IMG/VR virus record: IMGVR_UViG_3300001505_000001
Strand: one strand, 5' to 3'
Length of the DNA stretch: 64,000 nt
Source of the DNA: a virus
The notes under the pieces were generated by a model. It made no database searches and was not told where the DNA came from. It worked only from the letters and a program-made list of their open reading frames with translations. Made by a program: the position numbers and the translations under genes. Within the stretch, counting starts at the first letter, position 1. The number at the start of each line of letters is the position of its first letter. Below, piece by piece: positions 1-64,000 of the stretch.

Positions 1-215
1 CAATATAATAAATATTTAATAAAATTTTTATACAATAATTTATATATAACTTTTTATTTTTGATATATAACAAAATTATATAATCTATTAATTAAAAACT
101 TTTTAGCAGTGTTCTGTTTTTTGTTCGTATTAAATTATCAATGTTCTAATTTCTTTCTTTTAACTTGCCTATATCGTAACGCCGTTTTTTGATTTTGCGT
201 TAAAAATAACCTAGT

Positions 216-315
216 TTGTAACATTCTTGTAATATAAAACTATTCAAACATGCGATATTAAAGCCTTTTATAGTAGATTGTAATTATTATTATTTGTAAT
301 ATTCTTGTAATATAG
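216..315 (+). promoter_or_regulatory. Tandem 11-bp iteron-like boxes (TTGTAAYATTC) upstream of the first early gene; candidate operator
   Basis: Direct repeats TTGTAACATTC/TTGTAATATAA at 216-237 and TTGTAATTATT, TTGTAATATTC, TTGTAATATAG at 279-315. Same motif family recurs at 2603-2664. Confidence 0.45.
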
Positions 316-550
316 GCGTGTTTCTTCCATATAAAGACAAAAATATTATTTCAAACTTGTATTTTTCCTTTTAATAGTAGAAACTATTTTAAAAAATAAA
401 TTTTAAAATTTTTTACGCTTACTCTCTCAAGGGATTTAGTCATTTTTTAGTATGTAAATTTAAAATTAATACTTGCAATTAGTTTTATAAGGGCGTATAG
501 TAAGAATTGTCAAAAGGGCAACAAACAAAAAAGAAAAAGGATGATAAAAA

Positions 551-802
551 ATGAAAATTACAAAAGAATACAATGAAGCATCAAGCACAGTAAACAATAT
601 GGATGTTTTTGATGTATACGTGAATGACTGGGGACTGCTACAGTATGGGTTTAAATATAATGAATTTACTGGGCTACATGATTTATACATTATGAACACA
701 AAGAAAAAATTTACTGGTGTTTCACTTGAAAAAATGAACAATATTATTGAAAAAGAGTTAAATTATCAAATTAAACTCTTTAAACAAGCGAAACGAATTT
801 AA
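551..802 (+). CDS. hypothetical early protein (83 aa)
   Basis: ORF with conserved cassette aaaaaggatgataaaaaATG (SD plus start), identical to the cassettes at 1186 and 2721. First gene of the rightward small-ORF cluster. Confidence 0.6.
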   Translation: MKITKEYNEASSTVNNMDVFDVYVNDWGLLQYGFKYNEFTGLHDLYIMNTKKKFTGVSLEKMNNIIEKELNYQIKLFKQAKRI

Positions 803-827
803 AATTTAAAAAGTGTAAAATTTCCAC

Positions 828-855
828 TTGAAATCACTTTTTAAAGTAGTACAAT
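828..855 (+). promoter_or_regulatory. sigma-A-like promoter (TTGAAA-16-TACAAT) preceded by conserved GTGTAAAATTT box
   Basis: -35 at 828-833, -10 at 850-855. Same cassette architecture repeated at 3052 and 3655. Confidence 0.5.
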
Positions 856-884
856 AAATAATATAAGATAATCAAATAAACAAA

Positions 885-1103
885 TTGAAAGAGGTTTTTA
901 AAATGAAAACAAAAAAATATACAATTAAACATAATAACACAGATGTTAGTAAATTATGGAATTTAGCAAAAAACGGCGTTTTTAGTTATCAGACAGTACG
1001 CAAGATATTCGACAATGAAAATGATGGATTCATTACATTTAATAGCAAATATTCATATGATAAATTCAAACAACATGAATTTACTACAAGCGCATATTAT
1101 TAA
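885..1103 (+). CDS. hypothetical early protein (72 aa)
   Basis: ORF following the promoter cassette. SD gaaagagg 9 nt upstream of the ATG. Confidence 0.5.
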   Translation: MKEVFKMKTKKYTIKHNNTDVSKLWNLAKNGVFSYQTVRKIFDNENDGFITFNSKYSYDKFKQHEFTTSAYY

Positions 1104-1185
1104 AATAATTCTTGATTTTGAAAATCAAAGTGATATAATAGATATTAAGAAATACAAAAAAACGAAATAAAAAGGATGATAAAAA

Positions 1186-1482
1186 ATGAACAACAAAAAA
1201 TTTAATGAATTACAACAATTAATTGAAGAAGTAAACGAAATTACAAACGGGGCATATGATAACATTATTAAAGAAGAAAAAGAAACTTTTTGGAATAGTT
1301 TGGAAATTAGGGACGAAAAACCGGAACGTATAGCGAATATGATTCACTTTGGCAGTTATAATCCACTAGATGAATTTATTGGGTTTGATGGTTACGGAAA
1401 TATCGAAAGTATGGACAAACACACATACTATAATGAATTGAAAGACTATCAAACAGAATTATTAAAAGAAATTGAAGAATAA
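1186..1482 (+). CDS. hypothetical acidic early protein (98 aa)
   Basis: Conserved aaaaaggatgataaaaaATG cassette. D/E-rich composition. Confidence 0.6.
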   Translation: MNNKKFNELQQLIEEVNEITNGAYDNIIKEEKETFWNSLEIRDEKPERIANMIHFGSYNPLDEFIGFDGYGNIESMDKHTYYNELKDYQTELLKEIEE

Positions 1483-1498
1483 GAAAGGATGTTAAAAG

Positions 1499-2026
1499 AT
1501 GAACAAATCAAAAACATTAATTTATATTGATAGCTTATTGCTATCTTATGAAATTAAACAAGAAAGTATAGGCTCTGATATTGATATAGTTGACGTGATA
1601 GGAACTACAGAAGTTAATAACATTATATATTTAGCGTTAGAAGTAGAATATAACGACTATTGTTATTTAACTCATGTTGAGTTAGTCAACATGTGGGCTT
1701 ATCCGAATGATGATGACAAGCAAGAAATCAAAGAAGAATTATTAAACAATATATTTAAAGATATTGCTTTTCAATCAAGTAGTATCAATGTTGGCGATGT
1801 AGTAAGATATACAGACGATATTTATATTAAGAATATAAAAAATGATTATTTCTTTTTATCTGATAACGAAACGCCTAAAATAAATGTAAATTATACAATA
1901 AGCGATTTACATTATGACGGCATAGACGAACAAGAAAATTTAATTGTATTGTATCAGTTAGAAAAAGACGGCGAACCTTTAGGGGTTTTAACAAATGAAT
2001 TTGAAATTAAGGAAGTGAGTGAATAA
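1499..2026 (+). CDS. hypothetical acidic early protein (175 aa)
   Basis: SD aaaggatg. Tightly packed, with a 3-nt gap to the next gene. Strongly acidic. Confidence 0.6.
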   Translation: MNKSKTLIYIDSLLLSYEIKQESIGSDIDIVDVIGTTEVNNIIYLALEVEYNDYCYLTHVELVNMWAYPNDDDKQEIKEELLNNIFKDIAFQSSSINVGDVVRYTDDIYIKNIKNDYFFLSDNETPKINVNYTISDLHYDGIDEQENLIVLYQLEKDGEPLGVLTNEFEIKEVSE

Positions 2027-2028
2027 AA

Positions 2029-2382
2029 ATGAAAAATTTGATATTATCAAATATAACAAAATATGAAAATTTTGAAGAGTATTCAAAATATATGAATACA
2101 GATAAAGAAGAATTTAAAGAAAATGAAGCAAATGGTTTTGTTATAAATATCACGTGTGGAACATATAACGGCGCTACTGATGAATTTACGCCGTGTCGCA
2201 TTACTGATGACAATATTATTGATACTTTAGTGCAAGCATTAAGTGATTTAGATTATTATAATATTATTGCTAATATGGTAGATGAAGATACTACCAATTG
2301 GAAAATTGAGAAATTTATTTATGAATTAGTTAGCATTGAAAAAAATTTTTATAATAGAAGATACAAGAAATATTTATATTGA
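2029..2382 (+). CDS. hypothetical acidic early protein (117 aa)
   Basis: ORF closely spaced after the previous gene, same strand. Followed by a terminator. Confidence 0.6.
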   Translation: MKNLILSNITKYENFEEYSKYMNTDKEEFKENEANGFVINITCGTYNGATDEFTPCRITDDNIIDTLVQALSDLDYYNIIANMVDEDTTNWKIEKFIYELVSIEKNFYNRRYKKYLY

Positions 2383-2392
2383 TAGAAATTAA

Positions 2393-2420
2393 AACGGGCT
2401 TTCATAGTCCGTTTTTTTGT
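2393..2420 (+). terminator. rho-independent terminator (hairpin aaacggGCTTTCATAGTccgttt plus T7)
   Basis: Stem-loop followed by ttttttt immediately after the stop of ORF 2029-2382. Confidence 0.55.
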
Positions 2421-2434
2421 GTTTTTTAAGTCGA

Positions 2435-2448
2435 AAATGAAAGCGCTT
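2435..2448 (+). promoter_or_regulatory. perfect 14-bp palindrome TGAAAGCGCTTTCA (candidate dimeric-repressor operator)
   Basis: Exact palindrome adjacent to an extended -10 like element (tgatataat at 2459-2467). Confidence 0.35.
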
Positions 2449-2567
2449 TCAAACCGTTGATATAATGGCAATCTGTCCATATAGCGACTTTATTAAGTTT
2501 TTAGGGGTATTGTAGCCTAAAAGACTAAAGTCCATAAATGCCCCTTTAAAATGGATTTTAAGGCATG

Positions 2568-2596
2568 TTGACAAAATTATAAACTTGTGTTATATA
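2568..2596 (+). promoter_or_regulatory. sigma-A consensus-like promoter TTGACA-17-TATATA
   Basis: -35 at 2568-2573, -10 at 2591-2596. Immediately followed by four tandem 11-bp TTGTAA boxes. Confidence 0.5.
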
Positions 2597-2602
2597 GTCA
2601 GT

Positions 2603-2664
2603 TTGTAATTTTACACATTATTTTGTAACATTCTTGTAATATTCTTGTAGTTGATTTGTAACAG
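2603..2664 (+). promoter_or_regulatory. Tandem 11-bp iterons ttgtaacattc/ttgtaatattc/ttgtagttgat/ttgtaacag (plus one copy at 2603); candidate operator downstream of promoter
   Basis: Four head-to-tail 11-bp repeats with one-helical-turn periodicity. Same family as 216-315. Confidence 0.45.
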
Positions 2665-2720
2665 TCAAAGTGTTAAAGTATAGACAGTTAGAAAAAACAA
2701 GAAAAAAAGGATGATAAAAA

Positions 2721-3023
2721 ATGAAACTCAATAAAATGTTAAACAAAGCAAGAAACAACAAAACAAAAACAACACAAACAACATTAAAAAATAATGGCTT
2801 GAATATTAAAATTGAATACAGACCGAACGCCGAAGGGTTTAACAGTCAATATAAAAACAATACTTTTTATACCTATATTGATAATGAACTTGTTGGCGAC
2901 TTATACCAACAAGAAAACAATGTTTTAATGTGGTGTGATAATCACAATAAGTTAGTTTCTAATTTAACAGAAGCTAAACACATTGAGCATGTTTATAGTT
3001 TAGGATATATCGAAGAAGTGTAA
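2721..3023 (+). CDS. hypothetical early protein (100 aa)
   Basis: Conserved aaaaaggatgataaaaaATG cassette. Confidence 0.6.
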   Translation: MKLNKMLNKARNNKTKTTQTTLKNNGLNIKIEYRPNAEGFNSQYKNNTFYTYIDNELVGDLYQQENNVLMWCDNHNKLVSNLTEAKHIEHVYSLGYIEEV

Positions 3024-3051
3024 AATTTTACTTTTTATTTTTAAAAAGATG

Positions 3052-3079
3052 TTGAAATAAGTGCAAAATTTGATACAAT
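3052..3079 (+). promoter_or_regulatory. promoter TTGAAA-16-TACAAT with GTGTAAAATTT upstream box and A-tract
   Basis: Cassette gtgtaaaatttt...tttaaaaag-atgTTGAAAtaa...TACAAT. Repeated architecture (828, 3655). Confidence 0.5.
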
Positions 3080-3217
3080 AAAGACAGTTAAGAAAATAAT
3101 AAAGGTGGTAACAAAAATGATTACATTATATATACTTGCTCATTGGCGTATGAGCAAAGAAAAGAAAAAACAAAGTGAGTTATATTTTGCTTATACTAGA
3201 TAAGGTGGTTATAAAAA

Positions 3218-3460
3218 ATGAAATTAATAAACAGTAATAAAGAAATTGAAGCGATTAATAATAAAGAAAATGATTTTATTGTAAATGTTCGTTATAAACT
3301 CACAGATTATATTACAGATTGTATGCGTAACAATGAAGATGACCATATAGAAATTTTAAAGTGGTTGTCAACATTAGAAAAATGTTTAATATGTGAAACG
3401 GTTAAAGATTTAATTAACCTAATTAATATCTATGATTTACCTTTTAATATTATAAAGTAA
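3218..3460 (+). CDS. hypothetical early protein (80 aa)
   Basis: SD aaggtgg plus ATG (ataaggtggttataaaaaATG). Confidence 0.55.
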   Translation: MKLINSNKEIEAINNKENDFIVNVRYKLTDYITDCMRNNEDDHIEILKWLSTLEKCLICETVKDLINLINIYDLPFNIIK

Positions 3461-3474
3461 GGTGGTTTTAAAAA

Positions 3475-3621
3475 ATGATTAAGTTTACACACAAAAACAA
3501 AAAATATAAAAGCACACAAACAACAGACGCATTAATAACGTTGTTTGGTGGTACTGGATTAATTACATTGCTTGATTGGTTGGTATCAATTCAAGATAAT
3601 ATAAATATTTTCTTAAGATAG
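3475..3621 (+). CDS. small hydrophobic protein (48 aa)
   Basis: Same SD cassette gtaaggtggttttaaaaaATG. Not in the ORF track (under 60 aa). Hydrophobic core LITLFGGTGLITLL. Confidence 0.35.
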   Translation: MIKFTHKNKKYKSTQTTDALITLFGGTGLITLLDWLVSIQDNINIFLR

Positions 3622-3654
3622 TGTAAAATTTCTCATTTTTCTTTTAAAAAAGTA

Positions 3655-3683
3655 TTGAAATAATTTCCAATAGGCTTTAGAAT
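3655..3683 (+). promoter_or_regulatory. promoter TTGAAA-17-TAGAAT with GTGTAAAATTT upstream box
   Basis: Third copy of the conserved early promoter cassette. Confidence 0.5.
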
Positions 3684-3718
3684 AATAAATGTAATAACAA
3701 TAATAAAAACAAGATAGG

Positions 3719-3985
3719 ATGATGAAAATGACTACAGAACTACAAGCAATTTACACGAATCAAAAAAGTTTTTACGGAAAAGCACAGGTTGAATATACGC
3801 CAGACAATCACAAAATTTTATATAGCTATAATACGAAAGTTTGCGAACTAAACGCCGACAATCAAATAATAGAAATTGGCTATTATTCACAAACAACTAG
3901 CCGACATATTAACGATTTTTTACAACAAAACGGATATAAGAAAATGAGTAAAAAAGAAATTGAAAAATTAGAAAGTGAGTGTTAA
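3719..3985 (+). CDS. hypothetical early protein (88 aa)
   Basis: ORF after the promoter cassette. SD aagatagg. Confidence 0.55.
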   Translation: MMKMTTELQAIYTNQKSFYGKAQVEYTPDNHKILYSYNTKVCELNADNQIIEIGYYSQTTSRHINDFLQQNGYKKMSKKEIEKLESEC

Positions 3986-3987
3986 AA

Positions 3988-4146
3988 ATGGAAAATGAAA
4001 CATTAGAACAAATTAAAAATGACTATATTTTTCTAATATCAGAATATCCAAACGATTGGGGATTAAACGAAACGGCAACCGATGAAGAAATTAAAGAAAT
4101 GGCGTTATCTTTAGCTATTGAAGAAAAAGAAAACAAAATAATATAA
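3988..4146 (+). CDS. small acidic protein (52 aa)
   Basis: ATG 2 nt after the previous stop, coupled gene. Under 60 aa, so absent from the track. Confidence 0.35.
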   Translation: MENETLEQIKNDYIFLISEYPNDWGLNETATDEEIKEMALSLAIEEKENKII

Positions 4147-4161
4147 AGGGGGGTGTAAATA

Positions 4162-4431
4162 ATGAATAATGAATTAAAAAGACATGTTAACAATGAATAT
4201 AAAAAAATGATAAGTGATTGCTATAAACGTATAAAAAACGTTGGTGGCGTCATTACAAATGATTTTAAACAATGGGGCAACATAGATGAATGCGATGACA
4301 TATATTACATTATAAATCACTATGCGTATAAGCTATATAAAAAAGGTGTTAAAGAAATAAGCATAACACCGAAATTTATTAAGTTGATTCTTAACAATGA
4401 TAAAGCGAAATATATTAAAAAAGGATGTTAA
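4162..4431 (+). CDS. hypothetical early protein (89 aa)
   Basis: SD aaaggggggtg upstream of the ATG. Confidence 0.55.
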   Translation: MNNELKRHVNNEYKKMISDCYKRIKNVGGVITNDFKQWGNIDECDDIYYIINHYAYKLYKKGVKEISITPKFIKLILNNDKAKYIKKGC

Positions 4432-4434
4432 AAT

Positions 4435-4734
4435 ATGGATAAAAATTTAGTAGATATTAATTTAGAATTAAGTAAAGGCTATGCAATCGACTTAAATATT
4501 TTAAGTTATAAAATAACTATTGTGAAACATGATAATGAAACGCTAGGCGTTTTCTATAAACATGTTAAGATTGGGGAATTAAATTCCAATAACAGTATTT
4601 TTTATCGCTTCACATTTTACGGCGAAGATTTTGGGACACGTGATTTTATCTATGATAAAGTAACAAGCATTAAGCAAGTGCTAGGGATTATGTTGTATCA
4701 TGATTTTGATATAATAGATTATGATAATTATTAA
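4435..4734 (+). CDS. hypothetical early protein (99 aa)
   Basis: Coupled to the previous gene. Last gene of the rightward cluster. Confidence 0.55.
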   Translation: MDKNLVDINLELSKGYAIDLNILSYKITIVKHDNETLGVFYKHVKIGELNSNNSIFYRFTFYGEDFGTRDFIYDKVTSIKQVLGIMLYHDFDIIDYDNY

Positions 4735-4756
4735 GAAGAAATAAATATATATTAAG

Positions 4757-4786
4757 TCTAGCTATTAAGTAGCTAGGCTTTTTTAT
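4757..4786 (+). terminator. rho-independent terminator (ctagctaTTAAGtagctag plus gcttttttatt)
   Basis: Palindromic 7-bp stem, 5-nt loop, T-run. Ends the rightward early cluster. Confidence 0.55.
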
Positions 4787-4789
4787 TAT

Positions 4790-6060
4790 GCCTTATTTTA
4801 AGCGCTATTATATAACGGGTCTTATATACCCTTTGACTTATAACGTTTCTGTGTGGCTTTCTGTGTGGATTGTATAACGGGGGGTGGTTATATATTACAT
4901 TGTTTACATGGTCGGTCTAATAATAAGGGTTTATATAATCGTTACTTATATTATAGGTTGCTATATATGAACGGCAATATATAAAGGGCAGTATATTAAA
5001 GGCGTATATATAACAGTGCTATATAATGAATATATAGGGCGTATATAAAGCGTTGTTATATAATAGGTGGTATATATCAAGGGTATATATAAAGGCGTGT
5101 ATATAAGCCTATATGTAGCATGTGTGTATATGTATCTATATATGTGTATGCTATATGTGTGTACATATGTATACAGTATATACAGTTGTGTATATGTATA
5201 GTGTGTATATATGTATGTAGTGTTATGTATATGTATCATGTGTGTAGTTGTATGTGTGTATGATAGTACAGTGATAGTAGTATGATTATGTGTAGTTATA
5301 TATAGTAATGTATATATAGTTATATATATATGTATAGTTGTGTGTTATGTAGTTGTGTGTAGTGTTGTGGTGTATCAGTATGTAGTATGTATATAGTGGA
5401 TAATGTACACAGTAGTATATATCACAGTGTACATATGTATATGTGTACATGTATGTAAGTATTATAGTTATGTATATAGATATGTATATATATAGTTATC
5501 TTGATTGTGTCTTGTTGTTGTGTTGTGTGTTGTTGTGTATGTGATTGTATGTCATTGATATGTATTGATATATGTATGATTGTATATAGTTTGTTACATT
5601 GATATGTATTAGTTTATATATGATTAAGTGTATATTGTACATGATTATGTATTAGATATGTTTAATGTATTAGATTGTATTAGATTGTTTATAGTATTGA
5701 TTAGATTGTATTAGATAGATTGTTATTGATTGATTAGTATTGATTATGTATGAACACATGAACGATATCATATAACCTTATAACCTTATAACCTTTATAT
5801 ATCCTTATAACGCTTGTATGCGTATGTGTCGTGTATGTCTGTGTCTGTCTGTGCGTGTCTGTAGTGTGTTCGGTGTCATGTTCGTGTATTGTATTGTATG
5901 TGATACATGTTAGATATTATAATATGATATTTATTTATATAATATATTTGTACTACACAAGTTATATTATATAATTTTTTTATACAATACCAATGACATA
6001 TTATATCGTTTGTATACCTGGCATGTACAAACCTATAAAATATTTATAGAAATATTACAC
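4790..6060. repeat. Low-complexity non-coding tract: tandem ~15-bp TATATAA-GGCG repeats (4920-5100), C-depleted (GT)n/(TA)n-like alternating purine-pyrimidine sequence (5100-5760), ATAACCTT x3 (5766-5789), degenerate ATTAGATTGT repeats (5650-5750)
   Basis: Direct reading: the + strand has only about 2-3% C between about 5100 and 5760. About 13 degenerate copies of tatataaaggcg-like units. No plausible ORF on either strand. Confidence 0.8.
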
Positions 6061-6104
6061 CACCGGCAGTCTAATAAGAGGTCGGTATGGCTTCGGGTAG
6101 TCCT

Positions 6105-6145
6105 GGAAACGTTGGGGCTGTAGGGGTCCCCCTGTTTTTTATGTG
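6105..6145 (+). terminator. GC-rich hairpin (ggggctgtaggggtccccctg) plus T6, putative terminator
   Basis: Only GC-rich island in the region, followed by tttttt. Confidence 0.35.
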
Positions 6146-6161
6146 AAAATTTGATTCTTTT

Positions 6162-6284
6162 TTAAAAGACAAGCGCCCCCCCTTCGCTCATATAGAAACC
6201 CCACAAAAAGGCAAAAATTGTCCACTCTGAATGGACAAATGTTCGTGTTTTAGTTAAATTTGTTTGTTTTGAGTAGACAATCAT
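6162..6284 (-). CDS. small hydrophobic peptide (40 aa, MIVYSKQTNLTKTRTFVHSEWTIFAFLWGFYMSEGGALVF)
   Basis: Strong SD aaaggag 8 nt upstream of the ATG on the minus strand. Lies directly downstream of the leftward consensus promoter at 6315-6343. Not in the ORF track (under 60 aa). Confidence 0.4.
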   Translation of the reverse strand: MIVYSKQTNLTKTRTFVHSEWTIFAFLWGFYMSEGGALVF

Positions 6285-6314
6285 TGTTTTTTCTCCTTTC
6301 TTTATCTTAATTAC

Positions 6315-6354
6315 ATTATATAATAGAAACAAGGGGGTGTCAACCCCTTTTTTA
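6315..6354 (-). promoter_or_regulatory. Terminator-promoter module A: hairpin gggggTGTCAAccccc with T-run (bidirectional terminator). On the minus strand TTGACA (6343-6338) -17- TATAAT (6320-6315).
   Basis: Perfect sigma-A consensus on the minus strand with the -35 inside the hairpin loop. Terminates the leftward cluster 6362-10921 and + strand transcription. Confidence 0.55.
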
Positions 6355-6361
6355 CAATTAA

Positions 6362-6574
6362 TTAAATAAAATCTGTTTTAATTCCATTAAGCTCAAATCC
6401 GTATCTCTCTGCTGCCTCTTTAGCTTCTGGTAAATCATCAAATATCTTAGCTTTGTTTATATCCTTAGTAGTAATTACTATAGTTTCTGTCACTTCTGAA
6501 CCATATACCTTAACCTCTTCTTCGAAGAATCTTCCATTTTCCATAATCACATAATAAACCTTTCCTATATCCAA
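6362..6574 (-). CDS. hypothetical protein (70 aa)
   Basis: Last ORF of the leftward cluster. Tight spacing with upstream genes. Confidence 0.45.
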   Translation of the reverse strand: MDIGKVYYVIMENGRFFEEEVKVYGSEVTETIVITTKDINKAKIFDDLPEAKEAAERYGFELNGIKTDFI

Positions 6575-6585
6575 TTATATCACTC

Positions 6586-6912
6586 CTAATAAAAATCTAC
6601 AATAAGGAAGAAATAATAATTATCATTAAATACAACTTTTTTTCTATATTCTATTGCTTCTACTAGATAATCATTTCTACTAATATCTCTTAGCTCTCTA
6701 TAGAGCAATCTAACGCTTTCTCTGTCTAAATATAGCTCTCCACTATCTACACATACGCCATACTTAAATAATAATTCTTTTACAACGTCATACATGGAAT
6801 CAGTCTCTTTATATAACTCTTGAAATATCCATTGATAAGCGTAATTATCATTATATAATAGATATGCTATATCATCTTTCATTCCAGAATGACACCCATA
6901 AACACAAAACAT
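6586..6912 (-). CDS. hypothetical protein (108 aa)
   Basis: ORF in a co-oriented array. Confidence 0.5.
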   Translation of the reverse strand: MFCVYGCHSGMKDDIAYLLYNDNYAYQWIFQELYKETDSMYDVVKELLFKYGVCVDSGELYLDRESVRLLYRELRDISRNDYLVEAIEYRKKVVFNDNYYFFLIVDFY

Positions 6913-6923
6913 ATTAACACTCC

Positions 6924-7139
6924 TTATATATTAAACAAAAAAGCCATTCCTATTAAAGAAGACAATATTCCTAAAGTGGAAAATATAATAGCTTCTATCT
7001 TGTTATTAGAAACATATACCATTATTTCAGAAAATATAATAAATGCTAACATAATAAATACAATTAGCGTTTCCATATAAAATAACCTCCTAAAAAACTT
7101 CCTATACAGTATTATACCATATAAGAAGTCATTTGTCAA
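6924..7139 (-). CDS. small membrane protein (71 aa, 2 predicted TM)
   Basis: Hydrophobic segments. Co-oriented array. Confidence 0.4.
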   Translation of the reverse strand: MTNDFLYGIILYRKFFRRLFYMETLIVFIMLAFIIFSEIMVYVSNNKIEAIIFSTLGILSSLIGMAFLFNI

Positions 7140-7145
7140 TAAATA

Positions 7146-7661
7146 TTATTGTAATGTATCTTTAAAATTATCCATATTATCTTCAATAAATTCTATTTTT
7201 TCATATAGAGATTCAAAATCTAATTCCATTTGTTTCAGTAAGAACATATCAGTTACAAATACTTTTTTAAGTGACATTGAATGAACTAATTCTATGACGT
7301 TCTTAGAAAATATATTAACTCTTTTCTCGTATTTAACAACCTTTTTATTAAAATCTCTTATCTTACTTTCTTCTAAATAGTTTTCAATAGTACGATTAGG
7401 TAAATCACTTTCAAATTCTAAATCGAAAATCTGATTCATCATGTTACTATATTTATAGTTAATATTTTTGCTTAATGTTATAAGTTCAGTGAATTTATTA
7501 CTAAATAATTTCATTTTATTATTATATTCTTCTTCGTCTATAATCTCCAATCCTTTAAAATTAACTAAATGAACCATAATCTCTTTAACAACATCTGTAT
7601 AAAGTGCCATTTTTTCATTATAGAAATCAAATTTGAGAACATTTTCTAGTTCTAGTTTCAT
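7146..7661 (-). CDS. hypothetical protein (171 aa)
   Basis: ORF in the array. Confidence 0.55.
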   Translation of the reverse strand: MKLELENVLKFDFYNEKMALYTDVVKEIMVHLVNFKGLEIIDEEEYNNKMKLFSNKFTELITLSKNINYKYSNMMNQIFDLEFESDLPNRTIENYLEESKIRDFNKKVVKYEKRVNIFSKNVIELVHSMSLKKVFVTDMFLLKQMELDFESLYEKIEFIEDNMDNFKDTLQ

Positions 7662-7672
7662 ACAAGCACTCC

Positions 7673-7864
7673 TTATTTAAAACTATTTACATCAATAGGA
7701 ATAATCTGATGCATTGCTAAGAAATTTTGCTTTTCAACAAACGCTTTAGCTGATTTTTCTGTATCAAATACAAAGAATTTTTGCTGATTCGTATTAGTTA
7801 ATCCAATAACTTGGAACACTCTACCTTTTCTTTTCATTGCTTTTTTTGTTTCTTCTAAGTTCAT
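7673..7864 (-). CDS. hypothetical protein (63 aa)
   Basis: Short ORF in the array. Confidence 0.4.
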   Translation of the reverse strand: MNLEETKKAMKRKGRVFQVIGLTNTNQQKFFVFDTEKSAKAFVEKQNFLAMHQIIPIDVNSFK

Positions 7865-8016
7865 ATACTATTTTTCTCCTTTATTTTTATAAATTTTTAA
7901 TGCTTATTCTTTGTTTTCTGCATTTACTACATATAATTTTTCATTTTCTCTTGATTTTTCTATATTTTTATGAATATGTCCTATATTATCTGTAAATTCC
8001 CTAATTAAGTATTGGG

Positions 8017-8250
8017 TCATTTAATAGTCACGACCCCTTTAACAACAATAATAGAATCGTGAGAACCATAATCTATATGTGTTTCATTGTTAACTTCCCA
8101 AATTCTTAAATAAGGAGATAAAGGTAATTGTTTTAGTTCTGGTAATTGTTTAGCCATTTCTGACCAACTTGAATCTTTTACAACTTCTCCTAATTTAATA
8201 CCTCTTTTTTGATGATTTTTTCTAAGATAAACTTTAGAATATTCTGTCAT
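8017..8250 (-). CDS. hypothetical protein (77 aa)
   Basis: ORF in the array. Confidence 0.45.
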   Translation of the reverse strand: MTEYSKVYLRKNHQKRGIKLGEVVKDSSWSEMAKQLPELKQLPLSPYLRIWEVNNETHIDYGSHDSIIVVKGVVTIK

Positions 8251-8276
8251 GCTAACAACTCACTCTTTCTAATTTG

Positions 8277-8630
8277 TTATTTTTTGTTCCATTTTGAATC
8301 TGGTTTTAATAAACCTTCCGTCTTTAAATCGTCATTTAAACAACGTACTTCATTATCAGAATTATAATAGACTTTTGCTAAATATCTACCAAAAACATCA
8401 TCTTTATATGTCTGAATATATATTTTTTGACCTTCAACACATAACTTAGTAAAGTTTGTAGCTTCTCTAAAGTTATCTTGACCTCTTTCTGGTGTGTCTA
8501 CGTCAAGAAGTCTCAGTCTACGTTCAGCAGATGTCTTAAATCCTAAATCTAATATTACGTCTATTGTATCTCCGTCAACTACATTAGTACAAACTCCTTG
8601 AAATATATATAAACTATCCTTGATATCCAA
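8277..8630 (-). CDS. staphylococcal-nuclease-like thermonuclease (SNase fold)
   Basis: Motifs VVDGDTIDV and RLLDVDTPE match the Ca-dependent SNase/thermonuclease signature (DGDT ... R-L-x-x-[IV]-D-[AT]-P-E). Confidence 0.65.
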   Translation of the reverse strand: MDIKDSLYIFQGVCTNVVDGDTIDVILDLGFKTSAERRLRLLDVDTPERGQDNFREATNFTKLCVEGQKIYIQTYKDDVFGRYLAKVYYNSDNEVRCLNDDLKTEGLLKPDSKWNKK

Positions 8631-8643
8631 ATTATCACTCCTA

Positions 8644-9108
8644 TTATGCTAAACTATAATCATTTCCGTAAATATCTTTATATATTTTAATCTTATCTGG
8701 AACGCTAGAATGGTATTCTTTAATCCCGTTCATTACACCTAAGCCAATCATTCTTGCATAGGATTGTGTTTTATAAGTTTTTGTATAATTAAACATTCTA
8801 TCCATGATATTAAATGGTCTCAAGTCACATTCTTTATCGAAAATCACACCAATTTTATCATTTCCCATTATTTCTATGTCTCTTTTATGCTCTTTTAGAA
8901 ATCTTTCAGCTACATATAGCTCGTCTTCTGTAAAAATACCGTCAATTTTACTAATAAATACCCCAAATGAGCCACTTTCAACCATTCTAATAGTCTCGAT
9001 TTGCATGTTTTTTCCGTCTATTTTATCGTAAAATGTCTCGATTTCCATAACATTATTAACTTTATTTAAGTCACTTACTTTTAATAAAAAATTCAATTCT
9101 TCATACAT
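8644..9108 (-). CDS. hypothetical protein (154 aa)
   Basis: ORF in the array. Confidence 0.5.
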   Translation of the reverse strand: MYEELNFLLKVSDLNKVNNVMEIETFYDKIDGKNMQIETIRMVESGSFGVFISKIDGIFTEDELYVAERFLKEHKRDIEIMGNDKIGVIFDKECDLRPFNIMDRMFNYTKTYKTQSYARMIGLGVMNGIKEYHSSVPDKIKIYKDIYGNDYSLA

Positions 9109-9135
9109 TTTCCTAATTTCTCCTTATTTTCTTAC

Positions 9136-9465
9136 TTATTTTACCTTATAATTAGTAATTCCACGCATTTTAAACTGTTTTCTTGCTGCTTTTATATTAT
9201 TATCTGTTGGATTCTTTAATGTTACCACATATTTACCTCTTTTGTAAAGTATTGTATTAGAACCAGCTACTCTATTAAGTTCTGATTTTAATAATTCTAA
9301 ACTTCTTTTACCATTTTCTTTAGAAAATTTATTATTTGCTACTTCTTGTTGCAGTTCTTGTTTGCCACTATGTACTATTCCTAAGAAAATTAGTATAGGT
9401 ATTATTATAAATTGTCCGATAATTATAAATGAACATATAATAAAAACTAATCCAATTATAAACAT
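9136..9465 (-). CDS. membrane protein (109 aa; N-terminal TM pair)
   Basis: N-terminal hydrophobic segment followed by a basic C-terminus. Confidence 0.5.
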   Translation of the reverse strand: MFIIGLVFIICSFIIIGQFIIIPILIFLGIVHSGKQELQQEVANNKFSKENGKRSLELLKSELNRVAGSNTILYKRGKYVVTLKNPTDNNIKAARKQFKMRGITNYKVK

Positions 9466-9480
9466 ATTAATCTCTCCTTT

Positions 9481-9798
9481 TTACATTATTCTAAAGTTTT
9501 TGACACCATGTTTAATAAGAATATCATATGTTTTTTCTTCGTTTTTCTTATTAACAACATTAATATCAAAATATTTTCTTTTTATATCATATTCAAAACT
9601 ACAATTACAATCTTTTTCAACTAATTCTTCAAGTAATTCAGTTCTTTTATCTTTTCCAATCTGTTCATCTAAATATTCAACAGAATTTTTTCTTTTAGGT
9701 GCTAACTTCTTAGCTCCAAGTCCTAATAATCCAATAACTAAAATGTATGACATATATATTAAACCTATAGTTACTCCTAACAGGAATAGTAATATCAT
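9481..9798 (-). CDS. membrane protein (105 aa; N-terminal TM pair)
   Basis: N-terminal hydrophobic region. Contains a CNCS cysteine motif. Confidence 0.5.
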   Translation of the reverse strand: MILLFLLGVTIGLIYMSYILVIGLLGLGAKKLAPKRKNSVEYLDEQIGKDKRTELLEELVEKDCNCSFEYDIKRKYFDINVVNKKNEEKTYDILIKHGVKNFRIM

Positions 9799-9839
9799 TA
9801 TTAAACACTCCTTTTTGTTTATATATTAATTATAACATA

Positions 9840-10163
9840 TTATTTATCTTTGTCAACCTTAAATTCATTAATAATATCTAAATATTCTTGTCTTTCTTGT
9901 TCTCTTTTCTCAATGGCTTGTTGTTTAGTTGAACGTTTATGTTTAATTACTGTTACTAAAATTTCTGTATTACCTTTCTTTTGTAAGATAAATTCTCTAT
10001 AATTTTTATAAAATATATGTTTTTTGTCTCCAATATTAATAATTCTTTTGTTTTTGAGCGCTTTTAAATCTTTCATTATAGCGTCTCTTGTTTTCTTTTG
10101 ATTATAGTTGATACGTTCTGCATATCTCTCCATTGCATGGTCTGTAATTATGTATTTTGTCAT
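9840..10163 (-). CDS. DUF4258-like small protein (putative RNase-type toxin domain)
   Basis: N-terminus ITDHAMERYAERI resembles the H-A-x-x-R-[ML]-x-E-R-x-I signature of DUF4258 toxin-like proteins. Low-confidence motif match. Confidence 0.4.
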   Translation of the reverse strand: MTKYIITDHAMERYAERINYNQKKTRDAIMKDLKALKNKRIINIGDKKHIFYKNYREFILQKKGNTEILVTVIKHKRSTKQQAIEKREQERQEYLDIINEFKVDKDK

Positions 10164-10180
10164 TTTTAATTCACTCCTTA

Positions 10181-10234
10181 TTTGTTATACTCTTATTATA
10201 AACTAAAACTCTCAAAGTGTCAACCATGAGAGTT
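10181..10234 (-). promoter_or_regulatory. Terminator-promoter module B: hairpin aactctca-[aagTGTCAAcca]-tgagagtt. On the minus strand TTGACA (10223-10218) -17- TATAAT (10200-10195).
   Basis: Perfect consensus promoter with the -35 in the hairpin loop. Between gene 10220-10921 and gene 9840-10163. Confidence 0.55.
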
Positions 10235-10921
10235 AGAAAAACTAGAAATTTTTCTTTTTTTATTTTTAAATTTTACTTTCTTAAATTTTTTATAACTCCA
10301 GTATCTCATTGAATATAAATCTAAAAGTAACTTTGTATAATCTAAATTTAATTCATTCATAATTTTACAAAAACCAATGTCTTTTATAATATAAGTTTCG
10401 TTTTCTTTTTGAATAATATGATTTGAATCATTTTTTAAATCTTCGCATATTTCAAAAATATATTTTTCGTTAGTATCTAAAATATCAGCAATTACTTTAT
10501 GGCTATAATATATTTGTCCATAAAGAACAGAATAAGGAATATTATTCAACTCTGTATTATCGTGTTTGATTCCTTTATCTTTTGGAACATAAGCCATATC
10601 TTTGTTTTTATTATTTTTATTTCTATATTTTCCTAATATTAAATTAGATTTTCTACGTTTCCTATTTCTTCCTTTAAGATTTTTTAATAACAATTCATAT
10701 CCTGTTTGGGATAAATAATATTTATTGTTTTTTAATATTACTATATTTTTTTCTCCTTTTTTTATAGATTTTACAATAGGAACTATTTTATCTTTTCTTA
10801 AATTCAATTGTTCTAATATATCCTCTAACTTAATACAGTATAATATTTTATCTCCTACTTTAAATTCATAAAAATTAACATCTACTTTTACACTATTATT
10901 ATTAAAATTCTTTTTATACAT
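10220..10921 (-). CDS. hypothetical protein (233 aa), possible Bro-N-like N-terminus and basic central region
   Basis: First gene of the leftward cluster. N-terminal pattern NFYEFKVGDKILYCIKLEDILEQLNL is loosely Bro-N-like. Lysine/arginine-rich linker. Confidence 0.5.
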   Translation of the reverse strand: MYKKNFNNNSVKVDVNFYEFKVGDKILYCIKLEDILEQLNLRKDKIVPIVKSIKKGEKNIVILKNNKYYLSQTGYELLLKNLKGRNRKRRKSNLILGKYRNKNNKNKDMAYVPKDKGIKHDNTELNNIPYSVLYGQIYYSHKVIADILDTNEKYIFEICEDLKNDSNHIIQKENETYIIKDIGFCKIMNELNLDYTKLLLDLYSMRYWSYKKFKKVKFKNKKRKISSFSNSHG

Positions 10922-11498
10922 ATTGTGTTCTCCTTATTCATACATAATAAAAAACTATTGTATATTTTTCAGAATGAAAAATGTAATCAATATATATTTA
11001 CAATGTGTTTGTTAGTGAGCTAAGCGAACTAACATTACAGATTGTTATATATATTGTAAGTATCTCGATGAAGTGTTTAGTCGCTAACAAGTTAGCTCCT
11101 GTGTGCCAAAAATTACTACGTAATTGTTTGTCACAGTATTTTTTAATTATTATTTTTTAAACACTTAATAACAAACACTCAATAAACAATAGTTAAAAAA
11201 GTATATACTTATCCCTAATATACTCTCTGTTCTCAAAAACTTTTTTCAAAAAGATACCGCACTTGAAAGCCTAACGGTAATTACATTGAGACGATACGTA
11301 CTGAAAAGCACGCCTAAATTCTCCAAGTTAAAGCAACTGTTCTTACGGGAAGTTACAATAACACCCAACCTTTAAGTATTTATTGTGCGGACTGGTTTAA
11401 CCACACTAGAACATAGCTAGATACTCAAAACGAAATAAGTCTAACGTAACAATATACGCAATGCTATGCTGGTCTACTTTCTAATCATCATCTATTAT

Positions 11499-11520
11499 CG
11501 GCGAGACGACCACCTGTCCG
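11499..11520. other. candidate cos (cohesive-end) region: isolated GC-rich 22-mer cggcgagacgaccacctgtccg in AT-rich DNA upstream of HNH-terS
   Basis: The HNH plus P27-family TerS plus TerL arrangement is typical of cos packaging. cos sites normally lie just upstream of terS and are GC-rich. Position inferred, not demonstrated. Confidence 0.25.
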
Positions 11521-11843
11521 TTTATACAAACATAGGACAACTAACAAAACTTAAACTATTTATTTTCTATATATATTATAACATACACCTGATATATCTG
11601 TCAAGCGTTTTTTAAAATTTATTTAAAAATATTATATTTTTTCTTTCTGTATATATTATAACACACAGAGTAATGTTTGTGTTAATTATTTTATGACAAA
11701 TTTGTGACATTATTATTCTTATTTATGTAAAAAATTAGTAAACAACACCCGAAAATGCACGTTATTGTTACATATATAATGTAAAGGGTTTTATACATAT
11801 AAAAAAGGAAATTGTCATCTTTCTTAAATAGGAAGGTGTAAAA

Positions 11844-11969
11844 ATGACAAGCAATCCAAAATGCTCTAATTGTAACGGGCAAACTAAACATATAGACACA
11901 GACGAATACGAATGTGTTTATTGCGGTTGTGTTCTTGATGAATATGGAGATGTTATTCATGAGATATAA
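11844..11969 (+). CDS. small zinc-ribbon protein (41 aa, CxxC...CxxC)
   Basis: SD ggaaggtg plus ATG. Two CxxC pairs. Overlaps the HNH start by 11 nt. Confidence 0.35.
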   Translation: MTSNPKCSNCNGQTKHIDTDEYECVYCGCVLDEYGDVIHEI

Positions 11970-12360
11970 AGTTTGTTCACATTGTGGCAGAAGATACGAT
12001 GCAAACAAACAATGTATTTGTCAAGTAAATAATTCAAATGAATATAGTAAACAATATTATGAACAAAACAAAGAACGTAAAAAACAATTAAACAGTAAGC
12101 GTTGGAAAACTTTAAGAGAGAGAATTATTAAAAGAGACGGTGGAATGTGTAACAGATGTTGGGTAAGTCTTAATGTTATAGAAACAAAAGATTTACAAGT
12201 ACACCATATCAAACCACGTTCTGAATATCCAGAGTTAATGTATGACCCAAACAACTTAATAACAGTTTGTAAAACATGTAACCTTGCATTAGGAACAAAA
12301 GGTAGTTTAGATTGGGAAGTACAAAAGTTTAATGAAGATATTGACGAACTAAGATTATAA
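11959..12360 (+). CDS. HNH endonuclease (packaging-associated)
   Basis: CxxC ... HHIKPRSEYPELMYDPNNLITVCKTCN, an HNH motif with a Zn knuckle, immediately upstream of terS. SD ggagatg before the ATG at 11959. Confidence 0.8.
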   Translation: MRYKVCSHCGRRYDANKQCICQVNNSNEYSKQYYEQNKERKKQLNSKRWKTLRERIIKRDGGMCNRCWVSLNVIETKDLQVHHIKPRSEYPELMYDPNNLITVCKTCNLALGTKGSLDWEVQKFNEDIDELRL

Positions 12361-12378
12361 ATAAGGGGGGAAAAGGTA

Positions 12379-12888
12379 ATGTCAAGAGGTAGACCAAAAG
12401 CGCCAGCCCAACTTGTAGACCCAAGCAAAAACCATAGATATAATAAATCGCAAGTTGAACAAATGAAAAAATCAGAAGATGAATTAAAAGGCAAGTCTGA
12501 AAAAGTATCTGACATTCCGGAGTACCTATCAGACCTAGCTAAAGAATACTACTCTTTTATAGTTAATGAAATGGAAGTAAGTGGTGTTTTAAGTAATCTT
12601 GATATTCCAGTGGTCGTTCAGATTTCAGAAACGTTAGCGATTATAAGAGAGTGTGATGCTGATATTCAATTAGACGGATTGTGGTATTATGAACCAGACA
12701 GAAATGGTAGAGATGTTAAAAAGAAAAACCCTTCTGTCGATATTAGAGATAAAGCACTTAATCAATTTAAACAACTGGCTGTTCAATTAGGTATGACACC
12801 GTCATCAAGAAGTAGTTTAGCAGCAGCTAATATAGAAAAGCAAGAAAAAGAAGAAGACCCATTATTAAAAGTTCTTAATCAAAAATAA
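12379..12888 (+). CDS. terS: terminase small subunit (P27 family)
   Basis: N-terminus MSRGRPKAP, the hallmark of P27-family TerS. Position between HNH and TerL. Confidence 0.75.
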   Translation: MSRGRPKAPAQLVDPSKNHRYNKSQVEQMKKSEDELKGKSEKVSDIPEYLSDLAKEYYSFIVNEMEVSGVLSNLDIPVVVQISETLAIIRECDADIQLDGLWYYEPDRNGRDVKKKNPSVDIRDKALNQFKQLAVQLGMTPSSRSSLAAANIEKQEKEEDPLLKVLNQK

Positions 12889-12987
12889 TATAAGACCGTC
12901 ATTTGATTGTAAAAGACTACGGACACTAAGTCAATTAGGTTTAGAGGTGTCCATATACATATTAAAACTTGAAAGGAAGTCGTTCCC

Positions 12988-14496
12988 ATGACCTTTTTAG
13001 ATAATTTAATTAATGAAGATAATAAAACAGTTACAACAAACGGAGAAAATGGTTATAAATCTACTTTAAGCGGTATTTTAGATTTATCAACTGAAATTGG
13101 AAATAGTAGATTTTTAAATATAGATGATTTAACAGATTTAATGATTGAAGCAAGAGATGAAGATTTTTTATTATATTCTAAATTAATCGCATATGCAAGA
13201 GACGTTCGTCAAGGCGGGGGAGACAAACGTTTAGGTCGTTTAGGTTTTGTTGATATATTTGACAATATTAATATAAATAAAATTCCGTTTTTAGTTACTT
13301 TAATATCAGAGTACGGAAGTTACAAAGATGTGGTTCTTTTATTGTTAGCGCCAGTTAGAAACAAGGATAAAAAGAGAGTATTAGCACAACATTTAAATAA
13401 TATCTTAGATTCAGATGATACCAATGAACAAGTTAGTTTATTAGCTAAATATATGCCAACAGAAACTACTAAAGATGAAGACATGAAATTTGCATATAGA
13501 GAATTTATGAAGTATGTAGATATTACACCTAAAGAATATCGTAAAAGAAACACACGAATCAGAAAGAAACTAGACATTGTAGAAACTAAGTTAACTGAAA
13601 AACGTTATGAAGATATTGACTATTCTCGTGTTCCGTCACAAGCTAATTTGAAATATAGAGACGCTTTTATTAGAAATGACAAAGAGCGTTACACAGATTA
13701 TTTAGAAAAAGTAGATTCTGGAGAAGAAAAAATAAATAGCGGAACTCTCGCTCCTTATCAAATTGTAGACAAAGTGCGTTATAGTAATAGTTCTTCATTA
13801 AATACTCTATGGAATAATATTCCTGCGCCAACTAACAACGGATTAGAGATTCTACCTGTAGTTGACGTTTCTGGTTCTATGTATGGACTACCAATGGACG
13901 TAGCAGTTTCTTTAGGAATATTTTTATCAGAACATAACAAAGGTCAATTTAAAGACCATTTTATCACATTCTCTAATGAACCAGAATTGAAAAAAATTAA
14001 AGGTAATACTATTCGTGATAAAGTATCTAGTGTTGAATCTTCTAATTGGGGTATGAATACAGATTTAGAAAAAACATTTGATTTAATATTAAAAACAGCA
14101 ATTAACAATGATTTAACACAAGAAGAGTTACCAAAATCATTACTTATTATTTCAGATATGCAATTTGACGAAGCTACAACTGGTGGTTTTTTCGCATCAG
14201 ATGTACCAAAACCAGATGACACATTCTTTGAAAAAATGAAACATAAGTTTAAACAACATGGATATAAATTACCGTTTATAGTATTTTGGAATGTAGGATA
14301 TGGTAACACTAAACCTGTAGTTAAAACAACTAAAAATACAATTTTAGTATCTGGTTTTAGTCAAAACATATTTAACAGTATTTGTAATCTAGACCTAGAT
14401 GATTTAGAAAAATATACACCACTTAAAGCATTATTAGAAATTTTAGAATCAGATAGATATAAAGCGATAGAGGGCTTATATCAAACAACGGATTAA
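12988..14496 (+). CDS. Ro60/Rsr-like TROVE-vWA protein
   Basis: C-terminal vWA with MIDAS VVDVSGSM (Ro60: LAVDVSASM), FITFSNE (Ro60 VVAFSDE), LLIISDMQFDEATTGG (Ro60 IVFTDNETFAGG), C-terminal VSGFSQNIFNSI (Ro60 MCGFDTGALDVI). N-terminal TNGENGYKSTL resembles Ro60 NSQDGYVWQV. Assigned from remembered Ro60 motifs, no search run. Confidence 0.55.
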   Translation: MTFLDNLINEDNKTVTTNGENGYKSTLSGILDLSTEIGNSRFLNIDDLTDLMIEARDEDFLLYSKLIAYARDVRQGGGDKRLGRLGFVDIFDNININKIPFLVTLISEYGSYKDVVLLLLAPVRNKDKKRVLAQHLNNILDSDDTNEQVSLLAKYMPTETTKDEDMKFAYREFMKYVDITPKEYRKRNTRIRKKLDIVETKLTEKRYEDIDYSRVPSQANLKYRDAFIRNDKERYTDYLEKVDSGEEKINSGTLAPYQIVDKVRYSNSSSLNTLWNNIPAPTNNGLEILPVVDVSGSMYGLPMDVAVSLGIFLSEHNKGQFKDHFITFSNEPELKKIKGNTIRDKVSSVESSNWGMNTDLEKTFDLILKTAINNDLTQEELPKSLLIISDMQFDEATTGGFFASDVPKPDDTFFEKMKHKFKQHGYKLPFIVFWNVGYGNTKPVVKTTKNTILVSGFSQNIFNSICNLDLDDLEKYTPLKALLEILESDRYKAIEGLYQTTD

Positions 14497-14760
14497 TTTC
14501 CGTTGATACATATTAAAGACACTTACAGCAATCTTATTAATTCAATTTTACGGCTATTTAAAATGATTATGTGTCTTGTTTATTTTATATAAAAGTCTCT
14601 TACAGCAAATTTAATTGGATAAAGATATTTTTTAGATAATATAATACTATGTTGAGACTTGTTTATATTTTAAAAGGACGTACAGCAAACTTTTATTAAA
14701 AAACATGGGAACGTTTTTCGACTTGTCCTTTGATACATATTTTTTAAGGAGGAATATGGA
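14497..14760 (+). repeat. Intergenic direct repeats: CTTACAGCAA x3 (14522, 14599, 14679) and a ~43-nt repeat (14568-14612 and 14651-14694). Flanking ttgatacatatt at 14503 and 14733.
   Basis: Direct reading. Spacing 77 and 80 nt. No ORF. Confidence 0.7.
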
Positions 14761-15939
14761 ATGAATGAATATTTAAAACGCGATGAGGAAAGTATAACAT
14801 CTTATTGGATAAGATTATACAAAAACAGACAATCTTATGGACTAACATTTAAAGAATGTGGTCAGCTTATGAATGAAGTAACAGGAGAAAATTGGAACGA
14901 AGCAAAATGGCGTCGTGAAATGGAAGGCTATCTTAAAGTATCTAGCTATTTACAAGAAGAAAACCCCACAGGAATTAACACAGAACAATTAGAAGAAATC
15001 CAATCAGAGAAATTAGAGCTTGAAAAAGAAAAAATAAAAATGAGAGACCAGAAGCGTGAAATGCGTAATACTCTTAGACAAATGGCTCGTTTAGAACATT
15101 TAGTGGATTACGTTGAATCTGCAACAGAAACATTAGAACCATTTGAACTGCCTGTAGAAAACAAAGATAGAACTAGTGACAGAGAAGCTATGGTAGTTAT
15201 TTCTGATTGGCATTTAGGAATGAATATAGATAGTCAATTTAATAGATTTAATGAAGATGTAGCACGATACAGAATCACTAAGTTAAAGCAGAAAACATAT
15301 GAAAAAGTAATTAAAGACGACATACAGAGATTGCATATAGCTAACTTAGGCGATTTAATTCATGGTGCTATACACGTATCGACTAGAATCCAAAGTGAAG
15401 AGGATGTTATTCAGCAAGTTATAAGAGCTTCTGAATATCTGAAAGACTTTATTGGAGATTTTTTGAAATTAGGCATTGTTGTTAAGTATTATAATGTTAT
15501 AGGAAATCATGGTCGTGTATCTCCTAATAAACAAGACGTGGCAGGAATAGAAGAGAACTTTGAAAAACTTATTTTAACTATATTAGACACAGCATTTAGT
15601 TCTCAATTAAACTATACGTCTTTTGATTCTAAGGACGGTCTTATTGAAACTACAATAAAAGGACATAAAGGCGTATTAGTACACGGAGACTACGATAAAG
15701 GCGCAAGTATTGTTGCTAAGTTACCACAGTTATTAGGATATGTTCCAGATTTTGTTATAGGTGGACATTTCCACAGAGAATCAATTATGGATTATGGTAA
15801 GACAACATGTATTACTAATGGTTCTTTATGTGGTAGCGATGATTACGCAATACAAATGAGATTAGGTGGAAAACCTAGTCAAAAATATTTAACTTTCACT
15901 GATGAAGGTATTGAAGAAAATAATACGATTTATCTATAA
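14761..15939 (+). CDS. SbcD/Mre11-like calcineurin-type metallophosphoesterase with extra N-terminal domain
   Basis: Motifs VISDWHLG (I), LGDLIHG (II), GNHG (III), HGDYD, GGHFH, the canonical metallophosphatase set with an SbcD-like DWHLG. Confidence 0.7.
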   Translation: MNEYLKRDEESITSYWIRLYKNRQSYGLTFKECGQLMNEVTGENWNEAKWRREMEGYLKVSSYLQEENPTGINTEQLEEIQSEKLELEKEKIKMRDQKREMRNTLRQMARLEHLVDYVESATETLEPFELPVENKDRTSDREAMVVISDWHLGMNIDSQFNRFNEDVARYRITKLKQKTYEKVIKDDIQRLHIANLGDLIHGAIHVSTRIQSEEDVIQQVIRASEYLKDFIGDFLKLGIVVKYYNVIGNHGRVSPNKQDVAGIEENFEKLILTILDTAFSSQLNYTSFDSKDGLIETTIKGHKGVLVHGDYDKGASIVAKLPQLLGYVPDFVIGGHFHRESIMDYGKTTCITNGSLCGSDDYAIQMRLGGKPSQKYLTFTDEGIEENNTIYL

Positions 15940-15949
15940 GAATGACCTT

Positions 15950-15985
15950 ATGGGACAACTCATTTGAGAATGTCCCTTTTTTACT
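15950..15985 (+). terminator. terminator hairpin gggacaactcatttgagaatgtccc plus T6
   Basis: Stem-loop followed by ttttttactttg after the stop of 14761-15939. Confidence 0.5.
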
Positions 15986-16169
15986 TTGTTAAAATTACTT
16001 TTACTTATATTGGGATAATTAACGTGATTATCTTTGCGTCTAAAAGTCAACAAGACAAAATGGCGACCATATAGGTAAGAGTATTTTTAAGAGGGTAAAA
16101 CCTCGATTTCCTTATTCATATTCATTCATAATAATTTCTCCGAGAGGGCTTTGCCCTCTTGTTGATTAA

Positions 16170-16243
16170 CAGAATGTAGTTCAATTTGGTAGAATACCAT
16201 ATTTGGGATGTGGTGGTTGTTGGTTCAAATCCAGCCATTCTGA
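16170..16243 (+). tRNA. tRNA-Pro (anticodon TGG), CCA not encoded
   Basis: Hand-folded cloverleaf: acceptor cagaatg/cattctg, TA, D-arm gttc-aatttggta-gaat, anticodon stem ccata/tgtgg with loop ttTGGga, variable tggtt, T-arm gttgg-TTCAAAT-ccagc, discriminator A. Confidence 0.6.
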
Positions 16244-16573
16244 TACTGTCTTTTTGGAGTAGCCACCGTTTCACAGTTTTTAAAACGATAACTTTTTTTA
16301 GATGGCTACATATACATAATAAAATGTGGATTATATGTCCTCCTATTCTAACTCTGAGACTGTGAGATAGTAGCTTAAACTAGCTATTTAAGTGAATGTA
16401 AGAAATAGGTTAAAAACTAAATTCTCAAAGTGGCTTATTGAGTGCTTTTGTTGCTATAGAAAAATGGTAACGAAAGAACAAAGGGTAGTTTGAAATGGTT
16501 TGAGCCCTTTATACATATATGTCTGCTCTGCGGAGTATTGAGAGTGGAATCTTTATGGAAGAGGAAGCTCGAA

Positions 16574-16632
16574 CTCACTCTAGTTCTTTAAGTAGAACAA
16601 AGGCATTGGTTTGAATCCAATGTAAGAGTGAG
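16574..16632 (+). ncRNA. tRNA-like / Y-RNA-like structured element (8-bp closing stem ctcactct/agagtgag, hairpin gttct-ttaagt-agaac, T-arm-like cattgg-TTTGAAT-ccaatg)
   Basis: Three-way junction with a T-arm close to tRNA consensus GGTTCGAATCC. Lacks a full D/anticodon architecture. Directly upstream of the terL RBS. Confidence 0.35.
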
Positions 16633-16657
16633 ATTACATATAAGGAGATGGTAGATT

Positions 16658-17251
16658 ATGATTGATAATTATATAATTGAACATCCATCTTATCAATATG
16701 CTTTATCAGTAGTTAATGATGAAATTATTTCTGGAAAGTATATCAAAAAGGAATGTCAACGTTTCTTAGATGAATTAGAAAACGAAGACAGTCCATACTT
16801 TTTAGAATTAAAAACATTAAAACTAATAGATGATTTAACAAAGTTACTCAACATGGCTGACGGAATGAAAATTGGTAAAAGTGTTAATGAATCATTAGCA
16901 CCTTTTCAATGGTATTTCTTAGTCAACGCTTTATGTTGGAAATACAAGAACAACCCAGAAAAAAGACGTTATGAAAAATCAACATTACTAATTGCTCGTA
17001 AATCAGGAAAGAGTTTTTTAGTAGCTTTGATTTTTATATTATTGTTGCTACTAGAACCTAAAAATTCAGAGTTCTATTCAGTAGCACCAGACAGAGAACT
17101 TTCTTCAATTGTAAAAAAAGAAATAGGTAAAATGATTGAAGCAAGCCCAGCAATTTCTGATAAGTTTAAAGTTATTAAATCAGAAGTAACTTGTCTTTTA
17201 AACAATAGTAAAATGATTGCATTGGCTACATCTGATAATCGGATGGACGGT
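16658..17251 (+). CDS. terL: terminase large subunit, exon 1 (ATPase domain, Walker A ARKSGKS)
   Basis: TerL N-terminal domain. Reading frame runs into a stop 24 nt into the intron. Exon ends ...RMDG at a U. P1 pairing GACGGU with intron GCCGUC at 17263-17268. Confidence 0.75.
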
Positions 17252-18185
17252 AACTCAACTTACTGCCGTCGTTAAATCGGGCAAAATCGGTGGAAAACTT
17301 TGACAATGTCTATATTTTATGATATTATATTATTAGGAGGTTAATAATATGTTTGGATATATTTATAAAACGACTAATAATATAAATGGAAAAATATATA
17401 TAGGCAAAAAGCACAGCAGCTCTTTTATTAAGGATTATTATGGAAGTGGAAAACTTATAAACAGAGCTATTGATAAGTATGGCATAGAGAATTTTAGTGT
17501 AGAGATAATAGAAGAATGTGAAACATTAGAAGAACTTAATTTAAAAGAAAAATATTATATAAAACATTTAGAATCTAATTATAAACTAGGTAAAGGATAT
17601 AATATTGCTTCTGGTGGAGATGGTGGTAATATAATCAGTTTATTACCAGAAATTGACTATAATTCCTTTATTCTTGATTGTAAAAGGAGAGCAAAAGGAA
17701 AAAATAATCCTAACTATGGAAATGGTTATAAAATATCTGGAAACAATAATCCATCTAAAAGACCTGAGGTTAGAGAAAAATTAAGTAAAGCTACTAGTGG
17801 AAAAAACAATCCAATGTATGGCAAAAAAGGAAAATTAAGTCATAGATATGGAACAAAACATTCCGAAGAAACAAAGAACAAAATAAAAGAATCTCTAAAA
17901 AATAAAGTATATAAAAAAATCTGTAAGAATTGTAACAGAGAATTTGATACTAAATATGCTAGAACTACATATTGCAGTGCTGATTGTAAAAGAAAATACC
18001 GAGATAACCATAATAAATAAAAATATTATGGTATTGTAACGCATAGGAATTGAACCTATGTTTTTTTATTAGCATAGAATATAATATTCCCACGAGGGTC
18101 CGACAGTAATATACTGAAAATGTATGCTGAACTATATGGCGACATATAGAAGTGATTGATAAAAAACTATCACGATAACAAAATG
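17252..18185 (+). mobile_element. group I intron in terL carrying a GIY-YIG homing endonuclease
   Basis: Exon halves rejoin as RMDG-RKANVFVADEVG (Walker B). P1 helix with U.G at the 5' splice site. Terminal G at 18185. Exact 3' boundary is 18185 or 18188. Confidence 0.6.
17349..18020 (+). CDS. GIY-YIG homing endonuclease (intron-encoded) with NUMOD3-like repeats
   Basis: GYIYKTTNNINGKIYIGKK (GIY...YIG), conserved R, NPxYG-type C-terminal DNA-binding repeats, C-terminal CxxC Zn finger. Strong SD ggagg. Confidence 0.8.
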   Translation: MFGYIYKTTNNINGKIYIGKKHSSSFIKDYYGSGKLINRAIDKYGIENFSVEIIEECETLEELNLKEKYYIKHLESNYKLGKGYNIASGGDGGNIISLLPEIDYNSFILDCKRRAKGKNNPNYGNGYKISGNNNPSKRPEVREKLSKATSGKNNPMYGKKGKLSHRYGTKHSEETKNKIKESLKNKVYKKICKNCNREFDTKYARTTYCSADCKRKYRDNHNK

Positions 18186-19301
18186 AGGAAAGCCAATGTC
18201 TTTGTAGCTGATGAAGTTGGAGCACTCAAAAACAGATACCCAATTGAAGCAATGGAATCATCTCAAATGAATATGATTAATAGAACAGGTATTCTTATAT
18301 CTACTGCTTATGATAGCACAGATAATCCAATGGTACAAGAAGTAGAGTATGCAGAAAAAGTATTAGATGGTTTGATTGATGACGATAGTTATTTTGCTAT
18401 GTTATTCAAACCAGATGATGTAAGAGATTGGATGTCAGATAAAACGTTATATGAATCTAATCCTTTATGTTACACTGTACCTGCTAACTATGATTATTTA
18501 GTTAAGAAAAGAAACAAAGCATTAGAAATGTCTGATGCTAAATCTAACTTTTTAACTAAACATTTAAACATATTTATTGACGGAGATATTGAAGAATCAT
18601 TTGTTACTATAGATGATTTAAGACAAGGAAAAATAGCAGAAGAAGATTTTGATTGGAATGGCAGAGAAGTTTATTTAGGCATCGACTTAGCTGAAACTGT
18701 CGACAACACTGCTGTTTCAATGGTTTATTATGATAATGATAAAGATAAGTTTTATACAAAATGTTGGTCGTTTATTCCACAAGAGAAAGCGACAGAAAAA
18801 TCAAAAAGAGAACGTATTAATTATTTCTTAATGCGTGACAAAGGTTGGGCTTTTTTATGTGGAGATAGAGTAATAAGCCAACGTTTTGTTGAAGATTACG
18901 TATTAGGAATAGAAAAAAAGTATAATGTTATAGTAAAAGGTATCGGATATGATAGACGTAATGCAATATCATCTGTAAATAGATTTATAGATGAAGGAGA
19001 TTACGAGTGTATAGAAGTAAGACAAAATAGTTCGTCGCTTGGTCCGACATTTAAAATGATGAGAGATTATATTATAGATGGCAATTTCCTTTACCAAGAA
19101 AATGAACTTTTAGAAAACAACTATAAAAATGCACGAATAACATATGATACTACAATGAATATATATGTCAATAAAAAGAAAAGTGCCGGTAAAATAGATG
19201 GTGTCTATGCTACAGCAGACGCAATGTATTTATGGAAACAAGATATTGACGACGGATTATTGGCAAGTAGTTTTGAAGATAGGGGATTATTTATTTTGTA
19301 A
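18186..19301 (+). CDS. terL: terminase large subunit, exon 2 (Walker B VFVADE plus nuclease domain)
   Basis: Continuation of TerL. In-frame stop TGA at 18153-18155 upstream excludes an independent start earlier. Combined protein about 569 aa. Confidence 0.7.
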   Translation, partial: RKANVFVADEVGALKNRYPIEAMESSQMNMINRTGILISTAYDSTDNPMVQEVEYAEKVLDGLIDDDSYFAMLFKPDDVRDWMSDKTLYESNPLCYTVPANYDYLVKKRNKALEMSDAKSNFLTKHLNIFIDGDIEESFVTIDDLRQGKIAEEDFDWNGREVYLGIDLAETVDNTAVSMVYYDNDKDKFYTKCWSFIPQEKATEKSKRERINYFLMRDKGWAFLCGDRVISQRFVEDYVLGIEKKYNVIVKGIGYDRRNAISSVNRFIDEGDYECIEVRQNSSSLGPTFKMMRDYIIDGNFLYQENELLENNYKNARITYDTTMNIYVNKKKSAGKIDGVYATADAMYLWKQDIDDGLLASSFEDRGLFIL

Positions 19302-19314
19302 AGGAGGTACATAA

Positions 19315-20790
19315 ATGGGATTGATTGATGATTTAATGAAACAGTTTTCAAACAATCAAAATAATCAAAAAAAACAACAATTAAATAATATGTATGGTAA
19401 TGTAAATTCAGCTATTGTTGGTACTTCCTCTGGTGGTTCATCAAAGTTTACAGAAGAAGAAGCTCTTTCAATATCCTCTGTAGCAGCAGCAACAGATTTA
19501 ATAACATCTACTATTGCTAGATTGCCAGTAAGATTGTATAAAAAAGGTTCAAAAGGAGAATATATTTCTTTAGATGATGATAAAAGAGTATTTTTATTAA
19601 ATAAAGAACCTAATACAACATTAACTGCTATTACATTAAAAAAACGTATTATACTTGATTATCTTTTTCATGGAAATTCATATATATATCCAGAATGGAA
19701 TAGAAATGAATTAATGGGATTACACCATATACCAGCTAAAAATGTTTTTGTTGAAAGATATGTAGATGAAAATATACCATTTGCTGTTAAAGGTCAATTT
19801 GAAGTTTTAGGAGCAGACGCCCAAAAAATTACTTTATTACCCGACGAGTTAATGATTGTATTAAAAAATTCTGATAACGGATTAGATTCAAAAGGTATAT
19901 TAGACCTTAATTCAGAATTATTGCAACTTGCATTAAACCAACAACAATATAGTTCTTCTATACTAGAAAATGGTGCACTACCATTAGCTGTATTGACTAC
20001 ACCATCTCGGGTTACGGATAAAGCAATGGCAAAAATTAAACAAAGCTGGGAAAGTATTTATAAAGGTGGAAAAAATGCTGGTAAGACAGTTGTTTTAGAA
20101 GAAGGTATGGATTATAAACCAGTGTCTCTTAACCCTAATGAATTAGATTTAAGTACAAGTAAAGAAGCTGTGTTATCAGATATTGCAAGAGTTTTTGGTA
20201 TTCCAGAATCAATGCTTAATGCAGATGCAAATAAGTATAATTCCAATGAGCAAAACAACTTGCATTTCTTACAGTATACATTAGACCCAATTATCACAGC
20301 ACTTGAAAGCGCATTAAATAAATCTTTATTGTTAGAATCTGAAAAAGACCAAGGTTACAGTTTTCAAGTTGACAGAGATTCAATATTGGCAACTACAGAA
20401 GCAGAGAAATTTGCTACTACTATCCAAGCAATGAAAGGCGGATTAATCTCTGTAAACGAAGCAAGAGCTAGACATAACCTTAAACAAATAACTGACGACT
20501 ACATGATGTGGGGTCTAGGAAACATTTTCTACAACAAAGAAGATAGTAAAATGACTATCCCAAATATGGGTGCTATTATTGACCCTAATGACCCAGAAAG
20601 TGTAGCAAAAGCTATGAATAAAGATTCTGAACAAGTTAGTAATGATTTAAAAGATAAACAAAAAGAGCAAGAAGAAGAGAATACTGATAAAGACAACAGC
20701 GAAGAAAAAACCGATGATGAGATGAATGAAGATAAAAAAGACAAAGATAAAAAATCTAACAAGGATAAGGATATAAAAGAAGATAAATAA
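19315..20790 (+). CDS. portal protein (HK97-like family) with K/D/E-rich C-terminal tail
   Basis: Size 491 aa, position after terL, portal-family sequence features. Acidic/lysine-rich C-terminus. Confidence 0.8.
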   Translation: MGLIDDLMKQFSNNQNNQKKQQLNNMYGNVNSAIVGTSSGGSSKFTEEEALSISSVAAATDLITSTIARLPVRLYKKGSKGEYISLDDDKRVFLLNKEPNTTLTAITLKKRIILDYLFHGNSYIYPEWNRNELMGLHHIPAKNVFVERYVDENIPFAVKGQFEVLGADAQKITLLPDELMIVLKNSDNGLDSKGILDLNSELLQLALNQQQYSSSILENGALPLAVLTTPSRVTDKAMAKIKQSWESIYKGGKNAGKTVVLEEGMDYKPVSLNPNELDLSTSKEAVLSDIARVFGIPESMLNADANKYNSNEQNNLHFLQYTLDPIITALESALNKSLLLESEKDQGYSFQVDRDSILATTEAEKFATTIQAMKGGLISVNEARARHNLKQITDDYMMWGLGNIFYNKEDSKMTIPNMGAIIDPNDPESVAKAMNKDSEQVSNDLKDKQKEQEEENTDKDNSEEKTDDEMNEDKKDKDKKSNKDKDIKEDK

Positions 20791-20815
20791 CTTTTATATA
20801 AGAGAGGTTAGATAA

Positions 20816-21952
20816 ATGGCTAAAGTGGAATTTAGAATGCACGATGCCAAAATGACTAGCGAAGGAGACATGATTGTTGCTGGTTATGTAAACCAAACAG
20901 AACAATTTAGTCAAGAGCTAGGACTGGCAAAACGCTTTAAAGAAAAAATTTCAAAAGGTGCATTCCAACGTGCCATTTCAAAATCAGATAGAGATATTGA
21001 TTTCTTAGCAGAACATGATAGCTCAGTTGTTTTAGCTTCTACTAAGAACGGAACTTTAGACTTAAAAGAAGACGATAAAGGTCTTTATATGGAAGCAAGA
21101 GTTATTAATACTTCTGCTGGTCGAGATTGGTATGAAATGATTAGTTCTGGACTAATTACTAACATGTCATTCGGTTTCCAATCTATCAATGATGAGTGGC
21201 GTTCAGTTGGAGAGAACCTTTTCGAGAGAACGATTAATGATTTAGAATTATTTGAAGTATCAGCTGTTAGAAATCCAGCTTATGCTCAATCAAGTATCTC
21301 AAATCGTGGACTTGACACTTCTGACGAAGATATAGTCCCAGAAGACATTGAGGAGGAAAATGTAATGGAACAACGTACAGCAGACCAATTGCTTACAGCA
21401 ATTTCTGAACTTACTAATGAAGTAAGAGAATTACGTGGAACATTAGGTACAGATAAAGACGGTAAAACTGTAAATGTACAAAAAGATAATTATGCAGCAG
21501 GTCAACAAACATCTGCACAAGCAGAATCAGATTCAGACCATAAAAGAATTAAAGCAGATGAAGAAAATGGTAAATATGCTGGAGATAAAGAAATCGACGG
21601 CAAAGGTTCATATAACCATGACAAAAAAGTTCCATCTGGTAAAGATGATGGTACTGTAGAAAATGAACCAGAATCACAATCTGGAAAAACAGCTTATTAT
21701 GATGGTTCATTGCCAGAAGATGTTCCTGGAGAACAAAACGGAGAAGATGGAAAACAAGGACGTGTTCAAGAAGATAAAGACACTTCTTCTAGTCAAACAG
21801 GTTCACAAGACGACACATCTTCATCTTCTACATCTGAAAAACAAGATGATAAAACACAATCTGACAGCACTTCAACAAGTCAAGGCGAAGGACGTTCTAT
21901 TTCGTTCGCAGAAGCACAAAGACGAATTGAAGAATTACGTGGAGGTAAGTAA
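20816..21952 (+). CDS. prohead protease (HK97 family) fused to a low-complexity S/T/D/K-rich C-terminal extension (scaffold-like)
   Basis: N-terminal about 180 aa with HK97 prohead protease features. Position between portal and MCP. Confidence 0.7.
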   Translation: MAKVEFRMHDAKMTSEGDMIVAGYVNQTEQFSQELGLAKRFKEKISKGAFQRAISKSDRDIDFLAEHDSSVVLASTKNGTLDLKEDDKGLYMEARVINTSAGRDWYEMISSGLITNMSFGFQSINDEWRSVGENLFERTINDLELFEVSAVRNPAYAQSSISNRGLDTSDEDIVPEDIEEENVMEQRTADQLLTAISELTNEVRELRGTLGTDKDGKTVNVQKDNYAAGQQTSAQAESDSDHKRIKADEENGKYAGDKEIDGKGSYNHDKKVPSGKDDGTVENEPESQSGKTAYYDGSLPEDVPGEQNGEDGKQGRVQEDKDTSSSQTGSQDDTSSSSTSEKQDDKTQSDSTSTSQGEGRSISFAEAQRRIEELRGGK

Positions 21953-21954
21953 TA

Positions 21955-23115
21955 ATGGAATTAAAAGAGCTTAGAGAACAACGTAACAGCTTGTTAGACA
22001 AAATGGACGAAATTACTTACAAAGTGAATGAAAATGGCACTGGTAAGGAATCACGCAATTTAACAAGCAAAGAATCAGAAGAATTTGAAAAACTAGTAAA
22101 TGAAGTAAGAACAATTGATTCACAAATTAATGAATTAAAAAATACAAAAGGACAAAAAGTGGAGGAAAGAGAAATGGCAGACAATAAATTAGTAGAACAA
22201 CGTTCCGCTTTAAACTCATTCATTCGTAACGATAGAAAAGGTTTAGAGGAACGTGCTCAATATGTAAACACAACAAATGATGGCGATGTTTTAATCCCAG
22301 AACAAATCGCTGATGAAATCTTACGTAAAATGGAAGAAGCGTCTCCAGTATTCGAACAAGCTCGTAAATACCCATCAGTTAATGGTACTTTGAAAATCGC
22401 TAAAGAAAACACTGACGACCAAGCAGGTTTCGTTGGAGAAAACGAAGAAATTCCAAGTATCGCATTAAAATTCAAACATGTTACTTTAACTCAAAAACGT
22501 GTTGGTGCAGCAGTTACTTTAACTCAACAATTGTTAAACGATTCTGCAATGGATTTATTAAGTTATTCAGCTGACCTTTTAGCACGTCGTACAGCTCGTG
22601 CAGTTGAAAAATCAATCTTTAAAGGTTTAGGTCAAGAAAGAGGATTCGTAGGTATTTTATCTAACGAAGTAACTGATTCAGAAGATTTAAACAAAGTAAA
22701 AATTTCTGCGAATGTTACTGTAGAAGAATTAGCTGACATTACTGGTTCATTAAACCCAGCTTACTTAGACGGCGCAGCTTTCTACATGTCACGTGAAGTA
22801 TTTAACGGAATCCGTAAATTGAAAGACGGTACAGGAGATTTCTTATTACAAAATGGTACAGTCAATGGTGTTATTGGTTCTACTATTTTAGGTTTCCCTG
22901 TATACGTATCTGATGTTTTAGATAAAAAAGATGGAATCATCTTTGGTAACATTGGTGCTGCTTATGGTATCATGGTTAAACAAGGATTCTCTCTTAAACA
23001 TGTTAACGGAGATACACAACAAACATTAAATGGTACACAATTACTAGCATTCGACGGTTATATGGACGGTAACGTTATTAACCCAGAAGCTATTACACTT
23101 GCAAATACTAAGTAA
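21955..23115 (+). CDS. major capsid protein (HK97 fold)
   Basis: 386 aa. N-terminal coiled-coil delta-domain-like region then capsid domain. Followed by a strong terminator hairpin (23120-23150). Confidence 0.8.
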   Translation: MELKELREQRNSLLDKMDEITYKVNENGTGKESRNLTSKESEEFEKLVNEVRTIDSQINELKNTKGQKVEEREMADNKLVEQRSALNSFIRNDRKGLEERAQYVNTTNDGDVLIPEQIADEILRKMEEASPVFEQARKYPSVNGTLKIAKENTDDQAGFVGENEEIPSIALKFKHVTLTQKRVGAAVTLTQQLLNDSAMDLLSYSADLLARRTARAVEKSIFKGLGQERGFVGILSNEVTDSEDLNKVKISANVTVEELADITGSLNPAYLDGAAFYMSREVFNGIRKLKDGTGDFLLQNGTVNGVIGSTILGFPVYVSDVLDKKDGIIFGNIGAAYGIMVKQGFSLKHVNGDTQQTLNGTQLLAFDGYMDGNVINPEAITLANTK

Positions 23116-23119
23116 TTGT

Positions 23120-23152
23120 AGTATAGACGACGAGAAGGTTTTACTTTCTCGT
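23120..23152 (+). terminator. terminator hairpin gacgagaaggttttactttctcgtc after MCP
   Basis: 9-bp stem directly after the MCP stop. Confidence 0.45.
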
Positions 23153-23182
23153 CATATACATATTTGAAGGGAGAAGGTAAAA

Positions 23183-23407
23183 ATGTTAAGAGTTTTATTC
23201 TTCCAAGATACTTACTTATCTGATTATAACACAGCTAGGAGAGTAGGTCAAGAAATAGACCTGCAATTTGATATGGCTTACGAACTTTACAGAGAAGGTA
23301 AGGCAGATATTTTAAACCCATATTATAACAAAGATTTATTTAAAGATATAGAAAGATACGATAAAGATTGGGAAAGATTTATAAGATTAGAGGGGGATAG
23401 ACCATGA
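23183..23407 (+). CDS. hypothetical head-associated protein (74 aa)
   Basis: ORF with SD gaagggagaagg. Overlaps the next start by 4 nt. Confidence 0.4.
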   Translation: MLRVLFFQDTYLSDYNTARRVGQEIDLQFDMAYELYREGKADILNPYYNKDLFKDIERYDKDWERFIRLEGDRP

Positions 23408-23907
23408 CCGATTCACTAGAATTAAACTATGTGAAAAATTATCTCCGTGTTGATTATGACGAAGAACAAGAAGATAAATTTATACAAATGTGTATAACTG
23501 CTTCACGTTCTTTTGTAGAAACCTATATGAATAGGTCTCTTAGCGATTTCAACGAAGATGGTAGTTATCCAGCTGAAATAGATATTGCAAGACTTAACGT
23601 TATATCACAGTGGTATGACACTAGAACTATAATGTCTCCACGTTCAAACGTTAAAGAAATGGAATATGTATTTGCAGGATTGCTAGACCCACACAGATAT
23701 TGGAACTTTGCATTTATTGATGGAATGCAAGAAAGTGGTCTTGGAGATTTATCAAATATCTTTTATGACAAATCAGCTAACAGATTCTATAGAGCACAAC
23801 AAGTTGATACTTATACAGCATTAACTGGAGAAGACAATACTAATGTTCCTAATACAGGATTTTATAAACCTGTAAATGAAGTTGATTATAATCAAAGGGG
23901 GAAATAG
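23404..23907 (+). CDS. head-tail connector (gp6-like, Phage_connect_1-like)
   Basis: N-terminus LELNYVKNYLRVDYDEEQEDKFIQ matches the head-tail connector family start. Confidence 0.65.
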   Translation: MTDSLELNYVKNYLRVDYDEEQEDKFIQMCITASRSFVETYMNRSLSDFNEDGSYPAEIDIARLNVISQWYDTRTIMSPRSNVKEMEYVFAGLLDPHRYWNFAFIDGMQESGLGDLSNIFYDKSANRFYRAQQVDTYTALTGEDNTNVPNTGFYKPVNEVDYNQRGK

Positions 23908-23910
23908 ATA

Positions 23911-24246
23911 ATGCCTTTGTTAAATGATGCTGGAAAATTAAATCAACGTTGTACTTTTTATTCTATGCAAGAAGTTGAAACTATAAGAGGTAACACCAAA
24001 ACTGTAGAAAAAGAAGAATTTTCTTGTTGGTGTACTATTAGACAAGCTAGAATAAGTGAAGTTCAAGCTGCTATAGGAACTGAACATATAAATAGACAAA
24101 CTCTTATCGTTAGAAGACAGCAAAGAAAAGAGATAAAAAACGATTGGACTGTAAAAGTAAAAGGTCAAATGTTCGATATAGTAAGTGTTGTACCAGATTA
24201 TGAAACAGAAATGCACGACATGATTGTTCTAAAGGAAAAACATTAA
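23911..24246 (+). CDS. head closure / head-tail adaptor protein
   Basis: Size and position in the conserved connector gene order. Confidence 0.55.
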   Translation: MPLLNDAGKLNQRCTFYSMQEVETIRGNTKTVEKEEFSCWCTIRQARISEVQAAIGTEHINRQTLIVRRQQRKEIKNDWTVKVKGQMFDIVSVVPDYETEMHDMIVLKEKH

Positions 24247-24662
24247 TGGCTAAAGATGGAACAATAATAACAATCAAAGATTCTGGTATTTCTGATGAGT
24301 TAGCGAGATTGGCACGAAATGTACCTAAAGTTAGAAATAAAGCGTTAAGAGAAGGTGCTAAACAGTTTGCCGAAGAAGTAGAAGCTGTGACACCCGTAGG
24401 ACCACCACGTTCGTCAAATAAATATGGTGGTAAATGGTATTCTACTGTTCATATGAAAGATGACGTAAAATATCAAAAACTACAAGACGAAAGATATATT
24501 GTGGGATATGGTAAAGCTACTGGTTGGCGTGCTCATTTTATTAACGATGGTACTATATATATACAACCAACATTCTTTTTTAATAAAGTGGTAGATGCTA
24601 AACTAGGTAACTCATATACAACTATAGAAAATATATTAAGAAGAGAGTTGTTTATGAAATGA
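24246..24662 (+). CDS. tail-component protein (HK97 gp10-like)
   Basis: Overlapping start ATGa. Conserved position. Confidence 0.5.
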   Translation: MAKDGTIITIKDSGISDELARLARNVPKVRNKALREGAKQFAEEVEAVTPVGPPRSSNKYGGKWYSTVHMKDDVKYQKLQDERYIVGYGKATGWRAHFINDGTIYIQPTFFFNKVVDAKLGNSYTTIENILRRELFMK

Positions 24663-25048
24663 TTAGTGTTCAATTATCAGTAAAATTAAAAAGACTTGTA
24701 GCTGAACAAGTAAAAGATATTATACCATCAAAACATGTCTACCTATATAATATTCCAGAAGATGTTGATAGATTAAAAACATTACCGTTTGTTCGTATTA
24801 ATCATATAACTTCGACAGCAACAACACATTCTAGTAACGATATTAATTTCACTAGAGAGCGTTATCAAATTCAATTCTTCTTTGATGATGAAGATGAAAG
24901 AGATATAGAAGGAATGATTATAAAAACAGACAAACAATTAAGACAATATGGTTTTTATTATTCAACGGGATATGATGGGTATGACCCAGATTTAGAAGGA
25001 GTAATAACTGTCACACGACAGTATAATTATAGAAATAAAACAGATTAA
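24659..25048 (+). CDS. tail completion protein (gp11-like)
   Basis: Position before the major tail protein. Overlapping start. Confidence 0.5.
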   Translation: MISVQLSVKLKRLVAEQVKDIIPSKHVYLYNIPEDVDRLKTLPFVRINHITSTATTHSSNDINFTRERYQIQFFFDDEDERDIEGMIIKTDKQLRQYGFYYSTGYDGYDPDLEGVITVTRQYNYRNKTD

Positions 25049-25071
25049 AAATATATAGGAGGAAATATAAT

Positions 25072-25740
25072 ATGGCATCAACAATTGGATTTAAGCGTGC
25101 GACTTTCTTTATTTATGATAAAGATGATAAAGTTGAAGACACTTATGTAGTAGAAGGTAAAGCAAATAAAGGTGGTACTACAGAGGCTAGTATCTCTGGT
25201 TTATCAGCAGAAGCTGTTAAAGTATACGCTTCAAACGTTGCATACTATGTTGCACAACGTGGTACTGGTTCAGTAGAACTATCACTATCTATTTTAGATA
25301 TTACAGATGTATTAGCTGCACGTTTATTAGGACGTACAGAAAACGAAGACGGTATTTATTTAGTAGGAGAAAATACAGAGCCACCATACGCTGGAGTTCT
25401 TATGGAATCAGCAGCACTTGACGGACAACCTATTTTCTTTGCATTGTTAAAAGGTAAATTCCGTTTAGATGAACAAAACTTAGCAACAAACGAAGACGAA
25501 TTATCTGAACCAGAAGCAGACGAATTAGAAGGTCAATTCGTAGCAGATGCTCATGGTAATACTTATGCAACTGCTCGTGGCGAAGATAAACGAGAAGCAT
25601 TAAAACAATTATTCTACAATATTGCTGGAGACGGTTCAGAAAACACTAACTCTACTCCATCTGGTCGATTAGTAGATGATAGTGAAAAACATGATGAAAC
25701 TCCAGTAGCAGATTCAGAAGAAACTACTGACACTCCCTAA
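25072..25740 (+). CDS. major tail protein
   Basis: 222 aa. Position immediately upstream of the G/GT chaperone and TMP. Strong SD aggagg. Confidence 0.7.
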   Translation: MASTIGFKRATFFIYDKDDKVEDTYVVEGKANKGGTTEASISGLSAEAVKVYASNVAYYVAQRGTGSVELSLSILDITDVLAARLLGRTENEDGIYLVGENTEPPYAGVLMESAALDGQPIFFALLKGKFRLDEQNLATNEDELSEPEADELEGQFVADAHGNTYATARGEDKREALKQLFYNIAGDGSENTNSTPSGRLVDDSEKHDETPVADSEETTDTP

Positions 25741-25849
25741 GAATGTCTCTGTATCAGCCAGAACAGATTCAGCTATAGTCGATGCAGAGTAATTTTTCAG
25801 CCCCTTAATTTGGGGCTTATACATATTTAAATAAAGGAGAAGATTATTT

Positions 25850-26194
25850 ATGGCTAAAGAAGTAACAATTAAATTAGAAGACGAGAAAGGTAAAGTACAA
25901 GAATACAAAGCAGGTAAAATTATGGCTCGTACTACACGAGATGCTATGAAGATGTACTCAAAATTAGAAGAAGTAGATAAGAACGGTAATCCAGTAGTAT
26001 CAGAAGCAGAATCTTTTGACATGATGATTGATTTAGTAGCAAACTCTATTTTCAAAAAGAATGACGAAGTAACAGAAGACACTATTCTTGACGGATTAAC
26101 TTCTGATGAAGTTGCTACTGTACTACAAGAAGTAATCATGTCTGCTATGGGTATTTCAGACGAAGACGTCGAAGAAGCTAAAGAGGGAAAGTAG
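25850..26194 (+). CDS. tail assembly chaperone (gpG-like)
   Basis: Acidic 114-aa protein between MTP and TMP. Ends ...EEAKEGK at a slippery site. Confidence 0.7.
   Translation: MAKEVTIKLEDEKGKVQEYKAGKIMARTTRDAMKMYSKLEEVDKNGNPVVSEAESFDMMIDLVANSIFKKNDEVTEDTILDGLTSDEVATVLQEVIMSAMGISDEDVEEAKEGK
26185..26191 (+). other. -1 programmed frameshift slippery heptamer G GGA AAG (gpG to gpGT)
   Basis: XXXYYYZ heptamer in the G frame just before the stop. The -1 frame is open from 26182 to 26433, giving a G-T fusion product (25850..26190 + 26190..26433). Confidence 0.55.
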
Positions 26195-26433
26195 AAACAT
26201 TTTCCTGGACAAAGACGTATTACCAATATAATGAAATGATTGGTACATTAATAAAAGATTATGGTTTTCGTTGGTCTGATTTTGATGATATGACTGACGA
26301 AGACTTGCACGATATTGTAAATGCAAAAGCAGAATACAAAAAGAAAAGACAACAAAACCAAGAAAACAAACAAAATAACGTTTCTCCAGAAAATTCTTTG
26401 GAGGCTTTCTTGAAATCAAACGGATTACTATAA
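26190..26433 (+). CDS. gpT-like extension produced by -1 frameshift (G-T fusion C-terminal part)
   Basis: Open -1 frame overlapping the G stop. Canonical position. Confidence 0.5.
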
Positions 26434-26850
26434 ATAAAAATAATAGGAGGGGTAAGGTATCTAACAAACAGATACTTTGCCCCTGTTTATTTTTTTGTAT
26501 AATTTAAGACAATAAAAGGTAGATTTTACGTTAACAATGTTCGGATTCTGGTTCTTCAACAGTAATGATTTCATAGTCTTTTACAACAAAAGACGAATTA
26601 TCAGCGAATCTTTTAGCGTCTTGTTCGATATTAAACCATACAGCATCAATAATATTTGTTATCCAACGTTTGTTGCCGTTGTCATCAACACTAAAGTATA
26701 AATATTCTCCATTGAGTTTTTTATAACCAATTACATAAAAATCAGTAAACATTTTAAAACCTCTTTCTTTAATTTGTTAACTTTATTATAGCATACATAT
26801 TTATATTGTCAACACATTTATACATATTTTTTATAAGGAGTGAAAAATAC

Positions 26851-29800
26851 ATGCCAGCTAATGGAAAGGTCGTTGGTAAATTAGTCGCACAGCTTGATTT
26901 ACAAACAGCAGGATTTATGAAATCAACAACAGGCGTAAATAAAGCTATCAGACAAATTCGTTCCAACTTAAAAACATTAGACAAATTTTATAAAGCTAGT
27001 GGCGATGAAATGAATCGTCTTAACTCTAAATATAAACAATCCAAAATCTTAATGGAAACATATAAAGAAAAACTTAATGGATTAAAAAAAGAGTTAAGTA
27101 GCTTAAAACCTAACACACAAGCGTTTGTTAAACAACAAAGTCAAATTAGACGTACAGAAGCAGACATGAAGCAATTAGAAGCTGAAATGAAAAATTATCG
27201 TAAGCAAATGCTTTATGTTAACTCATCTATAGACCAAGCGAATGCTAAATATAAATCTCATAAAGCAGTTCTTGAAGCAAATAGAAAAATTGCTGTTGCT
27301 CAAGGAAATGCAGAAAAGAAATTAAGATACGATAAAAAATTAATGGCAGCACAGATTCAAAGAAATAATGAGGTGCTAAAAGGAGAACGAGTAATACTTG
27401 GTAGAATACGTTCAACTTTAGGTATCACAAGCAATGAATATAAAGAACAAGCTGCTAAAGTTAAACAGTTAAAAGCAGAAAATGTTGGATTAACTGCTTC
27501 AATGAAATCTGTCAACAGACAAATGTTGGCATATAGAGCATCACAAAAAAACATGAACGCTGGATTAAATCGTAGTTTGAATTTTATGAAACAAAATAAA
27601 GCTGGATTAATTGATGTAAGAAACAGTTTAATGGGTCTTACAGCAGCAGCTACAGGTGTAGCCTATCCGATTGCTAGAGCTTTTGGTGGAGCAATCAAGG
27701 CAACGGTACAATGGGAAGATGCTCAAGCAAACGTAGCAAAAACTACAAATGCTAGTAAAGCAGAGATGCAAGATTATTCTAAGAGTATTAGAAATATGGC
27801 AAAAGAAATGCCAGAATCACAAGCAGAAATTGCAAACACTATGGCAATGGCAGCACAATTAGGTGTTAAGAACCTAAAAGGATTTACTAAAGTTGCTACA
27901 CAAATGAGTGTTGCTACAGACATGACAGCAGAAGATGCAGCAACAAGTATGGCAAGATTTGCAAACGCCACAGGAAAACCTAATTCAGATTTTAAAAAAT
28001 TAGGTAGTACAGTTGTTCAATTAGGGAACAATATGGCAACACAAGAATCAACTCTTATGAACTTTGCTCAACGTTTAGCAGGTACAGCAACAGTCGTTGG
28101 CGTAAGTCAAAAAGACATTATGGCACTATCTGCGGCTATGGCTTCGGTTGGTATTAACGCCGAATCCGGTGGCTCTGCAATGTCTAAAGTTCTTACAAAA
28201 ATGAACAATGCCGTTAAAGACGGTGGGGAGAAACTTCAAGGCTTTGCAAAAGTAGCAGGAATGTCTGGTCAAGAGTTTGCTGAGGTATGGAGAAAAGACC
28301 CATATAAAGCAGTACAACAATTTGAAGAAGGGTTAGCTAACCAAAACAAACAAGGTAAAAACGTTAAAGCAATGCTTAAAGATTTAGGTATTACTGAATT
28401 ACGTGAAACTGATACAGTATTACGTTTAGCTAACGGTAACAAACAATTACAAACTGCTAGAGAAAATGCAAACAAAGGGTATAAAGAAGGTAACGCACTT
28501 TCTAAAGAAGCTGAAACTAAGTATAAAACTTTAGGAAATCAAATGAAAATCTTTATGAACCATGTTAGAGATTTAGGTATTTCTTTAGGTTCAGCACTTG
28601 CACCAGCATTAATTGGTATTATGAAAGTATTAACACCTTTAGTTGACGCATTAGCTAAAGCACCAACACCCGTCAAAGCATTTGTCGCAGCATTGGCACT
28701 GATTCCAGTTATTGCTGTCCCAGTATTGGGTGTAGCAGCAGCTATTACAGGTGCTATGGGATTAGTCGGACAATCAATGTTGGTAGCAGAAAAGGCGGCA
28801 ATGTCAAGTTCCAGAGGATTAAGATTCTTTGTAGCTACACAAAAATTGATGTTTAGCCCTATTAAGACTACTACACAAATGTTACAAAATTTAGCAGCAA
28901 GTTTCGGAAGAACTGGAAAAGCTAGCAAAGTAATGGCAGCAGAAACTGTCGCTTCTGAAAAGGCAGTAGAAGCGTCAAGTGTAGGAATGAGCCGAGTAGC
29001 TAGAAACTCTAACACAGCTAGTAAATCTATGCAAGGTGCAGGAGTTGCTATGGCTTCAACAGGTAAAAAAGCATCATTTACTAGTAAATTATTTGGCGGT
29101 TTGAAAAAAGTTATTGGTCCACTTATCGGAATGGGCGGATTACTTACAGCTGCATTTGAGGCTTTAGCCGCAGTGATAGGAGCTCTTTCAGCGCCGATAC
29201 TAGCAATTGTAGCCGCAGTTGCCGCAGTAGGTGTTGCATTTGTAGTTGCTTATAAGAAAGTAAAATGGTTTAGAGACGGAATCAACGGACTTGTTTATGT
29301 TCTTAAAGTTTTTGCAGGCGGAATAGTATCAAGTACAGTTAATGGAATTAAGTCTCTTGGACGTTGGTTCGGTTGGCTTGGTGGAATTGTTAAAGATAAA
29401 GCAACTTCTGCTATTAAGTCTTGGTGGAAATCTTTACCACAAGACAGCGACATTAAACAACAAGTTAAGGCTGTTCAATCTGTAGGAAACAGTTTTAAAA
29501 ACGTAATGAAAACATTAGGAACTGCTACACACAAAGCGACGGATGTTTCAAACGTTTTAGGTAAAGGTGTTTCTAAAGGAACTAAACAAGCATTAAATAA
29601 TTTCGTTGATTATTCAGAGAAATCTGATAAAATATTAGCTGAGATTAAAAATAATCACGGTAGAATAACAACAGAAGAAAAAAATAAATTATTACAAATA
29701 CAACAAGATACTACTAAAGATTTAATGTCAGAGTTTGAAAAGAGAGCTAAAGGTCAATTAGATATAGAACGTAAAGTTTTCTCTCAAAATAGTGGACTTT

Positions 29801-32800
29801 CAGAGAAACAAGAACAAGCTATCTTACAGAGAACTGAAAAACGTTTCAGTAAAAGTAAACAAAAATTAACGGAAATCAACAAAGAAATTCAAGAACTTGT
29901 TAATAAACAAGCAAGAGATGGCAAATTAAGCGGCAAGGAAATGAAAAGACTTAACCAACTATACGACGAACAACGTAAGTTAGCTGTCGGAACTCTTTCT
30001 TCAACTGACAAAGAACAGAAACGTATTCTTTCAAGAATGTCAGCGAACAGAGAAGCATATAATGTTAAAGAAGCTCAATCTATAGTAAAAGAAGCTATTA
30101 AGGCAAGAGATAATGCTAAAAAAGAAAATAAAAAACGATACGACCAAGAAGTAGACCATATTAATAGTATGACAGACTTATCTAAAACTGAAAAAGAAAA
30201 AATGTTAAAAGATGCTGATGATAGATATAGAAAAGCTAATAAAAAAGCTGACGATAACCATAAGAAAGTTTTAGACGGCGTTAAGAAAAGCAACGAAGAT
30301 ATAGAAACAGAAATGGATTTATCTAACGGAAAAGTATACAGTAACGCAGAGAAATGGTGGGAAAAAACTAAGAAAGGTTTTGGCAATTTCTTTGGCGATA
30401 TTGGAAAATCCTTCTCTGACATGGGTAAATCATGGAAGAAAAATTGGGATGAAATGATAAGTGATATATCTAGCGTTGATTGGTCTGGTATGTGGGACGG
30501 TATTAAAAATACCGGTTCCAATATCGGTGGTTGGTTCTCTGAAAAAGGACAAGAATTTGCTAAATCATTTAAAGGCGGTTGGGATGAAACTGTCACTAGA
30601 TTAGGAGATTTATGGTCTAAATTGAAAGGGACTGGTTCAAATCTAGGAACTTGGTTTGCTGAAAAAGGTCGACAATGGTATACTGACTTTAAAGATAGTT
30701 GGGAAACGACTAAACAGACTGCTGGAGACCTTTGGGCTGGTATTAAAAATACTGGTGCTGGACTAGGCGAGTGGTTTGGTAAAAAAGGCGCACAGTGGTA
30801 TAATAACTTTAAAAGTCAATGGGACTTAGCTAAATCAACCGCTGGAGATTTATGGAATGGAATCAAATCCACAGGGGCTAACTTAGGTCAATGGTTTGGT
30901 CAAAAAGGTGGTCAATTGTGGGGTGCTCTAAAATCTGGTTGGACTAATGCTGTAAATACTACAGGAAATCTTTGGGGCACTATTACTGGAAAAATGGCTA
31001 CCGGTTGGGAATCTGTAAAAGGCTGGTTCGCAACAAAAGGTTCTCAAATGGTGTCTGCTATTGTACAAGGTTGGAACTCTACTGTTCATACAGTAGGCAC
31101 TGCATTTGGTACTCTTTGGGGTACCGTAAAACGAATTTGGTCTGGAATGACTGGAACAATAAGATACTGGTCTGGTGTAATTTGGGCTAGAGTTAAGACT
31201 GTATTTGGTTGGATTGGCAATAAGATTAGCGGTTCTTTAGGAGCAGCTTGGAAGAGAGTACAAATTATTTGGAAGGGTATTAAAGGTACTTTCACTTATT
31301 GGACTGGAGTTATCTGGACTAGAGTTAAAACCGTATTTAACTGGATTAAAGGTAAAATAAGTGGCGCTTTAATGGGTGCATGGAAATCAGTACAAAGAAT
31401 CTGGAAAGGTATGAAAGGCACATTCTCCTACTGGACTGGAGCTATCTGGAACCGTGTAAAATCAGTGTTTGGTTGGATTAAAAATAGAATCGGCTCAACA
31501 CTAAACGACGCTTGGAAAATTGTACGACGTGTTTGGAAAGGTATCAAAGGTACGATAACTTATTGGACAGGTGCTATTTGGAATAGAATCAAGTCTATTT
31601 TTGGCTCAATCAAGAATAGAATAGGTTCTACAATGAATGCCGCATGGAAGATTATGCAAAGAATCTGGAAGGGTATTAAAGGTACAGTAACATACTGGAC
31701 TGGAGCTATACTTGGTAGAGTAAAATCTATTTTTGGAACAATGAAAAATACTATTTCTAAAATAATGAATAGAATCAAATCTATTATGTCAAATATTTGG
31801 CGTTCTATCAAGAGAAATAGTGTTGATTTAATGACTGGTATGTGGAACAGAATCAAGAGCGTATTCAACAATATGGTTGACGGAGTCAAAACTTTCGGTT
31901 CATCTGTTAAAAAACATATTGGAGATATGGTTGGTGGCGTTAAAAAAGGTCTTAACGGATTAATTAACGGTGTTAACTGGGTCGGAGGAAAATTAGGTAT
32001 AGATAAAAAAATACCTAAACTTTCTGTTGGTACAGAATCTACTCATACACAAAACTTTGTGAAAAATGGAGCTATCAGCACTCCAACACTAGCAACTGTT
32101 AACGATAAAGGACCTGGTAATGGTACTGGTAGAAATGGACACCAAGAATTAATTCAACGTAAAAACGGTTCATTATTTGCGCCACAAGGAAAAGACGTAG
32201 TAGTTCCATTAAATAAAGGCGATAAAGTTATTAATGGTAAAACTACTCAAAGAATGAGTAAACAAGGTCTTATTCCTAAGTTTTCTCGTGGTACTGATGA
32301 GGGAGACCTTGTCAGAAGAAGCATGTTAAAAGACGCAAAAAGAGCAAAACGTAAACAAAAAAGAAAACATAATCATAGTCATGGTATAGACGCCGGAGAA
32401 ATGATGGGTCAAGGCGGCATGGGCGGTGCTGCAAAAGAAGCATGGAAATATGTAGAAGACAAAACCAAAAATATTGGTAAGAAAACTGGTAAAACAGTTT
32501 CATCATTGAGTAACGGCGCACAAAAAATGCTTAACACTTCTAAAGAAGCACTAGGTGCTGCTGGAGATTGGGCTAAGAAAAAAGCCGGAGACTTAATGGA
32601 TTATGTTGGACATCCAGGCAAACTTTTACAAAAAGTAATGAGTGAGTTTGGTGCTGACTTTAGTATGGTTAAAGGGGAAATCCCTTCTATGCTTTGGGAC
32701 GCAATGTGGAAACGTCTAAAAGAAGCTGTAGAATCATTATTCAATGACTGGTTAGACGATGCTATGGAAGGCGATGGCGACGGTAAATATATCAAATATC

Positions 32801-33918
32801 TTGATAATATCACTACGCCATATAGTCCTAATGGACCACCACCAGGCTATGCGTTTAATTGGGCGCATCCTGGTATTGACTTACCTTATATATACGAAAA
32901 AGTTCAAACACCATTAGAAGGTAAAGTTCAAACTAAAGATACTGGTAATGTTGGATTCGGTCATCATGTCGTTGTTAAAGCGAAGCCTTATGACGCATAT
33001 TTCGGTCATATGAGTAAATGGTCAGTTAAGAATGGACAACACGTAAAACCAGGAGATGTACTTGGTATATCTGGTAACACAGGTTCAAGTACAGGACCAC
33101 ACTTACACTATGAAATGAACAAGCACGGAATGGGTTCTATGACTGGTCACTCTATCGACCCTGTTAAGTGGTTAAAATCACATAACGGAAGTAAAGGTGG
33201 ACGTGGCGGTGTAAACAAATCTGCAAGCGCTTGGTCTGGAGATATCAGACGTGCTGCTAAACAAATGCACACAAGCGTTTCTTCTAGTGATGTTAGCCGA
33301 ATTGTTAGCCTTATCCAACATGAATCTGGTGGTAACGCTGGAGTAACACAATCTAGTGGATTACGAGATATTAACGTATTACAAGGTAATCCAGCGAAAG
33401 GTCTATTACAATTTATTCCACAAACATTTAGACACTATGCTGTTCGTGGTCATGGTAACATTATGAGTGGTTATGACCAATTACTTGCATTCTTCAATAA
33501 TAAATATTGGAGAAGCCAATTTAACCCAGGTGGCGGTTGGTCTCCTAGTGGACCTAGAAGATATGCAAATGGTGGCATGATTAAGAAACATGGTTTATAT
33601 GAAGCTGGAGAAGGTAATAGACCAGAAATGGTATTACCACTCACTAAGAAAAATCGTTCTATGCAATTAATCGAACAAGCCAAATCGTTCATGGGAATTA
33701 AAGATGACCCCGTTTCTGTTGATAATGGCAACGGTGCTATAGATATTATAGCAAAACTCTTAGAACAAAACAATAGATTATTAGAAACTATTGTTAATGT
33801 AGTAGACAATAAGGAATTAGTTGTTGACGGACAGGCTATTACAAATAGTGTCAGTCAGAACTTAGGTAGTAAATATAATCAGTCTAGCTACCATCGTGGC
33901 AAGAAACACAAAAGATAA
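26851..33918 (+). CDS. tape measure protein (2355 aa) with two tandem-repeat tracts, a peptidase M23 domain and a lytic transglycosylase (SLT) domain
   Basis: SD aaggag 9 nt before the ATG at 26851. Coiled-coil N-terminus, TM helices. M23 motifs HPGIDL ... GHHVVV ... GPHLHYE around 32870-33120. SLT-like LIQHESGGNAGV at about 33300. Confidence 0.85.
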   Translation: MPANGKVVGKLVAQLDLQTAGFMKSTTGVNKAIRQIRSNLKTLDKFYKASGDEMNRLNSKYKQSKILMETYKEKLNGLKKELSSLKPNTQAFVKQQSQIRRTEADMKQLEAEMKNYRKQMLYVNSSIDQANAKYKSHKAVLEANRKIAVAQGNAEKKLRYDKKLMAAQIQRNNEVLKGERVILGRIRSTLGITSNEYKEQAAKVKQLKAENVGLTASMKSVNRQMLAYRASQKNMNAGLNRSLNFMKQNKAGLIDVRNSLMGLTAAATGVAYPIARAFGGAIKATVQWEDAQANVAKTTNASKAEMQDYSKSIRNMAKEMPESQAEIANTMAMAAQLGVKNLKGFTKVATQMSVATDMTAEDAATSMARFANATGKPNSDFKKLGSTVVQLGNNMATQESTLMNFAQRLAGTATVVGVSQKDIMALSAAMASVGINAESGGSAMSKVLTKMNNAVKDGGEKLQGFAKVAGMSGQEFAEVWRKDPYKAVQQFEEGLANQNKQGKNVKAMLKDLGITELRETDTVLRLANGNKQLQTARENANKGYKEGNALSKEAETKYKTLGNQMKIFMNHVRDLGISLGSALAPALIGIMKVLTPLVDALAKAPTPVKAFVAALALIPVIAVPVLGVAAAITGAMGLVGQSMLVAEKAAMSSSRGLRFFVATQKLMFSPIKTTTQMLQNLAASFGRTGKASKVMAAETVASEKAVEASSVGMSRVARNSNTASKSMQGAGVAMASTGKKASFTSKLFGGLKKVIGPLIGMGGLLTAAFEALAAVIGALSAPILAIVAAVAAVGVAFVVAYKKVKWFRDGINGLVYVLKVFAGGIVSSTVNGIKSLGRWFGWLGGIVKDKATSAIKSWWKSLPQDSDIKQQVKAVQSVGNSFKNVMKTLGTATHKATDVSNVLGKGVSKGTKQALNNFVDYSEKSDKILAEIKNNHGRITTEEKNKLLQIQQDTTKDLMSEFEKRAKGQLDIERKVFSQNSGLSEKQEQAILQRTEKRFSKSKQKLTEINKEIQELVNKQARDGKLSGKEMKRLNQLYDEQRKLAVGTLSSTDKEQKRILSRMSANREAYNVKEAQSIVKEAIKARDNAKKENKKRYDQEVDHINSMTDLSKTEKEKMLKDADDRYRKANKKADDNHKKVLDGVKKSNEDIETEMDLSNGKVYSNAEKWWEKTKKGFGNFFGDIGKSFSDMGKSWKKNWDEMISDISSVDWSGMWDGIKNTGSNIGGWFSEKGQEFAKSFKGGWDETVTRLGDLWSKLKGTGSNLGTWFAEKGRQWYTDFKDSWETTKQTAGDLWAGIKNTGAGLGEWFGKKGAQWYNNFKSQWDLAKSTAGDLWNGIKSTGANLGQWFGQKGGQLWGALKSGWTNAVNTTGNLWGTITGKMATGWESVKGWFATKGSQMVSAIVQGWNSTVHTVGTAFGTLWGTVKRIWSGMTGTIRYWSGVIWARVKTVFGWIGNKISGSLGAAWKRVQIIWKGIKGTFTYWTGVIWTRVKTVFNWIKGKISGALMGAWKSVQRIWKGMKGTFSYWTGAIWNRVKSVFGWIKNRIGSTLNDAWKIVRRVWKGIKGTITYWTGAIWNRIKSIFGSIKNRIGSTMNAAWKIMQRIWKGIKGTVTYWTGAILGRVKSIFGTMKNTISKIMNRIKSIMSNIWRSIKRNSVDLMTGMWNRIKSVFNNMVDGVKTFGSSVKKHIGDMVGGVKKGLNGLINGVNWVGGKLGIDKKIPKLSVGTESTHTQNFVKNGAISTPTLATVNDKGPGNGTGRNGHQELIQRKNGSLFAPQGKDVVVPLNKGDKVINGKTTQRMSKQGLIPKFSRGTDEGDLVRRSMLKDAKRAKRKQKRKHNHSHGIDAGEMMGQGGMGGAAKEAWKYVEDKTKNIGKKTGKTVSSLSNGAQKMLNTSKEALGAAGDWAKKKAGDLMDYVGHPGKLLQKVMSEFGADFSMVKGEIPSMLWDAMWKRLKEAVESLFNDWLDDAMEGDGDGKYIKYLDNITTPYSPNGPPPGYAFNWAHPGIDLPYIYEKVQTPLEGKVQTKDTGNVGFGHHVVVKAKPYDAYFGHMSKWSVKNGQHVKPGDVLGISGNTGSSTGPHLHYEMNKHGMGSMTGHSIDPVKWLKSHNGSKGGRGGVNKSASAWSGDIRRAAKQMHTSVSSSDVSRIVSLIQHESGGNAGVTQSSGLRDINVLQGNPAKGLLQFIPQTFRHYAVRGHGNIMSGYDQLLAFFNNKYWRSQFNPGGGWSPSGPRRYANGGMIKKHGLYEAGEGNRPEMVLPLTKKNRSMQLIEQAKSFMGIKDDPVSVDNGNGAIDIIAKLLEQNNRLLETIVNVVDNKELVVDGQAITNSVSQNLGSKYNQSSYHRGKKHKR
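30480..31880 (+). repeat. Two families of in-frame tandem protein repeats inside TMP: ~37-aa GDLWxGIKNTGxNLGxWFxxKGxQWYxxFKxxWD x4, then ~40-aa IWKGIKGTxTYWTGAIWNRVKSxFGWIKNRIGSTxNxAWK x6
   Basis: Direct reading of the translated TMP. W/G-rich periodic units. Confidence 0.7.
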
Positions 33919-33931
33919 GGAGATGTAATTA

Positions 33932-34768
33932 ATGGCAGGAGATAGATGGGTAAAGGTAATTAAGCCTAATAAAAGTGATATTTTATTAACAGACATTCCA
34001 GGTCTCCATTTTCTGGAATGGAATATCCCATCTCCTGTTACTAATTCACAAGAACTAGAATTAACAGGCATTGACGGTGTTCTTCCTAGTAGGAACACCT
34101 ACGGTGCTTTTGATTTAGAATTGTTATTTTATTTTGCTGGAACAGATTCTAAAGATTTGAATTTATTCTCTCAAAGAATGAAAAGTCTAGTAAATGAGAG
34201 AGACCCTTTTTATATAGTTCATTCTGATATGCCTAGATTTAAATATGCTGTAAATTCAGCTGAAATCGAGTATGATAAAATAACAGTAGCAGATATGAAT
34301 TTCACAATTAAATTTCATTGCTATAAAGGATATGCAGAATCTTTGTACAGTACAAAACATTATAGTCTGTCAGATGATAATTGGCAATTCCAAAGTGGAT
34401 TAGTAACTGATGAGGAGATTAAATATACTTTTCATTCAAATGGATTTAAAGTATTTAATGGCGGAGATGATGAAATCAATCCATTATATAGACATAATTT
34501 AAAAATATATATTAATGTAGATGCTCCAAATGGTTTCACTATTAGGAACAAAACTAATGGTACGTCTTTGACTTATAAAGGTAGCCTTAAAAAGAATAGA
34601 ACTTTTGTTATAAATGGAATCTATTCTATTATAGATAATAAAAGAGTTGGGAAAGATACTGATTATGGTATTATTACTTTAGAACAAGGATATAATGATA
34701 TTGAAATAGATGGAACTTCAATAGGTTCAGCAAAATGTAGATTTGATTTTAACTTTATTTATAGATAA
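33932..34768 (+). CDS. distal tail protein (Dit)
   Basis: 278 aa directly after TMP, canonical siphovirus order. Confidence 0.65.
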   Translation: MAGDRWVKVIKPNKSDILLTDIPGLHFLEWNIPSPVTNSQELELTGIDGVLPSRNTYGAFDLELLFYFAGTDSKDLNLFSQRMKSLVNERDPFYIVHSDMPRFKYAVNSAEIEYDKITVADMNFTIKFHCYKGYAESLYSTKHYSLSDDNWQFQSGLVTDEEIKYTFHSNGFKVFNGGDDEINPLYRHNLKIYINVDAPNGFTIRNKTNGTSLTYKGSLKKNRTFVINGIYSIIDNKRVGKDTDYGIITLEQGYNDIEIDGTSIGSAKCRFDFNFIYR

Positions 34769-34781
34769 GGGAGGTAGAAGA

Positions 34782-36338
34782 ATGCACGAAGAAATTCTAA
34801 TTATAGAAGATGAAAATAAAAACGTATCAGAACCGTTTATTGATTATTTATATGAATCTTTTAGCTATGAACATGAAGAAAACGGTGCTCGTTCTATCTC
34901 TTTTACTGCCTATAAAACAGATGAAAATCAAGATGTCTATTATTATTTAGTTAATGATAATTATATTATATATGCAGGACAATATTTTGTTATTAAAAAT
35001 GTAGCTGTAAAATCAGATAATACAAGTATACAAGCTGACATAACTGCTGAACACATAATGTTTGAATTGCAAAATCATTATATAGAAAAGGAAAATGAAG
35101 AAGACGCAACAGTTGAAGTTAGTGATGACACGGAATCCGAAACTGAAAAAGTAATAACAATGACGGCAAAAGAATATATAGAAAATGGTTTAAAAGATAA
35201 TAAATTAGGATATACTTTTGAATTTATTGGTAAACATGATGTTAAGAAAAAAGTTGATTCTCTTGGAGAAAAGAATGGTATGGAATATTTAACTTCTGGA
35301 GCCGAGACATTTGGCTATATTTATTTTGCCGATAATAAAAATATAAAAATATATGACCAAAAATCATACGGAACAGTAAGTGACACTGTTATTAGATATA
35401 AGTATAATACGTCTAATATGGAGCTTACTATGAACTCTGCGGATGTTAAAACAGCAATTAAAGGATATGGTAAAAAAATATCTGATAAGGAATTAAAAAA
35501 TTACAATGATAAAAAAACTAAAGATATGGAATTAAATGGTAATTTTATAAAAAATGGAACATGGAGAACAGAAAATATAGGAGATAGTTATTCATACACA
35601 CTGGATTGTAAGTGGGGAGATGAAACATTAATTTGGACACTTAAAAAAATGTCTAAAGGTGGGACATTAGATGTTTATCTTGACAACAAAAAAATAGGTA
35701 GTTATGATTGTTATAGTGAAAATGCTAAAACAGAAAAGAAAACACTTACTAAAAACCTTTCAAAAGGTAAACATACATTTAAAGCAGTGTTTACTGGAAA
35801 GAAAAATGGTGTTGATTATAAAAAATCAAAACCTTGTATGTATATAGGAACTGAAAAATCTGTTGTTCTTAAAACAGAAAGTAAAAGAACACCAGAGAAA
35901 ACTTATCATGTTGTATCTGAGTATCGTTCTCCTAACTTTAATCCTAAGTTACCAAAATACGCACCTTCTGTTTATTCAGAAGATGTAGTTGATAAAAAAG
36001 ATTTAGATGAAGAATTAAAAGAAACATTACAAGATAAACCAGTTATAGAATTATCCGTTACTTATAACGGACTTGAAAAATTTCAAGAAGATAGTATTAT
36101 AAGATTTATACATGAACCTACAGGAATTAGTGATGATTTAAGAGTTGTTAGTTTCAAAAAGTCTTTAGACTTAATGAATCAACCATTAGAGATTGGTTTT
36201 AGTAATGCTAAGACAGATATTATAAAAATACAACAACAAATAGATAACAATATAAAACTTGCGACAACGCCATTGGGATATGGTAATTCAGCGCCGATTT
36301 ATTCTTCGGTTATAGGGAGTGTATTAGTAGATGAGTAG
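34782..36338 (+). CDS. tail-associated lysin / baseplate hub protein (Tal)
   Basis: SD gggaggtag plus ATG at 34782 (the track ORF begins at TTG 34743). Canonical position after Dit. Confidence 0.6.
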   Translation: MHEEILIIEDENKNVSEPFIDYLYESFSYEHEENGARSISFTAYKTDENQDVYYYLVNDNYIIYAGQYFVIKNVAVKSDNTSIQADITAEHIMFELQNHYIEKENEEDATVEVSDDTESETEKVITMTAKEYIENGLKDNKLGYTFEFIGKHDVKKKVDSLGEKNGMEYLTSGAETFGYIYFADNKNIKIYDQKSYGTVSDTVIRYKYNTSNMELTMNSADVKTAIKGYGKKISDKELKNYNDKKTKDMELNGNFIKNGTWRTENIGDSYSYTLDCKWGDETLIWTLKKMSKGGTLDVYLDNKKIGSYDCYSENAKTEKKTLTKNLSKGKHTFKAVFTGKKNGVDYKKSKPCMYIGTEKSVVLKTESKRTPEKTYHVVSEYRSPNFNPKLPKYAPSVYSEDVVDKKDLDEELKETLQDKPVIELSVTYNGLEKFQEDSIIRFIHEPTGISDDLRVVSFKKSLDLMNQPLEIGFSNAKTDIIKIQQQIDNNIKLATTPLGYGNSAPIYSSVIGSVLVDE

Positions 36339-36960
36339 ATATATTGATATAAGGAATTTGCAAGATAGTAAAGGAAATGTATATTATCCACAGACACATG
36401 CAGAAGCAGTAGAAGGTCTTGATGTGAATGATATTGAGAATTCTATTACTGAGCTTGAAGGTAGTGTAAACACTATAAATGAAACTTTGTCACAAAAAGC
36501 TGATGATTCTCAACAACAAGACGCAATGAATCAGCAACAAGAAAAAATAGATGGTTTAGATAAAAACATTCAATTCTTAAATTCTGCATTATCAGATGTA
36601 GTAGGAGACACTGGTTGGAAAGATTATCAAGTAGCAAAGGGATTCGATAAGAATGGTGGCTTAAAAAGTGGTTTTGAATGTGGAATTAGAGAGATAAGAA
36701 TTGGAAACAAACAATCTCCTATAGTGAGAATAAGAACGATAAGAATAAACATAGGACTACTACCACATAACCTACCTGTTGCAAAACTCCCAATAGGATT
36801 TGTTGATGAAGTCATTCGATTTGTTCCAGGTGTTAGTAGTGGACACACTCCACCAGTAATCGGGATTGACCCAGACGGAACGGTAAAAGTATATTTCCCA
36901 TCAGAAGACAGAGACGGAAATCAATGGGTTTATGGACAGTATACATGGATTGTAAATTAA
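36331..36960 (+). CDS. tail/baseplate protein (209 aa)
   Basis: Overlapping start. N-terminal coiled-coil. Confidence 0.5.
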   Translation: MSRYIDIRNLQDSKGNVYYPQTHAEAVEGLDVNDIENSITELEGSVNTINETLSQKADDSQQQDAMNQQQEKIDGLDKNIQFLNSALSDVVGDTGWKDYQVAKGFDKNGGLKSGFECGIREIRIGNKQSPIVRIRTIRINIGLLPHNLPVAKLPIGFVDEVIRFVPGVSSGHTPPVIGIDPDGTVKVYFPSEDRDGNQWVYGQYTWIVN

Positions 36961-36972
36961 GAAAGGTGGTAA

Positions 36973-39651
36973 ATGATTTTGAGATTGTTTTTAGATTTCC
37001 CTGTTGAATTAGGGCAAGAGTTTAGATATAAAACAGTAGAAAATTTCAAAAGAATCGTTAATGCTCATGGGCGTTTAGTTGATGATTTAGAATACCATAG
37101 AAAAGAAGAAAAGCACGCACATGATGCTAAACAAATTGATTACACAACAAGTTATTCAAGAAGTGTTAGTGACGCATTAGATAAACAGAACAATAGAATC
37201 AATAATCTAGTAGTCGGTGCAAATGGAGATGCTATGGCAGAGGTTAAAGATAGCCGAGTTGCATTAGACGGAACAATAAGTGAATTACTTTCACAAAGAC
37301 TAGATTATGATTTTGGTAAATTGAATAAAAAAATTGATGATAATTTTAAGTATCTTAACGACAAAATTGAACGTATTGTTAATGTTAACGATTATGGTGC
37401 TGACCCTACAGGTCAAAAAGATTCAACATTAGCATTCCAAAAAGCATTTGGAGAAGGTCATAGACATGTTCATATGACAGAAGGTACTTATATTATATCT
37501 GGTGTTAAAATGCCTAACTATACGATTTTAAGTGGGGAAGGTAAAGGAATAACATATTTAAGGATTGCAGATGATGCGCCAGCTGAAACAATTGGTATAA
37601 CTAACTTAAATATGGATGGAACAGCTGAATATATTGGTGTTGATAATTTCACAATTGACGGAAATAGAACAAGACAAGGGAATACGTTATCTCCAGCTGG
37701 TGGTTCACGTTCAAGCAACATTAGATTTGCTGGTGTTAAGCATGGTTTTGCATATTCTGTAGAATCATTTAGCAGTTTATTACATGGTATTGATGTAACG
37801 TACGCTAGTGATGATTATTTCTATCAAGGAGACGGAATCAGAGTAAAAGAAGCATTAGAAAGTAAATATATTCATATACAAGAATGTGAAACTTATGATT
37901 TCGGAGACGATGGTATTACTACTCATCATAGTAGATACTTAATTCTGCAAAATAACTATTCACACGACCCAGTAAAAGATAGTGGGAACCATAACGGGAT
38001 TGAAGTGGACGATGGTTCACAACATGTGTTTGTAATGGGGAATAAAACAGAAAAATGTTTTGGTGGTTTAGAGATTAAAGCACATGAACCTACAAGCGCA
38101 GCAAGTGATGTTGTTGTAAGTGACCATCTTGATATTAAAAGTATTCGTTCTTATAATATTCGTCATATAGGACATCATAGAGCCGGAGATGTACAATCTA
38201 AAACAGCCTATAATATTATGTTGAATAACTGTACTTCATTATATCCTCAATATAATGGTTCATATGAGAATACAACACCAAGAGCAATGGTTATTTGTGC
38301 TTACAGAAATGTGGTTGTTAATAACTTTACAGCTATTGGCGATGGCAATTTTATGGCAAATATGCCAGTTATCGCTGTCCAATTCAGAGCAGAAAACGTT
38401 ATGCTTAACAATATTAATGTAAGTGGTTTTAAAAATTCATTAGCTGACGTTAAAGTATTTGGTGGAGCAAATAGACCTAAAAAAGTATCATTATCTAATA
38501 TCAATATTGTTAATTCATCTAACAATAGAGGTATTGCAGGCGGTGGAAAAATTTATGATTTAAGAATTATAAATGCTAACTTGCAAGGTAATGGCACAGG
38601 AAATGGCGTTGAATTATATAATAACACAGCTGAAATTGTTGGAGTAAGTGCTGAGAATTATAAAAGACCAGCAATGATCGCGGGTAAAGAATATTTCTAT
38701 ATGCCCACAAGTCTTAAAGGAGGATTCAGTGGGGGGAGCACAGGTGGTGCAGCTATTGCTGAAAGAAGTGCTGTTATTGCCTCTACTGGTGGTTCCTTTG
38801 CTCATAGTAACCGTTCTTTTGTTATAGGTTCTGGTGCTGGTAGTATTGCTAATGGTTCACGTTCTGGTGTTATTAGTTCATTGTCATCTGTTATTGAGCC
38901 AGGCGGACATACTAGAATGATTATTAATAGTAAAAACATGAAAAACAGTGAAAACTATCACATTAAAGCTGGTTATGGAGCTGACGGTCCACCAAGTGAA
39001 TCAAATACTAAACTTGATATTAGTACATTTACTGGTACAATCAAGACAGCAGGACAAGTTCAATCTGGACAAAACTTTGGGGACTATGCCGAGTATTTTG
39101 AATCACAAAGTGGTATGGCAATTCCTACTGGTAATATAGTTACACTTGATGGTAGATTTATAAGAAAAGCACAAGTCAATGATATTCCAATCGGTGTTAT
39201 ATCTGAGACAGCAGGAGTTATTTTAGGGGACCAAATGTTCCACCATAAAGACAAATATCTTAAAAATGAATTTGGCGGAGTTATTACTGAAAATGTCAAA
39301 AAAGAATGGCAAGATGATGCTGGTAATTGGTATTCAGATACAGTAGAAATGCCAGTTAAAAATCCAGATTTTGACGAACGAGACGAAGAAGAATATCTGT
39401 CTCGTGCTGAACGACCAGAATGGAACGTTGTAGGTCTTATAGGTCAAGTATATATTAGAATAGATGGTACTGTCAAAGAAAATGATTATATTAAGCCAGT
39501 AAACGGTGTCGGAACTAAAGATAATATTAATGGTTATTATAGAGTTGAACAAATTACTACCCCATATGATAACGATAAAGGTTATGGTGTGGCAATTGCA
39601 TTTATCCACCCTATTACACCAAGCATAATTAATAAAGGAAGTGTTAAATAA
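36973..39651 (+). CDS. tailspike-like protein with pectate-lyase-type right-handed beta-helix (putative polysaccharide depolymerase)
   Basis: VNDYGADPTGQKDSTLAFQKAF is the Pectate_lyase_3-type signature. Multiple NxxG/beta-helix repeats. 892 aa. Confidence 0.65.
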   Translation: MILRLFLDFPVELGQEFRYKTVENFKRIVNAHGRLVDDLEYHRKEEKHAHDAKQIDYTTSYSRSVSDALDKQNNRINNLVVGANGDAMAEVKDSRVALDGTISELLSQRLDYDFGKLNKKIDDNFKYLNDKIERIVNVNDYGADPTGQKDSTLAFQKAFGEGHRHVHMTEGTYIISGVKMPNYTILSGEGKGITYLRIADDAPAETIGITNLNMDGTAEYIGVDNFTIDGNRTRQGNTLSPAGGSRSSNIRFAGVKHGFAYSVESFSSLLHGIDVTYASDDYFYQGDGIRVKEALESKYIHIQECETYDFGDDGITTHHSRYLILQNNYSHDPVKDSGNHNGIEVDDGSQHVFVMGNKTEKCFGGLEIKAHEPTSAASDVVVSDHLDIKSIRSYNIRHIGHHRAGDVQSKTAYNIMLNNCTSLYPQYNGSYENTTPRAMVICAYRNVVVNNFTAIGDGNFMANMPVIAVQFRAENVMLNNINVSGFKNSLADVKVFGGANRPKKVSLSNINIVNSSNNRGIAGGGKIYDLRIINANLQGNGTGNGVELYNNTAEIVGVSAENYKRPAMIAGKEYFYMPTSLKGGFSGGSTGGAAIAERSAVIASTGGSFAHSNRSFVIGSGAGSIANGSRSGVISSLSSVIEPGGHTRMIINSKNMKNSENYHIKAGYGADGPPSESNTKLDISTFTGTIKTAGQVQSGQNFGDYAEYFESQSGMAIPTGNIVTLDGRFIRKAQVNDIPIGVISETAGVILGDQMFHHKDKYLKNEFGGVITENVKKEWQDDAGNWYSDTVEMPVKNPDFDERDEEEYLSRAERPEWNVVGLIGQVYIRIDGTVKENDYIKPVNGVGTKDNINGYYRVEQITTPYDNDKGYGVAIAFIHPITPSIINKGSVK

Positions 39652-41399
39652 TGGCATCAGAAGAAATTAAAAAGACCGCTGTCATTAACATGTATGATTC
39701 TCCTTACGCTAAGGCTACCCACGATTCTGGGGTAGTCTTTTATAATTTAGATATAGCTACTGCTGTATTGGAGTTTCATATTAAAAAAGACAATTTTCCA
39801 CTACAAATAAGTGATAAGAACGTAGACACTTATGTTTATTTAAAAGGAACTGATAGAAACGGTAATCCTTATGGTAGACAATTAGATGTTGAATATATTG
39901 ACCCATTTAATGGTATTGTATCTTTAACAGTTCCAAATGATTATCTACAAACTGTTAATAATTCAACTGTAACAGGTCAAATGTATATTAGTTTGCATAG
40001 AGATAATAGAGTACCAGAAACAAAATCTGACACAGCAGTATTAAATGAATTTAAATTCAAAGTAAGGGATTCTCTTATTAACAGCATATCTGGTGTAACT
40101 AAGATTGAATATATAAGAATGTTTGATAAGTTAAGAGATGAAATCCAAAAAAGAATTAGTGACATTGAAGAAGCTATAGCAAATGGCGAAGATTATGTTG
40201 CAGAAATGAAAACAGTTTTATCAGACGGAACAAAACTTATAAAAGACACAGCAGATAAAGCAGTAGACACTGTTAATACCACTTCAGACAATGCTATTAA
40301 CACAGTAAACACTACTAAAGATTCAGCAGTTAACACAATAACTAGTGCTCGTGATGAAGTGTTAAACGCTATTAACGATAATGAAGTAGTAAGAAAAACT
40401 GAAATGTCTGGGTACTTTGATGAACAAGATTGGCAAAAATATAAATTAACTAACGATGATGGTACTAGTTTTTATGATAGTGATATGCGTATAGACTTTG
40501 ATAACAACGAACAATTAGACAGTTTACATTGTGATACTAGATATGTTATTAATTCAAAAGGGTTACCTAGTAATATACCCTCAAATTCTGGCTGGCTAAC
40601 TAAATATTCTAGACAGGACGGAAACTCTACACTATTAATATTTAAACCTTATAATTCATCATATCTATATACTAAAGAGAAGTTTTATAATACTTGGGGA
40701 GATTGGAAAATATTAAACCCAAACTATGAAAAAGATTTAAACTGGCAAAAATATAAGTTTACTGAAGATGATGGAACAATAAAGTATATATCAAAAGGGT
40801 CTATAACAGATGTAAAAACTTTACCGCCAGGTTTTTACGAAACTGTATCTAACGATGATGCATCAAGTCAAGATATACCTTTAGATAACAGTTATGTACA
40901 AATAAAAGTATGGGAAGCTAACGAAGGACGAAAAGAGATAGAGCTTACTTCTACTTATAATAACAAAAAATACTTTAGACTGCTCCATACAAACGGCGAT
41001 AGAGATTCGGGCTGGATAGAAGTAGGTCCTACACAAGAAGACACAGGTTGGATTCCATTCCAACTATTAAACGGCGCTCAATCAAATACTGAATATAGCG
41101 ATAGTTTAGGGAATGGTTTTAAATGTTCTTATAGAACTGTTGTTAACGGTAGTCTTGTTACGAACTATTTAAGAATAAATGGTAGAAATATACAAACTGA
41201 TACTGTTATTGCAAAAATACCAGAAAAAATGGTAAAACATGCTCAAACATTTATACCTAGAACGCCTACAAATAGACCTATGGGATATATTATATTATAT
41301 ACTAATGGAGAAGTTAAGTTTTTTGTAAACGGTGGTACTGGAACAGCTTCTTGGGACAGTAGTGCATATATGTATGGAGAGTTTAGTTGGACTAATTAA
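39651..41399 (+). CDS. tail fibre / receptor-binding protein (582 aa)
   Basis: Overlapping start taATGg. Position after the tailspike. Repeated TVNTT motifs. Confidence 0.5.
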   Translation: MASEEIKKTAVINMYDSPYAKATHDSGVVFYNLDIATAVLEFHIKKDNFPLQISDKNVDTYVYLKGTDRNGNPYGRQLDVEYIDPFNGIVSLTVPNDYLQTVNNSTVTGQMYISLHRDNRVPETKSDTAVLNEFKFKVRDSLINSISGVTKIEYIRMFDKLRDEIQKRISDIEEAIANGEDYVAEMKTVLSDGTKLIKDTADKAVDTVNTTSDNAINTVNTTKDSAVNTITSARDEVLNAINDNEVVRKTEMSGYFDEQDWQKYKLTNDDGTSFYDSDMRIDFDNNEQLDSLHCDTRYVINSKGLPSNIPSNSGWLTKYSRQDGNSTLLIFKPYNSSYLYTKEKFYNTWGDWKILNPNYEKDLNWQKYKFTEDDGTIKYISKGSITDVKTLPPGFYETVSNDDASSQDIPLDNSYVQIKVWEANEGRKEIELTSTYNNKKYFRLLHTNGDRDSGWIEVGPTQEDTGWIPFQLLNGAQSNTEYSDSLGNGFKCSYRTVVNGSLVTNYLRINGRNIQTDTVIAKIPEKMVKHAQTFIPRTPTNRPMGYIILYTNGEVKFFVNGGTGTASWDSSAYMYGEFSWTN

Positions 41400-41412
41400 G
41401 GAGGGTTATATA

Positions 41413-41841
41413 ATGGATTTTAAACAAGTTTTTTTATATGATGGAACACCATATTTAGCATTTCGTGGCTCCGATGGGGAATATGATTATCCTAATGACG
41501 AGTGGACAGAAACTCCACCACCAGAAGGATTATATGAGCCTATATATTTTAATGGGAATGAGTGGAAAGGTGCAAGTAAAGAAGAATGGGAAAAGTCTAT
41601 ACAAAAGAAGAAGGAAGAAGAGTTATCTAAACTTCCACCGTATGAACCAACACCTATAGAACGTTTAGCTGCAACGTCACAGTTACAAACTGCTAAAACA
41701 GCAAGAAGACTACAGACATTAGAACAGACACAAGCAAAAAGTTTAGTCAACGATGCCGAAAAAGACAGAAAGATAAAAGTTTTAGAAGAGCAAGTGGCTA
41801 AATTGATGCTTGAATTAACTAAAAAAGGAAGTGTTGAATAA
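41413..41841 (+). CDS. hypothetical tail-fibre-associated protein (142 aa)
   Basis: SD aaggaggg plus ATG at 41413 (the track ORF starts earlier at an internal Met of the overlapping frame). Confidence 0.5.
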   Translation: MDFKQVFLYDGTPYLAFRGSDGEYDYPNDEWTETPPPEGLYEPIYFNGNEWKGASKEEWEKSIQKKKEEELSKLPPYEPTPIERLAATSQLQTAKTARRLQTLEQTQAKSLVNDAEKDRKIKVLEEQVAKLMLELTKKGSVE

Positions 41842-41993
41842 TGTATCCAGGTTTTGACGCTATTAAATATTTTTATGATATTAATTGCTATACTAATGAA
41901 GATATTCAAACATATGTAGAATTAGGTTGTATTAATAAAGAAGAATATAAAAAAATCACTAAAGAAGACTATCCAGAAGACACTGAATTATAG
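41841..41993 (+). CDS. XkdX-like small protein (50 aa)
   Basis: MYPGFDAIKYFYDINCYTNEDIQTYVELGCINKEEYKKITKEDY matches the XkdX family pattern (...FYD.GLYT.DDV..FV.KG.IT.EEY..ITG). Confidence 0.5.
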   Translation: MYPGFDAIKYFYDINCYTNEDIQTYVELGCINKEEYKKITKEDYPEDTEL

Positions 41994-42004
41994 TAGGTGT
42001 TATT

Positions 42005-42208
42005 ATGATAATTAAATTAAAAGATAATAAAAATTTATCTGATTTAGACGCTACTATTTATATAATTATAAATGGTGGCGTTTTTAAATATAGAACTTTT
42101 GTTCATAATGATAATGTGATTTTTATTGAAAAATATTTCGACAATATATATAAATTATATATAGATACGAAAGAATTTAACGTAGAAAATATAGAAATAG
42201 GAGAGTAA
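42005..42208 (+). CDS. hypothetical protein (67 aa)
   Basis: ORF in the tail-fibre/lysis region. Confidence 0.4.
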   Translation: MIIKLKDNKNLSDLDATIYIIINGGVFKYRTFVHNDNVIFIEKYFDNIYKLYIDTKEFNVENIEIGE

Positions 42209-42212
42209 TATA

Positions 42213-42788
42213 ATGGAAAAGAAACTAAGACTTTTTTCTAAAGACGGTAAAGTATTAAAAACATCAAATGCTATTGAAGATAAGACAGGACAAATAGTAA
42301 TTGATGAATTAACTCCTAATACACAATATAACGATGGAGACTTTAAAGTTGCTTGGGTTATAGATGGTAAAGAAACAGGTAAAACAGATGTTCCATCATT
42401 TAAAACTTTAGATAATCCAGAAAGAATTGTTGTTGTTACGTTCAACGGATTAGACGAACTAGACATAGAAGCACTAAAAGGACAAGACGGTACTGATGGA
42501 GAAGATGGGAAATCTATCACAGTTACTAGTTCTGATTTAGATGAGCAGGGGAACACGGTAATCACTTTTAGTGACAATACTAAAGTAACAGTTAACAAAG
42601 GTAAAGATGGTCAAGACGGAAAATCATTTAATGTTTCAGATTTAACAGAAGATGATTATAAAAAAATACTTGATTATGGTGTAGCAAATGGTTATTTTAA
42701 AGAACAAGTAAATGCTGAAAATATTGTTATGAGTGAAACCGAACCAGAAGACAAATCAAAAATTTGGATAGATACTAGTAATCAATAA
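42213..42788 (+). CDS. collagen-like-repeat protein (G-x-x tracts GQDGTDGEDGKS, GKDGQDGKS), putative fibre component
   Basis: Short collagen-like triplets. SD aggagag. Confidence 0.5.
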   Translation: MEKKLRLFSKDGKVLKTSNAIEDKTGQIVIDELTPNTQYNDGDFKVAWVIDGKETGKTDVPSFKTLDNPERIVVVTFNGLDELDIEALKGQDGTDGEDGKSITVTSSDLDEQGNTVITFSDNTKVTVNKGKDGQDGKSFNVSDLTEDDYKKILDYGVANGYFKEQVNAENIVMSETEPEDKSKIWIDTSNQ

Positions 42789-42812
42789 AAGATAAAAGGA
42801 GTATAAAAAATA

Positions 42813-43250
42813 ATGAAGAATGGAATATTTTCTGATTCAGAAAAACTATCTACTATTCTTCTTATCATTCTTGGTTTAATACCGGCTTCAAGAGGTGTTT
42901 ATTGGATAACAAACAGTCAAGTGGCTATTGATGATTCTCCTTTATATGAAAAATTAGATAGTATAGCTCCTTTATTTGTGTGGGGGCTACCTATTTTAAT
43001 AGGAGGATTATTCTTAATAGTAGCGAGTATATTTATAGTATCGCCCAAAACAAGAACTCATTATTATATATTTCTTATAATTGGAGGATTGTTATGTGGT
43101 CTAGGTTCTATTGTAATAGCTGCTGCGTCAGTTGAGAACAACTTAAATTGGCTGACGCCAGTTCATAACACGTGTTTATCTATAGGCTTTTTTGCAATAA
43201 CTTGGATAGGGATTAGTTCTCTGTGGAACCAGAAAAAAGAAAAGACTTAG
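42813..43250 (+). CDS. membrane protein (4 predicted TM), holin-like candidate
   Basis: Four hydrophobic helices. Lies in the lysis cassette. Confidence 0.45.
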   Translation: MKNGIFSDSEKLSTILLIILGLIPASRGVYWITNSQVAIDDSPLYEKLDSIAPLFVWGLPILIGGLFLIVASIFIVSPKTRTHYYIFLIIGGLLCGLGSIVIAAASVENNLNWLTPVHNTCLSIGFFAITWIGISSLWNQKKEKT

Positions 43251-43678
43251 ACTATTCTTATTACGTTCCTAGACATGAATTTGAGATTGAAAAAAATGAA
43301 ATTTATAAGGATTTAAACAAAAAAGCCGAAACACTTAGAGATAAAATTGAAGAAGTTGATGATAAGCATTTACAAAACTTTCATCAAATACAAAGAAATT
43401 TAGACCAATATGTAAGAAGTACAGATAGCTTAAATGAAAGTGTTAGAGAACTTAATCAAAGTTTTAATACAATGTCTAAAACGATAAATGAAAATATCGG
43501 AGACATTAAAGATGTTAAAACTAGAGTAGAAAAAACAGAATCAACTATAACTGAAAAAGAATTATTAAAAGAACAAAGAAGAATAGAAATAATAAAATCA
43601 TTCTTTGCTCTCATTACTACTCTATTAGGTGCTGGTGGATTAATTTCATGGCTAGGTCCTTTAATATTTGGAAAATAA
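43223..43678 (+). CDS. coiled-coil protein with C-terminal TM anchor (start uncertain)
   Basis: Overlaps the previous ORF by 28 nt. Internal Met candidates. C-terminal ALITTLLGAGGLISWLGPLIF. Confidence 0.35.
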   Translation: MEPEKRKDLDYSYYVPRHEFEIEKNEIYKDLNKKAETLRDKIEEVDDKHLQNFHQIQRNLDQYVRSTDSLNESVRELNQSFNTMSKTINENIGDIKDVKTRVEKTESTITEKELLKEQRRIEIIKSFFALITTLLGAGGLISWLGPLIFGK

Positions 43679-43699
43679 TTATAGAAAGGAATTAATAAA

Positions 43700-44179
43700 A
43701 TGTCAAAAATTAATTGGAAAGTAAGAGCTAAAAAGAAATCATTTTGGGTTGCTATTGTATCAGCAGTCGCTCTTTTCATTAACAATATTACTGGTGCGTT
43801 TGGGTTAGATTATTCAGCGCAAGTTCAAACTGGTGTTGATATTGTTAGTACAATTTTAACATTGTTAGCAGGTCTTGGTATTGTTACTGATATGACTACT
43901 AAAGGAATTGGAGATAGTGAGATTGCGCAAACTTATTCTAAACCACGTAACTCCAAAGACCCAGAGCAATATGTTGATTGGATGAAAAATAACGCAACAG
44001 ATATTACACCAGAAAGACAAGAAAAAGAAGCAGAGGAATATGATACTAGCAAACCTTTTACTGATGATAGCGATGAAGTAGAATTTGACGTATCTGATTA
44101 TGAACATGAAGATATTGGTATTCATGGTAAAAGTGGAATGCACGATGAAAAAATAAACGAAAAAGAAGTAGATAAGTAG
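43700..44179 (+). CDS. holin (SPP1/phage_holin_4_1-like)
   Basis: MSKINWKVRAKKKSFWVAIVSAVALF... matches the INWKVRLKNK-FW-A start of SPP1-type holins. Two TM segments. Acidic C-terminal tail. Confidence 0.65.
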   Translation: MSKINWKVRAKKKSFWVAIVSAVALFINNITGAFGLDYSAQVQTGVDIVSTILTLLAGLGIVTDMTTKGIGDSEIAQTYSKPRNSKDPEQYVDWMKNNATDITPERQEKEAEEYDTSKPFTDDSDEVEFDVSDYEHEDIGIHGKSGMHDEKINEKEVDK

Positions 44180-44188
44180 AGTTACAGA

Positions 44189-44222
44189 GCAGACTAGTTT
44201 TATACTAGTCTGTCTTATTTAT
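44189..44222 (+). terminator. hairpin cagactagttttatactagtctg plus T-rich run
   Basis: 9-bp stem after the holin stop. Confidence 0.4.
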
Positions 44223-44242
44223 TATAAAAAAGGAGACAGATT

Positions 44243-44767
44243 ATGGCTATTATTAAAACATTTGACAAAGAAAAACAACAATGGTTAGAAGTTTTTGCTA
44301 GACCAGTTGCTGAAGAAGTAGTTAAGATAATGAAAGATGATTGGTTATCTAATAAGAAAACAATTGACTATTGGTTATTACAATATACAGAGGGGGTAGC
44401 CGAGCCTATACAAGTTGCTATATTTACTGATGGCAATGAAGTTGATGATACGCTAAAAAGTAATTTAGAATGGGCTTTTAACGATTATATATCTGGCTTG
44501 GAAAATAAGAAATTATTTAACTTACAAGATTTTATAAATGATTGTCATAGCAGAAAAATAGATTTGCCTAAACAATTTAAAGTTAATGCCACAGTTCAAT
44601 TTGACAGTTTAGACTATCCTATTCATTTGCAAGAAATAGACAATATGACTACTAATGTTGATGTAATAGGTATGTTAGATGAATCTTCTAAAGGTTCAAT
44701 TGAAGTGAAATATATTTACAATGACCACCCTATAGAAGATAAAAAATTAGTAAAAGAAAATAAATAG
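44243..44767 (+). CDS. hypothetical protein (174 aa) between holin and endolysin
   Basis: SD aaaggag. Confidence 0.5.
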   Translation: MAIIKTFDKEKQQWLEVFARPVAEEVVKIMKDDWLSNKKTIDYWLLQYTEGVAEPIQVAIFTDGNEVDDTLKSNLEWAFNDYISGLENKKLFNLQDFINDCHSRKIDLPKQFKVNATVQFDSLDYPIHLQEIDNMTTNVDVIGMLDESSKGSIEVKYIYNDHPIEDKKLVKENK

Positions 44768-44779
44768 GAGGGGTAATAT

Positions 44780-44867
44780 ATGGTGGCAACTTTAACGCAT
44801 AAAGAAGCCGTAGAATATGTTAAATCATTAGAAGGAAAATATGTTGACTTTGATGGTTGGTATGGGT
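44780..44867 (+). CDS. endolysin exon 1 (CHAP domain N-terminus, MVATLTHKEAVEYVKSLEGKYVDFDGWYG)
   Basis: Aligns to phi11-type endolysin [29 protein letters not shown]. Exon ends at a U with P1 AUGGGU/GCCCAU (intron 44877-44882). Confidence 0.65.
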
Positions 44868-45184
44868 TAATTGGTAGCCCATGTAAAACTTTTTGAATTG
44901 CTGGAAACCCCTAACGTAAAGACGAGGGCAATCAGCAGCGAAGCTCACATGGTAACAGTGTGTGAACGTTCAACGACTATGTACTATCAATTGATAGGCA
45001 GCGGAAAGCGTTTGACAAATATATACTCCTGTGATATAATGTTTTAATATGAAAATTTTGTCAAATAATGATATAGTCTGGTCTCATATGAAAATATGAG
45101 GCTTTCTTTATGAAAGCTATTAAATGTTATACAATATTATATAGAAATATATAATAGGAAAGGCATTTAATAAAACAAAAAACG
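44868..45184 (+). mobile_element. group I intron 1 in the endolysin gene (no ORF)
   Basis: Stop 9 codons into the intron. P1 helix with U.G. P7-like gttcaacgacta motif at 44967-44978. Terminal G at 45184. Exons rejoin as WYG-YQCFDLANKYW (phi11: WYGFQCFDYANAGW). Confidence 0.6.
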
Positions 45185-45696
45185 ACCAATGTTTTGATTT
45201 AGCTAACAAATATTGGAATAAATTATTTGGTGGACAATTAAAAGGTCAAGGCGCAGCTGATATTCCTAATGTTAATGATTTTAGTGGAAAAGCTACTGTT
45301 TATCAAAATACAACAAGTTTCTTAGCAAAACCAGGCGACATTGTTGTATGGGGTAGAAACTTTGGTCAAGGATATGGTCATGTAGCAGTTGTTGTTGAAG
45401 CAACATTGGATTACATTGTTGTAATTGAGAATAACTGGTTAGGTGGTGGATGGACTAGTGGACCGGCACAAGGTGGTACTGGTTGGGAAAAAGCAACTAG
45501 ACGCCGTCACAATTACGAGTTTCCTATGTGGTTCATCAGACCAAAATACAAAGACGAGAAAAAAACTACTAATTATTCTGCTAAAACTAAAACGAAAAAA
45601 CCAGCTGCTAAAAAGAAAAAAGCTAAAGAAATAAAACACATTAAAGATACAGTTAACGGTTATAAATTACCAAAACGTAACGGTAAATTAAAAGGT
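45185..45696 (+). CDS. endolysin exon 2 (CHAP peptidase domain)
   Basis: QCFDLA ... GYGHVAVVVEATLDYIVVIENNWLGGGW ... close match to phi11 endolysin CHAP. Frame continues from exon 1 (88+512 = 600 nt). Confidence 0.65.
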
Positions 45697-46662
45697 GTCG
45701 TGTAAAATGCCTATAAATTAATTGACTTTTTTATTTCTTTATGATATAATGACTATATATTTATATATATAGGAGGATATTATATGAAAGAAATTTGGAA
45801 AGATGTTCCTAATTATGAAGGAAAATATCAAGTGTCTAATAAAGGAAGAGTTAAATCAATTAAAAGAACAGTAAAACATAACGGGAGTAAAACTAGGACA
45901 TTTCCAGAGAAGATTTTAAAACCAAACAAAGTGTCTTTTGATTATTTACAGGTCACATTATATAATAATGGTAAAAGAAAATGTAGATATATACACAATT
46001 TAGTTATGGAATCTTTTATTGGTAAGAAGCCAAACGGTTATGAAGTTAACCATATAGACGAAGATAAATCTAATAATCAATTAGAAAATTTAGAATATAT
46101 AACAAGAAAAGAAAACAATAATTATGGAACTCGAATAGAACGGATGATTAAATCAAACGTTAATGGTAAAAAGAGTAAAAAAGTCAAAGGGACCCATTTA
46201 AAAACAGGAGAAATAGTTATTTTTCCATCAATATCCGAAGCGCAAAGACAAGGATATGGACCAAAAATATCAGAAGTTTGCAATGGAAATAGAAATCATT
46301 CCGGTGGTTATAAATGGGAATTTATAAAATAGCACTGCATAGAAAGGAAACTACTATGTACTAAAAACATAAATTGCTTAGAAGAACCTTAGAGCCTTAA
46401 TGCCACAATATAGCTGAAAAGACTGTATGAAGGATTAAAAAGTTTAAGGATTGGTTTGTTTAGCATCGCTACTCCTAAGTCTTTTAGATATGGAGAACGT
46501 TCAACGACTAGACGATTGGCTCGTCGTAGGGTTTAAGTAAACTCGAAAGAAGAACTACCTAAGTATTTTATATATGGTAGAAAGATATAGTCTGGACACG
46601 CCTTTAATAGGGGTGCTAGGAATCGACCTAGAATTAGATTAACGACCTAATGAAACGTTTCG
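45697..46662 (+). mobile_element. group I intron 2 in the endolysin gene carrying an HNH homing endonuclease
   Basis: Stop 3 codons into the intron. Second copy of the P7-like gttcaacgacta motif (46508-46519). Terminal G at 46662. Exons rejoin as [12 protein letters not shown] (phi11 [12 protein letters not shown]). Boundaries within a few nt. Confidence 0.55.
45784..46332 (+). CDS. HNH homing endonuclease (intron-encoded; NUMOD4/HNH_3 type)
   Basis: WKDVPNYEGKYQVSNKGRV (NUMOD4) ... NHIDEDKSNNQLENLEYITRKENN (HNH). Strong SD aggagg. Confidence 0.8.
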   Translation: MKEIWKDVPNYEGKYQVSNKGRVKSIKRTVKHNGSKTRTFPEKILKPNKVSFDYLQVTLYNNGKRKCRYIHNLVMESFIGKKPNGYEVNHIDEDKSNNQLENLEYITRKENNNYGTRIERMIKSNVNGKKSKKVKGTHLKTGEIVIFPSISEAQRQGYGPKISEVCNGNRNHSGGYKWEFIK

Positions 46663-47505
46663 ATACACAATGATGCCGGAAGTAAATATGCTACAGCAGA
46701 AGCTTATCGTAATGGATTAGTTAATGCTCCATTATCAAGACTTGAAGCCGGTATTGCGCATGCTTACGGCTCCGGTAATACAATTTGGCAAGCATTAGAT
46801 AAATTACAAGTAGGCTGGCACACAGCAAATCCTGTTGGTAACAACGGTTATTATGGTTATGAAGTTTGTCAATCTATGGGTGCAGATGACAAAACATTCT
46901 TAGCAAATGAACAACTAGTATTCCAAGATGCTGCTAGACTTTTAAAAGAAGAAGGACTACCAGCAAACAGAAATACTGTTCGTCTACATTGTGAATTTGT
47001 TCGTACTTCATGTCCACATAGAAGTGCTAAACTACACACAGGATTTGACCCTGTTACTCAAGGTTTATTACCTAAAGACAAACAGTTACAATTAAAAGAT
47101 TATTTCATTAAACAAATCAGACAATATATGGATGGTAAAATACCTACTGCAACAGTTGTTAAAAGTACAAGTGCTTCTAGTAACACTGTTAAACCAGTAG
47201 CATCTGGTTGGAAACGTAATAATTACGGCACTTATTATAAATCAGAAAATGCAACTTATAGCAATGGTAACACACCAATTATCACACGTACAGTAGGACC
47301 ATTTAGAAGCTGTCCTCAAGCAGGATTGTTACCAGCTGGAGCAACTATTGTATATGATACAGTTTGTTTACAAGACTATCATGTTTGGGTAAGTTATGTA
47401 ACTAACAAAGGTTACAGAGTATGGCTACCTATTAGAACATGGAATGGTGTAGCTCCTGGAAACGCAGGATATGCTGTAGGACCATTATGGGGATATATCA
47501 GCTAA
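46663..47505 (+). CDS. endolysin exon 3 (amidase_2 domain plus SH3b cell-wall binding domain)
   Basis: [33 protein letters not shown] ... GWHTAN ... CPHRS ... [10 protein letters not shown], near-identical architecture to phi11 endolysin. Total spliced length 480 aa. Confidence 0.7.
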
Positions 47506-47544
47506 AATAAAAGACAGGTTTTATTCTGTATAAAAGTCGTCAAC

Positions 47545-47566
47545 CATGCGCTTTATAAGCGTTTTG
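47545..47566 (+). terminator. hairpin gcgctttataagcg plus tttt after the endolysin
   Basis: 5-6 bp stem with 3-nt loop and U-run. Confidence 0.35.
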
Positions 47567-47639
47567 TTAGGCGCACCTAAATTTTTTACCCTCTACTTTT
47601 TATGTAGGGGGTGTTTACATATTAATGGAGGTTATTATA

Positions 47640-48620
47640 ATGGAAAGAAACAATATTTATAGTGAAGAAATATATAAAAAAGTAAATGATGAATCAAAAG
47701 AGCTTTTAAATGATTATATATTAGAGTTAAAGGTTCGTAATCGAGCAGAAAAGACAATTACACAATATGAATTTGATTGTAAAATGTTTATGTGTTATGT
47801 TTATGATAACATGAACAACAAATCATTACTTGATTTAAAACGCCGAGATTTTAGGAATTTCTTTTTATTCTTAAAAGAGAGTGGAAAATCAGCAGCAAGA
47901 ATCAACCGTGTTCAATCTTCAATAAGAAATCTCTTACAGTTTGCCGAAGACGACGAAGAAATATACGAAGATTATGAAGTTAATCCTATGAGAAAAATTA
48001 AATCAGTTGAGAAAGAACCTGTTAGAGAGATTGTGTTCTTAACAGATGAACAAGTTACTTATTTAATTGATTATTTATTAGAGAAAGGTAAAACACAAAA
48101 AGCATTGTTTGTTAGTTTTGCTTATGATAGCGTAGCTCGTAGAAATGAAATATCACAAGTTCAAAAATATAGTTTCCAAGACACAACTAAATCAAGCACT
48201 AACGAAGTTGTGGGTAAACGTGGAAAGAGATTTAAGTTAATGTATTCTCAGCGTACTAAAGACCTTGCTAAAGAATGGCTGGCTGAACGTGGAGAAGATG
48301 ATGTTGATAGCTTGTGGATAAGTTACTATAATGGTAAACCACGTGCTATTGTATATGACACATTTTATTCTTGGGCTATATCATTTAGAAGTATATTAGA
48401 AGAAAAATACGATGTAGATTTACCATTAAATGCTCACTCGTTCCGTCATAGTGGAGCTGAGAATTATGAAAATGGTACACATAGCTCATTACAATTTATG
48501 GGTAAAGATAGCTTAAACATAAACGAACTAAAAATATTAATGAATCATGAAAGTATTGATATTACTAATAGTTATTTAAGAAATAAAGACCAAGAAATAT
48601 TGGAAAATTTATTCTCATAA
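47640..48620 (+). CDS. tyrosine recombinase (XerC/XerD-phage integrase family)
   Basis: N-terminal core-binding (SAM-like) domain. Catalytic ARRNE, HSFRHS, NSYLR (R..HxxR..Y). SD ggagg plus ATG at 47640. Confidence 0.7.
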   Translation: MERNNIYSEEIYKKVNDESKELLNDYILELKVRNRAEKTITQYEFDCKMFMCYVYDNMNNKSLLDLKRRDFRNFFLFLKESGKSAARINRVQSSIRNLLQFAEDDEEIYEDYEVNPMRKIKSVEKEPVREIVFLTDEQVTYLIDYLLEKGKTQKALFVSFAYDSVARRNEISQVQKYSFQDTTKSSTNEVVGKRGKRFKLMYSQRTKDLAKEWLAERGEDDVDSLWISYYNGKPRAIVYDTFYSWAISFRSILEEKYDVDLPLNAHSFRHSGAENYENGTHSSLQFMGKDSLNINELKILMNHESIDITNSYLRNKDQEILENLFS

Positions 48621-48656
48621 AAAACAAGACTACTGTAACAGTAGTCTTTATACATA

Positions 48657-48977
48657 TTATTCTAGTTCTAAATAGGAGCCTATTATTTTAATATCTTTTG
48701 AATCGAAGTTAGCTAGACTTTCAACAATATTAGCATTCAATCCTCTAATATTAGCTACACCATCTATAATTTCATCAACGTAGAACATAAGACCATCAAT
48801 TTCTAACATATCAAATGTAAATATATTATTATTATTCTTGTCCACTTTTCCTACTGTTACACATGTAGTACAATGAATATTGTGATGTAGTCTACCAAAA
48901 TTCCATTTATCATCATCAATAAGTTCTGCATTGTGATACATTATTTTATTAGCATTATCCCAAATTTTAAATTCCAT
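48657..48977 (-). CDS. YopX-like protein
   Basis: MEFKIWDNANKIMY fits the YopX N-terminal pattern M-x-F-R-x-W-D-x-x-x-K-x-M. Confidence 0.5.
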   Translation of the reverse strand: MEFKIWDNANKIMYHNAELIDDDKWNFGRLHHNIHCTTCVTVGKVDKNNNNIFTFDMLEIDGLMFYVDEIIDGVANIRGLNANIVESLANFDSKDIKIIGSYLELE

Positions 48978-49208
48978 TCATTCATCAACCTTTTCTAATT
49001 TTACTTTAGATAATACAGAATAATCTACTTCTCCTAGTTCAACTAAATCTAATAACATTTCGTCATAAGATACATTGTTCATTATATATGAATACCTTTT
49101 AGCAATGAATTTTCTTAGTTGTTGAATAAATGTGTTAAATGACACTCTTCTATTTATTTGGTGGTGCAATTGAGCAAACCACTCTTTACTAGTTATTTGT
49201 TGCTCCAT
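48978..49208 (-). CDS. hypothetical protein (76 aa)
   Basis: ORF in the leftward array. Confidence 0.4.
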   Translation of the reverse strand: MEQQITSKEWFAQLHHQINRRVSFNTFIQQLRKFIAKRYSYIMNNVSYDEMLLDLVELGEVDYSVLSKVKLEKVDE

Positions 49209-49492
49209 ACATCCTCCTTAAGTGAATAGTAGTCTTCTGATATATTGTTTAAAATATATTCTTTGATTAAATTATATTTTAAATTTTGATAACTATACCA
49301 TCTTTCTAACATATCATAAGGGAAATAGATATAGTGTTTTTGTTTTGTTATCATATTGGTAATTTCAGCTTCTACCATATCTGGTAAATTATTATCTATT
49401 TCAGTTACTTTAAAATACTCAAAAGTCATTCTCTTTAGAATATTAGTGATTCTCTCTTTTATCATTAATAAATTCCTCCGGATAACTTGCAA
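49193..49492 (-). CDS. hypothetical protein (start uncertain, about 90 aa)
   Basis: ORF in the array. Overlaps neighbours. Confidence 0.35.
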   Translation of the reverse strand: MQVIRRNLLMIKERITNILKRMTFEYFKVTEIDNNLPDMVEAEITNMITKQKHYIYFPYDMLERWYSYQNLKYNLIKEYILNNISEDYYSLKEDVWSNK

Positions 49493-49697
49493 TTGTTTTT
49501 ACTGATGTTTCATATGGCGCTTTTAATGATAATGTTACTTGCGCTCCTAAAAATTCTTTATTTAAACTAGTGTAATGAGATTTAACATTTACATTTAACA
49601 CTTTATATCGTGGATAATTTTCAACAAACTCATTTAATCTATCGTTTAATTCTAAAATATCATTACCATATATTTCATCAATAATTATTTTTTCCAT
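49443..49697 (-). CDS. hypothetical protein (84 aa)
   Basis: ORF in the array. Confidence 0.4.
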   Translation of the reverse strand: MEKIIIDEIYGNDILELNDRLNEFVENYPRYKVLNVNVKSHYTSLNKEFLGAQVTLSLKAPYETSVKTIASYPEEFINDKRENH

Positions 49698-49963
49698 TGT
49701 TTTTCCTCCTGTAAATTAACATCAATCTTAGTTGCCATATCTAATTTAATAAACATGCTTTGTAGTTCGAATTTAATTTTCTTTCCAATTATTTTGTTTT
49801 TTACTCCTTTTAATTTTCCTATTAAGGATATAGTTTCAAAAATCATATAACAAATATCATTATAATCAGAAAGATATATGGCTTTTCTTTTTTTATTATA
49901 ACATCTATTAAATTCAAAGTCAATCTGTCGTTTTAATTGTTTGATTTCTTCTAATAGCTCCAT
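49685..49963 (-). CDS. hypothetical protein (92 aa)
   Basis: ORF in the array. Confidence 0.4.
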   Translation of the reverse strand: MELLEEIKQLKRQIDFEFNRCYNKKRKAIYLSDYNDICYMIFETISLIGKLKGVKNKIIGKKIKFELQSMFIKLDMATKIDVNLQEEKQWKK

Positions 49964-49966
49964 TTA

Positions 49967-50500
49967 TCATTCTCCTTTTATCTCATTACACATATATTGT
50001 AACATATCTTGACTGTCTGCGTCAAGTACAATATCAGCAAAATATGGAGCCGAAACAAATAAATCTCTGTCAACTGATAATCTTCTATTTACTTCATCAA
50101 TAGAATCTCCACGTTCTTTTGCTCTCTGTCTGATTAAATCTTCAGAAGCATTTATATAAACGGAGGTTACTAAACTCCCAAACTCATCTTTAATAGCTCT
50201 AAGACCTTCTGGGTCAGTTATAACTATTTTTTCTTGTATTGGAATTAAATCTTCTTTTTTCATTGCATAAATAAATGGTTCTTCTCTGTATTTAGTATAA
50301 AAATATCTATGTCCAAAGTATTGTGGATTTTCTAATTCTTTTGTTGAAACAAAATGATAATCTTTGCCATTAATTTCTCCATCTCTCATAGGTCTGTTGG
50401 TATATGTTGTTACTTGCTCAATTCCTGTAGATGTTACCAAATCTTTTACTAAAGTTGTTTTCCCACTAAGTGTTTGTCCAACTATTGCATATATTTTCAT
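49967..50500 (-). CDS. guanylate kinase-like nucleoside monophosphate kinase
   Basis: P-loop GQTLSGKTTL and TYTNRPMRDGEINGKDYHFVS (guanylate kinase signature T-T-R-x-x-R-x-x-E-x-x-G-x-x-Y-x-F-[VI]). SD aaggagg. Confidence 0.7.
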   Translation of the reverse strand: MKIYAIVGQTLSGKTTLVKDLVTSTGIEQVTTYTNRPMRDGEINGKDYHFVSTKELENPQYFGHRYFYTKYREEPFIYAMKKEDLIPIQEKIVITDPEGLRAIKDEFGSLVTSVYINASEDLIRQRAKERGDSIDEVNRRLSVDRDLFVSAPYFADIVLDADSQDMLQYMCNEIKGE

Positions 50501-50523
50501 AAATAACTTCCTCCTTTGATTAT

Positions 50524-50557
50524 ATTATATAATAAAAAGAAAAGTCCTGTCAAGGAC
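50524..50557 (-). promoter_or_regulatory. Terminator-promoter module C: hairpin gtccTGTCAAggac. On the minus strand TTGACA (50553-50548) -18- TATAAT (50529-50524).
   Basis: Hairpin overlaps the Pnkp stop codon. Consensus promoter serving the guanylate kinase gene. Confidence 0.5.
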
Positions 50558-52857
50558 TAATCTTGTGTTTCTTTGTAATAATCATTTCTTAAAGTAATAA
50601 TGTCATTCTCTAAACATTCTTTATCTTGTTGTTTCGCCCAATAGTAGAAATTAGTAAGCGTTTTGTCTTTTTGTAAAATCGCTTGAATAGGTCTTCTCTG
50701 TAAATTGCCTTTTGATAATGATTCTACTAAGCTACGCATATATTTCCAGTTATTATAATATGGTGTTTTATATTTTAACATAAAGCCACTATTATCCTCA
50801 AACACAAACCCCTCTATTGCAATTGAGCTGTCTCTTTCCAAATCTTTATAGAAATTAAACAAATCATTCCAATTAGAGAAAGAAAAATGAGGTGTAGATA
50901 TATTTTTATCAATACCAATAATATTTACTGCAACGTAAACAAGAGTTTCATTAAATAATTTGTTGAATTTAAGAGTATTATCAATAGCGTCTAATAAAAC
51001 CACTCTTCTTTTACCTGCCTCATAGATAATATGTGGGTCATTAATGTTGTCTATTACCTCAAACAGCAGTGTTCTATTCATGTCTTTTAAATACTCTTTT
51101 GCAGATTCAATTTGCTCATTATTCCATGTTTCTTCAACAATTTCTTTAAATAATAAAGCAAAATCATTATCATATTGTGATAAATGAGTTCTTGATTTAC
51201 TAGCATAAATTAACTTATCTCGATTACTATCATAAAACATTAATCCTAAGAATCCATTATATTTTAATGAAGCAGTAACTGGGAATTTTAAAGTGTCGGG
51301 CAAATTCTCTAAATTGGTCTCGGGTCTTTCATTAATATTGAAAAATTTATTATAACCTCTGCCAACAATTTCATTCGTGCTTTCATCAATAAACAATCCT
51401 CTAGCAGTAACAGATAATTGATTCCAATGTTTTCTTTTAAATGCTCTTTTAGTGAAGTTCACAGATACTACATTATCATATTGTGGAACTACTTTAATAT
51501 ATTTATCTTCTTTTGCAAGTCTTAAATACTCTTCAACTGTTAAATTGGTGTCAATATCTTTTGTATAATCATTATTTAATAGAAATTTGGAATTAAATAT
51601 TTCATTTTTAATTTCGTGTGGCGTTAAAGTATTATCACTATTAATTGTAACAGCTCTTAAGGAACCACCTTTTTCAACTCTGCCTTCTAAATTGATAGAT
51701 TGTTTTGTTATATTTAATGGTTCTCTATAAAGATTTCTGTGTCCATGAATTTGTATAGTGTCTGAATTTTCCCATTGTTCATCAATTTGATATTCATATC
51801 CACCTACGCCATTAATAATTTGATGTGTAGATACTAAATTAATATCATCTAACATATTAGGCAAAATACCACCATGATTAATCATATAGTATTGACCTTT
51901 GTAATTAAAGTATAACATTTGTTGTAAACTATGAACGATACGTCTTACTCTTTTTTGACTAACACCATAATTCAAAAATTCTTTAAGAGTAGGAACAAAC
52001 CCTCTAGCATGAAACAATTCTATTGCAGTATCAAAAAATGTTTCATTTGTAGTATTTGAATCGTCTAATGCGTTATTTAATTTTAGATATTTATCTTCAT
52101 CTAAAAAAGCGTATCTTCTTAAATGTTTTTCATGATTACCTTCCAACAATACTACATTAGGTTGTTTGTAAATTAGTTCTAAATAGTCAAACATCTCTTT
52201 GGTTTCTAAACCTCTATCAAAGTAATCTCCAACAAAAATAAATAGTTCATTTGGATTATCAATAATTTTTTGGTAACTTGCAAATTGATTAATTGCTGTA
52301 AAGCATGAGTGAATATCTCCAATAACATGTATTTTATCATAATTGTCGGTATCAAGGAAGTCTTTATCCCATTTAATCTCATTCATTAATTTATTTGGTT
52401 TAATTTCTGTAGCATAACTAGGGATATGTTCATGCTGTAATCTTTCATAAATATTATAAATTACTTCTTCTGGAACTTTCTTTAACTCTTCTCTTTGGTT
52501 ATTGCGTTCAATTAATGTGTCTAAATCTTGTTCAACAGTTACTACATAAGTACGATAACGATATTTACGTGCTAATGTTTCATATTTTTTAATTAATTTT
52601 CCTGTAGAATGTGTAGCGTCAATAACAGTAAAATCCCCATTAATCATCCTTTCTTCAAGAATTTCCATTAGATTATCCCAAACTTGATTATCGTGTTTTT
52701 GTGAGATAACTCTCATTCCTTGTTCATTATACACAGGGCTTGTGTGCATTTGTCTAAGTTCATCTGGAGATATTGTGTATGGCTCTAAACCATTCTCCTT
52801 AATAAAAGTAGACTTACCAGCCCCTGGTACGCCTCTCATTAATACTAATTGTTTCAT
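50557..52857 (-). CDS. Pnkp-like RNA-repair enzyme: polynucleotide kinase (P-loop) plus calcineurin-type phosphoesterase plus C-terminal ligase-like nucleotidyltransferase domain
   Basis: GVPGAGKST (kinase P-loop). GDIHSC, GDYFDRG, GNHE (metallophosphatase motifs I-III). C-terminal domain with lysine motif KYNGF (KxDG-like). SD aaaggag before MKQLVLMRG (ATG at 52857; the track ORF starts 12 codons earlier). Confidence 0.6.
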   Translation of the reverse strand: MKQLVLMRGVPGAGKSTFIKENGLEPYTISPDELRQMHTSPVYNEQGMRVISQKHDNQVWDNLMEILEERMINGDFTVIDATHSTGKLIKKYETLARKYRYRTYVVTVEQDLDTLIERNNQREELKKVPEEVIYNIYERLQHEHIPSYATEIKPNKLMNEIKWDKDFLDTDNYDKIHVIGDIHSCFTAINQFASYQKIIDNPNELFIFVGDYFDRGLETKEMFDYLELIYKQPNVVLLEGNHEKHLRRYAFLDEDKYLKLNNALDDSNTTNETFFDTAIELFHARGFVPTLKEFLNYGVSQKRVRRIVHSLQQMLYFNYKGQYYMINHGGILPNMLDDINLVSTHQIINGVGGYEYQIDEQWENSDTIQIHGHRNLYREPLNITKQSINLEGRVEKGGSLRAVTINSDNTLTPHEIKNEIFNSKFLLNNDYTKDIDTNLTVEEYLRLAKEDKYIKVVPQYDNVVSVNFTKRAFKRKHWNQLSVTARGLFIDESTNEIVGRGYNKFFNINERPETNLENLPDTLKFPVTASLKYNGFLGLMFYDSNRDKLIYASKSRTHLSQYDNDFALLFKEIVEETWNNEQIESAKEYLKDMNRTLLFEVIDNINDPHIIYEAGKRRVVLLDAIDNTLKFNKLFNETLVYVAVNIIGIDKNISTPHFSFSNWNDLFNFYKDLERDSSIAIEGFVFEDNSGFMLKYKTPYYNNWKYMRSLVESLSKGNLQRRPIQAILQKDKTLTNFYYWAKQQDKECLENDIITLRNDYYKETQD

Positions 52858-52870
52858 AATAATTTCTCCT

Positions 52871-53218
52871 TTATTTTTTAATGTATACATCATATTTAGT
52901 ATCTAATTCTCTATAACCTGTTAGGAAATAGAGTTTACTTTTCTTTGATACTGTATATATTGTTTTCTTTACATAACTTTTATTACTCTCATGTACTTTC
53001 ACATCAACAGAAGATACTGCTGCTGTCTCATTAAATTGTTCTGTTGAAATTACTGTGCTATTACTTTCTCTTAAAGCTACTGCTTTAGGTAAATATAAAA
53101 TGAGTATTAATGTTATAAAACCTACAGTAGCTAAAATATAAAATAAATTATTAGACCTAGTTATACCTATATAAAATGATACCACTGTTAAAACTAAAAT
53201 AATAAAATTAAAAACCAT
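52871..53218 (-). CDS. membrane protein (115 aa, 2 TM)
   Basis: N-terminal hydrophobic helices. Confidence 0.45.
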   Translation of the reverse strand: MVFNFIILVLTVVSFYIGITRSNNLFYILATVGFITLILILYLPKAVALRESNSTVISTEQFNETAAVSSVDVKVHESNKSYVKKTIYTVSKKSKLYFLTGYRELDTKYDVYIKK

Positions 53219-53514
53219 TAATTTTCTCCTTGTTTAAAATATTCATTAGATAGAAATGCTAATTTTTTTATTTCTTTTCTATTGGTTAAACTTAAATGTT
53301 TCTTTTTGTTACCTTTTATAATGTCTATTTCATATAACCAACCATCAAAATACGGTTTACTCAAATATTTCATTATTTCTCTTTCTAAATATATAGGATA
53401 ATCCGCTTTAATGTATATACATTTTGAACTAGGTAAGTACATTGAATATCTAAGTTGTTGTTTAGTCTTTTTTTCTGGTATATCATTAAACCAGTTTACA
53501 ATATGATGCCACAT
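53218..53514 (-). CDS. hypothetical protein (98 aa)
   Basis: ORF in the array. Overlapping stop/start. Confidence 0.45.
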   Translation of the reverse strand: MWHHIVNWFNDIPEKKTKQQLRYSMYLPSSKCIYIKADYPIYLEREIMKYLSKPYFDGWLYEIDIIKGNKKKHLSLTNRKEIKKLAFLSNEYFKQGEN

Positions 53515-53531
53515 TTATTATTTACACTCCT

Positions 53532-53732
53532 TTAAATTATTCTATTAGCTTTCTCTAATGCTATCAACAATTCAGTCATTACATCTCTTTTTTCAGAATT
53601 AGAGACTGGTAAATCAAGGTATTCCTTAATAATTTTATGTGCTTGGACATAACTTAGGTCATCAATACTTTCTGATTTACTTACTACTTTGTTTGCTTCA
53701 TCATGTAAATTTTTAATTTGTTTATTATTCAT
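53532..53732 (-). CDS. hypothetical protein (66 aa)
   Basis: ORF in the array. Confidence 0.4.
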   Translation of the reverse strand: MNNKQIKNLHDEANKVVSKSESIDDLSYVQAHKIIKEYLDLPVSNSEKRDVMTELLIALEKANRII

Positions 53733-53809
53733 AATAAATTCTCCTTTATCCTTTTGTTATATTATACTTTACGTTATACCTGTATATTTGTCAAGGTTTT
53801 TATCGTTGT

Positions 53810-54205
53810 TTATTTTAGATTGTCTATTGTTTCTTTAATTAAATAACCTTCTGGATTTGTTATTTCTTGAATACTCATAGGTATTCCTAGAATTACAGCA
53901 CCTAGTAAAAGAAGAGTAAGAAAACCACTAACAATAAGAGCTATATAACCCAAATAAGTAGGGTCTACGTTTGAATTATAATCTTTTTCAAATAACATTG
54001 AAACATTACATTTAACACATTTTTTATAAGATTTATATAAAACAATCCACGATATAATTGTAACAATTAAAATTGCTATAATAGATATTAAATCAAAAAT
54101 CCCTTGCATAACGGTGTGTTTAATTAAACTTTCATATCCATGTGAACCAACTTTTTCTAACTTTTCCCCTAATTGATTAAAACTTTCTAATGTTTCTTTA
54201 TTCAA
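53810..54205 (-). CDS. membrane protein (131 aa)
   Basis: Two long hydrophobic segments. Confidence 0.45.
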   Translation of the reverse strand: MNKETLESFNQLGEKLEKVGSHGYESLIKHTVMQGIFDLISIIAILIVTIISWIVLYKSYKKCVKCNVSMLFEKDYNSNVDPTYLGYIALIVSGFLTLLLLGAVILGIPMSIQEITNPEGYLIKETIDNLK

Positions 54206-54215
54206 AATAATTACC

Positions 54216-54716
54216 TCACTTTTTTATTATGCTAATATCTAAAAAATCATTATCTCTTATTTTACGGTTCTCAATATTAATATTTTTATTATTTTCAAGA
54301 TTAATTTTATCTCCTGATTCTATGTTTTTACTGTGTCTAGAATTAATAACATACAATTCATTTTTAGTATCTTTAAAGTATATTTTTTGCTCTATTGCAT
54401 CTCTATCATCTACTTTTGGTTTAAAGTTTTCTACTTCTGTTACTTTAGTATAGCCTTTTGTTTCATAAATTTTATCTTTGACAAGTAAATAATTCATTGT
54501 TAAACCAAAGATAGTAACACCAAATACTAATGGAGGTATAACTATAGAATGAAGTATAAAAGATGAAGATAATTTTATTTTTTCTACACTTAAAAAGAAT
54601 ATTGAAAAAACAATAACAGCAAATATAGATACAGTAATACCTGTTACAATAAGGTCAGCATTAAATTTTTCTTTTAAAAACTCAAAATAACCTATATCTA
54701 CTTTATTTATACTCAT
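54216..54716 (-). CDS. membrane protein (166 aa)
   Basis: Two N-terminal TM segments. Confidence 0.45.
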   Translation of the reverse strand: MSINKVDIGYFEFLKEKFNADLIVTGITVSIFAVIVFSIFFLSVEKIKLSSSFILHSIVIPPLVFGVTIFGLTMNYLLVKDKIYETKGYTKVTEVENFKPKVDDRDAIEQKIYFKDTKNELYVINSRHSKNIESGDKINLENNKNINIENRKIRDNDFLDISIIKK

Positions 54717-54717
54717 A

Positions 54718-55200
54718 TTAAATCCCCTTTATACTTTTTAGTAACTCATTATACTCATAAACATATCCTTTAACTTTTGAATGTTCTAATAACGATACAA
54801 TATAATTTGAACTAGACCCACTTTCAAAGTCTTCTGTTGAAACATCTGTATGATTAATTCTAAAATCAGATAAATAGATGCGTTCTTTTCCACCTACTAA
54901 ATCAACATTAACTACAGCTCTATTAATAATACTTGAAGCACTCTCTGAATCATTTATATTTAAAAGTACTTCATCTTCAAATTCAATAATTGCTTTATCA
55001 TAAATTTCTTTATTATCTATATCGTTAACACCACTATAAAATAAAATATTTACATGGTCTGTAACATCTGCAAGCATACCTGATTCTTCATCATAATTTA
55101 AATCTCCAGCAAGTACAGTACCATTAGGAAGTAAGCAAACATCACAGTAATCAATGAATTCTTTGTTCATTGTATTCCAAACTATATATTTAAAAGTCAT
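54718..55200 (-). CDS. hypothetical protein (160 aa), possible YopX-like N-terminus
   Basis: MTFKYIVWNTMNKEF loosely resembles the YopX start. Confidence 0.4.
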   Translation of the reverse strand: MTFKYIVWNTMNKEFIDYCDVCLLPNGTVLAGDLNYDEESGMLADVTDHVNILFYSGVNDIDNKEIYDKAIIEFEDEVLLNINDSESASSIINRAVVNVDLVGGKERIYLSDFRINHTDVSTEDFESGSSSNYIVSLLEHSKVKGYVYEYNELLKSIKGI

Positions 55201-55224
55201 TTATATTTAACTCCTTTTTAATTA

Positions 55225-55425
55225 TTACTGATTAGGTAAACCAGCTTCTAGACATTCATTATATGCTCTTTCGTTATCAATTTCTGTTCTATAATAATCA
55301 ATGATTTGTCCTATTTCAAGATGTGTCATTCTATTAATTTCACTTGCTTTATATATTTCATCATTTTTTAATCCGTATTCTTTTTGTAATCCTTGTACAT
55401 ACTTAATTTGTTTCTTTGTAGCCAT
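55225..55425 (-). CDS. hypothetical protein (66 aa)
   Basis: ORF in the array. Confidence 0.35.
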   Translation of the reverse strand: MATKKQIKYVQGLQKEYGLKNDEIYKASEINRMTHLEIGQIIDYYRTEIDNERAYNECLEAGLPNQ

Positions 55426-55440
55426 TATAAACTACCTCCT

Positions 55441-55986
55441 TTACAAATTTAATTTGTTCATAAGTTTTTCGAAATCATTTAAACCATCTAATTTATCCAT
55501 ATTCTTAATATCTTGTTCTAAAATATTTAAAGTTCTTTCCACTGGTTGAGCTACATAGCTAAAATCTTCTACTTCTTCTAATTTCTTGTAGCCATATTTA
55601 TAAGCATCTATTTTTTCCTTTTTATACTTAAACCATATATCTTTATACTTATTATTTTCTTCTTTGTCATTATTTCTTTCATATAATAGTTCCTTAATGA
55701 TTTGTTCATAGTCTAAAATTGAATAATCATTTGAAAAGCTAGTTAAAGAATCATTGTTGATTTCATTAACATCTATATTTTTTGTTATTTCTAACCAATC
55801 TTCCTTACTCAATGTTGTGGTATATTCCCTGCTTTTATCTCCCATTGAATTTGGCGGCTCTATAATATGACAAAATCTACAATCTTTATTCATACATACT
55901 AAATAAGTTACGCTTGTTGTCACACTTTCTACTTTATTATACCCACAATTAGGACAATAACTATAATATCTTACCATTTTCATCAT
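55441..55986 (-). CDS. zinc-ribbon protein (181 aa; CPNCG ... CMNKDCRFC)
   Basis: N-terminal CxxC-x17-CxxxxCxxC motif. Confidence 0.45.
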   Translation of the reverse strand: MMKMVRYYSYCPNCGYNKVESVTTSVTYLVCMNKDCRFCHIIEPPNSMGDKSREYTTTLSKEDWLEITKNIDVNEINNDSLTSFSNDYSILDYEQIIKELLYERNNDKEENNKYKDIWFKYKKEKIDAYKYGYKKLEEVEDFSYVAQPVERTLNILEQDIKNMDKLDGLNDFEKLMNKLNL

Positions 55987-56393
55987 TCCTTTATTGTTTT
56001 AATTATTATTACTATAACACCTATCACAATAATTGTCAATATAATATATAAAAATAATATTGGATGAATAAAACATAGTGCTAATATTGAAAATATACAA
56101 CCACCTAATATACCACACAACAATAACTTATACCATTTAACTTTTTCTTCTTGATTGAAATCATTAAGAAAGATAATAACTATACTAAATACAGAAAAAA
56201 ACCAAATCATAGCGGGTGTGGTTAAAATATATGATTGAATATTGAAATGGTTTAATATTAAACTAGGAAGTATTGCAATAAAAGATATTACACCAATTAT
56301 AATAACAATTCCAGACAAAACTAATAACACTAATATTATAGGTAATAGTAAGTATTCCCACAAATTTTTAAATAGTTTTTTAATAAAATTCAT
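55983..56393 (-). CDS. membrane protein (136 aa, 4 TM)
   Basis: Four hydrophobic segments. Confidence 0.45.
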   Translation of the reverse strand: MNFIKKLFKNLWEYLLLPIILVLLVLSGIVIIIGVISFIAILPSLILNHFNIQSYILTTPAMIWFFSVFSIVIIFLNDFNQEEKVKWYKLLLCGILGGCIFSILALCFIHPILFLYIILTIIVIGVIVIIIKTIKE

Positions 56394-56412
56394 TAATTTT
56401 TTCTCCTTTAAT

Positions 56413-56604
56413 TTATTTATATCCTATCATAAGAGATTGAGAAATAAAAGAAAATAAAGTAATAACTTGTCTTTCAGTTAGGTCAGGGTGGGTAAAATTA
56501 ATTTTATTAATATATTCAACTACATCATTAAAGCTATTAAACGTAATCCCATCTACATAAATTTCTTTCTCTACTAAACTTTCTAAAGCGTCTTCATAAT
56601 ACAT
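56413..56604 (-). CDS. hypothetical protein (63 aa)
   Basis: ORF in the array. Confidence 0.35.
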   Translation of the reverse strand: MYYEDALESLVEKEIYVDGITFNSFNDVVEYINKINFTHPDLTERQVITLFSFISQSLMIGYK

Positions 56605-56632
56605 AATTAATTCCTCCTATAAAATTTATGTT

Positions 56633-56869
56633 TTAACCCGCATCATAATGGTTATCATTTAAATCATAATCTGTATTTACAGGTCTAACTCTATCCCAGT
56701 CTATACTTGCTTTAAACTTAGGTCTAAAATCTCCATCTCCATCGGCATATATAGAAACTGTTCTTGATGCACCTAAATTACCTAAATATTCCATTTTATC
56801 TAACATTGACATAAAATCATTAACCCATCTTTCTTCCATTTCAACTTCAATTGTAAATTTCTTTTTCAT
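56633..56869 (-). CDS. hypothetical protein (78 aa)
   Basis: ORF in the array. Confidence 0.4.
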   Translation of the reverse strand: MKKKFTIEVEMEERWVNDFMSMLDKMEYLGNLGASRTVSIYADGDGDFRPKFKASIDWDRVRPVNTDYDLNDNHYDAG

Positions 56870-56898
56870 AATATTTCCTCCTATATAAATTGTATGTT

Positions 56899-57408
56899 TT
56901 AAATTCTTTCAATTGTATCAGTGTTTAAATTCAAACAATATTTTACCTTTTTATCTAGTCCTCCTTTAGTGAAACCCTCGGATGTTCCTTGCCCTTGCAT
57001 ATAAAAATACTTAAACAGTTCATTATTGTATCGTAAGTATATATCCATACCGAAATATGTTTCAATATAAAATGGAGGATATTCCATCACATTATCATTG
57101 TAAAAGTTATTGATATACTTACAAATAGATTCTAACTCTTGATGCATAAACTCTTCACTTGAATATAGATGTTTATACTTATCGTTATAGAGATACAGAA
57201 TATCTTCTGTTGAGATACTTCCGAGTATCTCAATTGTCTCAGTAAACATTTTATTTAAATCAAAATCTTTGTTTTTGGCTTTCTTTAAAATTAAATTTCT
57301 TCTATTTTCTTTTTCTTTTAATCCATTATTAATGCTTTCTATTTGTTCATCAGTCATATTTGATATATTTTTCAATATTTTATCAAATTTGTCATCTATA
57401 TTACTCAT
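56899..57408 (-). CDS. hypothetical protein (169 aa)
   Basis: ORF in the array. Confidence 0.45.
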   Translation of the reverse strand: MSNIDDKFDKILKNISNMTDEQIESINNGLKEKENRRNLILKKAKNKDFDLNKMFTETIEILGSISTEDILYLYNDKYKHLYSSEEFMHQELESICKYINNFYNDNVMEYPPFYIETYFGMDIYLRYNNELFKYFYMQGQGTSEGFTKGGLDKKVKYCLNLNTDTIERI

Positions 57409-57640
57409 ATAGTATCGCTCCTTATAAAATGATTCTTTTATTCTGTAATTTTAACGTCAACGACGGGCTTCGTCGATTATTATTTAGGCTTGCCTAACTT
57501 TTATGAGCTACTTGTCTTTCTTTATGATATTTTTACTATAATTTTTGTTGCTATTAAACTGCAAATTACTTTTATCTTTTAAACTTTCTTTTTTCTTATC
57601 TTTTTCCATATTTAAAACTCCTTTACTTTATTATAGTTTG

Positions 57641-57677
57641 ATTATATAATAAAAAACACCCCTTGTCAAGGGTGTTT
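57641..57677 (-). promoter_or_regulatory. Terminator-promoter module D: hairpin acaccccTTGTCAAgggtgt plus A/T run. On the minus strand TTGACA (57669-57664) -17- TATAAT (57646-57641).
   Basis: Hairpin overlaps the stop of gene 57666-58808. Perfect consensus promoter. Confidence 0.55.
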
Positions 57678-58808
57678 TAAAAATTCTGTTGGGTTTTTAT
57701 AACTTGGTTTTTGAACCTCTAATTTACCTTCTAAATTGTTATAGGTAAGAGTAGGAGTATTTTCAACGTCAAAAGGAATAATCTCTTTACTTTTATTCAA
57801 TATTTCATCTATCTCGCTCATTAAGTGAGAAAAATCCGCAAATGACGATTCAACTTTGTTTAAATTGTTTTTACGGAAGCTATAAGTTTTTCTAAAAGGC
57901 TTAATAATAAAATGATATACGTTGTTTTTTCTTACATAATCAAATTCTAAAGAATAATCATCGTGAACCTTTAAACTTTTCTCTTGTAAAATATATCCAT
58001 TAATTGGTATTTTTGTAATACTATCAAAAGCATCTTGAAAGTTTGAAAGGTCATACAATAATTCATTAGTATATGATTCTAGTTTTTCTAAAATATTATT
58101 ATTTACTACTTTATAATTAGGGACAGCAGAATAAAAAGACATTCTGTCTAAAGATATTGCTCTTCCTTTTGATTCATTGGCTCTTAATGATGAAAAATTA
58201 TTATAATCATTTTCTGTTAATAGTAATATTTTTAACTCATTTGATAAATTAAATAAACTAATAACAAACGGGATATTTGAATATTCAAAATGTGTAGATA
58301 GTAATTCATCTTTATTAATATATTTATTGATTTTTTGTTTTGTGTCGTTAAAAATATCAATATTTTTGTTTAAATTGTAAATACTATTTTGAATATCTTT
58401 AATTATAAATGGTACTGTTTCTTTAAATTCTTCTTTGTATAGTTCATTTTTACTTAAGGTCTTCGTATAAGAATAATGTAAATCGTATTTTTTATTACAT
58501 ATAGTAATTTCAATCACACCGAAAAAACCTGTATAAGAAAAGTCTATATATGCTGATACTTTATATTCGTCAGATATATTATAAGTAAATTTAGATAGTT
58601 TTAATTTTGTATTGTTTTCATCAAATGAATAATTAGGAAATATTTTTTCTAATTGCTTACCTATCTCTTTGTACATATACTCTCTTGATACTTCTTCTTT
58701 TTTATTAACAACATTATCAACTTTGTTTTTCATTATATCTGAATGATACACATACATTAACACTAAAGCAATAACAATTAGTAATAAACCAATTAATAAA
58801 AATAGCAT
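57666..58808 (-). CDS. membrane-anchored protein (380 aa; N-terminal TM)
   Basis: N-terminal hydrophobic helix, rest soluble. Confidence 0.5.
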   Translation of the reverse strand: MLFLLIGLLLIVIALVLMYVYHSDIMKNKVDNVVNKKEEVSREYMYKEIGKQLEKIFPNYSFDENNTKLKLSKFTYNISDEYKVSAYIDFSYTGFFGVIEITICNKKYDLHYSYTKTLSKNELYKEEFKETVPFIIKDIQNSIYNLNKNIDIFNDTKQKINKYINKDELLSTHFEYSNIPFVISLFNLSNELKILLLTENDYNNFSSLRANESKGRAISLDRMSFYSAVPNYKVVNNNILEKLESYTNELLYDLSNFQDAFDSITKIPINGYILQEKSLKVHDDYSLEFDYVRKNNVYHFIIKPFRKTYSFRKNNLNKVESSFADFSHLMSEIDEILNKSKEIIPFDVENTPTLTYNNLEGKLEVQKPSYKNPTEFLKHP

Positions 58809-58826
58809 TATAATTAATCTCTCCTT

Positions 58827-59180
58827 TTATTTTTTAAGAAACTCTTCGATTTTATTTTGTTTTTCTATACTTTCGTTTCGTTTTTTCTGTTTTTCATTTA
58901 CATACTCTTCATAATAAACATCAATTAAATCAAATACATTGTCAGACTTATAAATTCTTGCATTCGCTATATCTATACTAAAATCAGTGGTTAAGTCGAT
59001 ATATGTCGTCAATGTGTTATTTTTTACAAATACTAAAGTTGAAATTATATCATTTTCGATATAACGTATTTCATAACCATCTCTTAAACTATATATTTTA
59101 TCGTTACTTTGAGTTTTCGACGACCCATGTGTTTTAATATATTGTGCTAAATCTAAAATATTAAAATCCATTCTTATCAA
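58827..59180 (-). CDS. hypothetical protein (117 aa)
   Basis: ORF in the array. Confidence 0.45.
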   Translation of the reverse strand: MIRMDFNILDLAQYIKTHGSSKTQSNDKIYSLRDGYEIRYIENDIISTLVFVKNNTLTTYIDLTTDFSIDIANARIYKSDNVFDLIDVYYEEYVNEKQKKRNESIEKQNKIEEFLKK

Positions 59181-59202
59181 TCTCCTTATTTATTATATAT
59201 AA

Positions 59203-59238
59203 ACTATAACATAGAAAAAGACCCCTGTCAATAGGGGT
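59203..59238 (-). promoter_or_regulatory. Terminator-promoter module E: hairpin gaccccTGTCAATAggggtc. On the minus strand TTGACA (59231-59226) -17- TATAGT (59208-59203).
   Basis: Same architecture as modules A-D. Confidence 0.5.
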
Positions 59239-59284
59239 CAAGTCAAAAGTTTAACATTTTTTTCATTTTCAATAATTAATTACA

Positions 59285-60079
59285 TTACTTTAAGTTAACA
59301 ATAGGGTCTCCACCAATATTAATTGGTTGGTCGCCCTTCCATTTTTCAATAAGTTGTTTTTGTAATAACTCATCACTTAATGATTGTTCTACGATTTCAT
59401 TTGCTTTCTTAGTACCTTTTGCTTCAATTTCTTTACGTTCAGCTTCTTCCTTAGCAATTTGTTTGTCTACTTTTTTACGTTCTAATTCTTGATTTGCTTT
59501 AACACGACTGTCAATTGCTTTTTGAGTGTTCTTGTCAGCTTTTGGAGAACTTAAAGCAATATCCTCAACAATAAATCCTTGACCTTTAAGATTCTCTTCA
59601 AGTTTATCTAAAGTAGATTTTTTAATTTCACTTGTTTTAACACCGAAAGCATCAATTACTGAATACTTAGAAACAGATTGACGTACGTTATCTTGTACTC
59701 TTGAACGTAGATAACCTTTTTCTAGTTGTTCAATATCTGCACTACCGAATCGATTAAACAATTCAACAGCTTTTGAACTATCAACTTTATAGTTTACATC
59801 AATATCTAAATTAAGATTTTTACCATCTGACGTTGATACATTCATGTCTTTGTAACTAATGGTTTGTGTTCTTGTCGGATATTCATTAACTCTATTCATT
59901 GGTGCTACTACATGCCAACCAGGACTTAAAGTATTGTCTTTGACCCCTTTAGGAGAGTATACAACACCTACTGTTCCTTGTGGAACTCTTTCAATACATA
60001 AGATTGCTATAACAAACAATACAATAACTCCCACCACTAATGCTGATAAGATACCACCTGCTTTAATTTTACTATTCAT
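59285..60079 (-). CDS. SPFH (band 7/stomatin/prohibitin-HflK/C-like) domain membrane protein
   Basis: N-terminal TM then VPQGTVGVVYSPKGVKDNTLSPGWHVVAPMNRVNEY ... typical SPFH start. C-terminal coiled-coil. Confidence 0.65.
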   Translation of the reverse strand: MNSKIKAGGILSALVVGVIVLFVIAILCIERVPQGTVGVVYSPKGVKDNTLSPGWHVVAPMNRVNEYPTRTQTISYKDMNVSTSDGKNLNLDIDVNYKVDSSKAVELFNRFGSADIEQLEKGYLRSRVQDNVRQSVSKYSVIDAFGVKTSEIKKSTLDKLEENLKGQGFIVEDIALSSPKADKNTQKAIDSRVKANQELERKKVDKQIAKEEAERKEIEAKGTKKANEIVEQSLSDELLQKQLIEKWKGDQPINIGGDPIVNLK

Positions 60080-60081
60080 AA

Positions 60082-60357
60082 TTAATCTTCTCCTCTTCTA
60101 ATATCATCATGTAGTTTTTCTAATTCCTCAATATCATTGTCTAATTGTGCGACCTCTGATTCATAACCAGTGATTTTTTGTAGGGCGTTTCTTTTATGCT
60201 GTTTAAAATTTATTTCACGTTCTATCCATGTTATTTCTCTGTCAGTTTCATTTTTTTTAATATGTTCTGTTACATAAGGAATTGTCTTTCTTATGAAAAT
60301 ATATGAAACCATAAATATAATGCTAAACACTAACAAAAAAATTAATATCCATACCAT
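60082..60357 (-). CDS. small TM plus coiled-coil protein (91 aa), possible SPFH partner
   Basis: 3-nt gap to the SPFH gene. N-terminal TM. Confidence 0.4.
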   Translation of the reverse strand: MVWILIFLLVFSIIFMVSYIFIRKTIPYVTEHIKKNETDREITWIEREINFKQHKRNALQKITGYESEVAQLDNDIEELEKLHDDIRRGED

Positions 60358-60368
60358 TTATAGCACCT

Positions 60369-61061
60369 CTATGTTAATATTGTTAATGCTGATTTAGACC
60401 AATTTTCTAAATCTAGTTTTTCAATCTCTTCTTTTGTTTTAAATGAACCTTCTAAAGTATCGGTTTCTTTAGATTCAACTGTCCAATTTTCTGGAATAAC
60501 AATAACATTTAATACTCCTAAATGAACAGAATCAACCTCTGTTTTTTCGTTATATAATAAACCAATAATAGCTGATTCTTTAGTGATTTCATAATGATTA
60601 GTAATTTCAATACCGTCGTCAGTTTTAATAGTAACTTCTTCTTCAAGTTCTCTTGAGTTATTTACTGCTAAAATATGTTCAAAATTCCAAGCGTGCTCTA
60701 CCTCATTTTGATGTCCACCTATACCTATTGAAGATTTACCATGTAATCTAGATTCTCCACTGCCTTCAAGTCTAGTATAAGTAAAATATTTATCTCCTTG
60801 CGCAATAATTGTGTAGGGAATTGGTTGAACGAAATCAAAATTCTCTTCTAAGTCTCCACGTCTACCAACAACCCCTGCAATTTCCCATAAATTATTTAAA
60901 GTATTAATCATTGCATCATAGTCTTCTAAGTTAGTAGGAGCCAACACTTCTACATTTAACATATCTTGAATTAAATTAATTTTTTCTAGTGCTGACTTAT
61001 TAAGTGCTAAAATTTGTTCATCATTTTTATTCATAAATAATTTCTCCTTTTTAATATTCAA
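60369..61061 (-). CDS. hypothetical protein (230 aa) with degenerate Nudix-like motif (..NNSRELEEEVTI..)
   Basis: Partial match to the Nudix box REUxEExGU. Weak. Confidence 0.4.
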   Translation of the reverse strand: MNIKKEKLFMNKNDEQILALNKSALEKINLIQDMLNVEVLAPTNLEDYDAMINTLNNLWEIAGVVGRRGDLEENFDFVQPIPYTIIAQGDKYFTYTRLEGSGESRLHGKSSIGIGGHQNEVEHAWNFEHILAVNNSRELEEEVTIKTDDGIEITNHYEITKESAIIGLLYNEKTEVDSVHLGVLNVIVIPENWTVESKETDTLEGSFKTKEEIEKLDLENWSKSALTILT

Positions 61062-61320
61062 ATTTTAATTCAGCATTTTCTGTATCAGAGATTAGTACAT
61101 AGTCATCTGATACAGTGCTTAAATCAATAGGCTCATCAAAAGCTAGTACAATAGATTTTTCGTTAGGTTCATATTTTTGGAATTTAACCAAGTTGTATTT
61201 ATCAGCGTGTTTAACTACCATCATAATGTGGTGTTCATCATTTTTGGATAACTTGTGTTTAACCAAATCTCCCACCTTCAAATCTAATTTACGATTTCCT
61301 TCTTGAAAAATAAACTTCAT
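61051..61320 (-). CDS. hypothetical protein (89 aa)
   Basis: ORF in the array. Confidence 0.4.
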   Translation of the reverse strand: MKFIFQEGNRKLDLKVGDLVKHKLSKNDEHHIMMVVKHADKYNLVKFQKYEPNEKSIVLAFDEPIDLSTVSDDYVLISDTENAELKFEY

Positions 61321-61351
61321 AATATTTTCTCCTTTCTAACAATCTAATTAT

Positions 61352-61380
61352 AGTATAACAGATGAAAAATCATCTGTCAA
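61352..61380 (-). promoter_or_regulatory. Terminator-promoter module F: TTGACA (61380-61375), hairpin cagatgaAAAAtcatctg in the spacer, TATACT (61357-61352)
   Basis: Immediately after the DnaE stop. -35 / 17 nt / -10. Confidence 0.45.
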
Positions 61381-61383
61381 CTA

Positions 61384-64000
61384 TTATTTTTGTAATTTAT
61401 AAATATAATTTTTGTTGCATTCTTCTATTTTAATAACTGGATTCCTATATATATTATTACCTTTTACATTAAATGCTTCTCCATTTTTATATCCTAATAA
61501 CACCAGCTTTGTACCACGTTCCCACCAAGACTTCTCATTTTCAGTCTCTTCTTGGTATTTTGTATACATTCGTCTAGTAAGTTTTGCAGTAACTACACCA
61601 GAATCTTTAGTTAATATATAAACTAGTTTCTTTTGATTGACATATCCAACAACTACTCCAGTAATAGCGCTAATTTCATATTCTTTAAAACCACGTGAAT
61701 TAGTTTTCAAATAAGGTAAATTCTTTAGTTGTTTAAACTCGGATATGTCATGTTTTTCTGCGACTTTATCAGTATCAATGACAAATTCATCAGAATTGAA
61801 TAATATAGTATCAATTTCCCATTCTGGAATAGTGCCTTGACATTCTTTTACCCAATATTCTTGTCGTTTTTTCTTAGTAAATTCTTTAGCGTATTGTGGT
61901 TTTTTAATTTCTTCTTTTAAAGGTTTTATTTCTTTATTGTAATATTTTTCAAATGATTTAATGTCTATTACTAACTCATCTTCTAAAGTGTAATCAACAT
62001 GTTTAGAATAGTTTTGTATAAATATTTTTTCTATTTCTTCGTTCATCGGTTCTTTATTTCTGCCTTTAATTCTACTTCTAAAATCATGCAGCGCCAATAG
62101 TTTATTGTATTTATCTGGTATTATATCCCTATAATAATCTAATTGAGACATTGTTACTTTTTCTTTTTGTGGTATTTCTAGCTTTACTAATTTAGCCATT
62201 ATATGGCGTCTATCTAATTCTTCTAATGAATCCATAGCACCAGATTTAATTAATGAAATAGTTTTTTTAGTGCTTGTTAGTTTAGTATCAACCATTTTTT
62301 CATAATAATCTTTTAATGATTTAAATGGTCTGTTTTCAATAATAGCATCTAATGTGTTAGTATCTAAACCTAGTATTGGTTTTAATCCATATAAAACTTT
62401 TCCGTTCTGTGCAGTAAATTTAAGTTGAGATTTATTAATGTCTGGTAAAATAATATCATCACTCATACTGTTTACTGCTATAGAAACTTCTGCATAGTCA
62501 GTGCCTTTAGTTAAATTACCTTCAAGACCAGAGTTAATATTGAGACAGGCTGTTTTCCAATAACCTAAACCATATTTATACGCAATATTCATTTCCACCA
62601 TTAAAACTAGTGTATATGCTACCACGTGCGGTAATGAAAATGCGTAATTAAATTGTAACGCAAACTGTTCTTCAAGTATATATTTAGCAAACTCTTCTCG
62701 TTGATTGTTATTTTTCATAACTTGCATAAATTCTTTAGACGCATTCTCGATTTTTTTCTCATCTTTTTTTCCTACTGATTTTCTAAACTTATTTGCAAAA
62801 GTTAATCCACCATTGGCTATTTTAGGGTCAATAATAATATTCATAAGTATTTCTTGTGTGTCACAAATACCAGTTCTTGGCAGCAAGTGTTTTTCCATAA
62901 GCTCTTGTTCATGTTTAGTCAGTCCATATTTATCCATGTCTTGATACCATTCATTGATGTTTTGTTTATATCTTACAAACTTGTCAATTGGTTGTTCTCC
63001 TTCTGTTTGTAAACGAATAATTGTGTTAGTAATAGCCACTTCGTCAAAAGTGTTAGGTTTAATTTTGCGCATCGCATTTCTTGCAACTAGAGACGACATT
63101 TGGAAAGCATCAAATATATCTCCTTTTGAAAGCATATCAAACATTCCATTAGAAGTCAAGTCTAATACGTCTGGGTGGAAATATTTATTATATGTTTCTC
63201 TTAATGAGCCTTGCCATTTAATTTTACCATCTTCTAAAAGTAAGTCCATTGCTTCTCTGATTCTACCTAGAGCTGAAATTGAAAGAAAATCCTCTTTTAA
63301 TTCTCCACAATATTCTCCGTCTTCTGCGTTAAATTGTGTAACTGTTAATCCTTTTGTTGTTTTCATCATTGCATTTTCTTTTAGAAAACTATGTGGATAA
63401 AAAATAACAGAACTTGCATGTTGAGAACGACCACTAATCAATCCCTCTATAGATAACATAACATCTTTTAATCCGTCGTGTTTCTCCACACGTTCAATAA
63501 ATTCTTTAACAGGTTTTCTTTCTTTTTTTTCATTACCAAAGAAACAGTCTGATACAGACCATAAAGAAGCTCCTTCTGATGGTATTAAGTTTGCAATATT
63601 ATGTTGTTCAGCAACGTCTAATCCATATCCACGTGTAGCAGTTATAACTGTAGACTTAGGTCCTTCTGTAGTGAAAGTACAACTATTAAGGATTTTGTCA
63701 TTACCATATCTCTTTCTTGCCAATTCAACAATTTGTTCACGTTTAGAAGCCTCAGCATCGATGTCGATGTCGGGTAATGATTGTCTTTCTTTACTTAAGA
63801 AACGATAGTATGGTAAGTCATAATCTAGTGGATTAAATTGAACAATATCTAGTAGATAGTTCGTATAATAACAAGCAGCTGAACCACGTGCAGGTCCTAC
63901 TAAACTAACTTCCCACATCATGTCAATAATATCTTGTGTTAGTACAAAATAACTTGATAATGGTTGTCCTAATCCTTCTGATATTTCCCATATTTGCTCT
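61384..64000 (-). CDS. dnaE: DNA polymerase III alpha subunit, DnaE-type (C-terminal about 870 aa; 5' end beyond window)
   Basis: SLVGPARGSAA and PDIDIDAE motifs. The minus-strand reading frame stays open to position 64000 (no stop upstream of the listed Met). Confidence 0.8.
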   Translation of the reverse strand, partial: EQIWEISEGLGQPLSSYFVLTQDIIDMMWEVSLVGPARGSAACYYTNYLLDIVQFNPLDYDLPYYRFLSKERQSLPDIDIDAEASKREQIVELARKRYGNDKILNSCTFTTEGPKSTVITATRGYGLDVAEQHNIANLIPSEGASLWSVSDCFFGNEKKERKPVKEFIERVEKHDGLKDVMLSIEGLISGRSQHASSVIFYPHSFLKENAMMKTTKGLTVTQFNAEDGEYCGELKEDFLSISALGRIREAMDLLLEDGKIKWQGSLRETYNKYFHPDVLDLTSNGMFDMLSKGDIFDAFQMSSLVARNAMRKIKPNTFDEVAITNTIIRLQTEGEQPIDKFVRYKQNINEWYQDMDKYGLTKHEQELMEKHLLPRTGICDTQEILMNIIIDPKIANGGLTFANKFRKSVGKKDEKKIENASKEFMQVMKNNNQREEFAKYILEEQFALQFNYAFSLPHVVAYTLVLMVEMNIAYKYGLGYWKTACLNINSGLEGNLTKGTDYAEVSIAVNSMSDDIILPDINKSQLKFTAQNGKVLYGLKPILGLDTNTLDAIIENRPFKSLKDYYEKMVDTKLTSTKKTISLIKSGAMDSLEELDRRHIMAKLVKLEIPQKEKVTMSQLDYYRDIIPDKYNKLLALHDFRSRIKGRNKEPMNEEIEKIFIQNYSKHVDYTLEDELVIDIKSFEKYYNKEIKPLKEEIKKPQYAKEFTKKKRQEYWVKECQGTIPEWEIDTILFNSDEFVIDTDKVAEKHDISEFKQLKNLPYLKTNSRGFKEYEISAITGVVVGYVNQKKLVYILTKDSGVVTAKLTRRMYTKYQEETENEKSWWERGTKLVLLGYKNGEAFNVKGNNIYRNPVIKIEECNKNYIYKLQK

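What the first reader, a model, noticed from the sequence alone, without database searches (positions are those of the whole stretch)
4790..6060. 1.3-kb non-coding tract almost devoid of C on one strand, built from tandem TATATAA-GGCG units and (GT)/(TA) alternating sequence
Direct reading shows the + strand carries only about 2-3% C from about 5100 to 5760. G is about 25%, T about 40% and A about 30%. The tract contains about 13 degenerate ~15-bp TATATAAAGGCG repeats (4920-5100), two TTTCTGTGTGG copies, ATAACCTT x3 (5766-5789) and degenerate ATTAGATTGT repeats (5650-5750). Coding DNA of this phage is not skewed like this, and no ORF fits. The tract sits where rightward early and leftward accessory transcription converge and is bracketed by terminators (4757-4786, about 6105-6145, 6333-6354). 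Four readings are possible. It could be a replication origin (iterons plus an AT-rich, alternating Pu-Py unwinding element). It could be a genome-end or packaging-related repeat region. Its bottom-strand transcript would be G-less and C-rich, an ideal Rho-loading or Rho-sponge site that insulates convergent operons. Or it could give a long non-coding RNA. Repetitive TATATA boxes could also titrate sigma factor.
Basis: seen in the sequence. Interest (0 to 1): 0.8.

Follow-up and report, generated by a model that had tools for sequence, protein, structure and literature searches.

The report
C-free repeat tract beside phage cos site
The odd 1.3-kb stretch is real, non-coding DNA that fills the last 1.4 kb before the cohesive end of a Staphylococcus epidermidis phage genome; related phages keep its layout and strand polarity even where the sequence itself has changed, so it very likely acts as DNA at the genome end, although its exact job is still unknown.

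Summary
Window 5100-5760 has 24 C in 661 nt (3.6%), the lowest value for either strand in the 64-kb window. It is essentially a degenerate (T-purine)n tract, preceded by 14 TATATWW/G-rich boxes spaced about 14 bp apart.

The window is a Sextaecvirus (6ec/SEP9 group). The published 10-nt 3' cohesive end of phage 6ec, AAGCGCCCCC, lies at window 6171-6180. The tract is therefore the right-terminal non-coding region and the largest non-coding gap in the genome.

- Nine independent assemblies carry it at a near-constant length (1347-1393 bp).
- PMBT8, PG-2021_4 and Lactobacillus phage B2 keep the same module order and strand polarity with no detectable DNA similarity. Enterococcus VPE25 and Geobacillus GR1 show weaker versions.
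- In the core, T<->C changes are three times rarer than A<->G changes, so C-avoidance is maintained.

Tests did not support Chi sites, DnaA boxes, helical phasing, a conserved ORF, a structured RNA or a good Rho loading site.

Best reading, from inference: a cis-acting genome-end module linked to cos (DNA packaging or ejection). Its rivals are an origin of replication or a recombination platform on the 3' strand.

The parts
4754..4786 (+). Intrinsic terminator closing the rightward small-gene cluster; left boundary of the non-coding end region
   Evidence: 12-bp stem, T-run. Annotated as a rho-independent terminator in 6ec. Used as the left anchor in 9 relatives.
4846..4868 (+). Two tandem copies of TTTCTGTGTGGC
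   Evidence: 100% match. Invariant in all 9 aligned relatives.
4932..5116 (.). Array of 14 TATATWW boxes flanked by G-rich spacers (for example ggcgTATATAAagg), mean spacing 13.7 bp; putative protein-binding iterons
   Evidence: In 7 of the 8 aligned relatives (all but SEP9) it is 87-100% identical (mostly 92-100%). In 6 of them (all but 6ec and SEP9) the adjacent gene is only 59-88% identical. Analogous arrays occur in PMBT8 and VPE25.
5117..5500 (+). TG/TA alternating core; top strand almost C-free
   Evidence: alternation about 0.8 and C 4.5%, with alternating runs up to 31 nt. Sequence is poorly conserved (56-88% identity to most of the 6ec-group relatives; down to 44% against SEP9), but composition is kept.
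5501..5760 (+). T-rich G/T/A repeats (TTGTG, GATTG, TGTATTAGAT x7); C 2.7%
   Evidence: This sub-block is mosaic or allelic: the window shares the TGTTGTTGTG block with SEP9 and differs from the 6ec group. The same GATTGATTG/TTGTG style occurs in Lactobacillus phage B2.
5766..5811 (+). ATAACCTT repeats (3 exact and 1 degenerate)
   Evidence: ATAACC(T) repeats are conserved at the same relative position in PMBT8 (3 copies) and PG-2021_4 (4-5 copies), which share no other DNA similarity here.
5815..5899 (+). GT-rich segment with TGTC/TGCG units (period 10, 4 copies)
   Evidence: Counterparts occur in PMBT8, PG-2021_4 and CF1.
5935..6045 (+). AT-rich promoter-like segment containing the TTTTTATACAAT element
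   Evidence: A PHIRE regulatory element is annotated at the corresponding 6ec position. The same motif recurs at window 25 and in the 6ec divergent early region.
6050..6146 (+). Conserved cos-proximal segment ending in a terminator-like hairpin and T-run; the GGGGTCCCCC palindrome is invariant
   Evidence: The small-RNA idea was tested and has no covariation support.
6171..6180 (+). Cohesive-end sequence AAGCGCCCCC (3' overhang); right physical end of the virion DNA
   Evidence: Exact match to the overhang published for 6ec (PMC4125762). The 6ec record ends at window 6180 and begins at 6181.
6218..6349 (-). Left-end control elements: terminator 6238-6218, perfect consensus promoter 6343-6315, terminator 6349-6331
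   Evidence: Terminators are annotated at 26-69 and 137-180 of 6ec.

Best explanation
**What is shown.** The tract is the non-coding right-terminal region of a cos-type Sextaecvirus genome. It occupies the 1.4 kb between the terminator of the last rightward gene and the cohesive-end site. It has an ordered set of modules:
1. a 14-box TATATWW/G-rich array;
2. a roughly 650-nt (T-purine)n core whose top strand is kept free of C;
3. ATAACCTT repeats;
4. a GT-rich segment;
5. promoter-like and terminator elements;
6. cos.

This order, and the polarity, are kept in relatives that no longer share the sequence. The polarity is that the G/T-rich, C-poor strand is the one whose 3' end lies at the adjacent genome end.

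**What is inferred.** It is a cis-acting genome-end module that works together with cos. Lambda and HK97 package the terminase-gene side first. By that analogy, this is the last DNA drawn into the head, where the HNH-terminase machine must stop and cut, and the first DNA to leave the virion. I propose that the conserved box arrays bind a phage or host protein, such as the small terminase or a small regulator. The poorly conserved C-free alternating core would act through physical properties: flexible pyrimidine-purine steps, easy unwinding, and no G/C-containing palindromes or stable hairpins. It would not act through a specific sequence.
For: **Position**
- cos lies at 6171-6180, by exact identity with the 6ec ends determined from aligned sequencing reads.
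- The tract is the largest non-coding gap in the genome, at 1437 bp.

**Constraint**
- Length is 1347-1393 bp and C is 7.6-8.2% in the seven sequences where both anchors could be placed. All nine relatives show a window with under 6% C.
- The array is 87-100% identical in 7 of 8 relatives, and in 6 of them the neighbouring gene is only 59-88% identical.
- In the core, A<->G variation occurs at 25 of 154 purine sites and T<->C at 8 of 145 pyrimidine sites (Fisher p = 0.003). The flanking genes are symmetric.

**Conservation beyond sequence similarity**
- PMBT8 has the same module order; its genome-wide C minimum and alternation maximum fall at the syntenic gap, and a cos-like GACAAGCGACCC follows.
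- PG-2021_4 shows the same order.
- Lactobacillus phage B2 has C at 4-6% next to an end sequence, GAGCGCCCTA|CCCTT, that resembles the 6ec cos.
- VPE25 and GR1 show weaker versions.
- In 6ec-like and B2-like genomes, accessory gene modules separate the tract from the replication operon, yet the tract stays next to cos.

**Packaging machinery**
- It is the HK97-type set: HNH, Terminase_4, TerL and an HK97-family portal.
Against: - No experiment or binding data exist.
- The packaging direction is only an analogy.
- The arrays lie 0.36-1.25 kb from the cut site. This is further than any characterised cosB or cosQ element, and on the side away from the terminase genes.
- A small HNH-cos phage (LL-Ku) has no such tract, so the HNH-cos machinery does not generally need one.
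- Ldl1 shows only a small patch in the part inspected.
- In VPE25 and GR1 the features are weak and the physical ends are assumed, not known.
- Conserved polarity is also predicted by the recombination, mutation-bias and transcription-insulation rivals.
Confidence: 0.4

Rival explanations
1. Recombination or end-replication platform. After 5'-3' resection, or incomplete lagging-strand synthesis at the right end, the exposed 3'-ended strand is the C-free, G/T-rich strand. That strand would load a recombinase or annealing protein (the phage encodes a Sak4-like protein and a RecJ-like exonuclease). It would then invade a sister genome, priming concatemer-forming replication.
For: - In all lineages where an end can be placed, the G/T-rich strand is the one with its 3' end at the adjacent terminus (assumed ends in 55, 74).
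- Sak4-like and RecJ-like genes are annotated in relatives.
- The tract length is about one Okazaki fragment.
- RecA and Rad51 prefer GT-rich DNA (established knowledge, not tested here).
- The tract is found in the large phages that carry their own replisome and is absent from the small HNH-cos phage LL-Ku.
Against: - cos phages normally circularise through their cohesive ends, which resection would destroy.
- The 300 bp nearest the end are not skewed.
- Single-strand folding is mixed: the TATA array is among the most structured segments.
- The known staphylococcal Chi site is absent.
- There are no data on single-stranded intermediates.
Confidence: 0.15
2. Origin of replication. The 14 boxes are iterons bound by an initiator, and the adjacent alternating TA/TG core is the DNA-unwinding element.
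For: - An iteron-like array sits next to easily unwound alternating DNA.
- The array is strongly conserved.
- In VPE25 and GR1 the tract lies at the main divergence point between the replication operon and the late operon.
Against: - The 13.7-bp spacing is not in helical phase.
- Tract GC content (25-29%) is about the same as the genome's (30%).
- There is no DnaA-box cluster and no adjacent initiator gene.
- In 6ec-like and B2-like genomes the tract stays with cos, not with the replication operon.
- The 828-bp, 20%-GC divergent gap with palindromic repeats is a more conventional candidate.
- The local cumulative GC-skew peak is explained by gene orientation.
Confidence: 0.12
3. Neutral spacer. 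The DNA has no sequence-specific function. It was built by slippage of dinucleotide-type repeats. Strand-asymmetric deamination (C to T and A to G) of the strand that is more often single-stranded then shaped its composition. It persists only as filler or a buffer at the genome end.
For: - The core sequence drifts fast and is mosaic.
- Transitions preserve purine/pyrimidine alternation.
- A strand that is T-high, C-low, G-high and A-low is the classic deamination signature.
- The tract breaks assemblies, as low-complexity DNA does.
Against: - Length is held within 3.4% across nine strains.
- The module order survives in genera that share no sequence similarity.
- The array is better conserved than the neighbouring gene.
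- Other non-coding gaps of the same genome are not skewed.
- Virulent phages usually lose useless DNA.
Confidence: 0.13
4. Transcription insulator. Leftward read-through across cos yields a C-rich, G-poor untranslated RNA on which Rho loads. This protects the convergent operon and keeps cos free of RNA polymerase.
For: - The bottom-strand RNA would have C at 20-24% and G at 3-5%.
- cos is already bracketed by four terminators.
- The polarity is conserved.
Against: - YC dinucleotide density is 1.7-3 per 100 nt, the 1st-8th percentile of the genome, because pyrimidines are almost never adjacent.
- 650-1000 nt is far longer than any known rut site.
- Two intrinsic terminators already precede the tract on that strand.
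- Rho is dispensable in staphylococci (established knowledge).
Confidence: 0.06
5. Long non-coding RNA, or a decoy that titrates sigma factor or RNA polymerase through its many TATA boxes.
For: - Some boxes contain exact TATAAT.
- The phage encodes its own sigma factor.
- A phage promoter-like element lies at 5965-5990.
Against: - Promoter-like sites in the scanned region (4400-6700) are not enriched over shuffles (16 against 21).
- A strong terminator lies immediately upstream.
- There is no Rfam family and no covariation.
- The late-operon promoter-like repeats differ from the boxes.
Confidence: 0.04

Closest known systems
Phage T5 large untranslated repeat region carrying the injection stop signal (iss)
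   Same: Both are non-coding regions of more than 1 kb, packed with direct and inverted repeats, in the terminal part of a large siphovirus genome. In both, the order of repeats is better conserved among relatives than the neighbouring genes are. In both, function is inferred from position and conservation rather than from genetics (10.1101/866236).
   Different: - The T5 region lies 9-10 kb inside a 10-kb terminal repeat and is defined by paired DnaA boxes and large inverted repeats.
- Here the tract abuts a cos end, has no DnaA boxes and no terminal redundancy.
- Its hallmark is a strand-asymmetric, C-free alternating composition that T5 is not reported to have.
- Two-step injection is not known for this phage.
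Lambda-type cos site with accessory subsites (cosQ-cosN-cosB)
   Same: The tract is linked to a cohesive-end cut site. Short repeated motifs near the cut site could bind terminase or bending proteins. It lies on the side where lambda carries cosQ, which is needed to end packaging (established knowledge).
   Different: - Lambda cos is about 200 bp. cosQ is a single short element within about 30 bp of cosN, and cosB lies on the terminase-gene side.
- Here the repeats lie 0.36-1.25 kb away, the module is about 1.4 kb, and most of it is conserved in composition rather than sequence.
- A small HNH-cos phage lacks it.
Short-repeat arrays just inside the phage T7 terminal repeats (SRL/SRR)
   Same: Both are arrays of short imperfect repeats lying directly inside the genome ends, of unproven function, generally linked to concatemer processing and packaging (recalled knowledge, not verified here).
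   Different: T7 has direct terminal repeats, not cos. Its arrays are under 300 bp and are not strand-skewed alternating tracts.
[quoted passage not shown]
   Same: A non-coding array of repeated boxes lies next to easily melted DNA.
   Different: The box spacing is not in helical phase, no initiator gene is adjacent, there are no DnaA boxes, and the tract travels with cos rather than with the replication genes.
Eukaryotic telomeric TG-rich repeats (for example yeast TG1-3)
   Same: Both are irregular repeats whose G/T-rich, C-free strand runs 5' to 3' towards the DNA end. This is a formal resemblance only.
   Different: The phage tract contains about 29% A. It stops about 300 bp short of the end, which is a unique cohesive end. 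No telomerase-like or end-binding system is known here. Nothing was tested.

Membership tests
cos-type genome end (cohesive-end site) | A specific sequence at which terminase makes staggered nicks, giving complementary single-stranded ends | tested here: met
   The 10-nt 3' overhang AAGCGCCCCC reported for 6ec from read pile-ups (PMC4125762) is present exactly at 6171-6180. The 6ec record ends and starts there. This holds by identity with 6ec, not by measurement on this phage.
Lambda-like cosB / cosQ accessory sites | Terminase or IHF binding repeats within about 200 bp of cosN; cosB on the side that is packaged first | tested here: not met
   The box array lies 1.06-1.25 kb, and the ATAACCTT repeats 0.36-0.40 kb, from the cut site. 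Both are on the side away from the terminase genes. Protein binding cannot be tested here.
Iteron-type replication origin | Repeated initiator-binding sites spaced in helical phase | tested here: not met
   There are 14 boxes, but the mean spacing is 13.7 bp and there is no Fourier power at 10-11 bp.
Iteron-type replication origin | An adjacent AT-rich unwinding element, an initiator gene nearby, and/or DnaA boxes | tested here: inconclusive
   Alternating TA/TG DNA is adjacent, but its GC content (25-29%) is about that of the genome. No initiator gene is adjacent. DnaA boxes number 14 against 16.7 expected, with none in the tract.
Rho utilisation (rut) site | C-rich, G-poor unstructured RNA with frequent YC dinucleotides | tested here: not met
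   C greatly exceeds G on the bottom-strand RNA. But YC density is at the 1st-8th percentile of the genome across the core.
T5-type iss untranslated repeat region | A large non-coding region with repeats conserved in order among relatives | tested here: met
T5-type iss untranslated repeat region | Paired DnaA boxes within large inverted repeats, at the boundary of first-step-transfer DNA | tested here: not met
   There are no DnaA boxes in the tract. The inverted repeats found are only short TATA-type matches. Two-step transfer cannot be tested here.
Microsatellite / VNTR expansion locus | Near-perfect tandem units with copy-number variation between strains | tested here: not met
   The TRF arrays show 61-83% matches. 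Total length varies by only 1347-1393 bp among nine strains.
Known structured RNA family (Rfam) | A score above the family's gathering threshold, or covariation | tested here: not met
   Only low-complexity miRNA-model hits, at 13-37 bits against thresholds of 37-100. There are 0 compensatory pairs in the 6050-6145 candidate.
Z-DNA-prone alternating purine-pyrimidine tract | Long uninterrupted alternating runs rich in GC or GT | tested here: inconclusive
   There are 11 runs of 12-31 nt mixing TG and TA. Whether they adopt Z-form or cruciform structures under supercoiling cannot be tested here.

The most novel reading that the evidence does not exclude
The C-free strand is selected because of what happens to it as single-stranded DNA at the genome end. 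In this reading the tract is a polarity-defined, telomere-like end element. Its G/T-rich strand always runs 5' to 3' towards the cohesive end. That strand becomes the 3' tail that recruits the phage's Sak4/RecJ-type recombination machinery, or protects the end. The right terminus would then be the start point of recombination-dependent, concatemer-forming replication in a whole lineage of large Firmicute siphoviruses.
Probability: 0.12. Interest if true: 0.85.

Novelty: new variant of a known kind. Interest (0 to 1): 0.55.

Why it matters
Sextaecviruses and their relatives (VPE25-like and B2-like phages) are candidates for therapy against staphylococci and enterococci, or nuisances in dairy fermentation, and their cis-acting DNA is uncharted.

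- **Biology.** A conserved 1-1.4 kb non-coding end module with fixed strand polarity can be tested directly by deletion, inversion or replacement. It could show how long-tailed Gram-positive cos phages end packaging, start DNA entry or start concatemer replication.
- **Engineering.** Any engineered or minimised genome must know whether this 1.5% of the genome can be removed.
- **Data quality.** The tract is also a sequencing hazard. About half of the public "complete" genomes of this group lack the right arm or stop at the tract. Two annotated records fill the tract with many tiny ORFs that are probably spurious.

Tried and rejected
- **Chi-site protection.** The staphylococcal Chi GAAGCGG is absent from the whole 64-kb window. 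AGCGG and GCGCGTG are absent from the tract.
- **DnaA boxes.** No enrichment or clustering.
- **Intrinsic curvature or wrapping from 10-11-bp phasing.** No Fourier signal. Only the 14-bp period of the box array appears.
- **"Unstructured single strand".** Mixed result. Some segments fall in the 96th-99th percentile (least structured), but the TATA array is in the 1st percentile.
- **Small RNA between the tract and cos.** The single-sequence folds look plausible, but there are 0 compensatory pairs and an unfavourable covariation term.
- **Rfam.** Only sub-threshold noise.
- **Protein-coding potential.** No ORF is conserved.
- **Satellites or islands carrying the same cos, to delimit the packaging signal.** The three genome hits are chance matches in unrelated GC-rich taxa.
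- **Array boxes as late promoters.** The late-operon gap has a different repeated element.
- **Proving that the short records are truncated by showing the window is the same phage.** The window is at most 97.4% identical to any record.
- **S-CoN_Ph13 as a full junction.** The record is a fold-back chimera centred inside the leftward gene cluster.
- **Literature.** The 6ec announcement, the SA2 paper, the BE-phage isolation paper (PMC10117716) and the S-CoN paper do not mention the region. The B2 paper is not held.
Full report
**1.

- In window 5100-5760 the + strand carries 24 C in 661 nt (3.6%), with G 21.6%, T 46.1% and A 28.6%.
- No other 661-nt stretch of the window falls below 6.4% for C or G on either strand. 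The binomial probability against the window's 14% C is about 5e-19.
- The core is essentially a degenerate (T-purine)n tract. Purine/pyrimidine alternation is 0.79 against 0.476 +/- 0.026 elsewhere (z = 12). TA, AT, GT and TG make up 74% of its dinucleotides.
  - 14 TATATWW boxes at 4932-5110, with a mean spacing of 13.7 bp;
  - TTTCTGTGTGGC x2;
  - ATAACCTT x3;
  - TGTATTAGAT x7.
- The flanking terminators are confirmed, and a further one was found at 6218-6238 on the - strand.
- The tract is non-coding. It has 161 stops across the six frames, and no ORF survives in relatives.

**2. What the window is, and where the tract sits**

- The region matches Staphylococcus epidermidis siphoviruses of the genus Sextaecvirus: 6ec, SEP9, BE02, BE22, CF1, CF9 and PG-2021_88.
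- The 6ec record is linear, and its ends were determined from aligned sequencing reads. The paper reports a 10-nt 3' overhang, AAGCGCCCCC (PMC4125762).
- That sequence lies at window 6171-6180. The 6ec record ends at window 6180 and restarts at 6181.
- So the finding is the last roughly 1.4 kb of the virion DNA's right end, and the window runs across the cos junction.
- Genome map from the 6ec annotation:
  - 13 leftward accessory genes at the left end;
  - then HNH, the small terminase (TerS), a split large terminase (TerL), the portal, head, tail and lysis genes, running rightward;
  - a leftward replication block (a large DNA polymerase annotated as DNA polymerase III alpha in relatives, helicase, a RecJ-like exonuclease, ribonucleotide reductase, a Sak4-like protein, a sigma factor);
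  - a divergent, AT-rich gap;
  - 14 rightward small genes;
  - the tract, then cos.
- Pfam confirms an HK97-type HNH-cos packaging set.
- The tract is the largest non-coding gap in the genome, at 1437 bp.

**3. Conservation among close relatives**

- In the seven sequences where both anchors could be placed (six relatives plus the window), the distance from the terminator to the cos flank is 1347-1393 bp, with C at 7.6-8.2%. All nine relatives, plus the window, contain a window with under 6% C. Two metagenomic contigs show the same profile.
- Conservation is uneven:
  - The box array (4800-5200) is 87-100% identical, mostly 92-100%, in 7 of 8 relatives. In 6 of those the gene just upstream is only 59-88% identical.
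  - The core (5200-5800) falls to 43-88% identity, even against 6ec, whose flanks are 97-100% identical. It looks mosaic: the window shares one sub-block with SEP9.
  - The cos-proximal 5800-6180 is again 86-100% identical in most of the 6ec-group relatives.
- Within well-aligned core columns, A<->G differences occur at 25 of 154 purine sites and T<->C at only 8 of 145 pyrimidine sites (Fisher p = 0.003). The flanking genes are symmetric at 20% and 23%.
- So the absence of C on the top strand is actively maintained, by selection or by a strongly asymmetric mutation process, while the exact sequence is free to drift.

**4. Records that seem to lack the tract**

- About 16 records of 85-89 kb start at the left cos end and contain neither the right arm nor the tract.
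- Their other end is not a cohesive end. PG-2021_74 and S-CoN_Ph6 stop at different points inside the palindrome-rich divergent gap, near 6ec position 86.75 kb.
- Records that cross cos stop 58-207 nt into the right-end region, at the edge of the low-complexity DNA. These are PG-2021_46, S-CoN_Ph3 and S-CoN_Ph16.
- S-CoN_Ph12 stops inside the tract.
- CF1, CF9 and S-CoN_Ph11 show a duplication, an inverted cos or missing cos bases. S-CoN_Ph13 is a fold-back chimera.
- The S-CoN genomes are Nanopore/Flye assemblies, so the cause of the breaks is not obvious.
- These records are clearly incomplete at that end and cannot be taken as evidence that the tract is absent. Whether any natural isolate lacks it remains open.

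**5. Conservation beyond sequence similarity**

A portal-protein search gave a ladder of relatives.

| Phage (host) | Portal identity | What is at the syntenic site |
|---|---|---|
| PMBT8 (S. hyicus) | 71% | No BLAST similarity to the tract. An unannotated 1.56-kb convergent gap holds, in order: terminator, TATAWA/G-rich boxes, a roughly 600-nt core that is the genome-wide C minimum (5%) and alternation maximum (0.72-0.77), ATAACCTT repeats, a GT-rich segment, and a cos-like GACAAGCGACCC |
| PG-2021_4 (Mammaliicoccus) | 58% | The same order, with weaker C depletion (7-12%) and 4-5 ATAACC repeats |
| Lactobacillus phage B2 | 36% | Whole-end synteny with 6ec. A top-strand G/T-rich tract (C 4-6%, T 42-45%) lies 300-900 bp from a right end, GAGCGCCCTA\|CCCTT, that resembles the 6ec cos |
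| Enterococcus VPE25 | 40% | Genome-wide alternation maximum (0.70-0.75) in a 1-kb non-coding stretch next to a GC-rich record end, together with a TATATAC-GG box array |
| Geobacillus GR1 | 52% | A 1.35-kb non-coding region with the genome's G minimum in the corresponding polarity, but little alternation |
| Ldl1 | 34% | Only a small patch in the part inspected |
| LL-Ku (small HNH-cos outgroup) | 28% | No tract |

- Wherever an end can be placed, the C-poor, G/T-rich strand is the one whose 3' end is at the adjacent terminus.
- In 6ec-like and B2-like genomes, accessory modules separate the tract from the replication operon, and the tract stays next to cos.

**6. Mechanistic tests**

Negative or weak results:
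- The staphylococcal Chi site is absent.
- There is no DnaA-box clustering.
- There is no 10-11-bp phasing.
- Single-strand folding is mixed.
- There is no Rfam family.
- The conserved 6050-6145 segment shows no covariation.
- Promoter-like sites in 4400-6700 are not enriched over shuffles.
- The array boxes differ from the repeated element upstream of the late operon.
- No bacterial island carries this cos.
- The Rho idea is weakened. The bottom-strand RNA is C-rich and G-poor, but alternation leaves almost no adjacent pyrimidines. YC density is at the 1st-2nd percentile of the genome in the centre of the core.

**7. Interpretation**

- *Shown:* the identity and position of the tract, its non-coding nature, its modular anatomy, its length and composition constraint, and its lineage-wide conservation of order and polarity.
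- *Inferred:* the function.
- I favour a cis-acting genome-end module working with cos (confidence about 0.4).
  - Conserved arrays would serve as protein-binding sites.
  - The C-free alternating core would be a stretch selected for composition: flexible, easily unwound, and unable to contain any palindrome that includes G/C.
  - By analogy with lambda and HK97, it would be the last DNA packaged and the first ejected.
- Arguments against this reading: the arrays lie far from the cut site, LL-Ku lacks the tract, and nothing is known about packaging direction.
- Rivals:
  - recombination or end-replication platform on the 3' strand (0.15);
  - neutral spacer shaped by slippage and deamination bias (0.13);
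  - origin of replication (0.12);
  - Rho insulator (0.06);
  - non-coding RNA or sigma decoy (0.04).

**8. Comparison with known systems, and novelty**

- The nearest documented analogue is the 1.66-kb untranslated repeat region of T5 that carries the injection stop signal. It is conserved in order among T5-like phages, and its function is inferred (10.1101/866236). That region is defined by DnaA-box pairs inside a terminal repeat, which are absent here.
- Lambda-type cos accessory sites are far smaller and closer to the cut.
- I found no description of this tract in the accessible literature or in the record annotations. 6ec leaves it blank apart from a PHIRE element. BE22 and S-CoN_Ph11 fill it with tiny ORFs.
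- I rate it a new variant of a known kind: terminal non-coding repeat regions of phage genomes. Its distinguishing features are the C-free alternating composition and its polarity, which is conserved relative to the DNA end.
- Interest is moderate to high (0.55). The feature is real, conserved, unexplained and directly testable, but it may turn out to be an ordinary cos-flanking region.

Noticed in passing
window 6011-6146 (+) and 6343-6212 (-): Short promoter-plus-terminator units point towards cos from both sides. One is a perfect consensus TTGACA-17-TATAAT on the - strand that overlaps the terminator hairpin of the leftward operon. The + strand unit differs between strains in ways that looked paired, but RNAalifold found no compensatory pairs.
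   Followed up: partly
phage records MZ417343.1, MZ417336.1, OR354824-OR354833, OR354837-OR354840: About 16 public 'complete genome' records of this group are 85-89 kb and lack the right arm and the tract. The two whose far ends were inspected, from two independent studies (MZ417343.1 and OR354829.1, Nanopore), stop at non-cohesive ends inside the same palindrome-rich divergent gap. Others stop at the edge of the tract. The cause (assembly, a nick or a fragile site) is unexplained.
   Followed up: partly
L004 (CF1), L005 (CF9), L008 (S-CoN_Ph11), L032 (S-CoN_Ph13): Probable assembly errors at the physical ends. CF1 has a roughly 400-bp duplication of window 5800-6145 and an inverted cos. CF9 lacks 22 bp including cos. 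Ph11 lacks the equivalent of window 5700-6180. Ph13 is a fold-back chimera with two inverted portal copies.
   Followed up: partly
window 1-470; 6ec 86638-87465 (L011): This is a divergent 828-bp gap with 20% GC between the replication operon and the rightward small genes. It holds repeated GC palindromes (CCCGCCGGG or CCCCGGGG followed by T-runs and TTATCATGAAA) and TTTTTATACAAT...TATATAA promoter-like repeats. It is a conventional candidate for the early control region or the origin.
   Followed up: partly
L023 (Lactobacillus phage B2) record 75200-75660: A second alternating patch of opposite polarity (A 42%, C 25%, G 12%) with AAACACGCATACA-type repeats lies in the divergent gap upstream of the rightward small genes. 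The small-gene module is therefore flanked by CA-rich and GT-rich alternating tracts in inverted orientation.
   Followed up: no
L006 (BE22) 2143-3493 and L008 (S-CoN_Ph11) 2082-3480: These records annotate 8-10 'hypothetical proteins' of 30-60 aa inside the tract. None is conserved between strains, so they are probably spurious gene calls.
   Followed up: partly
window 16658-19301: The large terminase gene is split. The ATPase domain ORF (16658-17275) and the nuclease domain ORF (18156-19301) are separated by an endonuclease gene (17349-18020, annotated endodeoxyribonuclease in 6ec). The tape-measure gene is similarly interrupted by an HNH gene in 6ec. This suggests homing-endonuclease, intron-like insertions.
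   Followed up: no
window 6400-7100 and 9000-9500: The leftward gene cluster next to the left end has very low top-strand G (6.5-6.7%). These are the next most skewed windows after the tract, in mirror polarity. The skew is not confined to the end, so it is probably coding-strand bias.
   Followed up: no
window 4853-4984 (+): A 43-aa GTG-initiated ORF in the conserved left part of the tract stays open in 6ec, CF9, BE22, PG88 and BE02, but has no counterpart in SEP9. It is probably a by-product of DNA conservation and was not examined further.
   Followed up: no
L019/L020 (PG-2021_4) record 200-1: Seven TTCTGAAYA repeats flank G-runs and C-runs at the presumed cos of this phage. They are candidate terminase-binding sites. 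A single TCTGAAT occurs at the corresponding left-end hairpin of the window (about 6226).
   Followed up: no

Follow-up and report, generated by a model that had tools for sequence, protein, structure and literature searches.

Promoter-early stem-loops (PeSLs) are elements of T4-like myoviruses, described for RB49/phi1, PST/T4 and nt-1/KVP40 (Arbiol et al. 2010, PMC2839356; Comeau et al. 2014, PMC4122927). Both promoter and terminator activity of PeSLs was demonstrated in lacZ reporter assays (PMC2839356; PMC4122927). Their stem-loops overlap the -35 hexamer or sit between the -35 and -10 hexamers, and GGGG..CCCC stems occur among them (PMC2839356). In staphylococcal phage K, 43 predicted terminators coincide with marked transcript ends in RNA-seq, and the early and middle promoters are sigma-70-like (PMC9241854). 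In the record of Kayvirus ISP (FR852584.1) annotated terminators abut or overlap annotated promoters (4511-4541/4530-4568, 16672-16702/16701-16729, and 43523-43557/43556-43584).

We analyzed a stretch of viral DNA of 64,000 nucleotides (hereafter, the window). The window is a Sextaecvirus, i.e., a 6ec/SEP9-like siphovirus of S. epidermidis. Between its early genes there are modules of about 40 bases with a compact stop-and-start design, and this design is real. An architecture of this kind is already known from the PeSLs of T4-like phages. What appears to be new, judging by the sequences compared, is a Gram-positive siphovirus as the carrier, one module being common to Sepunavirus myoviruses, and the contrast between phages and genomes in full modules with a hairpin and a T-run. 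With a probability of roughly 80%, the modules are a PeSL-type composite terminator-promoter punctuation between leftward early and middle units, used by the host sigma-A RNA polymerase. This reading is supported by the anatomy of the modules, their non-random occurrence and strand specificity, covariation and wobble pairs in the stems, the positions at ORF ends and mosaic junctions, and the enrichment in viral DNA. Less favourable to it are the weak hairpin of module A, the 12-nt loop of B, the missing U-tract of F and the strong early promoters that have no hairpin.

Anatomy of the modules

A preliminary description had listed six modules on the minus strand, each with TTGACA followed after 17 or 18 nt by TATAAT, TATAGT or TATACT. 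A scan of the window found all six (A-F) where they had been placed and with this promoter layout. Hairpins are given below as 5' arm/loop/3' arm, and SD stands for the Shine-Dalgarno sequence.

Module A, 6284..6349, minus strand: weak hairpin 6349-6331 (AAGGGG/ttgacac/CCCCTT, -8.5 kcal/mol, z -0.7); -35 TTGACA 6343-6338 in the loop; spacer 17, the T-rich tail gtttctatt; -10 TATAAT 6320-6315; SD 6298-6294; ATG 6284 of a 40-aa ORF (6162-6284); upstream ORF 6362-6574, its stop 12 nt before the hairpin
Module B, 10163..10234, minus strand: hairpin 10234-10207 (AACTCTCA/12-nt loop tggTTGACActt/TGAGAGTT, -11.4 kcal/mol); -35 10223-10218 in the loop; spacer 17, tail ttagttt; -10 TATAAT 10200-10195; SD 10179-10175; ATG 10163 of a 107-aa ORF; TGA within TTGACA (10222-10220) is the stop of ORF 10220-10921
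Module C, 50500..50559, minus strand: hairpin 50558-50543 (AGTCCT/tgac/AGGACT, -11.3 kcal/mol, z -3.6); -35 50553-50548; spacer 18, T-run tttcttttt; -10 TATAAT 50529-50524; SD 50516-50512; ATG 50500 of guanylate kinase; stop TAG of the RNA ligase gene (50559-50557) overlaps the 5' arm
Module D, 57609..57678, minus strand: hairpin 57678-57653 (AAAACACCCTT/gaca/AGGGGTGTTTT, -14.4 kcal/mol, z -4.3) with 11 pairs, one of them G·U; -35 57669-57664; spacer 17; -10 TATAAT 57646-57641; SD 57623-57619; ATG 57609 of a 33-aa ORF; TGA within TTGACA (57668-57666) is the stop of ORF 57666-58808; terminator annotated at this site in the 6ec record
Module E, 59171..59239, minus strand: hairpin 59239-59220 (GACCCCT/attgac/AGGGGTC, -12.7 kcal/mol); -35 59231-59226; spacer 17, T-run tttttct; TG-extended -10 TATAGT 59208-59203; SD 59187-59183; ATG 59171; upstream stop 46 nt before the hairpin; terminator annotated at this site in the 6ec and SEP9 records
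Module F, 61320..61386, minus strand: hairpin 61379-61356 (TGACAGATGA/tttt/TCATCTGTTA, -13.4 kcal/mol, z -5.4); -35 61380-61375; spacer 17; TG-extended -10 TATACT 61357-61352; SD 61334-61330; ATG 61320; stop TAA of the DNA polymerase (61386-61384) 3 nt before the -35, then an in-frame TAG (TAATAG)

Each of the six modules lies between genes, on the sense strand and at an ORF end, with the upstream stop codon in or near the hairpin; the hairpin energies range from -8.5 to -14.4 kcal/mol, and an SD and ATG follow 30-40 nt past the -10 hexamer. In A-E the -35 hexamer is at the hairpin apex and the promoter spacer is the 3' T-run of the hairpin (6-8 T in 9 nt); A-E are complete canonical intrinsic terminators because the U-tract doubles as the spacer. 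In F the spacer is filled by the hairpin and there is no T-run. The suggestion that the hairpin and T-run end the upstream gene and at the same time provide promoter bases is supported; in F, which has no U-tract, only attenuation, pausing or RNA stabilisation may take place.

Several details of the preliminary description had to be corrected. TTGACA was said to lie in the loop of five modules, which is the case for A and B; in C, D and E it straddles stem and loop. In F it does not just precede the hairpin, its TGACA being the start of the 5' arm. A templated sequence family is not apparent, as A-F have only functional motifs in common (identity outside the hexamers is 41%, vs 29% for random 71-mers). 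The supposedly related loop at 47528 is just a common 10-mer, CATGGTTGAC, without an enclosing stem or a -10 hexamer; with at most one mismatch this 10-mer has five matches vs 2.2 expected. Finally, one module at each leftward-operon boundary is an overstatement in view of the following minus-strand features.

7111..7139, minus strand: perfect TTGACA-17-TATAAT early promoter without any hairpin
9856-9829, 11604-11575, 26812-26785 and 56039-56011: hairpin-less strong promoters of the same class
48626..48648, minus strand: plain intrinsic terminator (AAGACTACTG/tta/CAGTAGTCTT followed by gttttttat) that closes a leftward cluster, annotated as such in 6ec and SEP9; without a fused promoter

The fusion is optional: roughly one in two early promoters of equal strength lacks a hairpin.

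The modules resemble PeSLs in having a near-perfect TTGACA-N17-TATAAT promoter and a stable, often GGGG..CCCC, stem-loop, bounded at the 5' edge by the stop codon of the upstream gene and at the 3' edge by an SD and ATG. Like PeSLs, they lie among early ORFs that are small and have no known function, adjoining indels between close relatives. The PeSL subclasses have counterparts as well: over the -35 (A-E), between -35 and -10 (F), and directly upstream of the promoter (SEP9 63684-63627). However, PeSLs belong to T4-likes of Gram-negatives, whereas the modules belong to a Gram-positive siphovirus and Sepunavirus myoviruses. PeSL copies of RB49/phi1 are conserved over about 100 bp, while the copies in the window form no recognisable repeat family. 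The use of the U-tract as a spacer is not spelled out in PMC2839356/PMC4122927. The activities of PeSLs were shown with reporters, and those of the modules in the window are predicted from sequence.

GenBank records of SEP9, 6ec and ISP have terminators on the same or abutting bases, and in SEP9 also a promoter; abutting terminator-promoter pairs occur in SEP9, too. ISP shares with the window the host genus, the sigma-A consensus and the role of these elements between transcription units. The ISP arrangement, however, is a tandem: the hairpin and T-run come first, the -35 lies directly past the T-run, and the latter takes the role of an AT-rich upstream region. About 20-25 bp are saved in A-E by placing the -35 inside the hairpin and using the T-run as the spacer.

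Occurrence within the window and in other DNA

In AT-rich DNA promoter-like and hairpin-like strings could coincide randomly. Indeed, weak promoter-like matches are near the shuffle level (168 vs 146 and 144 vs 135), and perfect 12/12 promoter matches also occur within coding sequence and an intron (43706, 45012). Full modules behave differently. Shuffling the sequence that flanks the 11 strong promoters of the minus strand gave an expectation of 0.10 modules with a hairpin and T-run, compared to five observed (Poisson 8e-8). The window scan found no module of the A-E type within coding sequence. TTGACA is the top apex hexamer among terminator-like hairpins of the early-gene strand (5/33) and was found at the apex of none of those on the other strand. 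Moreover, every module occupies an intergenic position on the sense strand with an SD and ATG behind it, the modules are kept in relatives, and the design recurs in unrelated viral contigs. A chance origin of the modules is excluded.

Among relatives, module A is kept in SEP9 and BE22, and module B is 100% identical in both. In the Sepunavirus myoviruses BE09 and PG-2021_23 the architecture of D is the same, but loop and -10 differ.

We also considered the core CCTTGACAGG-N15-TATAAT. Among the first 120 matches listed for each scan, 30 of 119 from IMG/VR have the full hairpin and T-run, compared to 0 of 119 from bacterial and archaeal genomes; after dereplication the numbers among the matches listed are 23/90 and 0/118, the GC of the two samples being 0.42 (viral) and 0.52 (genomic). 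In the low-GC subset of the matches listed the ratio is 22/75 viral vs 0/23 genomic (p = 0.0014). For TTGACAG-N12-CTGTTATACT, 34 of 126 matches have at least five extra spacer pairs vs 0.9 expected by arithmetic; UUCG-type loops are frequent in these matches, which come from viral contigs. The data suggest that the fused design is frequent in phage DNA and scarce in bacterial chromosomes.

Variation of the stems

The arms of A-F are unrelated (GGGG, CTCTCA, AGTCC, CACCC, GACCCC, CAGATGA), therefore there is no common protein site. The inner stem of module F is ATGA/TCAT in the window, GCA/TGT in SEP9 and AGA/TCT in BE22, and is paired in each of them. G·U pairs occur in module D, in F of SEP9 and in E of BE02, where a C-to-T change keeps the pairing as U·G. 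The hairpin of D has 11 pairs on the minus strand vs five on the plus strand because of wobble pairs. The covariation rests mainly on F, since the modules have hardly diverged within the genus.

A palindrome centred on the -35 box is the classic layout of an operator. The inverted repeats might bind a dimeric phage or host regulator that shuts early promoters, the T-run being incidental. The genus does encode a sigma factor of its own as well as small proteins named “transcriptional regulator”, and for Kayvirus it has been speculated that some factor binds early promoters at the -35 (PMC9241854). But it is hard to reconcile an operator with arms that are unrelated among modules and change in relatives of F while the pairing stays, with G·U pairs, which mean nothing to duplex recognition, with a T-run strictly 3' on the sense strand, or with the same -35 in the hairpin-less half of the promoters. 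We consider operators very improbable.

The preliminary description also proposed that cruciform or hairpin formation could gate the promoters. Phage N4 has hairpin-form promoters, and supercoiling might similarly extrude DNA cruciforms or single-strand hairpins here: in each of the six modules an inverted repeat contains the -35 or the spacer. Promoters of the N4 virion RNA polymerase share with the modules an inverted repeat within the promoter region; unlike the modules, they are DNA hairpins with conserved loop and stem bases and without -35/-10 hexamers, read by a phage-encoded RNA polymerase. The modules have host sigma-A hexamers and arbitrary stems, and the evidence points to the RNA level. 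Stems of 5-7 bp are too short for stable cruciform extrusion, and those of A, C and E are of this length. The stems (5-11 bp overall) include G·U pairs, which are A·C mismatches on the opposite strand, as the asymmetry of D illustrates. RNA is also indicated by T-runs that are present on one side only and by the UUCG-type tetraloops seen in viral contigs of the homologous class, and no virion RNA polymerase is among the annotations of the genus. Hence gating by DNA structure seems hardly credible. Stems that differ between modules, covary in F and bear G·U pairs are better explained by an RNA terminator on the sense strand than by an operator or a cruciform.

Mosaic junctions and the proposed mechanism

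Three modules lie at mosaic breakpoints. Module C is the junction of the RNA-ligase cassette, which is missing from 6ec and SEP9. At module E the homology with SEP9 stops directly past the SD (a cassette swap). Module F is the junction of an 852-bp insertion, where identity to Ph9, CF1 and BE22 falls from 99% to 77.6%. These positions resemble PeSL crossovers, mapped between the -10 and ATG. However, many breakpoints in the same comparisons are at ordinary gene boundaries or hairpin-less promoters (e.g., 55987, 56409), so a possible enrichment of breakpoints at hairpin modules is unproven.

The RNA-ligase cassette with module C at its 3' side acts like an inserted unit. In this respect it is similar to morons, which Hendrix et al. 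(2000) are said to have described as phage gene cassettes with their own promoter and terminator at the flanks; both are autonomous units insulated from neighbours. In a moron a single gene is preceded by its promoter and followed by its terminator, and morons are usually found in prophages, often in the opposite orientation, whereas in the lytic early-gene array of the window two successive units share one fused element.

The hairpins could be selected mainly as sites where read-through mRNA is protected at its 3' end or processed, or as recombination linkers that allow gene cassettes to be shuffled, with termination weak or secondary. The weak hairpin of A, F without a U-tract, the junctions at C, E and F and the region of D common to the window and Sepunavirus myoviruses speak for such a role, and PeSLs were proposed as recombination linkers in a mini-circle model with crossovers between the -10 and ATG (PMC2839356). 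We regard it as unlikely, given the breakpoints elsewhere, the complete terminator anatomy of A-E and the 41% identity outside the hexamers, which makes the modules too dissimilar for homologous recombination between copies.

The core claim of the preliminary description, a terminator combined with a sigma-A promoter, is consistent with the canonical and strand-specific anatomy, the location at ORF ends, the covarying and wobble-paired stems and the likeness to PeSLs. We infer termination and initiation at A-F, as well as the efficiencies of both, from these features. According to the PeSL-type reading, a polymerase coming from the upstream gene would transcribe the inverted repeat when the ribosome has just been released at the stop in or beside it. 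The RNA hairpin would fold with the -35 sequence at its apex, and the U-tract encoded by the promoter spacer would make transcription terminate, or attenuate it, a few bases short of the -10 hexamer. The same double-stranded DNA would offer TTGACA, a 17- or 18-nt spacer, TATAAT or a TG-extended TATAGT/TATACT, the SD and ATG, and therefore the next unit is proposed to be re-started at its own set level. As a result, units would be insulated, with no build-up of read-through and with the downstream promoter free of occlusion, and the upstream mRNA would be protected by a hairpin at its 3' end; the intergenic space taken up by all this is about 65 bp. Since stop, start and ribosome-binding signals are together, cassettes may be swappable at the modules with their neighbours undisturbed.

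Genome layout and the six leftward modules

The 50-62 kb part of the window matched 98 Staphylococcus phage records in a megablast search. The best matches (CF9, the S-CoN_Ph series, BE02, 6ec, and SEP9) are siphoviruses of the genus Sextaecvirus, from S. epidermidis and further coagulase-negative staphylococci; S-CoN_Ph14 is 99.8% identical to the window at 57.3-59.5 kb. A search for relatives by DNA polymerase returned just seven viral loci, and those at 36% identity (L004-L007) have no sigma-A promoter matches of at least 11/12 positions and thus were useless for comparison. In a literature search we found no paper on the promoters or terminators of SEP9 or of Sextaecvirus. The genes of the window form the following blocks:

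1-4.7 kb, rightward: small genes
4.9-12.5 kb and 48.6-64 kb, leftward: two blocks of early and replication small genes
13-48 kb, rightward: structural and lysis module

The genus has a sigma factor of its own, encoded outside the window. Therefore the host-type promoters of the leftward genes are presumably early or middle promoters.

Several other features of the layout were observed. About 1.3 kb between converging gene blocks (4790-6135) is without credible genes. The DNA here is of low complexity, rich in ACA/TAC, and contains short tandem repeats in degenerate form, e.g., atctaatacaatctaatacaatctaatac and ggttataaggttataaggttata; ORF calls in it are artefacts rich in Y, T, and I, and a strong plus-strand terminator (6114-6135) ends the region, which could be an origin or packaging-related. 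The SEP9 genome has its physical (cos) ends at the equivalent of window position 11753/11754. A perfect TG-extended promoter at 11604-11575 reads inward 150 nt from this point, and beyond it are about 650 nt with no ORF of at least 50 aa. A group I intron (Rfam RF00028, 109 bits) lies at 44858-45100 on the plus strand in a split endolysin region, with HNH-type ORFs close by. The Rfam family “Staphylococcus sRNA 808” (RF02897, 212 bits) has a full-length plus-strand match at 47061-47315, within the endolysin ORF 46876-47505, and this family may simply be derived from phage lysin sequence. Finally, a single leftward gene of 73 aa (26531-26812, minus strand) lies among the rightward-reading structural genes, immediately upstream of the tape-measure gene. 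It has its own perfect TTGACA-16-TATAAT promoter (26812-26785); for its homologue SEP9_013 a promoter and bidirectional terminators are annotated in SEP9.

The preliminary description placed six terminator-promoter modules (A-F) on the minus strand near 6315, 10181, 50524, 57641, 59203, and 61352, and all six are present there. In a consensus scan they are in the top group of promoter matches across the window.

Promoters and hairpins of modules A-F (all on the minus strand; hairpins given as arm / loop / arm)
A: -35 start 6343, spacer 17, -10 TATAAT, 12/12; AAGGGG / ttgacac / CCCCTT, -8.5 kcal/mol
B: -35 start 10223, spacer 17, -10 TATAAT, 12/12; AACTCTCA / tggttgacactt / TGAGAGTT, -11.4 kcal/mol
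C: -35 start 50553, spacer 18, -10 TATAAT, 12/12; AGTCCT / tgac / AGGACT, -11.3 kcal/mol
D: -35 start 57669, spacer 17, -10 TATAAT, 12/12; AAAACACCCTT / gaca / AGGGGTGTTTT, -14.4 kcal/mol
E: -35 start 59231, spacer 17, -10 TATAGT, TG-extended, 11/12; GACCCCT / attgac / AGGGGTC, -12.7 kcal/mol
F: -35 start 61380, spacer 17, -10 TATACT, TG-extended, 11/12; TGACAGATGA / tttt / TCATCTGTTA, -13.4 kcal/mol

The stems have 6-11 pairs, 3-5 of them G-C, and the loops are of 4-7 nt (12 nt in B). In modules A-E six to eight of the nine nucleotides past the stem are T, and the same bases form the promoter spacer. In F the hairpin itself occupies the spacer, and the tail after the stem (tactataat) is not a U-tract. 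The stop codon of the upstream gene is the TGA within TTGACA in B and D and a TAG in the 5' arm of the hairpin in C. In F a TAA stands 3 nt ahead of the -35 hexamer, with a TAG next to it in frame (TAATAG). In A and E the stop precedes the hairpin by 12 and 46 nt, respectively. A Shine-Dalgarno (SD) sequence and an ATG follow each of the six modules. An AT-rich tract upstream of the -35 hexamer is clear in A, B, E, and F; coding sequence and a hairpin arm take this place in C and D. As in intrinsic terminators, G+C-rich sense-strand stems of at least 5 bp with short loops stand just after stop codons; the U-tract of such terminators is found in A-E and is missing from F. The hairpin of A is weak.

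Nature of the hairpins and kinship of the modules

Such a co-occurrence of hairpin and promoter is far beyond chance. Among 11 strong minus-strand promoters lying ahead of genes, shuffling of the flanks gave an expectation of 0.10 modules with hairpin and T-run, against five observed (Poisson 8e-8). TTGACA is the commonest apex hexamer of minus-strand terminator-like hairpins (5/33) and was found at no plus-strand apex; in the complete genomes of SEP9 and BE22 it is likewise the top apex hexamer, on the early-gene strand. The preliminary description named an equal frequency of the motif inside coding sequence as a sign of chance. This is not so: perfect promoter matches within coding sequence (43706) and within the group I intron (45012-45040, TG-extended, spacer 17) are both without a hairpin. 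Its statement that one module marks each operon boundary went too far, since a terminator hairpin is lacking at about half the strong early promoters (7139, 9856, 56039, 11604, 26812) and a terminator that ends a gene cluster (48648-48626) has no promoter.

The templated sequence family proposed earlier is not supported. The modules are not copies of one sequence: on average two of them are 49% identical overall and 41% identical once the two hexamers are left out, compared with 29% for random 71-mers. The excess comes mostly from the T-run and the SD sequence, and hairpin-less promoters are as alike as the modules. The supposed relative at 47528 has just the 10-mer CATGGTTGAC in common, with neither an enclosing stem nor a -10 hexamer, and it adjoins the plus-strand terminator of the endolysin gene; we rejected it as a member.

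The repeats could act as RNA, as extruded DNA, or as a protein-binding site. Modules A-F are 97-100% identical in 8-10 relatives, and therefore covariation is informative just in F, in the loop of D, and in one wobble change in E. F pairs in all three of its versions: CAGATGA/TCATCTG in the window, CAGGCA/TGTCTG with G·U pairs in SEP9, and CAGAGA/TCTCTG in BE22. In BE02 a C-to-T change in E keeps the pairing as U·G. D contains a U·G pair and forms 11 pairs on the minus strand versus five on the plus strand in our scan. The T-run is invariably 3' on the sense strand. These features speak against gating of the promoter by a cruciform, which the preliminary description suggested. The stem sequences of A-F are mutually unrelated, which argues against a common DNA-binding protein. 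In particular, a repressor operator over the -35 hexamer was rejected because no half-site recurs, the arms being unrelated among A-F and altered between relatives in F. A hairpin promoter of the N4 type was rejected as well, as the hexamers are of the host type and the stems are arbitrary; SEP9 and BE22 have no annotated phage RNA polymerase, a sigma factor alone being annotated. Taken together, the unrelated stems, the variants of F, the wobble pairs, and the one-sided T-run favour a sense-strand RNA structure, i.e., a putative terminator or attenuator of the upstream transcript, over a cruciform or an operator.

Known counterparts and occurrence in phages and cells

The closest known system is the promoter-early stem-loop (PeSL), first described in the T4-like phages RB49 and phi1 (PMC2839356) and later reported in PST/T4 and nt-1/KVP40 (PMC4122927). 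PeSLs combine a near-perfect TTGACA-N17-TATAAT promoter with an AT-rich tract, a stem-loop that is stable and often of the form GGGG..CCCC, and an SD sequence with ATG; the upstream stop codon is at their 5' edge. Five subclasses are distinguished by the place of the stem-loop: in the -35/-10 gap, over the -35, over the -10, upstream, or downstream (PMC2839356, PMC4122927). In reporter fusions PeSLs were strong promoters and gave termination comparable to rrnB T1; this reporter work and the mini-circle work concern RB49 and phi1 only (PMC2839356). The authors proposed that PeSLs are linkers in modular shuffling, mapped crossovers between the -10 hexamer and the ATG, and had as yet no evidence of PeSLs beyond T4-like phages (PMC2839356, PMC4122927).

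Modules A-E correspond to the subclass overlapping the -35 hexamer and F to the subclass between -35 and -10. As in PeSLs, the early promoter is strong and of the sigma-70 type (12/12 in A-D, 11/12 and TG-extended in E and F), the stem-loop lies in or touches it (-8.5 to -14.4 kcal/mol), and the whole is intergenic, framed by the upstream stop and the downstream SD and ATG in a context of small ORFs. Unlike PeSLs, the copies in the window form no conserved repeat of about 100 bp, as their 41% identity outside the hexamers indicates. Since the PeSL characters are mostly present but the repeat conservation is not, we file A-F, by sequence comparison, as PeSL-like functional analogues and not as homologues of the T4-type repeats. 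The architecture is thus already known, and what is new is its presence in a Gram-positive siphovirus genus and in staphylococcal myoviruses.

Further modules are found outside the window in the complete genomes of SEP9 and BE22.

Modules and related elements in SEP9 and BE22
SEP9, 70265: module, AAGAACAGTT gacaa AACTGTTCTT
SEP9, 65366: module, ACCCCCTTG acat TAAGGGGGT
BE22, 42831: module with a spacer-type hairpin, TGACACCT ttag GGGTGTCA
SEP9, 66904-66873: hairpin with the -35-like TTGTAT in its loop, promoter and terminator annotated on the same bases in GenBank
SEP9, 63684-63627: terminator abutting a promoter, GenBank annotation

The GenBank record of 6ec has terminators annotated at D and E. 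Module D, together with its flanking genes, also occurs in the Sepunavirus myoviruses (Herelleviridae) BE09 and PG-2021_23, where the architecture is kept and the loop and the -10 hexamer are different. In the Kayvirus ISP the usual order is a hairpin, a T-run, and then at once the -35 hexamer, which is one step less compact than in the window. Another type of promoter hairpin, ATACCACTTGACAT tttat ATGTTAGGTGGTATaat, is common to ISP (48443-48471) and SEP9 (54154); it is 12-14 bp long, with the -35 hexamer in its 5' arm and the 3' arm running into the -10 hexamer.

To compare viruses with cells we used the pattern CCTTGACAGG-N15-TATAAT, which fixes just the promoter and two closing pairs. A match was regarded as a full module if its flanks add at least four stem pairs, followed by at least five T in 9 nt.

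Full modules among the matches listed
IMG/VR viral contigs: 30/119 of all, 23/90 dereplicated, 22/75 in low-GC loci
Bacterial and archaeal genomes: 0/119 of all, 0/118 dereplicated, 0/23 in low-GC loci

Among the matches listed, the difference between the viral and the genomic samples, which also differ in taxonomy, has a Fisher p of 7e-10 after dereplication and of 0.0014 in low-GC loci. By chance, 2.4 matches would be expected to show the stem extension by itself. The viral stems among these matches are many and mutually unrelated, in loci with a GC content of 0.33-0.48. With the F-type pattern TTGACAG-N12-CTGTTATACT, at least five further spacer pairs were found in 34 of 126 IMG/VR matches, compared with about 0.9 expected by arithmetic, and many of these 34 promoters have UUCG-type loops. 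A DNA search with one of these spacer-hairpin contigs (L116) gave a tRNA match alone, and a protein search with the MoxR-like ATPase of another (L119) pointed indecisively to PA5oct-like jumbo and other Gram-negative phages at no more than 53% identity. From these comparisons, and within their scope, terminator-promoter fusion appears as a phage-enriched design that recurs by convergence.

A group of uncultured IMG/VR contigs (L156, L186, L187, L197, L211, L142, L201, L241, and others) has an identical sequence past the -10 hexamer, TATAATatgtaaagatt... The stems around the -35 hexamer (agaggg/ccctct, agcacc/ggtgct, aagaga/tctctt, ggaac/gttcc) differ among these contigs, and all of them pair. 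The elements seem to belong to a repeat family whose stems covary, in a lineage of uncultured phages.

Cassette boundaries and proposed function

We compared the 47-64 kb part of the window with eight relatives. At C, the gene of a 778-aa RNA ligase (50532-52851) and the hairpin, -35 hexamer, T-run, -10 hexamer, and SD sequence of the module form an insertion when compared with 6ec and SEP9, where the stop of the preceding gene and an SD sequence lead directly into the ATG of guanylate kinase. The junctions of the insertion lie in the SD-ATG region and within the -10 hexamer of C. In BE02 the ligase gene has an internal deletion (52252-52647), and its remnants are annotated as “baseplate distal hub subunit”. 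At E, homology with SEP9 passes through the module and ends just after the SD sequence, with another cassette beyond. At F, 852 bp are added in the phages Ph9, CF1, and BE22, comprising a small ORF and an HNH endonuclease gene, the latter placed between the module and the polymerase gene; their identity with the window is 98-99% over the downstream 4.7 kb and 77.6% in the 3' part of the DNA polymerase gene (61420-64000). In SEP9 there is an interruption at 63768/63770.

Two early-gene cassettes, 55987-56409 and 56856-58100, are shared with Sepunavirus myoviruses (L011, L012) at 94% and 81% identity, and the ends of the shared blocks are breakpoints seen among siphoviruses. This indicates, on sequence grounds, a recent cross-family exchange between siphoviruses and Sepunavirus myoviruses. 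The junctions at C, E, and F resemble PeSL crossover sites in position, and the cassette of D is shared with myoviruses. The sample is small, and many other breakpoints coincide with ordinary limits of genes or with promoters that have no hairpin; we therefore make no claim of enrichment for the fused modules.

The reading of A-F as terminator-promoter fusions is well supported by their anatomy and by the PeSL precedent, whereas their activity at the RNA level is what we infer. The ribosome would be released at the stop codon in or beside the repeat, the RNA hairpin would fold, and the U-tract encoded by the spacer would trigger termination, with an RNA 3' end predicted 2-8 nt upstream of the -10 hexamer. 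The duplex DNA would then offer a consensus sigma-A promoter and an SD sequence to the next unit. Such an arrangement would insulate units, prevent occlusion of the promoter by read-through, leave a 3' hairpin on the upstream mRNA, and save space. F, having no U-tract, may only attenuate transcription or stabilise the RNA. In phage K, transcript ends were found at 43 predicted terminators, and the promoters of the early and middle classes resemble those of sigma-70 (PMC9241854); these data and the PeSL reporter data give indirect support to the proposed mechanism.

The zero-distance geometry could itself be the purpose of the design. E. coli RNA polymerase can remain on DNA after intrinsic termination and re-initiate nearby, as observed in vitro only, with an efficiency that depends on the terminator-promoter distance (PMC6978380, PMC11347151). 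A polymerase that lets go of its transcript 2-8 nt ahead of the next -10 hexamer would already sit on the next promoter. It could thus be passed from unit to unit, a phage-specific capture of scarce host RNA polymerase along the early array in which transcript boundaries are reset. We consider this hand-over unlikely. If true, it would explain why the fused form was found in 23/90 viral versus 0/118 cellular matches among those listed, and the modules would also be portable junctions at which unrelated families of staphylococcal phages exchange cassettes.

The modules lend themselves to tests of RNA polymerase recycling at zero terminator-promoter distance and are ready-made insulating “stop-restart” parts of about 65 bp for synthetic operons in staphylococci. 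They also mark likely boundaries of transcription units and of recombination for the annotation and engineering of therapeutic S. epidermidis phages. The conceptual advance is incremental. The novelty is modest and lies in the hosts and phages added to the known range, in a geometry that is now made explicit, and in a first contrast of phages with genomes. The geometric rule is a -35 hexamer at the hairpin apex, a U-tract that is the spacer, and a stop codon often within TTGACA. PeSL-type elements are hereby extended from T4-like phages of Gram-negative hosts to one Gram-positive siphovirus genus and to Sepunavirus myoviruses, and the contrast provides a first quantitative hint that the fused form belongs to phages rather than to bacteria in general.

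What the first reader, a model, noticed from the sequence alone, without database searches (positions are those of the whole stretch)
12988..16640. Ro60/Rsr-like TROVE-vWA gene inside the packaging operon, with candidate Y-RNA-like or tRNA-like non-coding elements nearby
ORF 12988-14496 shows several colinear motif matches to Ro60 family proteins. These are the MIDAS VVDVSGSM, FITFSNE, LLIISDMQFDEATTGG, the C-terminal VSGFSQNIF, and the N-terminal NGENGYKSTL. Cellular Ro60/Rsr works with Y RNAs, which contain tRNA-like modules and are usually encoded within a few kb of rsr. The surrounding DNA has three such candidates. First, a 264-nt ORF-free spacer (14497-14760) carries three CTTACAGCAA repeats and a ~43-nt direct repeat. 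Second, there is a bona fide tRNA-Pro at 16170-16243. Third, a 59-nt three-way-junction element (16574-16632) has a near-consensus T-arm (GGTTTGAATCC) and an 8-bp closing stem. An SbcD-like phosphoesterase lies in the same block, and a Pnkp-like kinase/phosphatase/ligase sits at 50557-52857. Together these suggest the phage carries an RNA surveillance and repair toolkit, possibly to counter tRNA- or rRNA-targeting defences. The block is inserted between terS and terL, which is an unusual place for cargo.
Basis: partly seen in the sequence, partly recalled or inferred. Interest (0 to 1): 0.8.

Follow-up and report, generated by a model that had tools for sequence, protein, structure and literature searches.

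The report
Phage Ro60-like protein with Y-like RNAs
This Staphylococcus phage carries a ring-shaped RNA-binding protein of the Ro60 type followed by three copies of a small structured RNA that travels with this gene family across hundreds of phages and bacteria, is not described in the RNA databases, and closely resembles an orphan class of small RNAs known so far only from social amoebae.

Summary

They form three tandem ~60-nt units at 14516-14578, 14593-14661 and 14673-14732. Each unit is a 7-8 bp terminal stem that differs in sequence between units yet stays complementary, followed by the invariant ACAGCAA and a variable loop.

A covariance model finds this unit beside DUF2828 genes in 60 of 80 distant phage loci and about 71 of 80 bacterial loci. 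All hits lie on the gene strand, at a median of 76 nt from the gene (phage loci). The model finds nothing in Sextaecviruses that lack the gene, nor in the phage T5 tRNA region. Some relatives carry the motif inside YrlA-type tRNA-like Y RNAs.

The unit also matches, below threshold, Dictyostelium Class I RNA, whose signature is CCUUACAGCAA.

tRNA-Pro is real but linked only by context. The 59-nt element is a real structure that is independent of the gene.

Verdict: a divergent Ro60/Y-RNA-type system with an apparently undescribed RNA family.

The parts
12988..14496 (+). Ro60-fold RNA-binding protein gene (Pfam DUF2828 + DUF7788; PHROG 850 'RNA-binding protein'): N-terminal helical-repeat ring plus C-terminal vWA domain with a complete MIDAS motif (D293, S295, S297, T358, D390).
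14516..14578 (+). Y-like RNA unit 1. Terminal stem AAGACAC (14516-22) pairs with GTGTCTT (14571-77). CUUACAGCAA lies at 14522-31. Variable AU-rich loop, then a 3' G.
   Evidence: Model R1: 47.6 bits, E 3e-10. Rfam Dicty_Class_I_RNA aligns over its full length: 22.1 bits, E 0.058. Stem found.
14593..14661 (+). Y-like RNA unit 2. Terminal stem AAGTCTC (14593-99) pairs with GAGACTT (14654-60). CUUACAGCAA lies at 14599-608.
   Evidence: Model R1: 40.7 bits, E 2.2e-8. Rfam Dicty_Class_I_RNA: 18.8 bits, E 0.41.
14673..14732 (+). Y-like RNA unit 3. Terminal stem AAAGGACG (14673-80) pairs with TGTCCTTT (14724-31). CGUACAGCAA lies at 14679-88.
   Evidence: Model R1: 35.2 bits, E 7e-7. The stem differs from those of units 1 and 2 on both strands.
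16170..16243 (+). tRNA-Pro(UGG). This is context, not a specific partner. Across phages this gene family sits in or next to tRNA arrays on the same strand.
   Evidence: In the 80 phage loci, 54 have a tRNA within 5 kb and 360 of 364 tRNAs are on the gene strand. No particular tRNA identity is enriched next to the gene.

Best explanation
The gene encodes a highly divergent member of the Ro60 structural class: a ring of helical repeats closed by a vWA/MIDAS domain. The three tandem ~60-nt units immediately downstream are its cognate small RNAs, the equivalent of bacterial Y RNAs (YrlA/YrlB).

Each unit pairs its 5' and 3' ends in a 7-8 bp helix. It presents the invariant single-stranded ACAGCAA immediately 3' of the 5' strand. 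That is the position where canonical Y RNAs carry the GNCGAA/GGUCCGA motif that Ro60 contacts.

Inferred steps:
1. The units are co-transcribed with the gene as part of the terS-to-terL operon and cut out of the transcript.
2. They are bound by the ring through the helix plus ACAGCAA.
3. The variable or tRNA-like part of the RNA then gates the ring, or tethers another factor to it. By analogy with Rsr-YrlA-PNPase, that factor would be a 3'-5' exoribonuclease.
4. This would give the phage a device for handling structured RNAs (tRNA or rRNA surveillance, or capture of a host nuclease) during infection.

Shown here: the fold; the RNA family and its structure; and the tight, strand-specific, reciprocal linkage between gene and RNA across phages and bacteria.

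Inferred, not shown: expression and processing of the units, physical binding, and the downstream function.
For: Protein:
- The only full-length structural matches are Ro60 proteins.
- The MIDAS residues are invariant.

RNA structure:
- On 343 unselected ACAGCAA sites, a closing stem of >=8 bp occurs 115 times, against 19.9+-3.6 when the 5' strands are swapped among sites.
- This was replicated in an independent bacterial set: 138 against 29.3+-4.0.
- All 8 stem pairs show double changes.

Linkage of gene and RNA:
- ACAGCAA occurs 374 times on the gene strand and 54 times on the other. It peaks within 500 nt of the gene.
- Model R1 gives 153 hits in 60 of 80 phage loci, all on the gene strand, with the nearest unit a median of 76 nt from the gene.
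- R1 gives 179 hits in about 71 of 80 bacterial-genome loci that were not in the seed, all on the gene strand.
- Non-seed phages Listeria A511, mycobacteriophage LeBron, a Felix-O1-like phage, and relatives at 57-61% protein identity all carry units next to the gene.
- Reverse test: of 120 loci pulled out by the RNA pattern alone, 62 hold the gene. All 62 are on the same strand, at a median of 213 nt.

Negative controls:
- Sextaecviruses without the gene have no hit at E<=1.
- The T5 tRNA region (25 tRNAs, no gene) has no hit.
- In the 64-kb window the only hits better than E 0.2 are the three units; the next best is the reverse strand of unit 1 (E 0.23).

Bridge to Y RNAs:
- In L282 and in LeBron, RNAs with the same terminal stem plus (A/G)CAGCAA contain the T arm, acceptor-like hairpin and D arm in YrlA order.
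- These match Rfam YrlA at 39.3 and 39.8 bits (E 6.5e-7 and 1.2e-6).
- Twenty such YrlA-type units were counted across the phage and bacterial loci.

Transcription context:
- In LeBron the three units are followed by an intrinsic terminator.
- In SEP9 and CF1 a homing endonuclease gene was inserted after the units and left them intact.
Against: - No sequence-level match to TROVE or to any Ro60 chain.
- The RNA motif is ACAGCAA, not the canonical Ro-binding motif.
- The window's own units lack any tRNA-like module, and their loops are AU-rich with little predicted structure.
- No expression, processing or binding data exist.
- In most loci the units lie upstream of the gene (124 of 150), which is also what a cis-acting leader would look like.
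- In 17 of 42 well-flanked loci retrieved by the RNA motif, the gene was not within the held stretch.
- R1 was built partly from units chosen for having stems. Its seed statistics are therefore partly circular. The swap tests and the independent sets are not.
Confidence: 0.7

Rival explanations
1. The ACAGCAA units are cis-acting elements of the mRNA: autoregulatory binding sites, stabilisers or processing signals in the leader or trailer of the DUF2828 gene. On this reading they are not free small RNAs.
For: - Units abut the gene (median 76 nt) and usually lie upstream of it (124 of 150 phage hits; nearly all bacterial hits).
- In the window no promoter or terminator separates them from the flanking genes.
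Against: - Arrays of up to 7-8 units occur (L282).
- Units occur either upstream or downstream of the gene.
- Some are full YrlA-type or tRNA-embedded RNAs with acceptor, D and T arms.
- Units are also scattered inside tRNA arrays several kb from the gene.
- The look-alike Dictyostelium Class I RNAs are abundant, free 42-65-nt RNAs (PMC7919456).
Confidence: 0.15
2. The units are part of tRNA-array biology rather than partners of the protein. They would be processing punctuation, or mini-tRNA or anticodon-arm decoys (for example against host anticodon nucleases). The gene would be merely a frequent resident of tRNA regions.
For: - 54 of 80 phage loci have tRNAs within 5 kb on the same strand.
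- 37 of 129 distinct units contain a 5-bp stem with a 7-nt loop matching the anticodon-loop pattern CU-NNN-RN, against 3.9+-2.0 in shuffles. The loop triplets include UUU, GUU and CAU.
- Some motifs are embedded in tRNA-like scaffolds.
Against: - tRNA arrays without the gene lack the units: T5 with 25 tRNAs and TPWB06 with 5 tRNAs.
- The window and LeBron have units flush against the gene. The only tRNA in the window is 1.4 kb away, and none is annotated within 4 kb in LeBron.
- The bacterial loci show arrays directly upstream of the gene.
Confidence: 0.1
3. The protein is not an RNA-binding Ro60 analogue. It would be a vWA/MIDAS scaffold with a packaging- or assembly-related role, as its position between terS and terL might suggest. 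The resemblance to Ro60 would be a generic helical solenoid plus vWA.
For: - No sequence similarity to Ro60.
- TM-scores are only 0.5-0.62.
- The location is inside the packaging operon.
Against: - The position next to terminase genes is peculiar to Sextaecvirus and is absent in the 80 distant phage loci.
- Sextaecviruses package without this gene.
- A structured RNA co-inherited with the gene, sometimes of YrlA type, is hard to explain otherwise.
Confidence: 0.05

Closest known systems
Bacterial Ro60 (Rsr) with YrlA/YrlB Y RNAs; phage phiLo Ro60 with Yrl1/Yrl2
   Same: - Ring of helical repeats plus a vWA/MIDAS domain.
- Small RNAs are encoded within a few hundred nt on the same strand, often in more than one copy.
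- The RNA pairs its two ends and carries a conserved motif on the 5' side of that helix.
- Some relatives of the window RNA have the YrlA-type permuted tRNA-like domain.
- Phage-encoded examples are already known (PMC4201824, PMC12135203).
   Different: - No detectable sequence homology to TROVE.
- The RNA signature is ACAGCAA rather than GNCGAA(N)G or CGAA.
- The units in this phage are minimal (~60 nt, no tRNA-like domain).
- Units are tandemly arrayed, up to 8 copies.
- They fall below the Rfam YrlA threshold, or are not detected at all.
Dictyostelid Class I RNAs (Rfam RF01414)
   Same: - About 60 nt, with a short helix joining the 5' and 3' ends.
- A conserved motif lies directly 3' of the 5' strand. 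The Rfam consensus is CCUUACAGCAA, and window units 1 and 2 read CUUACAGCAA.
- The rest of the RNA is variable and AU-rich. The 3' end is CUG in Dictyostelium and CUUG here.
- There are many paralogous copies with compensatory stem changes.
- The positions reported as most conserved in Dictyostelia (C6, C9, A10, A11; PMC7919456) are also the ones kept in phage variants such as GCAGCAA.
- The Rfam model aligns end to end.
   Different: - Scores (18.8-29.2 bits) are below the gathering score of 41.5.
- Class I RNAs are eukaryotic Pol-transcribed genes with a DUSE promoter and are dispersed in the genome.
- Their only proven partner is the RRM protein Rnp1A/CIBP.
- They were reported as unique to Dictyostelia (PMC7919456).
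- Whether Dictyostelium encodes a DUF2828 protein could not be tested here.
'RNA-binding protein' / 'Ro-like RNA binding protein' / 'vWFA protein' annotations in phage genomes (PHROG 850)
   Same: This is the same protein family. tblastn finds it in 710 of 50,697 phage records, including 6ec, A511/P100, Felix-O1-like phages, KVP40-like phages and cluster L mycobacteriophages.
   Different: Those annotations name only the protein. No RNA partner is annotated in any of the records inspected.

Membership tests
Ro60 / TROVE-vWA proteins | Sequence match to the TROVE domain profile (Pfam PF05731) or to Ro60 chains | tested here: not met
   No TROVE hit for the window protein at E<=0.01. None for any of 44 family members at E<=10. 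phmmer and a profile HMM against the PDB find no Ro60 chain.
Ro60 / TROVE-vWA proteins | Fold: helical-repeat ring closed by a C-terminal vWA domain | tested here: met
Ro60 / TROVE-vWA proteins | MIDAS motif (DxSxS ... T ... D) in the vWA domain | tested here: met
   D293, S295, S297, T358 and D390 are invariant in 44 diverse homologs.
Ro60 / TROVE-vWA proteins | Y-type RNA encoded nearby on the same strand | tested here: met
   Three units lie 20-236 nt after the stop codon. Family-wide linkage is shown. YrlA-type versions occur in relatives.
Ro60 / TROVE-vWA proteins | The RNA carries the canonical Ro-binding motif (GGUCCGA / GNCGAAN0-1G) | tested here: not met
   The invariant motif is ACAGCAA. 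In the YrlA alignment it occupies the place of the canonical motif.
Ro60 / TROVE-vWA proteins | Physical binding of Y RNA and of misfolded RNA 3' ends in the ring | not testable with these tools
   Requires biochemistry or a solved structure.
DUF2828 + DUF7788 (PF11443, PF25043; PHROG 850) | Profile matches above the curated cut-offs | tested here: met
   DUF7788: 169.6 bits (cut-off 27.1). DUF2828: 98.8 bits (cut-off 29). PHROG 850: E 4.6e-134.
YrlA (Rfam RF02553) | Covariance-model score at or above the gathering score (69 bits); permuted tRNA-like domain | tested here: not met
   No hit in the window at E<=10. Relatives reach 39.3 bits (L282) and 39.8 bits (LeBron) and have T, acceptor-like and D arms.
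Dictyostelid Class I RNA (Rfam RF01414) | 42-65 nt, terminal 5'/3' stem, 11-nt motif CCUUACAGCAA next to the 5' strand, variable remainder | tested here: met
   The units are 60-69 nt with 7-8 bp terminal stems. The motif matches 10 of 11 positions in units 1 and 2 and 9 of 11 in unit 3.
Dictyostelid Class I RNA (Rfam RF01414) | Covariance-model score at or above the gathering score (41.5 bits) | tested here: not met
   22.1 and 18.8 bits in the window. 29.2 and 21 bits in L282.
Dictyostelid Class I RNA (Rfam RF01414) | Expressed as an abundant stable small RNA; DUSE promoter | not testable with these tools
   No expression data are available. A eukaryotic promoter element does not apply to a phage.
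tRNA | Cloverleaf and anticodon, score above threshold | tested here: met
   16170-16243 is tRNA-Pro(UGG). ARAGORN. Rfam 62.2 bits against a threshold of 29.

The most novel reading that the evidence does not exclude
The stem-ACAGCAA RNAs next to DUF2828 genes in phages and bacteria, and the orphan Class I RNAs of dictyostelid amoebae, are one ancient RNA family. Both would be the Y-RNA-type ligands of a second, unrecognised branch of Ro60-like ring proteins (DUF2828/DUF7788) that spans viruses, bacteria and eukaryotes.

If so, Class I RNAs are not unique to Dictyostelia. Their unknown function would then become directly testable as a Ro-like RNP.
Probability: 0.3. Interest if true: 0.9.

Novelty: new variant of a known kind. 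Interest (0 to 1): 0.78.

Why it matters
Ro60/Y-RNA particles are a long-studied but functionally puzzling RNA-surveillance system.

- **A second protein branch.** These results define a second, sequence-unrecognisable branch of that system. It is common in phages (710 of 50,697 records) and in gut Firmicutes.
- **A defined RNA ligand.** Its RNA ligand is easy to recognise, and a covariance model now finds it with no hits on the opposite strand.
- **Better annotation.** Hundreds of 'hypothetical' or 'vWFA' phage genes gain a concrete, testable partner. Many unannotated intergenic repeats in phage tRNA regions are explained.
- **A minimal binding site for biochemistry.** The proposed site is a helix plus single-stranded ACAGCAA.
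- **The host is informative.** In S. epidermidis, PNPase is used by type III-A CRISPR immunity, as noted in PMC12135203. A Ro-like RNP that captures PNPase could therefore act as a counter-defence.
- **A possible answer for Class I RNAs.** The match to Dictyostelium Class I RNAs, if it reflects homology, would give a function and an origin to a class of abundant eukaryotic RNAs that has had neither for twenty years.

Tried and rejected
1. **The 59-nt T-arm-like element as the Y RNA: rejected.** It belongs to a ~122-nt insert (16519-16640) flanked by TACATATA repeats. The insert is missing from 6ec, which has the gene, and present in F1, TPWB06 and PT1-4, which lack it.
2. **tRNA-Pro as a specific partner: rejected.** The tRNA nearest the gene varies across 54 loci, with no enrichment for any identity.
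3. **The phosphoesterase as a conserved partner: rejected.** It is found in only 2 of 80 distant loci. No protein-coding neighbour is shared by more than 7 of 80 loci.
4. **Pfam TROVE membership and PDB sequence searches:** negative.
5. **Rfam at gathering thresholds:** only tRNA, a group I intron and S808 in the window.
6. **The Dicty_Class_I_RNA hit:** I first dismissed the sub-threshold hit as chance. It was not.
7. **Folding the whole spacer:** no signal, because the units are separate hairpins with AU-rich loops.
8. **Promoter and terminator scan:** uninformative; 48 promoter-like sites against 48.7 expected.
9. **A simple >=6-bp stem count:** it had a 32% background at random positions, so it was replaced by partner-swap tests.
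10. **Literature searches** for DUF2828, DUF7788, ACAGCAA with phage and tRNA, and Class I RNA with Ro60/TROVE: nothing on this RNA or this link.
11. **Papers not held:** Burroughs & Aravind 2016, Sim et al. 2020 and Avesson et al. 2011. The supplement of Chen et al. 2014 listing phage YrlAs was not held either. Prior mention in those sources cannot be excluded.
12. **afdb50 fold search** (to ask whether Dictyostelium has a DUF2828 protein): not available.

Full report
**What the window is**

Region 12300-17300 is 97-98% identical to Staphylococcus epidermidis siphophages of the genus Sextaecvirus (PG-2021_5, vB_SepS_BE02, 6ec).

The local gene order is as follows:

| Coordinates | Feature |
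|---|---|
| 11914-12360 | HNH endonuclease |
| 12379-12888 | terS |
| 12988-14496 | the 502-aa ORF under study |
| 14497-14760 | 264-nt spacer |
| 14761-15939 | metallophosphoesterase |
| 16170-16243 | tRNA-Pro |
| 16658-17275 and 18156-19301 | terL, split by a GIY-YIG endonuclease gene |

Relatives annotate the ORF as 'RNA-binding protein' with a vWA-like domain.

**The protein**

- Pfam assigns DUF2828 (4e-28) plus DUF7788 (8e-50), not TROVE. PHROG 850 'RNA-binding protein' matches at 4.6e-134.
- None of 44 diverse homologs touches TROVE, even at E<=10.
- phmmer and a family profile find only vWA domains among PDB sequences.
- The AlphaFold2 model built on that alignment is confident (pLDDT 88.5, pTM 0.89).
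- Its ten best Foldseek matches in the PDB are all Ro60 proteins aligned over the whole length.
- The MIDAS residues are invariant.

Sequence-level TROVE membership is not met either. The protein is a Ro60-fold paralog family.

The family is large. tblastn finds it in 710 phage records, among them Felix-O1-like phages, Listeria A511/P100, KVP40-like phages, Campylobacter phages, and cluster L mycobacteriophages, where it is already called 'Ro-like RNA binding protein'. It is also found in at least 582 stretches of bacterial genomes.

**Genomic context of the family**

I examined 80 IMG/VR loci carrying homologs at 32-39% identity.

- No protein-coding neighbour recurs in more than 7 loci.
- The window's phosphoesterase recurs in only 2.
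- 54 of 80 loci have tRNA genes within 5 kb. Of these tRNAs, 360 of 364 are on the gene's strand.
- tRNA density falls with distance from the gene.

**The RNA**

Rfam's tRNA model reported over-long 'tRNAs' next to the gene in several loci. Inspection showed a small hairpin followed by ACAGCAA.

Distribution across the 80 loci:
- ACAGCAA occurs 374 times on the gene strand and 54 times on the other.
- 124 copies lie in the 500 nt upstream of the gene and 33 in the 500 nt downstream.

The recurring unit has four parts:
1. (A/U)AG-NNNNN, the 5' strand of the stem.
2. One or two further nucleotides, then ACAGCAA.
3. A variable stretch of 30-50 nt.
4. The complementary strand, ending CU(U/A)G.

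Evidence that the stem is real:
- The stem sequence differs from unit to unit but stays complementary.
- On 343 unselected sites, stems of >=8 bp occur 115 times, against 19.9+-3.6 when 5' strands are swapped between sites.
- In the independent bacterial set the figures are 138 against 29.3+-4.0.

**The covariance model**

Model R1 was built from 73 units. Its results:

| Searched | Result |
|---|---|
| The 64-kb window | The three units on the + strand (E 3e-10, 2e-8, 7e-7). Next best: the reverse strand of unit 1 (E 0.23) and a partial match inside the gene (E 3.5) |
| 6ec, CF1, SEP9 | Three units each after the gene; in CF1 and SEP9 an HNH gene is inserted after the intact units |
| Relatives at 57-61% protein identity | Three or four units, with different stems |
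| Listeria A511 | Two units just upstream of the gene |
| Mycobacteriophage LeBron | Units just downstream of the gene, followed by an intrinsic terminator |
| 80 phage loci | 153 hits, none on the opposite strand, in 60 loci; usually 2-3 tandem copies; nearest unit a median of 76 nt from the gene |
| 80 bacterial-genome loci (not in the seed) | 179 hits, all on the gene strand, in about 71 loci; nearly all within 1 kb upstream |

Controls:
- Sextaecviruses that keep terS, the phosphoesterase, tRNAs and terL but lack the gene (vB-SscS-F1, TPWB06, PT1-4) have no hit at E<=1.
- The T5 tRNA region (25 tRNAs, no DUF2828 gene) has none.

Reverse test: one exact stem-motif-stem pattern retrieved at least 120 IMG/VR loci. 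Of these, 62 contain the gene in the held stretch. All 62 are on the same strand, at a median of 213 nt. Among loci with at least 2.5 kb on both sides of the motif, 25 of 42 contain the gene.

**What kind of RNA it is**

Two known families frame it.

*Bacterial Y RNAs.*
- In bacterial locus L282, an RNA with the same terminal stem plus ACAGCAA contains a T arm, an acceptor-like hairpin and a D arm in the permuted order typical of YrlA. LeBron carries the same kind of RNA with the motif variant GCAGCAA.
- These RNAs hit Rfam YrlA over its full length at 39.3 and 39.8 bits (E 6.5e-7 and 1.2e-6). This is below the curated 69 bits.
- In those alignments ACAGCAA sits where YrlA has its GNCGAA motif. 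Chen et al. consider that motif the likely Ro60 contact (PMC4201824).
- A census finds 20 YrlA-type units, 28 tRNA-embedded units, 99 with only a T arm and 460 with none.
- 37 of 129 distinct units have an inner hairpin with a canonical anticodon-loop pattern, against 3.9+-2.0 in shuffles.
- The window's three units are of the minimal kind, comparable to YrlB.

*Dictyostelium Class I RNAs.*
- Rfam's Dicty_Class_I_RNA model has the consensus GaUcuCCUUACAGCAAUua...GagAuCUG.
- It aligns end to end with window units 1 and 2 (22.1 and 18.8 bits) and with L282 units (29.2 and 21 bits). All are below its 41.5-bit threshold.
- Class I RNAs are 42-65 nt long. They have a short 5'/3' stem, an 11-nt motif next to the 5' strand and a variable remainder.
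- Their function is unknown, and they were reported as unique to Dictyostelia (PMC7919456).
- No paper in the library links them to Ro60, TROVE or vWA proteins.
- I could not test whether Dictyostelium has a DUF2828 protein.

*tRNA-Pro.* It is genuine, but the tRNA nearest the gene varies across loci with no preference.

*The 59-nt element.*
- It folds well (z -3.9).
- It shows compensatory changes in all three helices across five phages.
- It sits in a ~122-nt segment bounded by TACATATA repeats. That segment is absent from 6ec, which has the gene, and present in three phages that lack it.
- It is therefore a separate structured element of the terL leader region, not a Y RNA.

*The phosphoesterase.* It belongs to a YonJ-like metallophosphoesterase family. 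Together with the tRNA block it is a genus-wide occupant of the terS-terL interval. Only the Ro60-like gene plus its units is the accessory insert.

*The Pnkp-like enzyme.* It is real: kinase, phosphoesterase and Rnl1-type ligase domains. It lies on the minus strand at 50557-52893.

**Mechanism**

Shown:
- A Ro60-fold protein.
- A structured RNA family with an invariant single-stranded heptamer beside a covarying helix.
- Reciprocal, strand-specific, close-range linkage of the two across very distant phages and bacteria.
- YrlA-type intermediates.

Inferred:
- The units are cut from the operon transcript.
- The ring binds them through the helix plus ACAGCAA.
- They modulate the ring or tether another factor to it. 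By analogy with Rsr-YrlA-PNPase and phiLo Ro60-Yrl-PNPase (PMC4201824, PMC12135203), that factor would be an exoribonuclease.

Which RNAs are the targets is open. So is whether the benefit to the phage is tRNA or rRNA quality control, or capture of a host nuclease used in defence.

**Novelty**

- The protein family and its 'Ro-like' label are already in the databases.
- Phage Ro60 with Y-like RNAs is a known kind.
- The stem-ACAGCAA RNA family is absent from Rfam 15 and from the literature I could search. So are its near-obligate linkage to DUF2828 genes and its resemblance to Class I RNAs.

Noticed in passing
Its presence varies among Sextaecviruses independently of the Ro60-like gene. All three helices of the junction show compensatory changes. 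In SEP9 an 'intron-associated endonuclease' gene follows it. It may be a leader element or a remnant of a mobile cassette.
   Followed up: partly
window 16658-19301: terL is split into 16658-17275 and 18156-19301 by an insertion carrying a GIY-YIG/NUMOD3 homing endonuclease (17349-18020). Rfam finds no group I intron there, even at E<=10. Relatives interrupt terL at other places, twice in the case of TPWB06, or not at all in SEP9.
   Followed up: partly
window 44858-45100 and 47061-47315: Rfam finds a group I intron (109 bits) and the Staphylococcus sRNA S808 (212 bits, full length) elsewhere in the phage genome.
   Followed up: no
window 50557-52893 (minus strand): A 778-aa Pnkp-type RNA repair enzyme with a P-loop kinase, a calcineurin-like phosphoesterase and an Rnl1-type RNA ligase domain.
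   Followed up: yes
window 14478-14513 and 14499-14514 / 14726-14741: A 7-bp hairpin (CAACGGA/TCCGTTG) spans the stop codon of the Ro60-like gene. A 16-nt direct repeat (TCCGTTGATACATATT / TCCTTTGATACATATT) brackets the three units. The second copy overlaps the 3' strand of unit 3. This may be the footprint of unit duplication or of a degenerate fourth unit.
   Followed up: no
L040 6533-6646, L064 6584-6702, L028 3950-4063 and 4555-4657, L018 4691-4816, L005 5850-5961: These are tRNA-like RNAs with normal acceptor, D and T arms. Their anticodon arm is replaced by a hairpin, then ACAGCAA, then a short anticodon-like hairpin (often with loop CUGUUAA). ARAGORN reads them as tRNAs with 13-41-nt 'introns'.
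   Followed up: partly
A3 alignment units, e.g. L026 4903-4963, L077 6757-6817: About 29% of distinct units contain a 5-bp stem with a 7-nt loop that mimics an anticodon arm. The loop triplets are mostly UUU, GUU, UGA, GCU, GCA and CAU. Several of these correspond to tRNAs attacked by known anticodon nucleases, which may be meaningful.
   Followed up: partly
L088 (Listeria phage A511) 6842-8053; clusters 7, 8, 9 and 16: RNA-related genes recur sporadically near the gene in other phages. A511 has RtcB ('tRNA splicing ligase') 1.3 kb downstream. Elsewhere, judged from the sequences by eye and not checked against any profile library, there appear to be RNA-ligase-like ORFs, a Thg1-like ORF and a cysteine desulfurase.
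   Followed up: no
L213 (phage T5) 10285-13950 and 20849-21567: The T5 tRNA region is annotated with eight stable RNAs of unknown function, some of them tRNA-like. None matches the ACAGCAA model, and T5 lacks the gene. This is a reminder that phage tRNA regions hold other unexplained small RNAs.
   Followed up: partly
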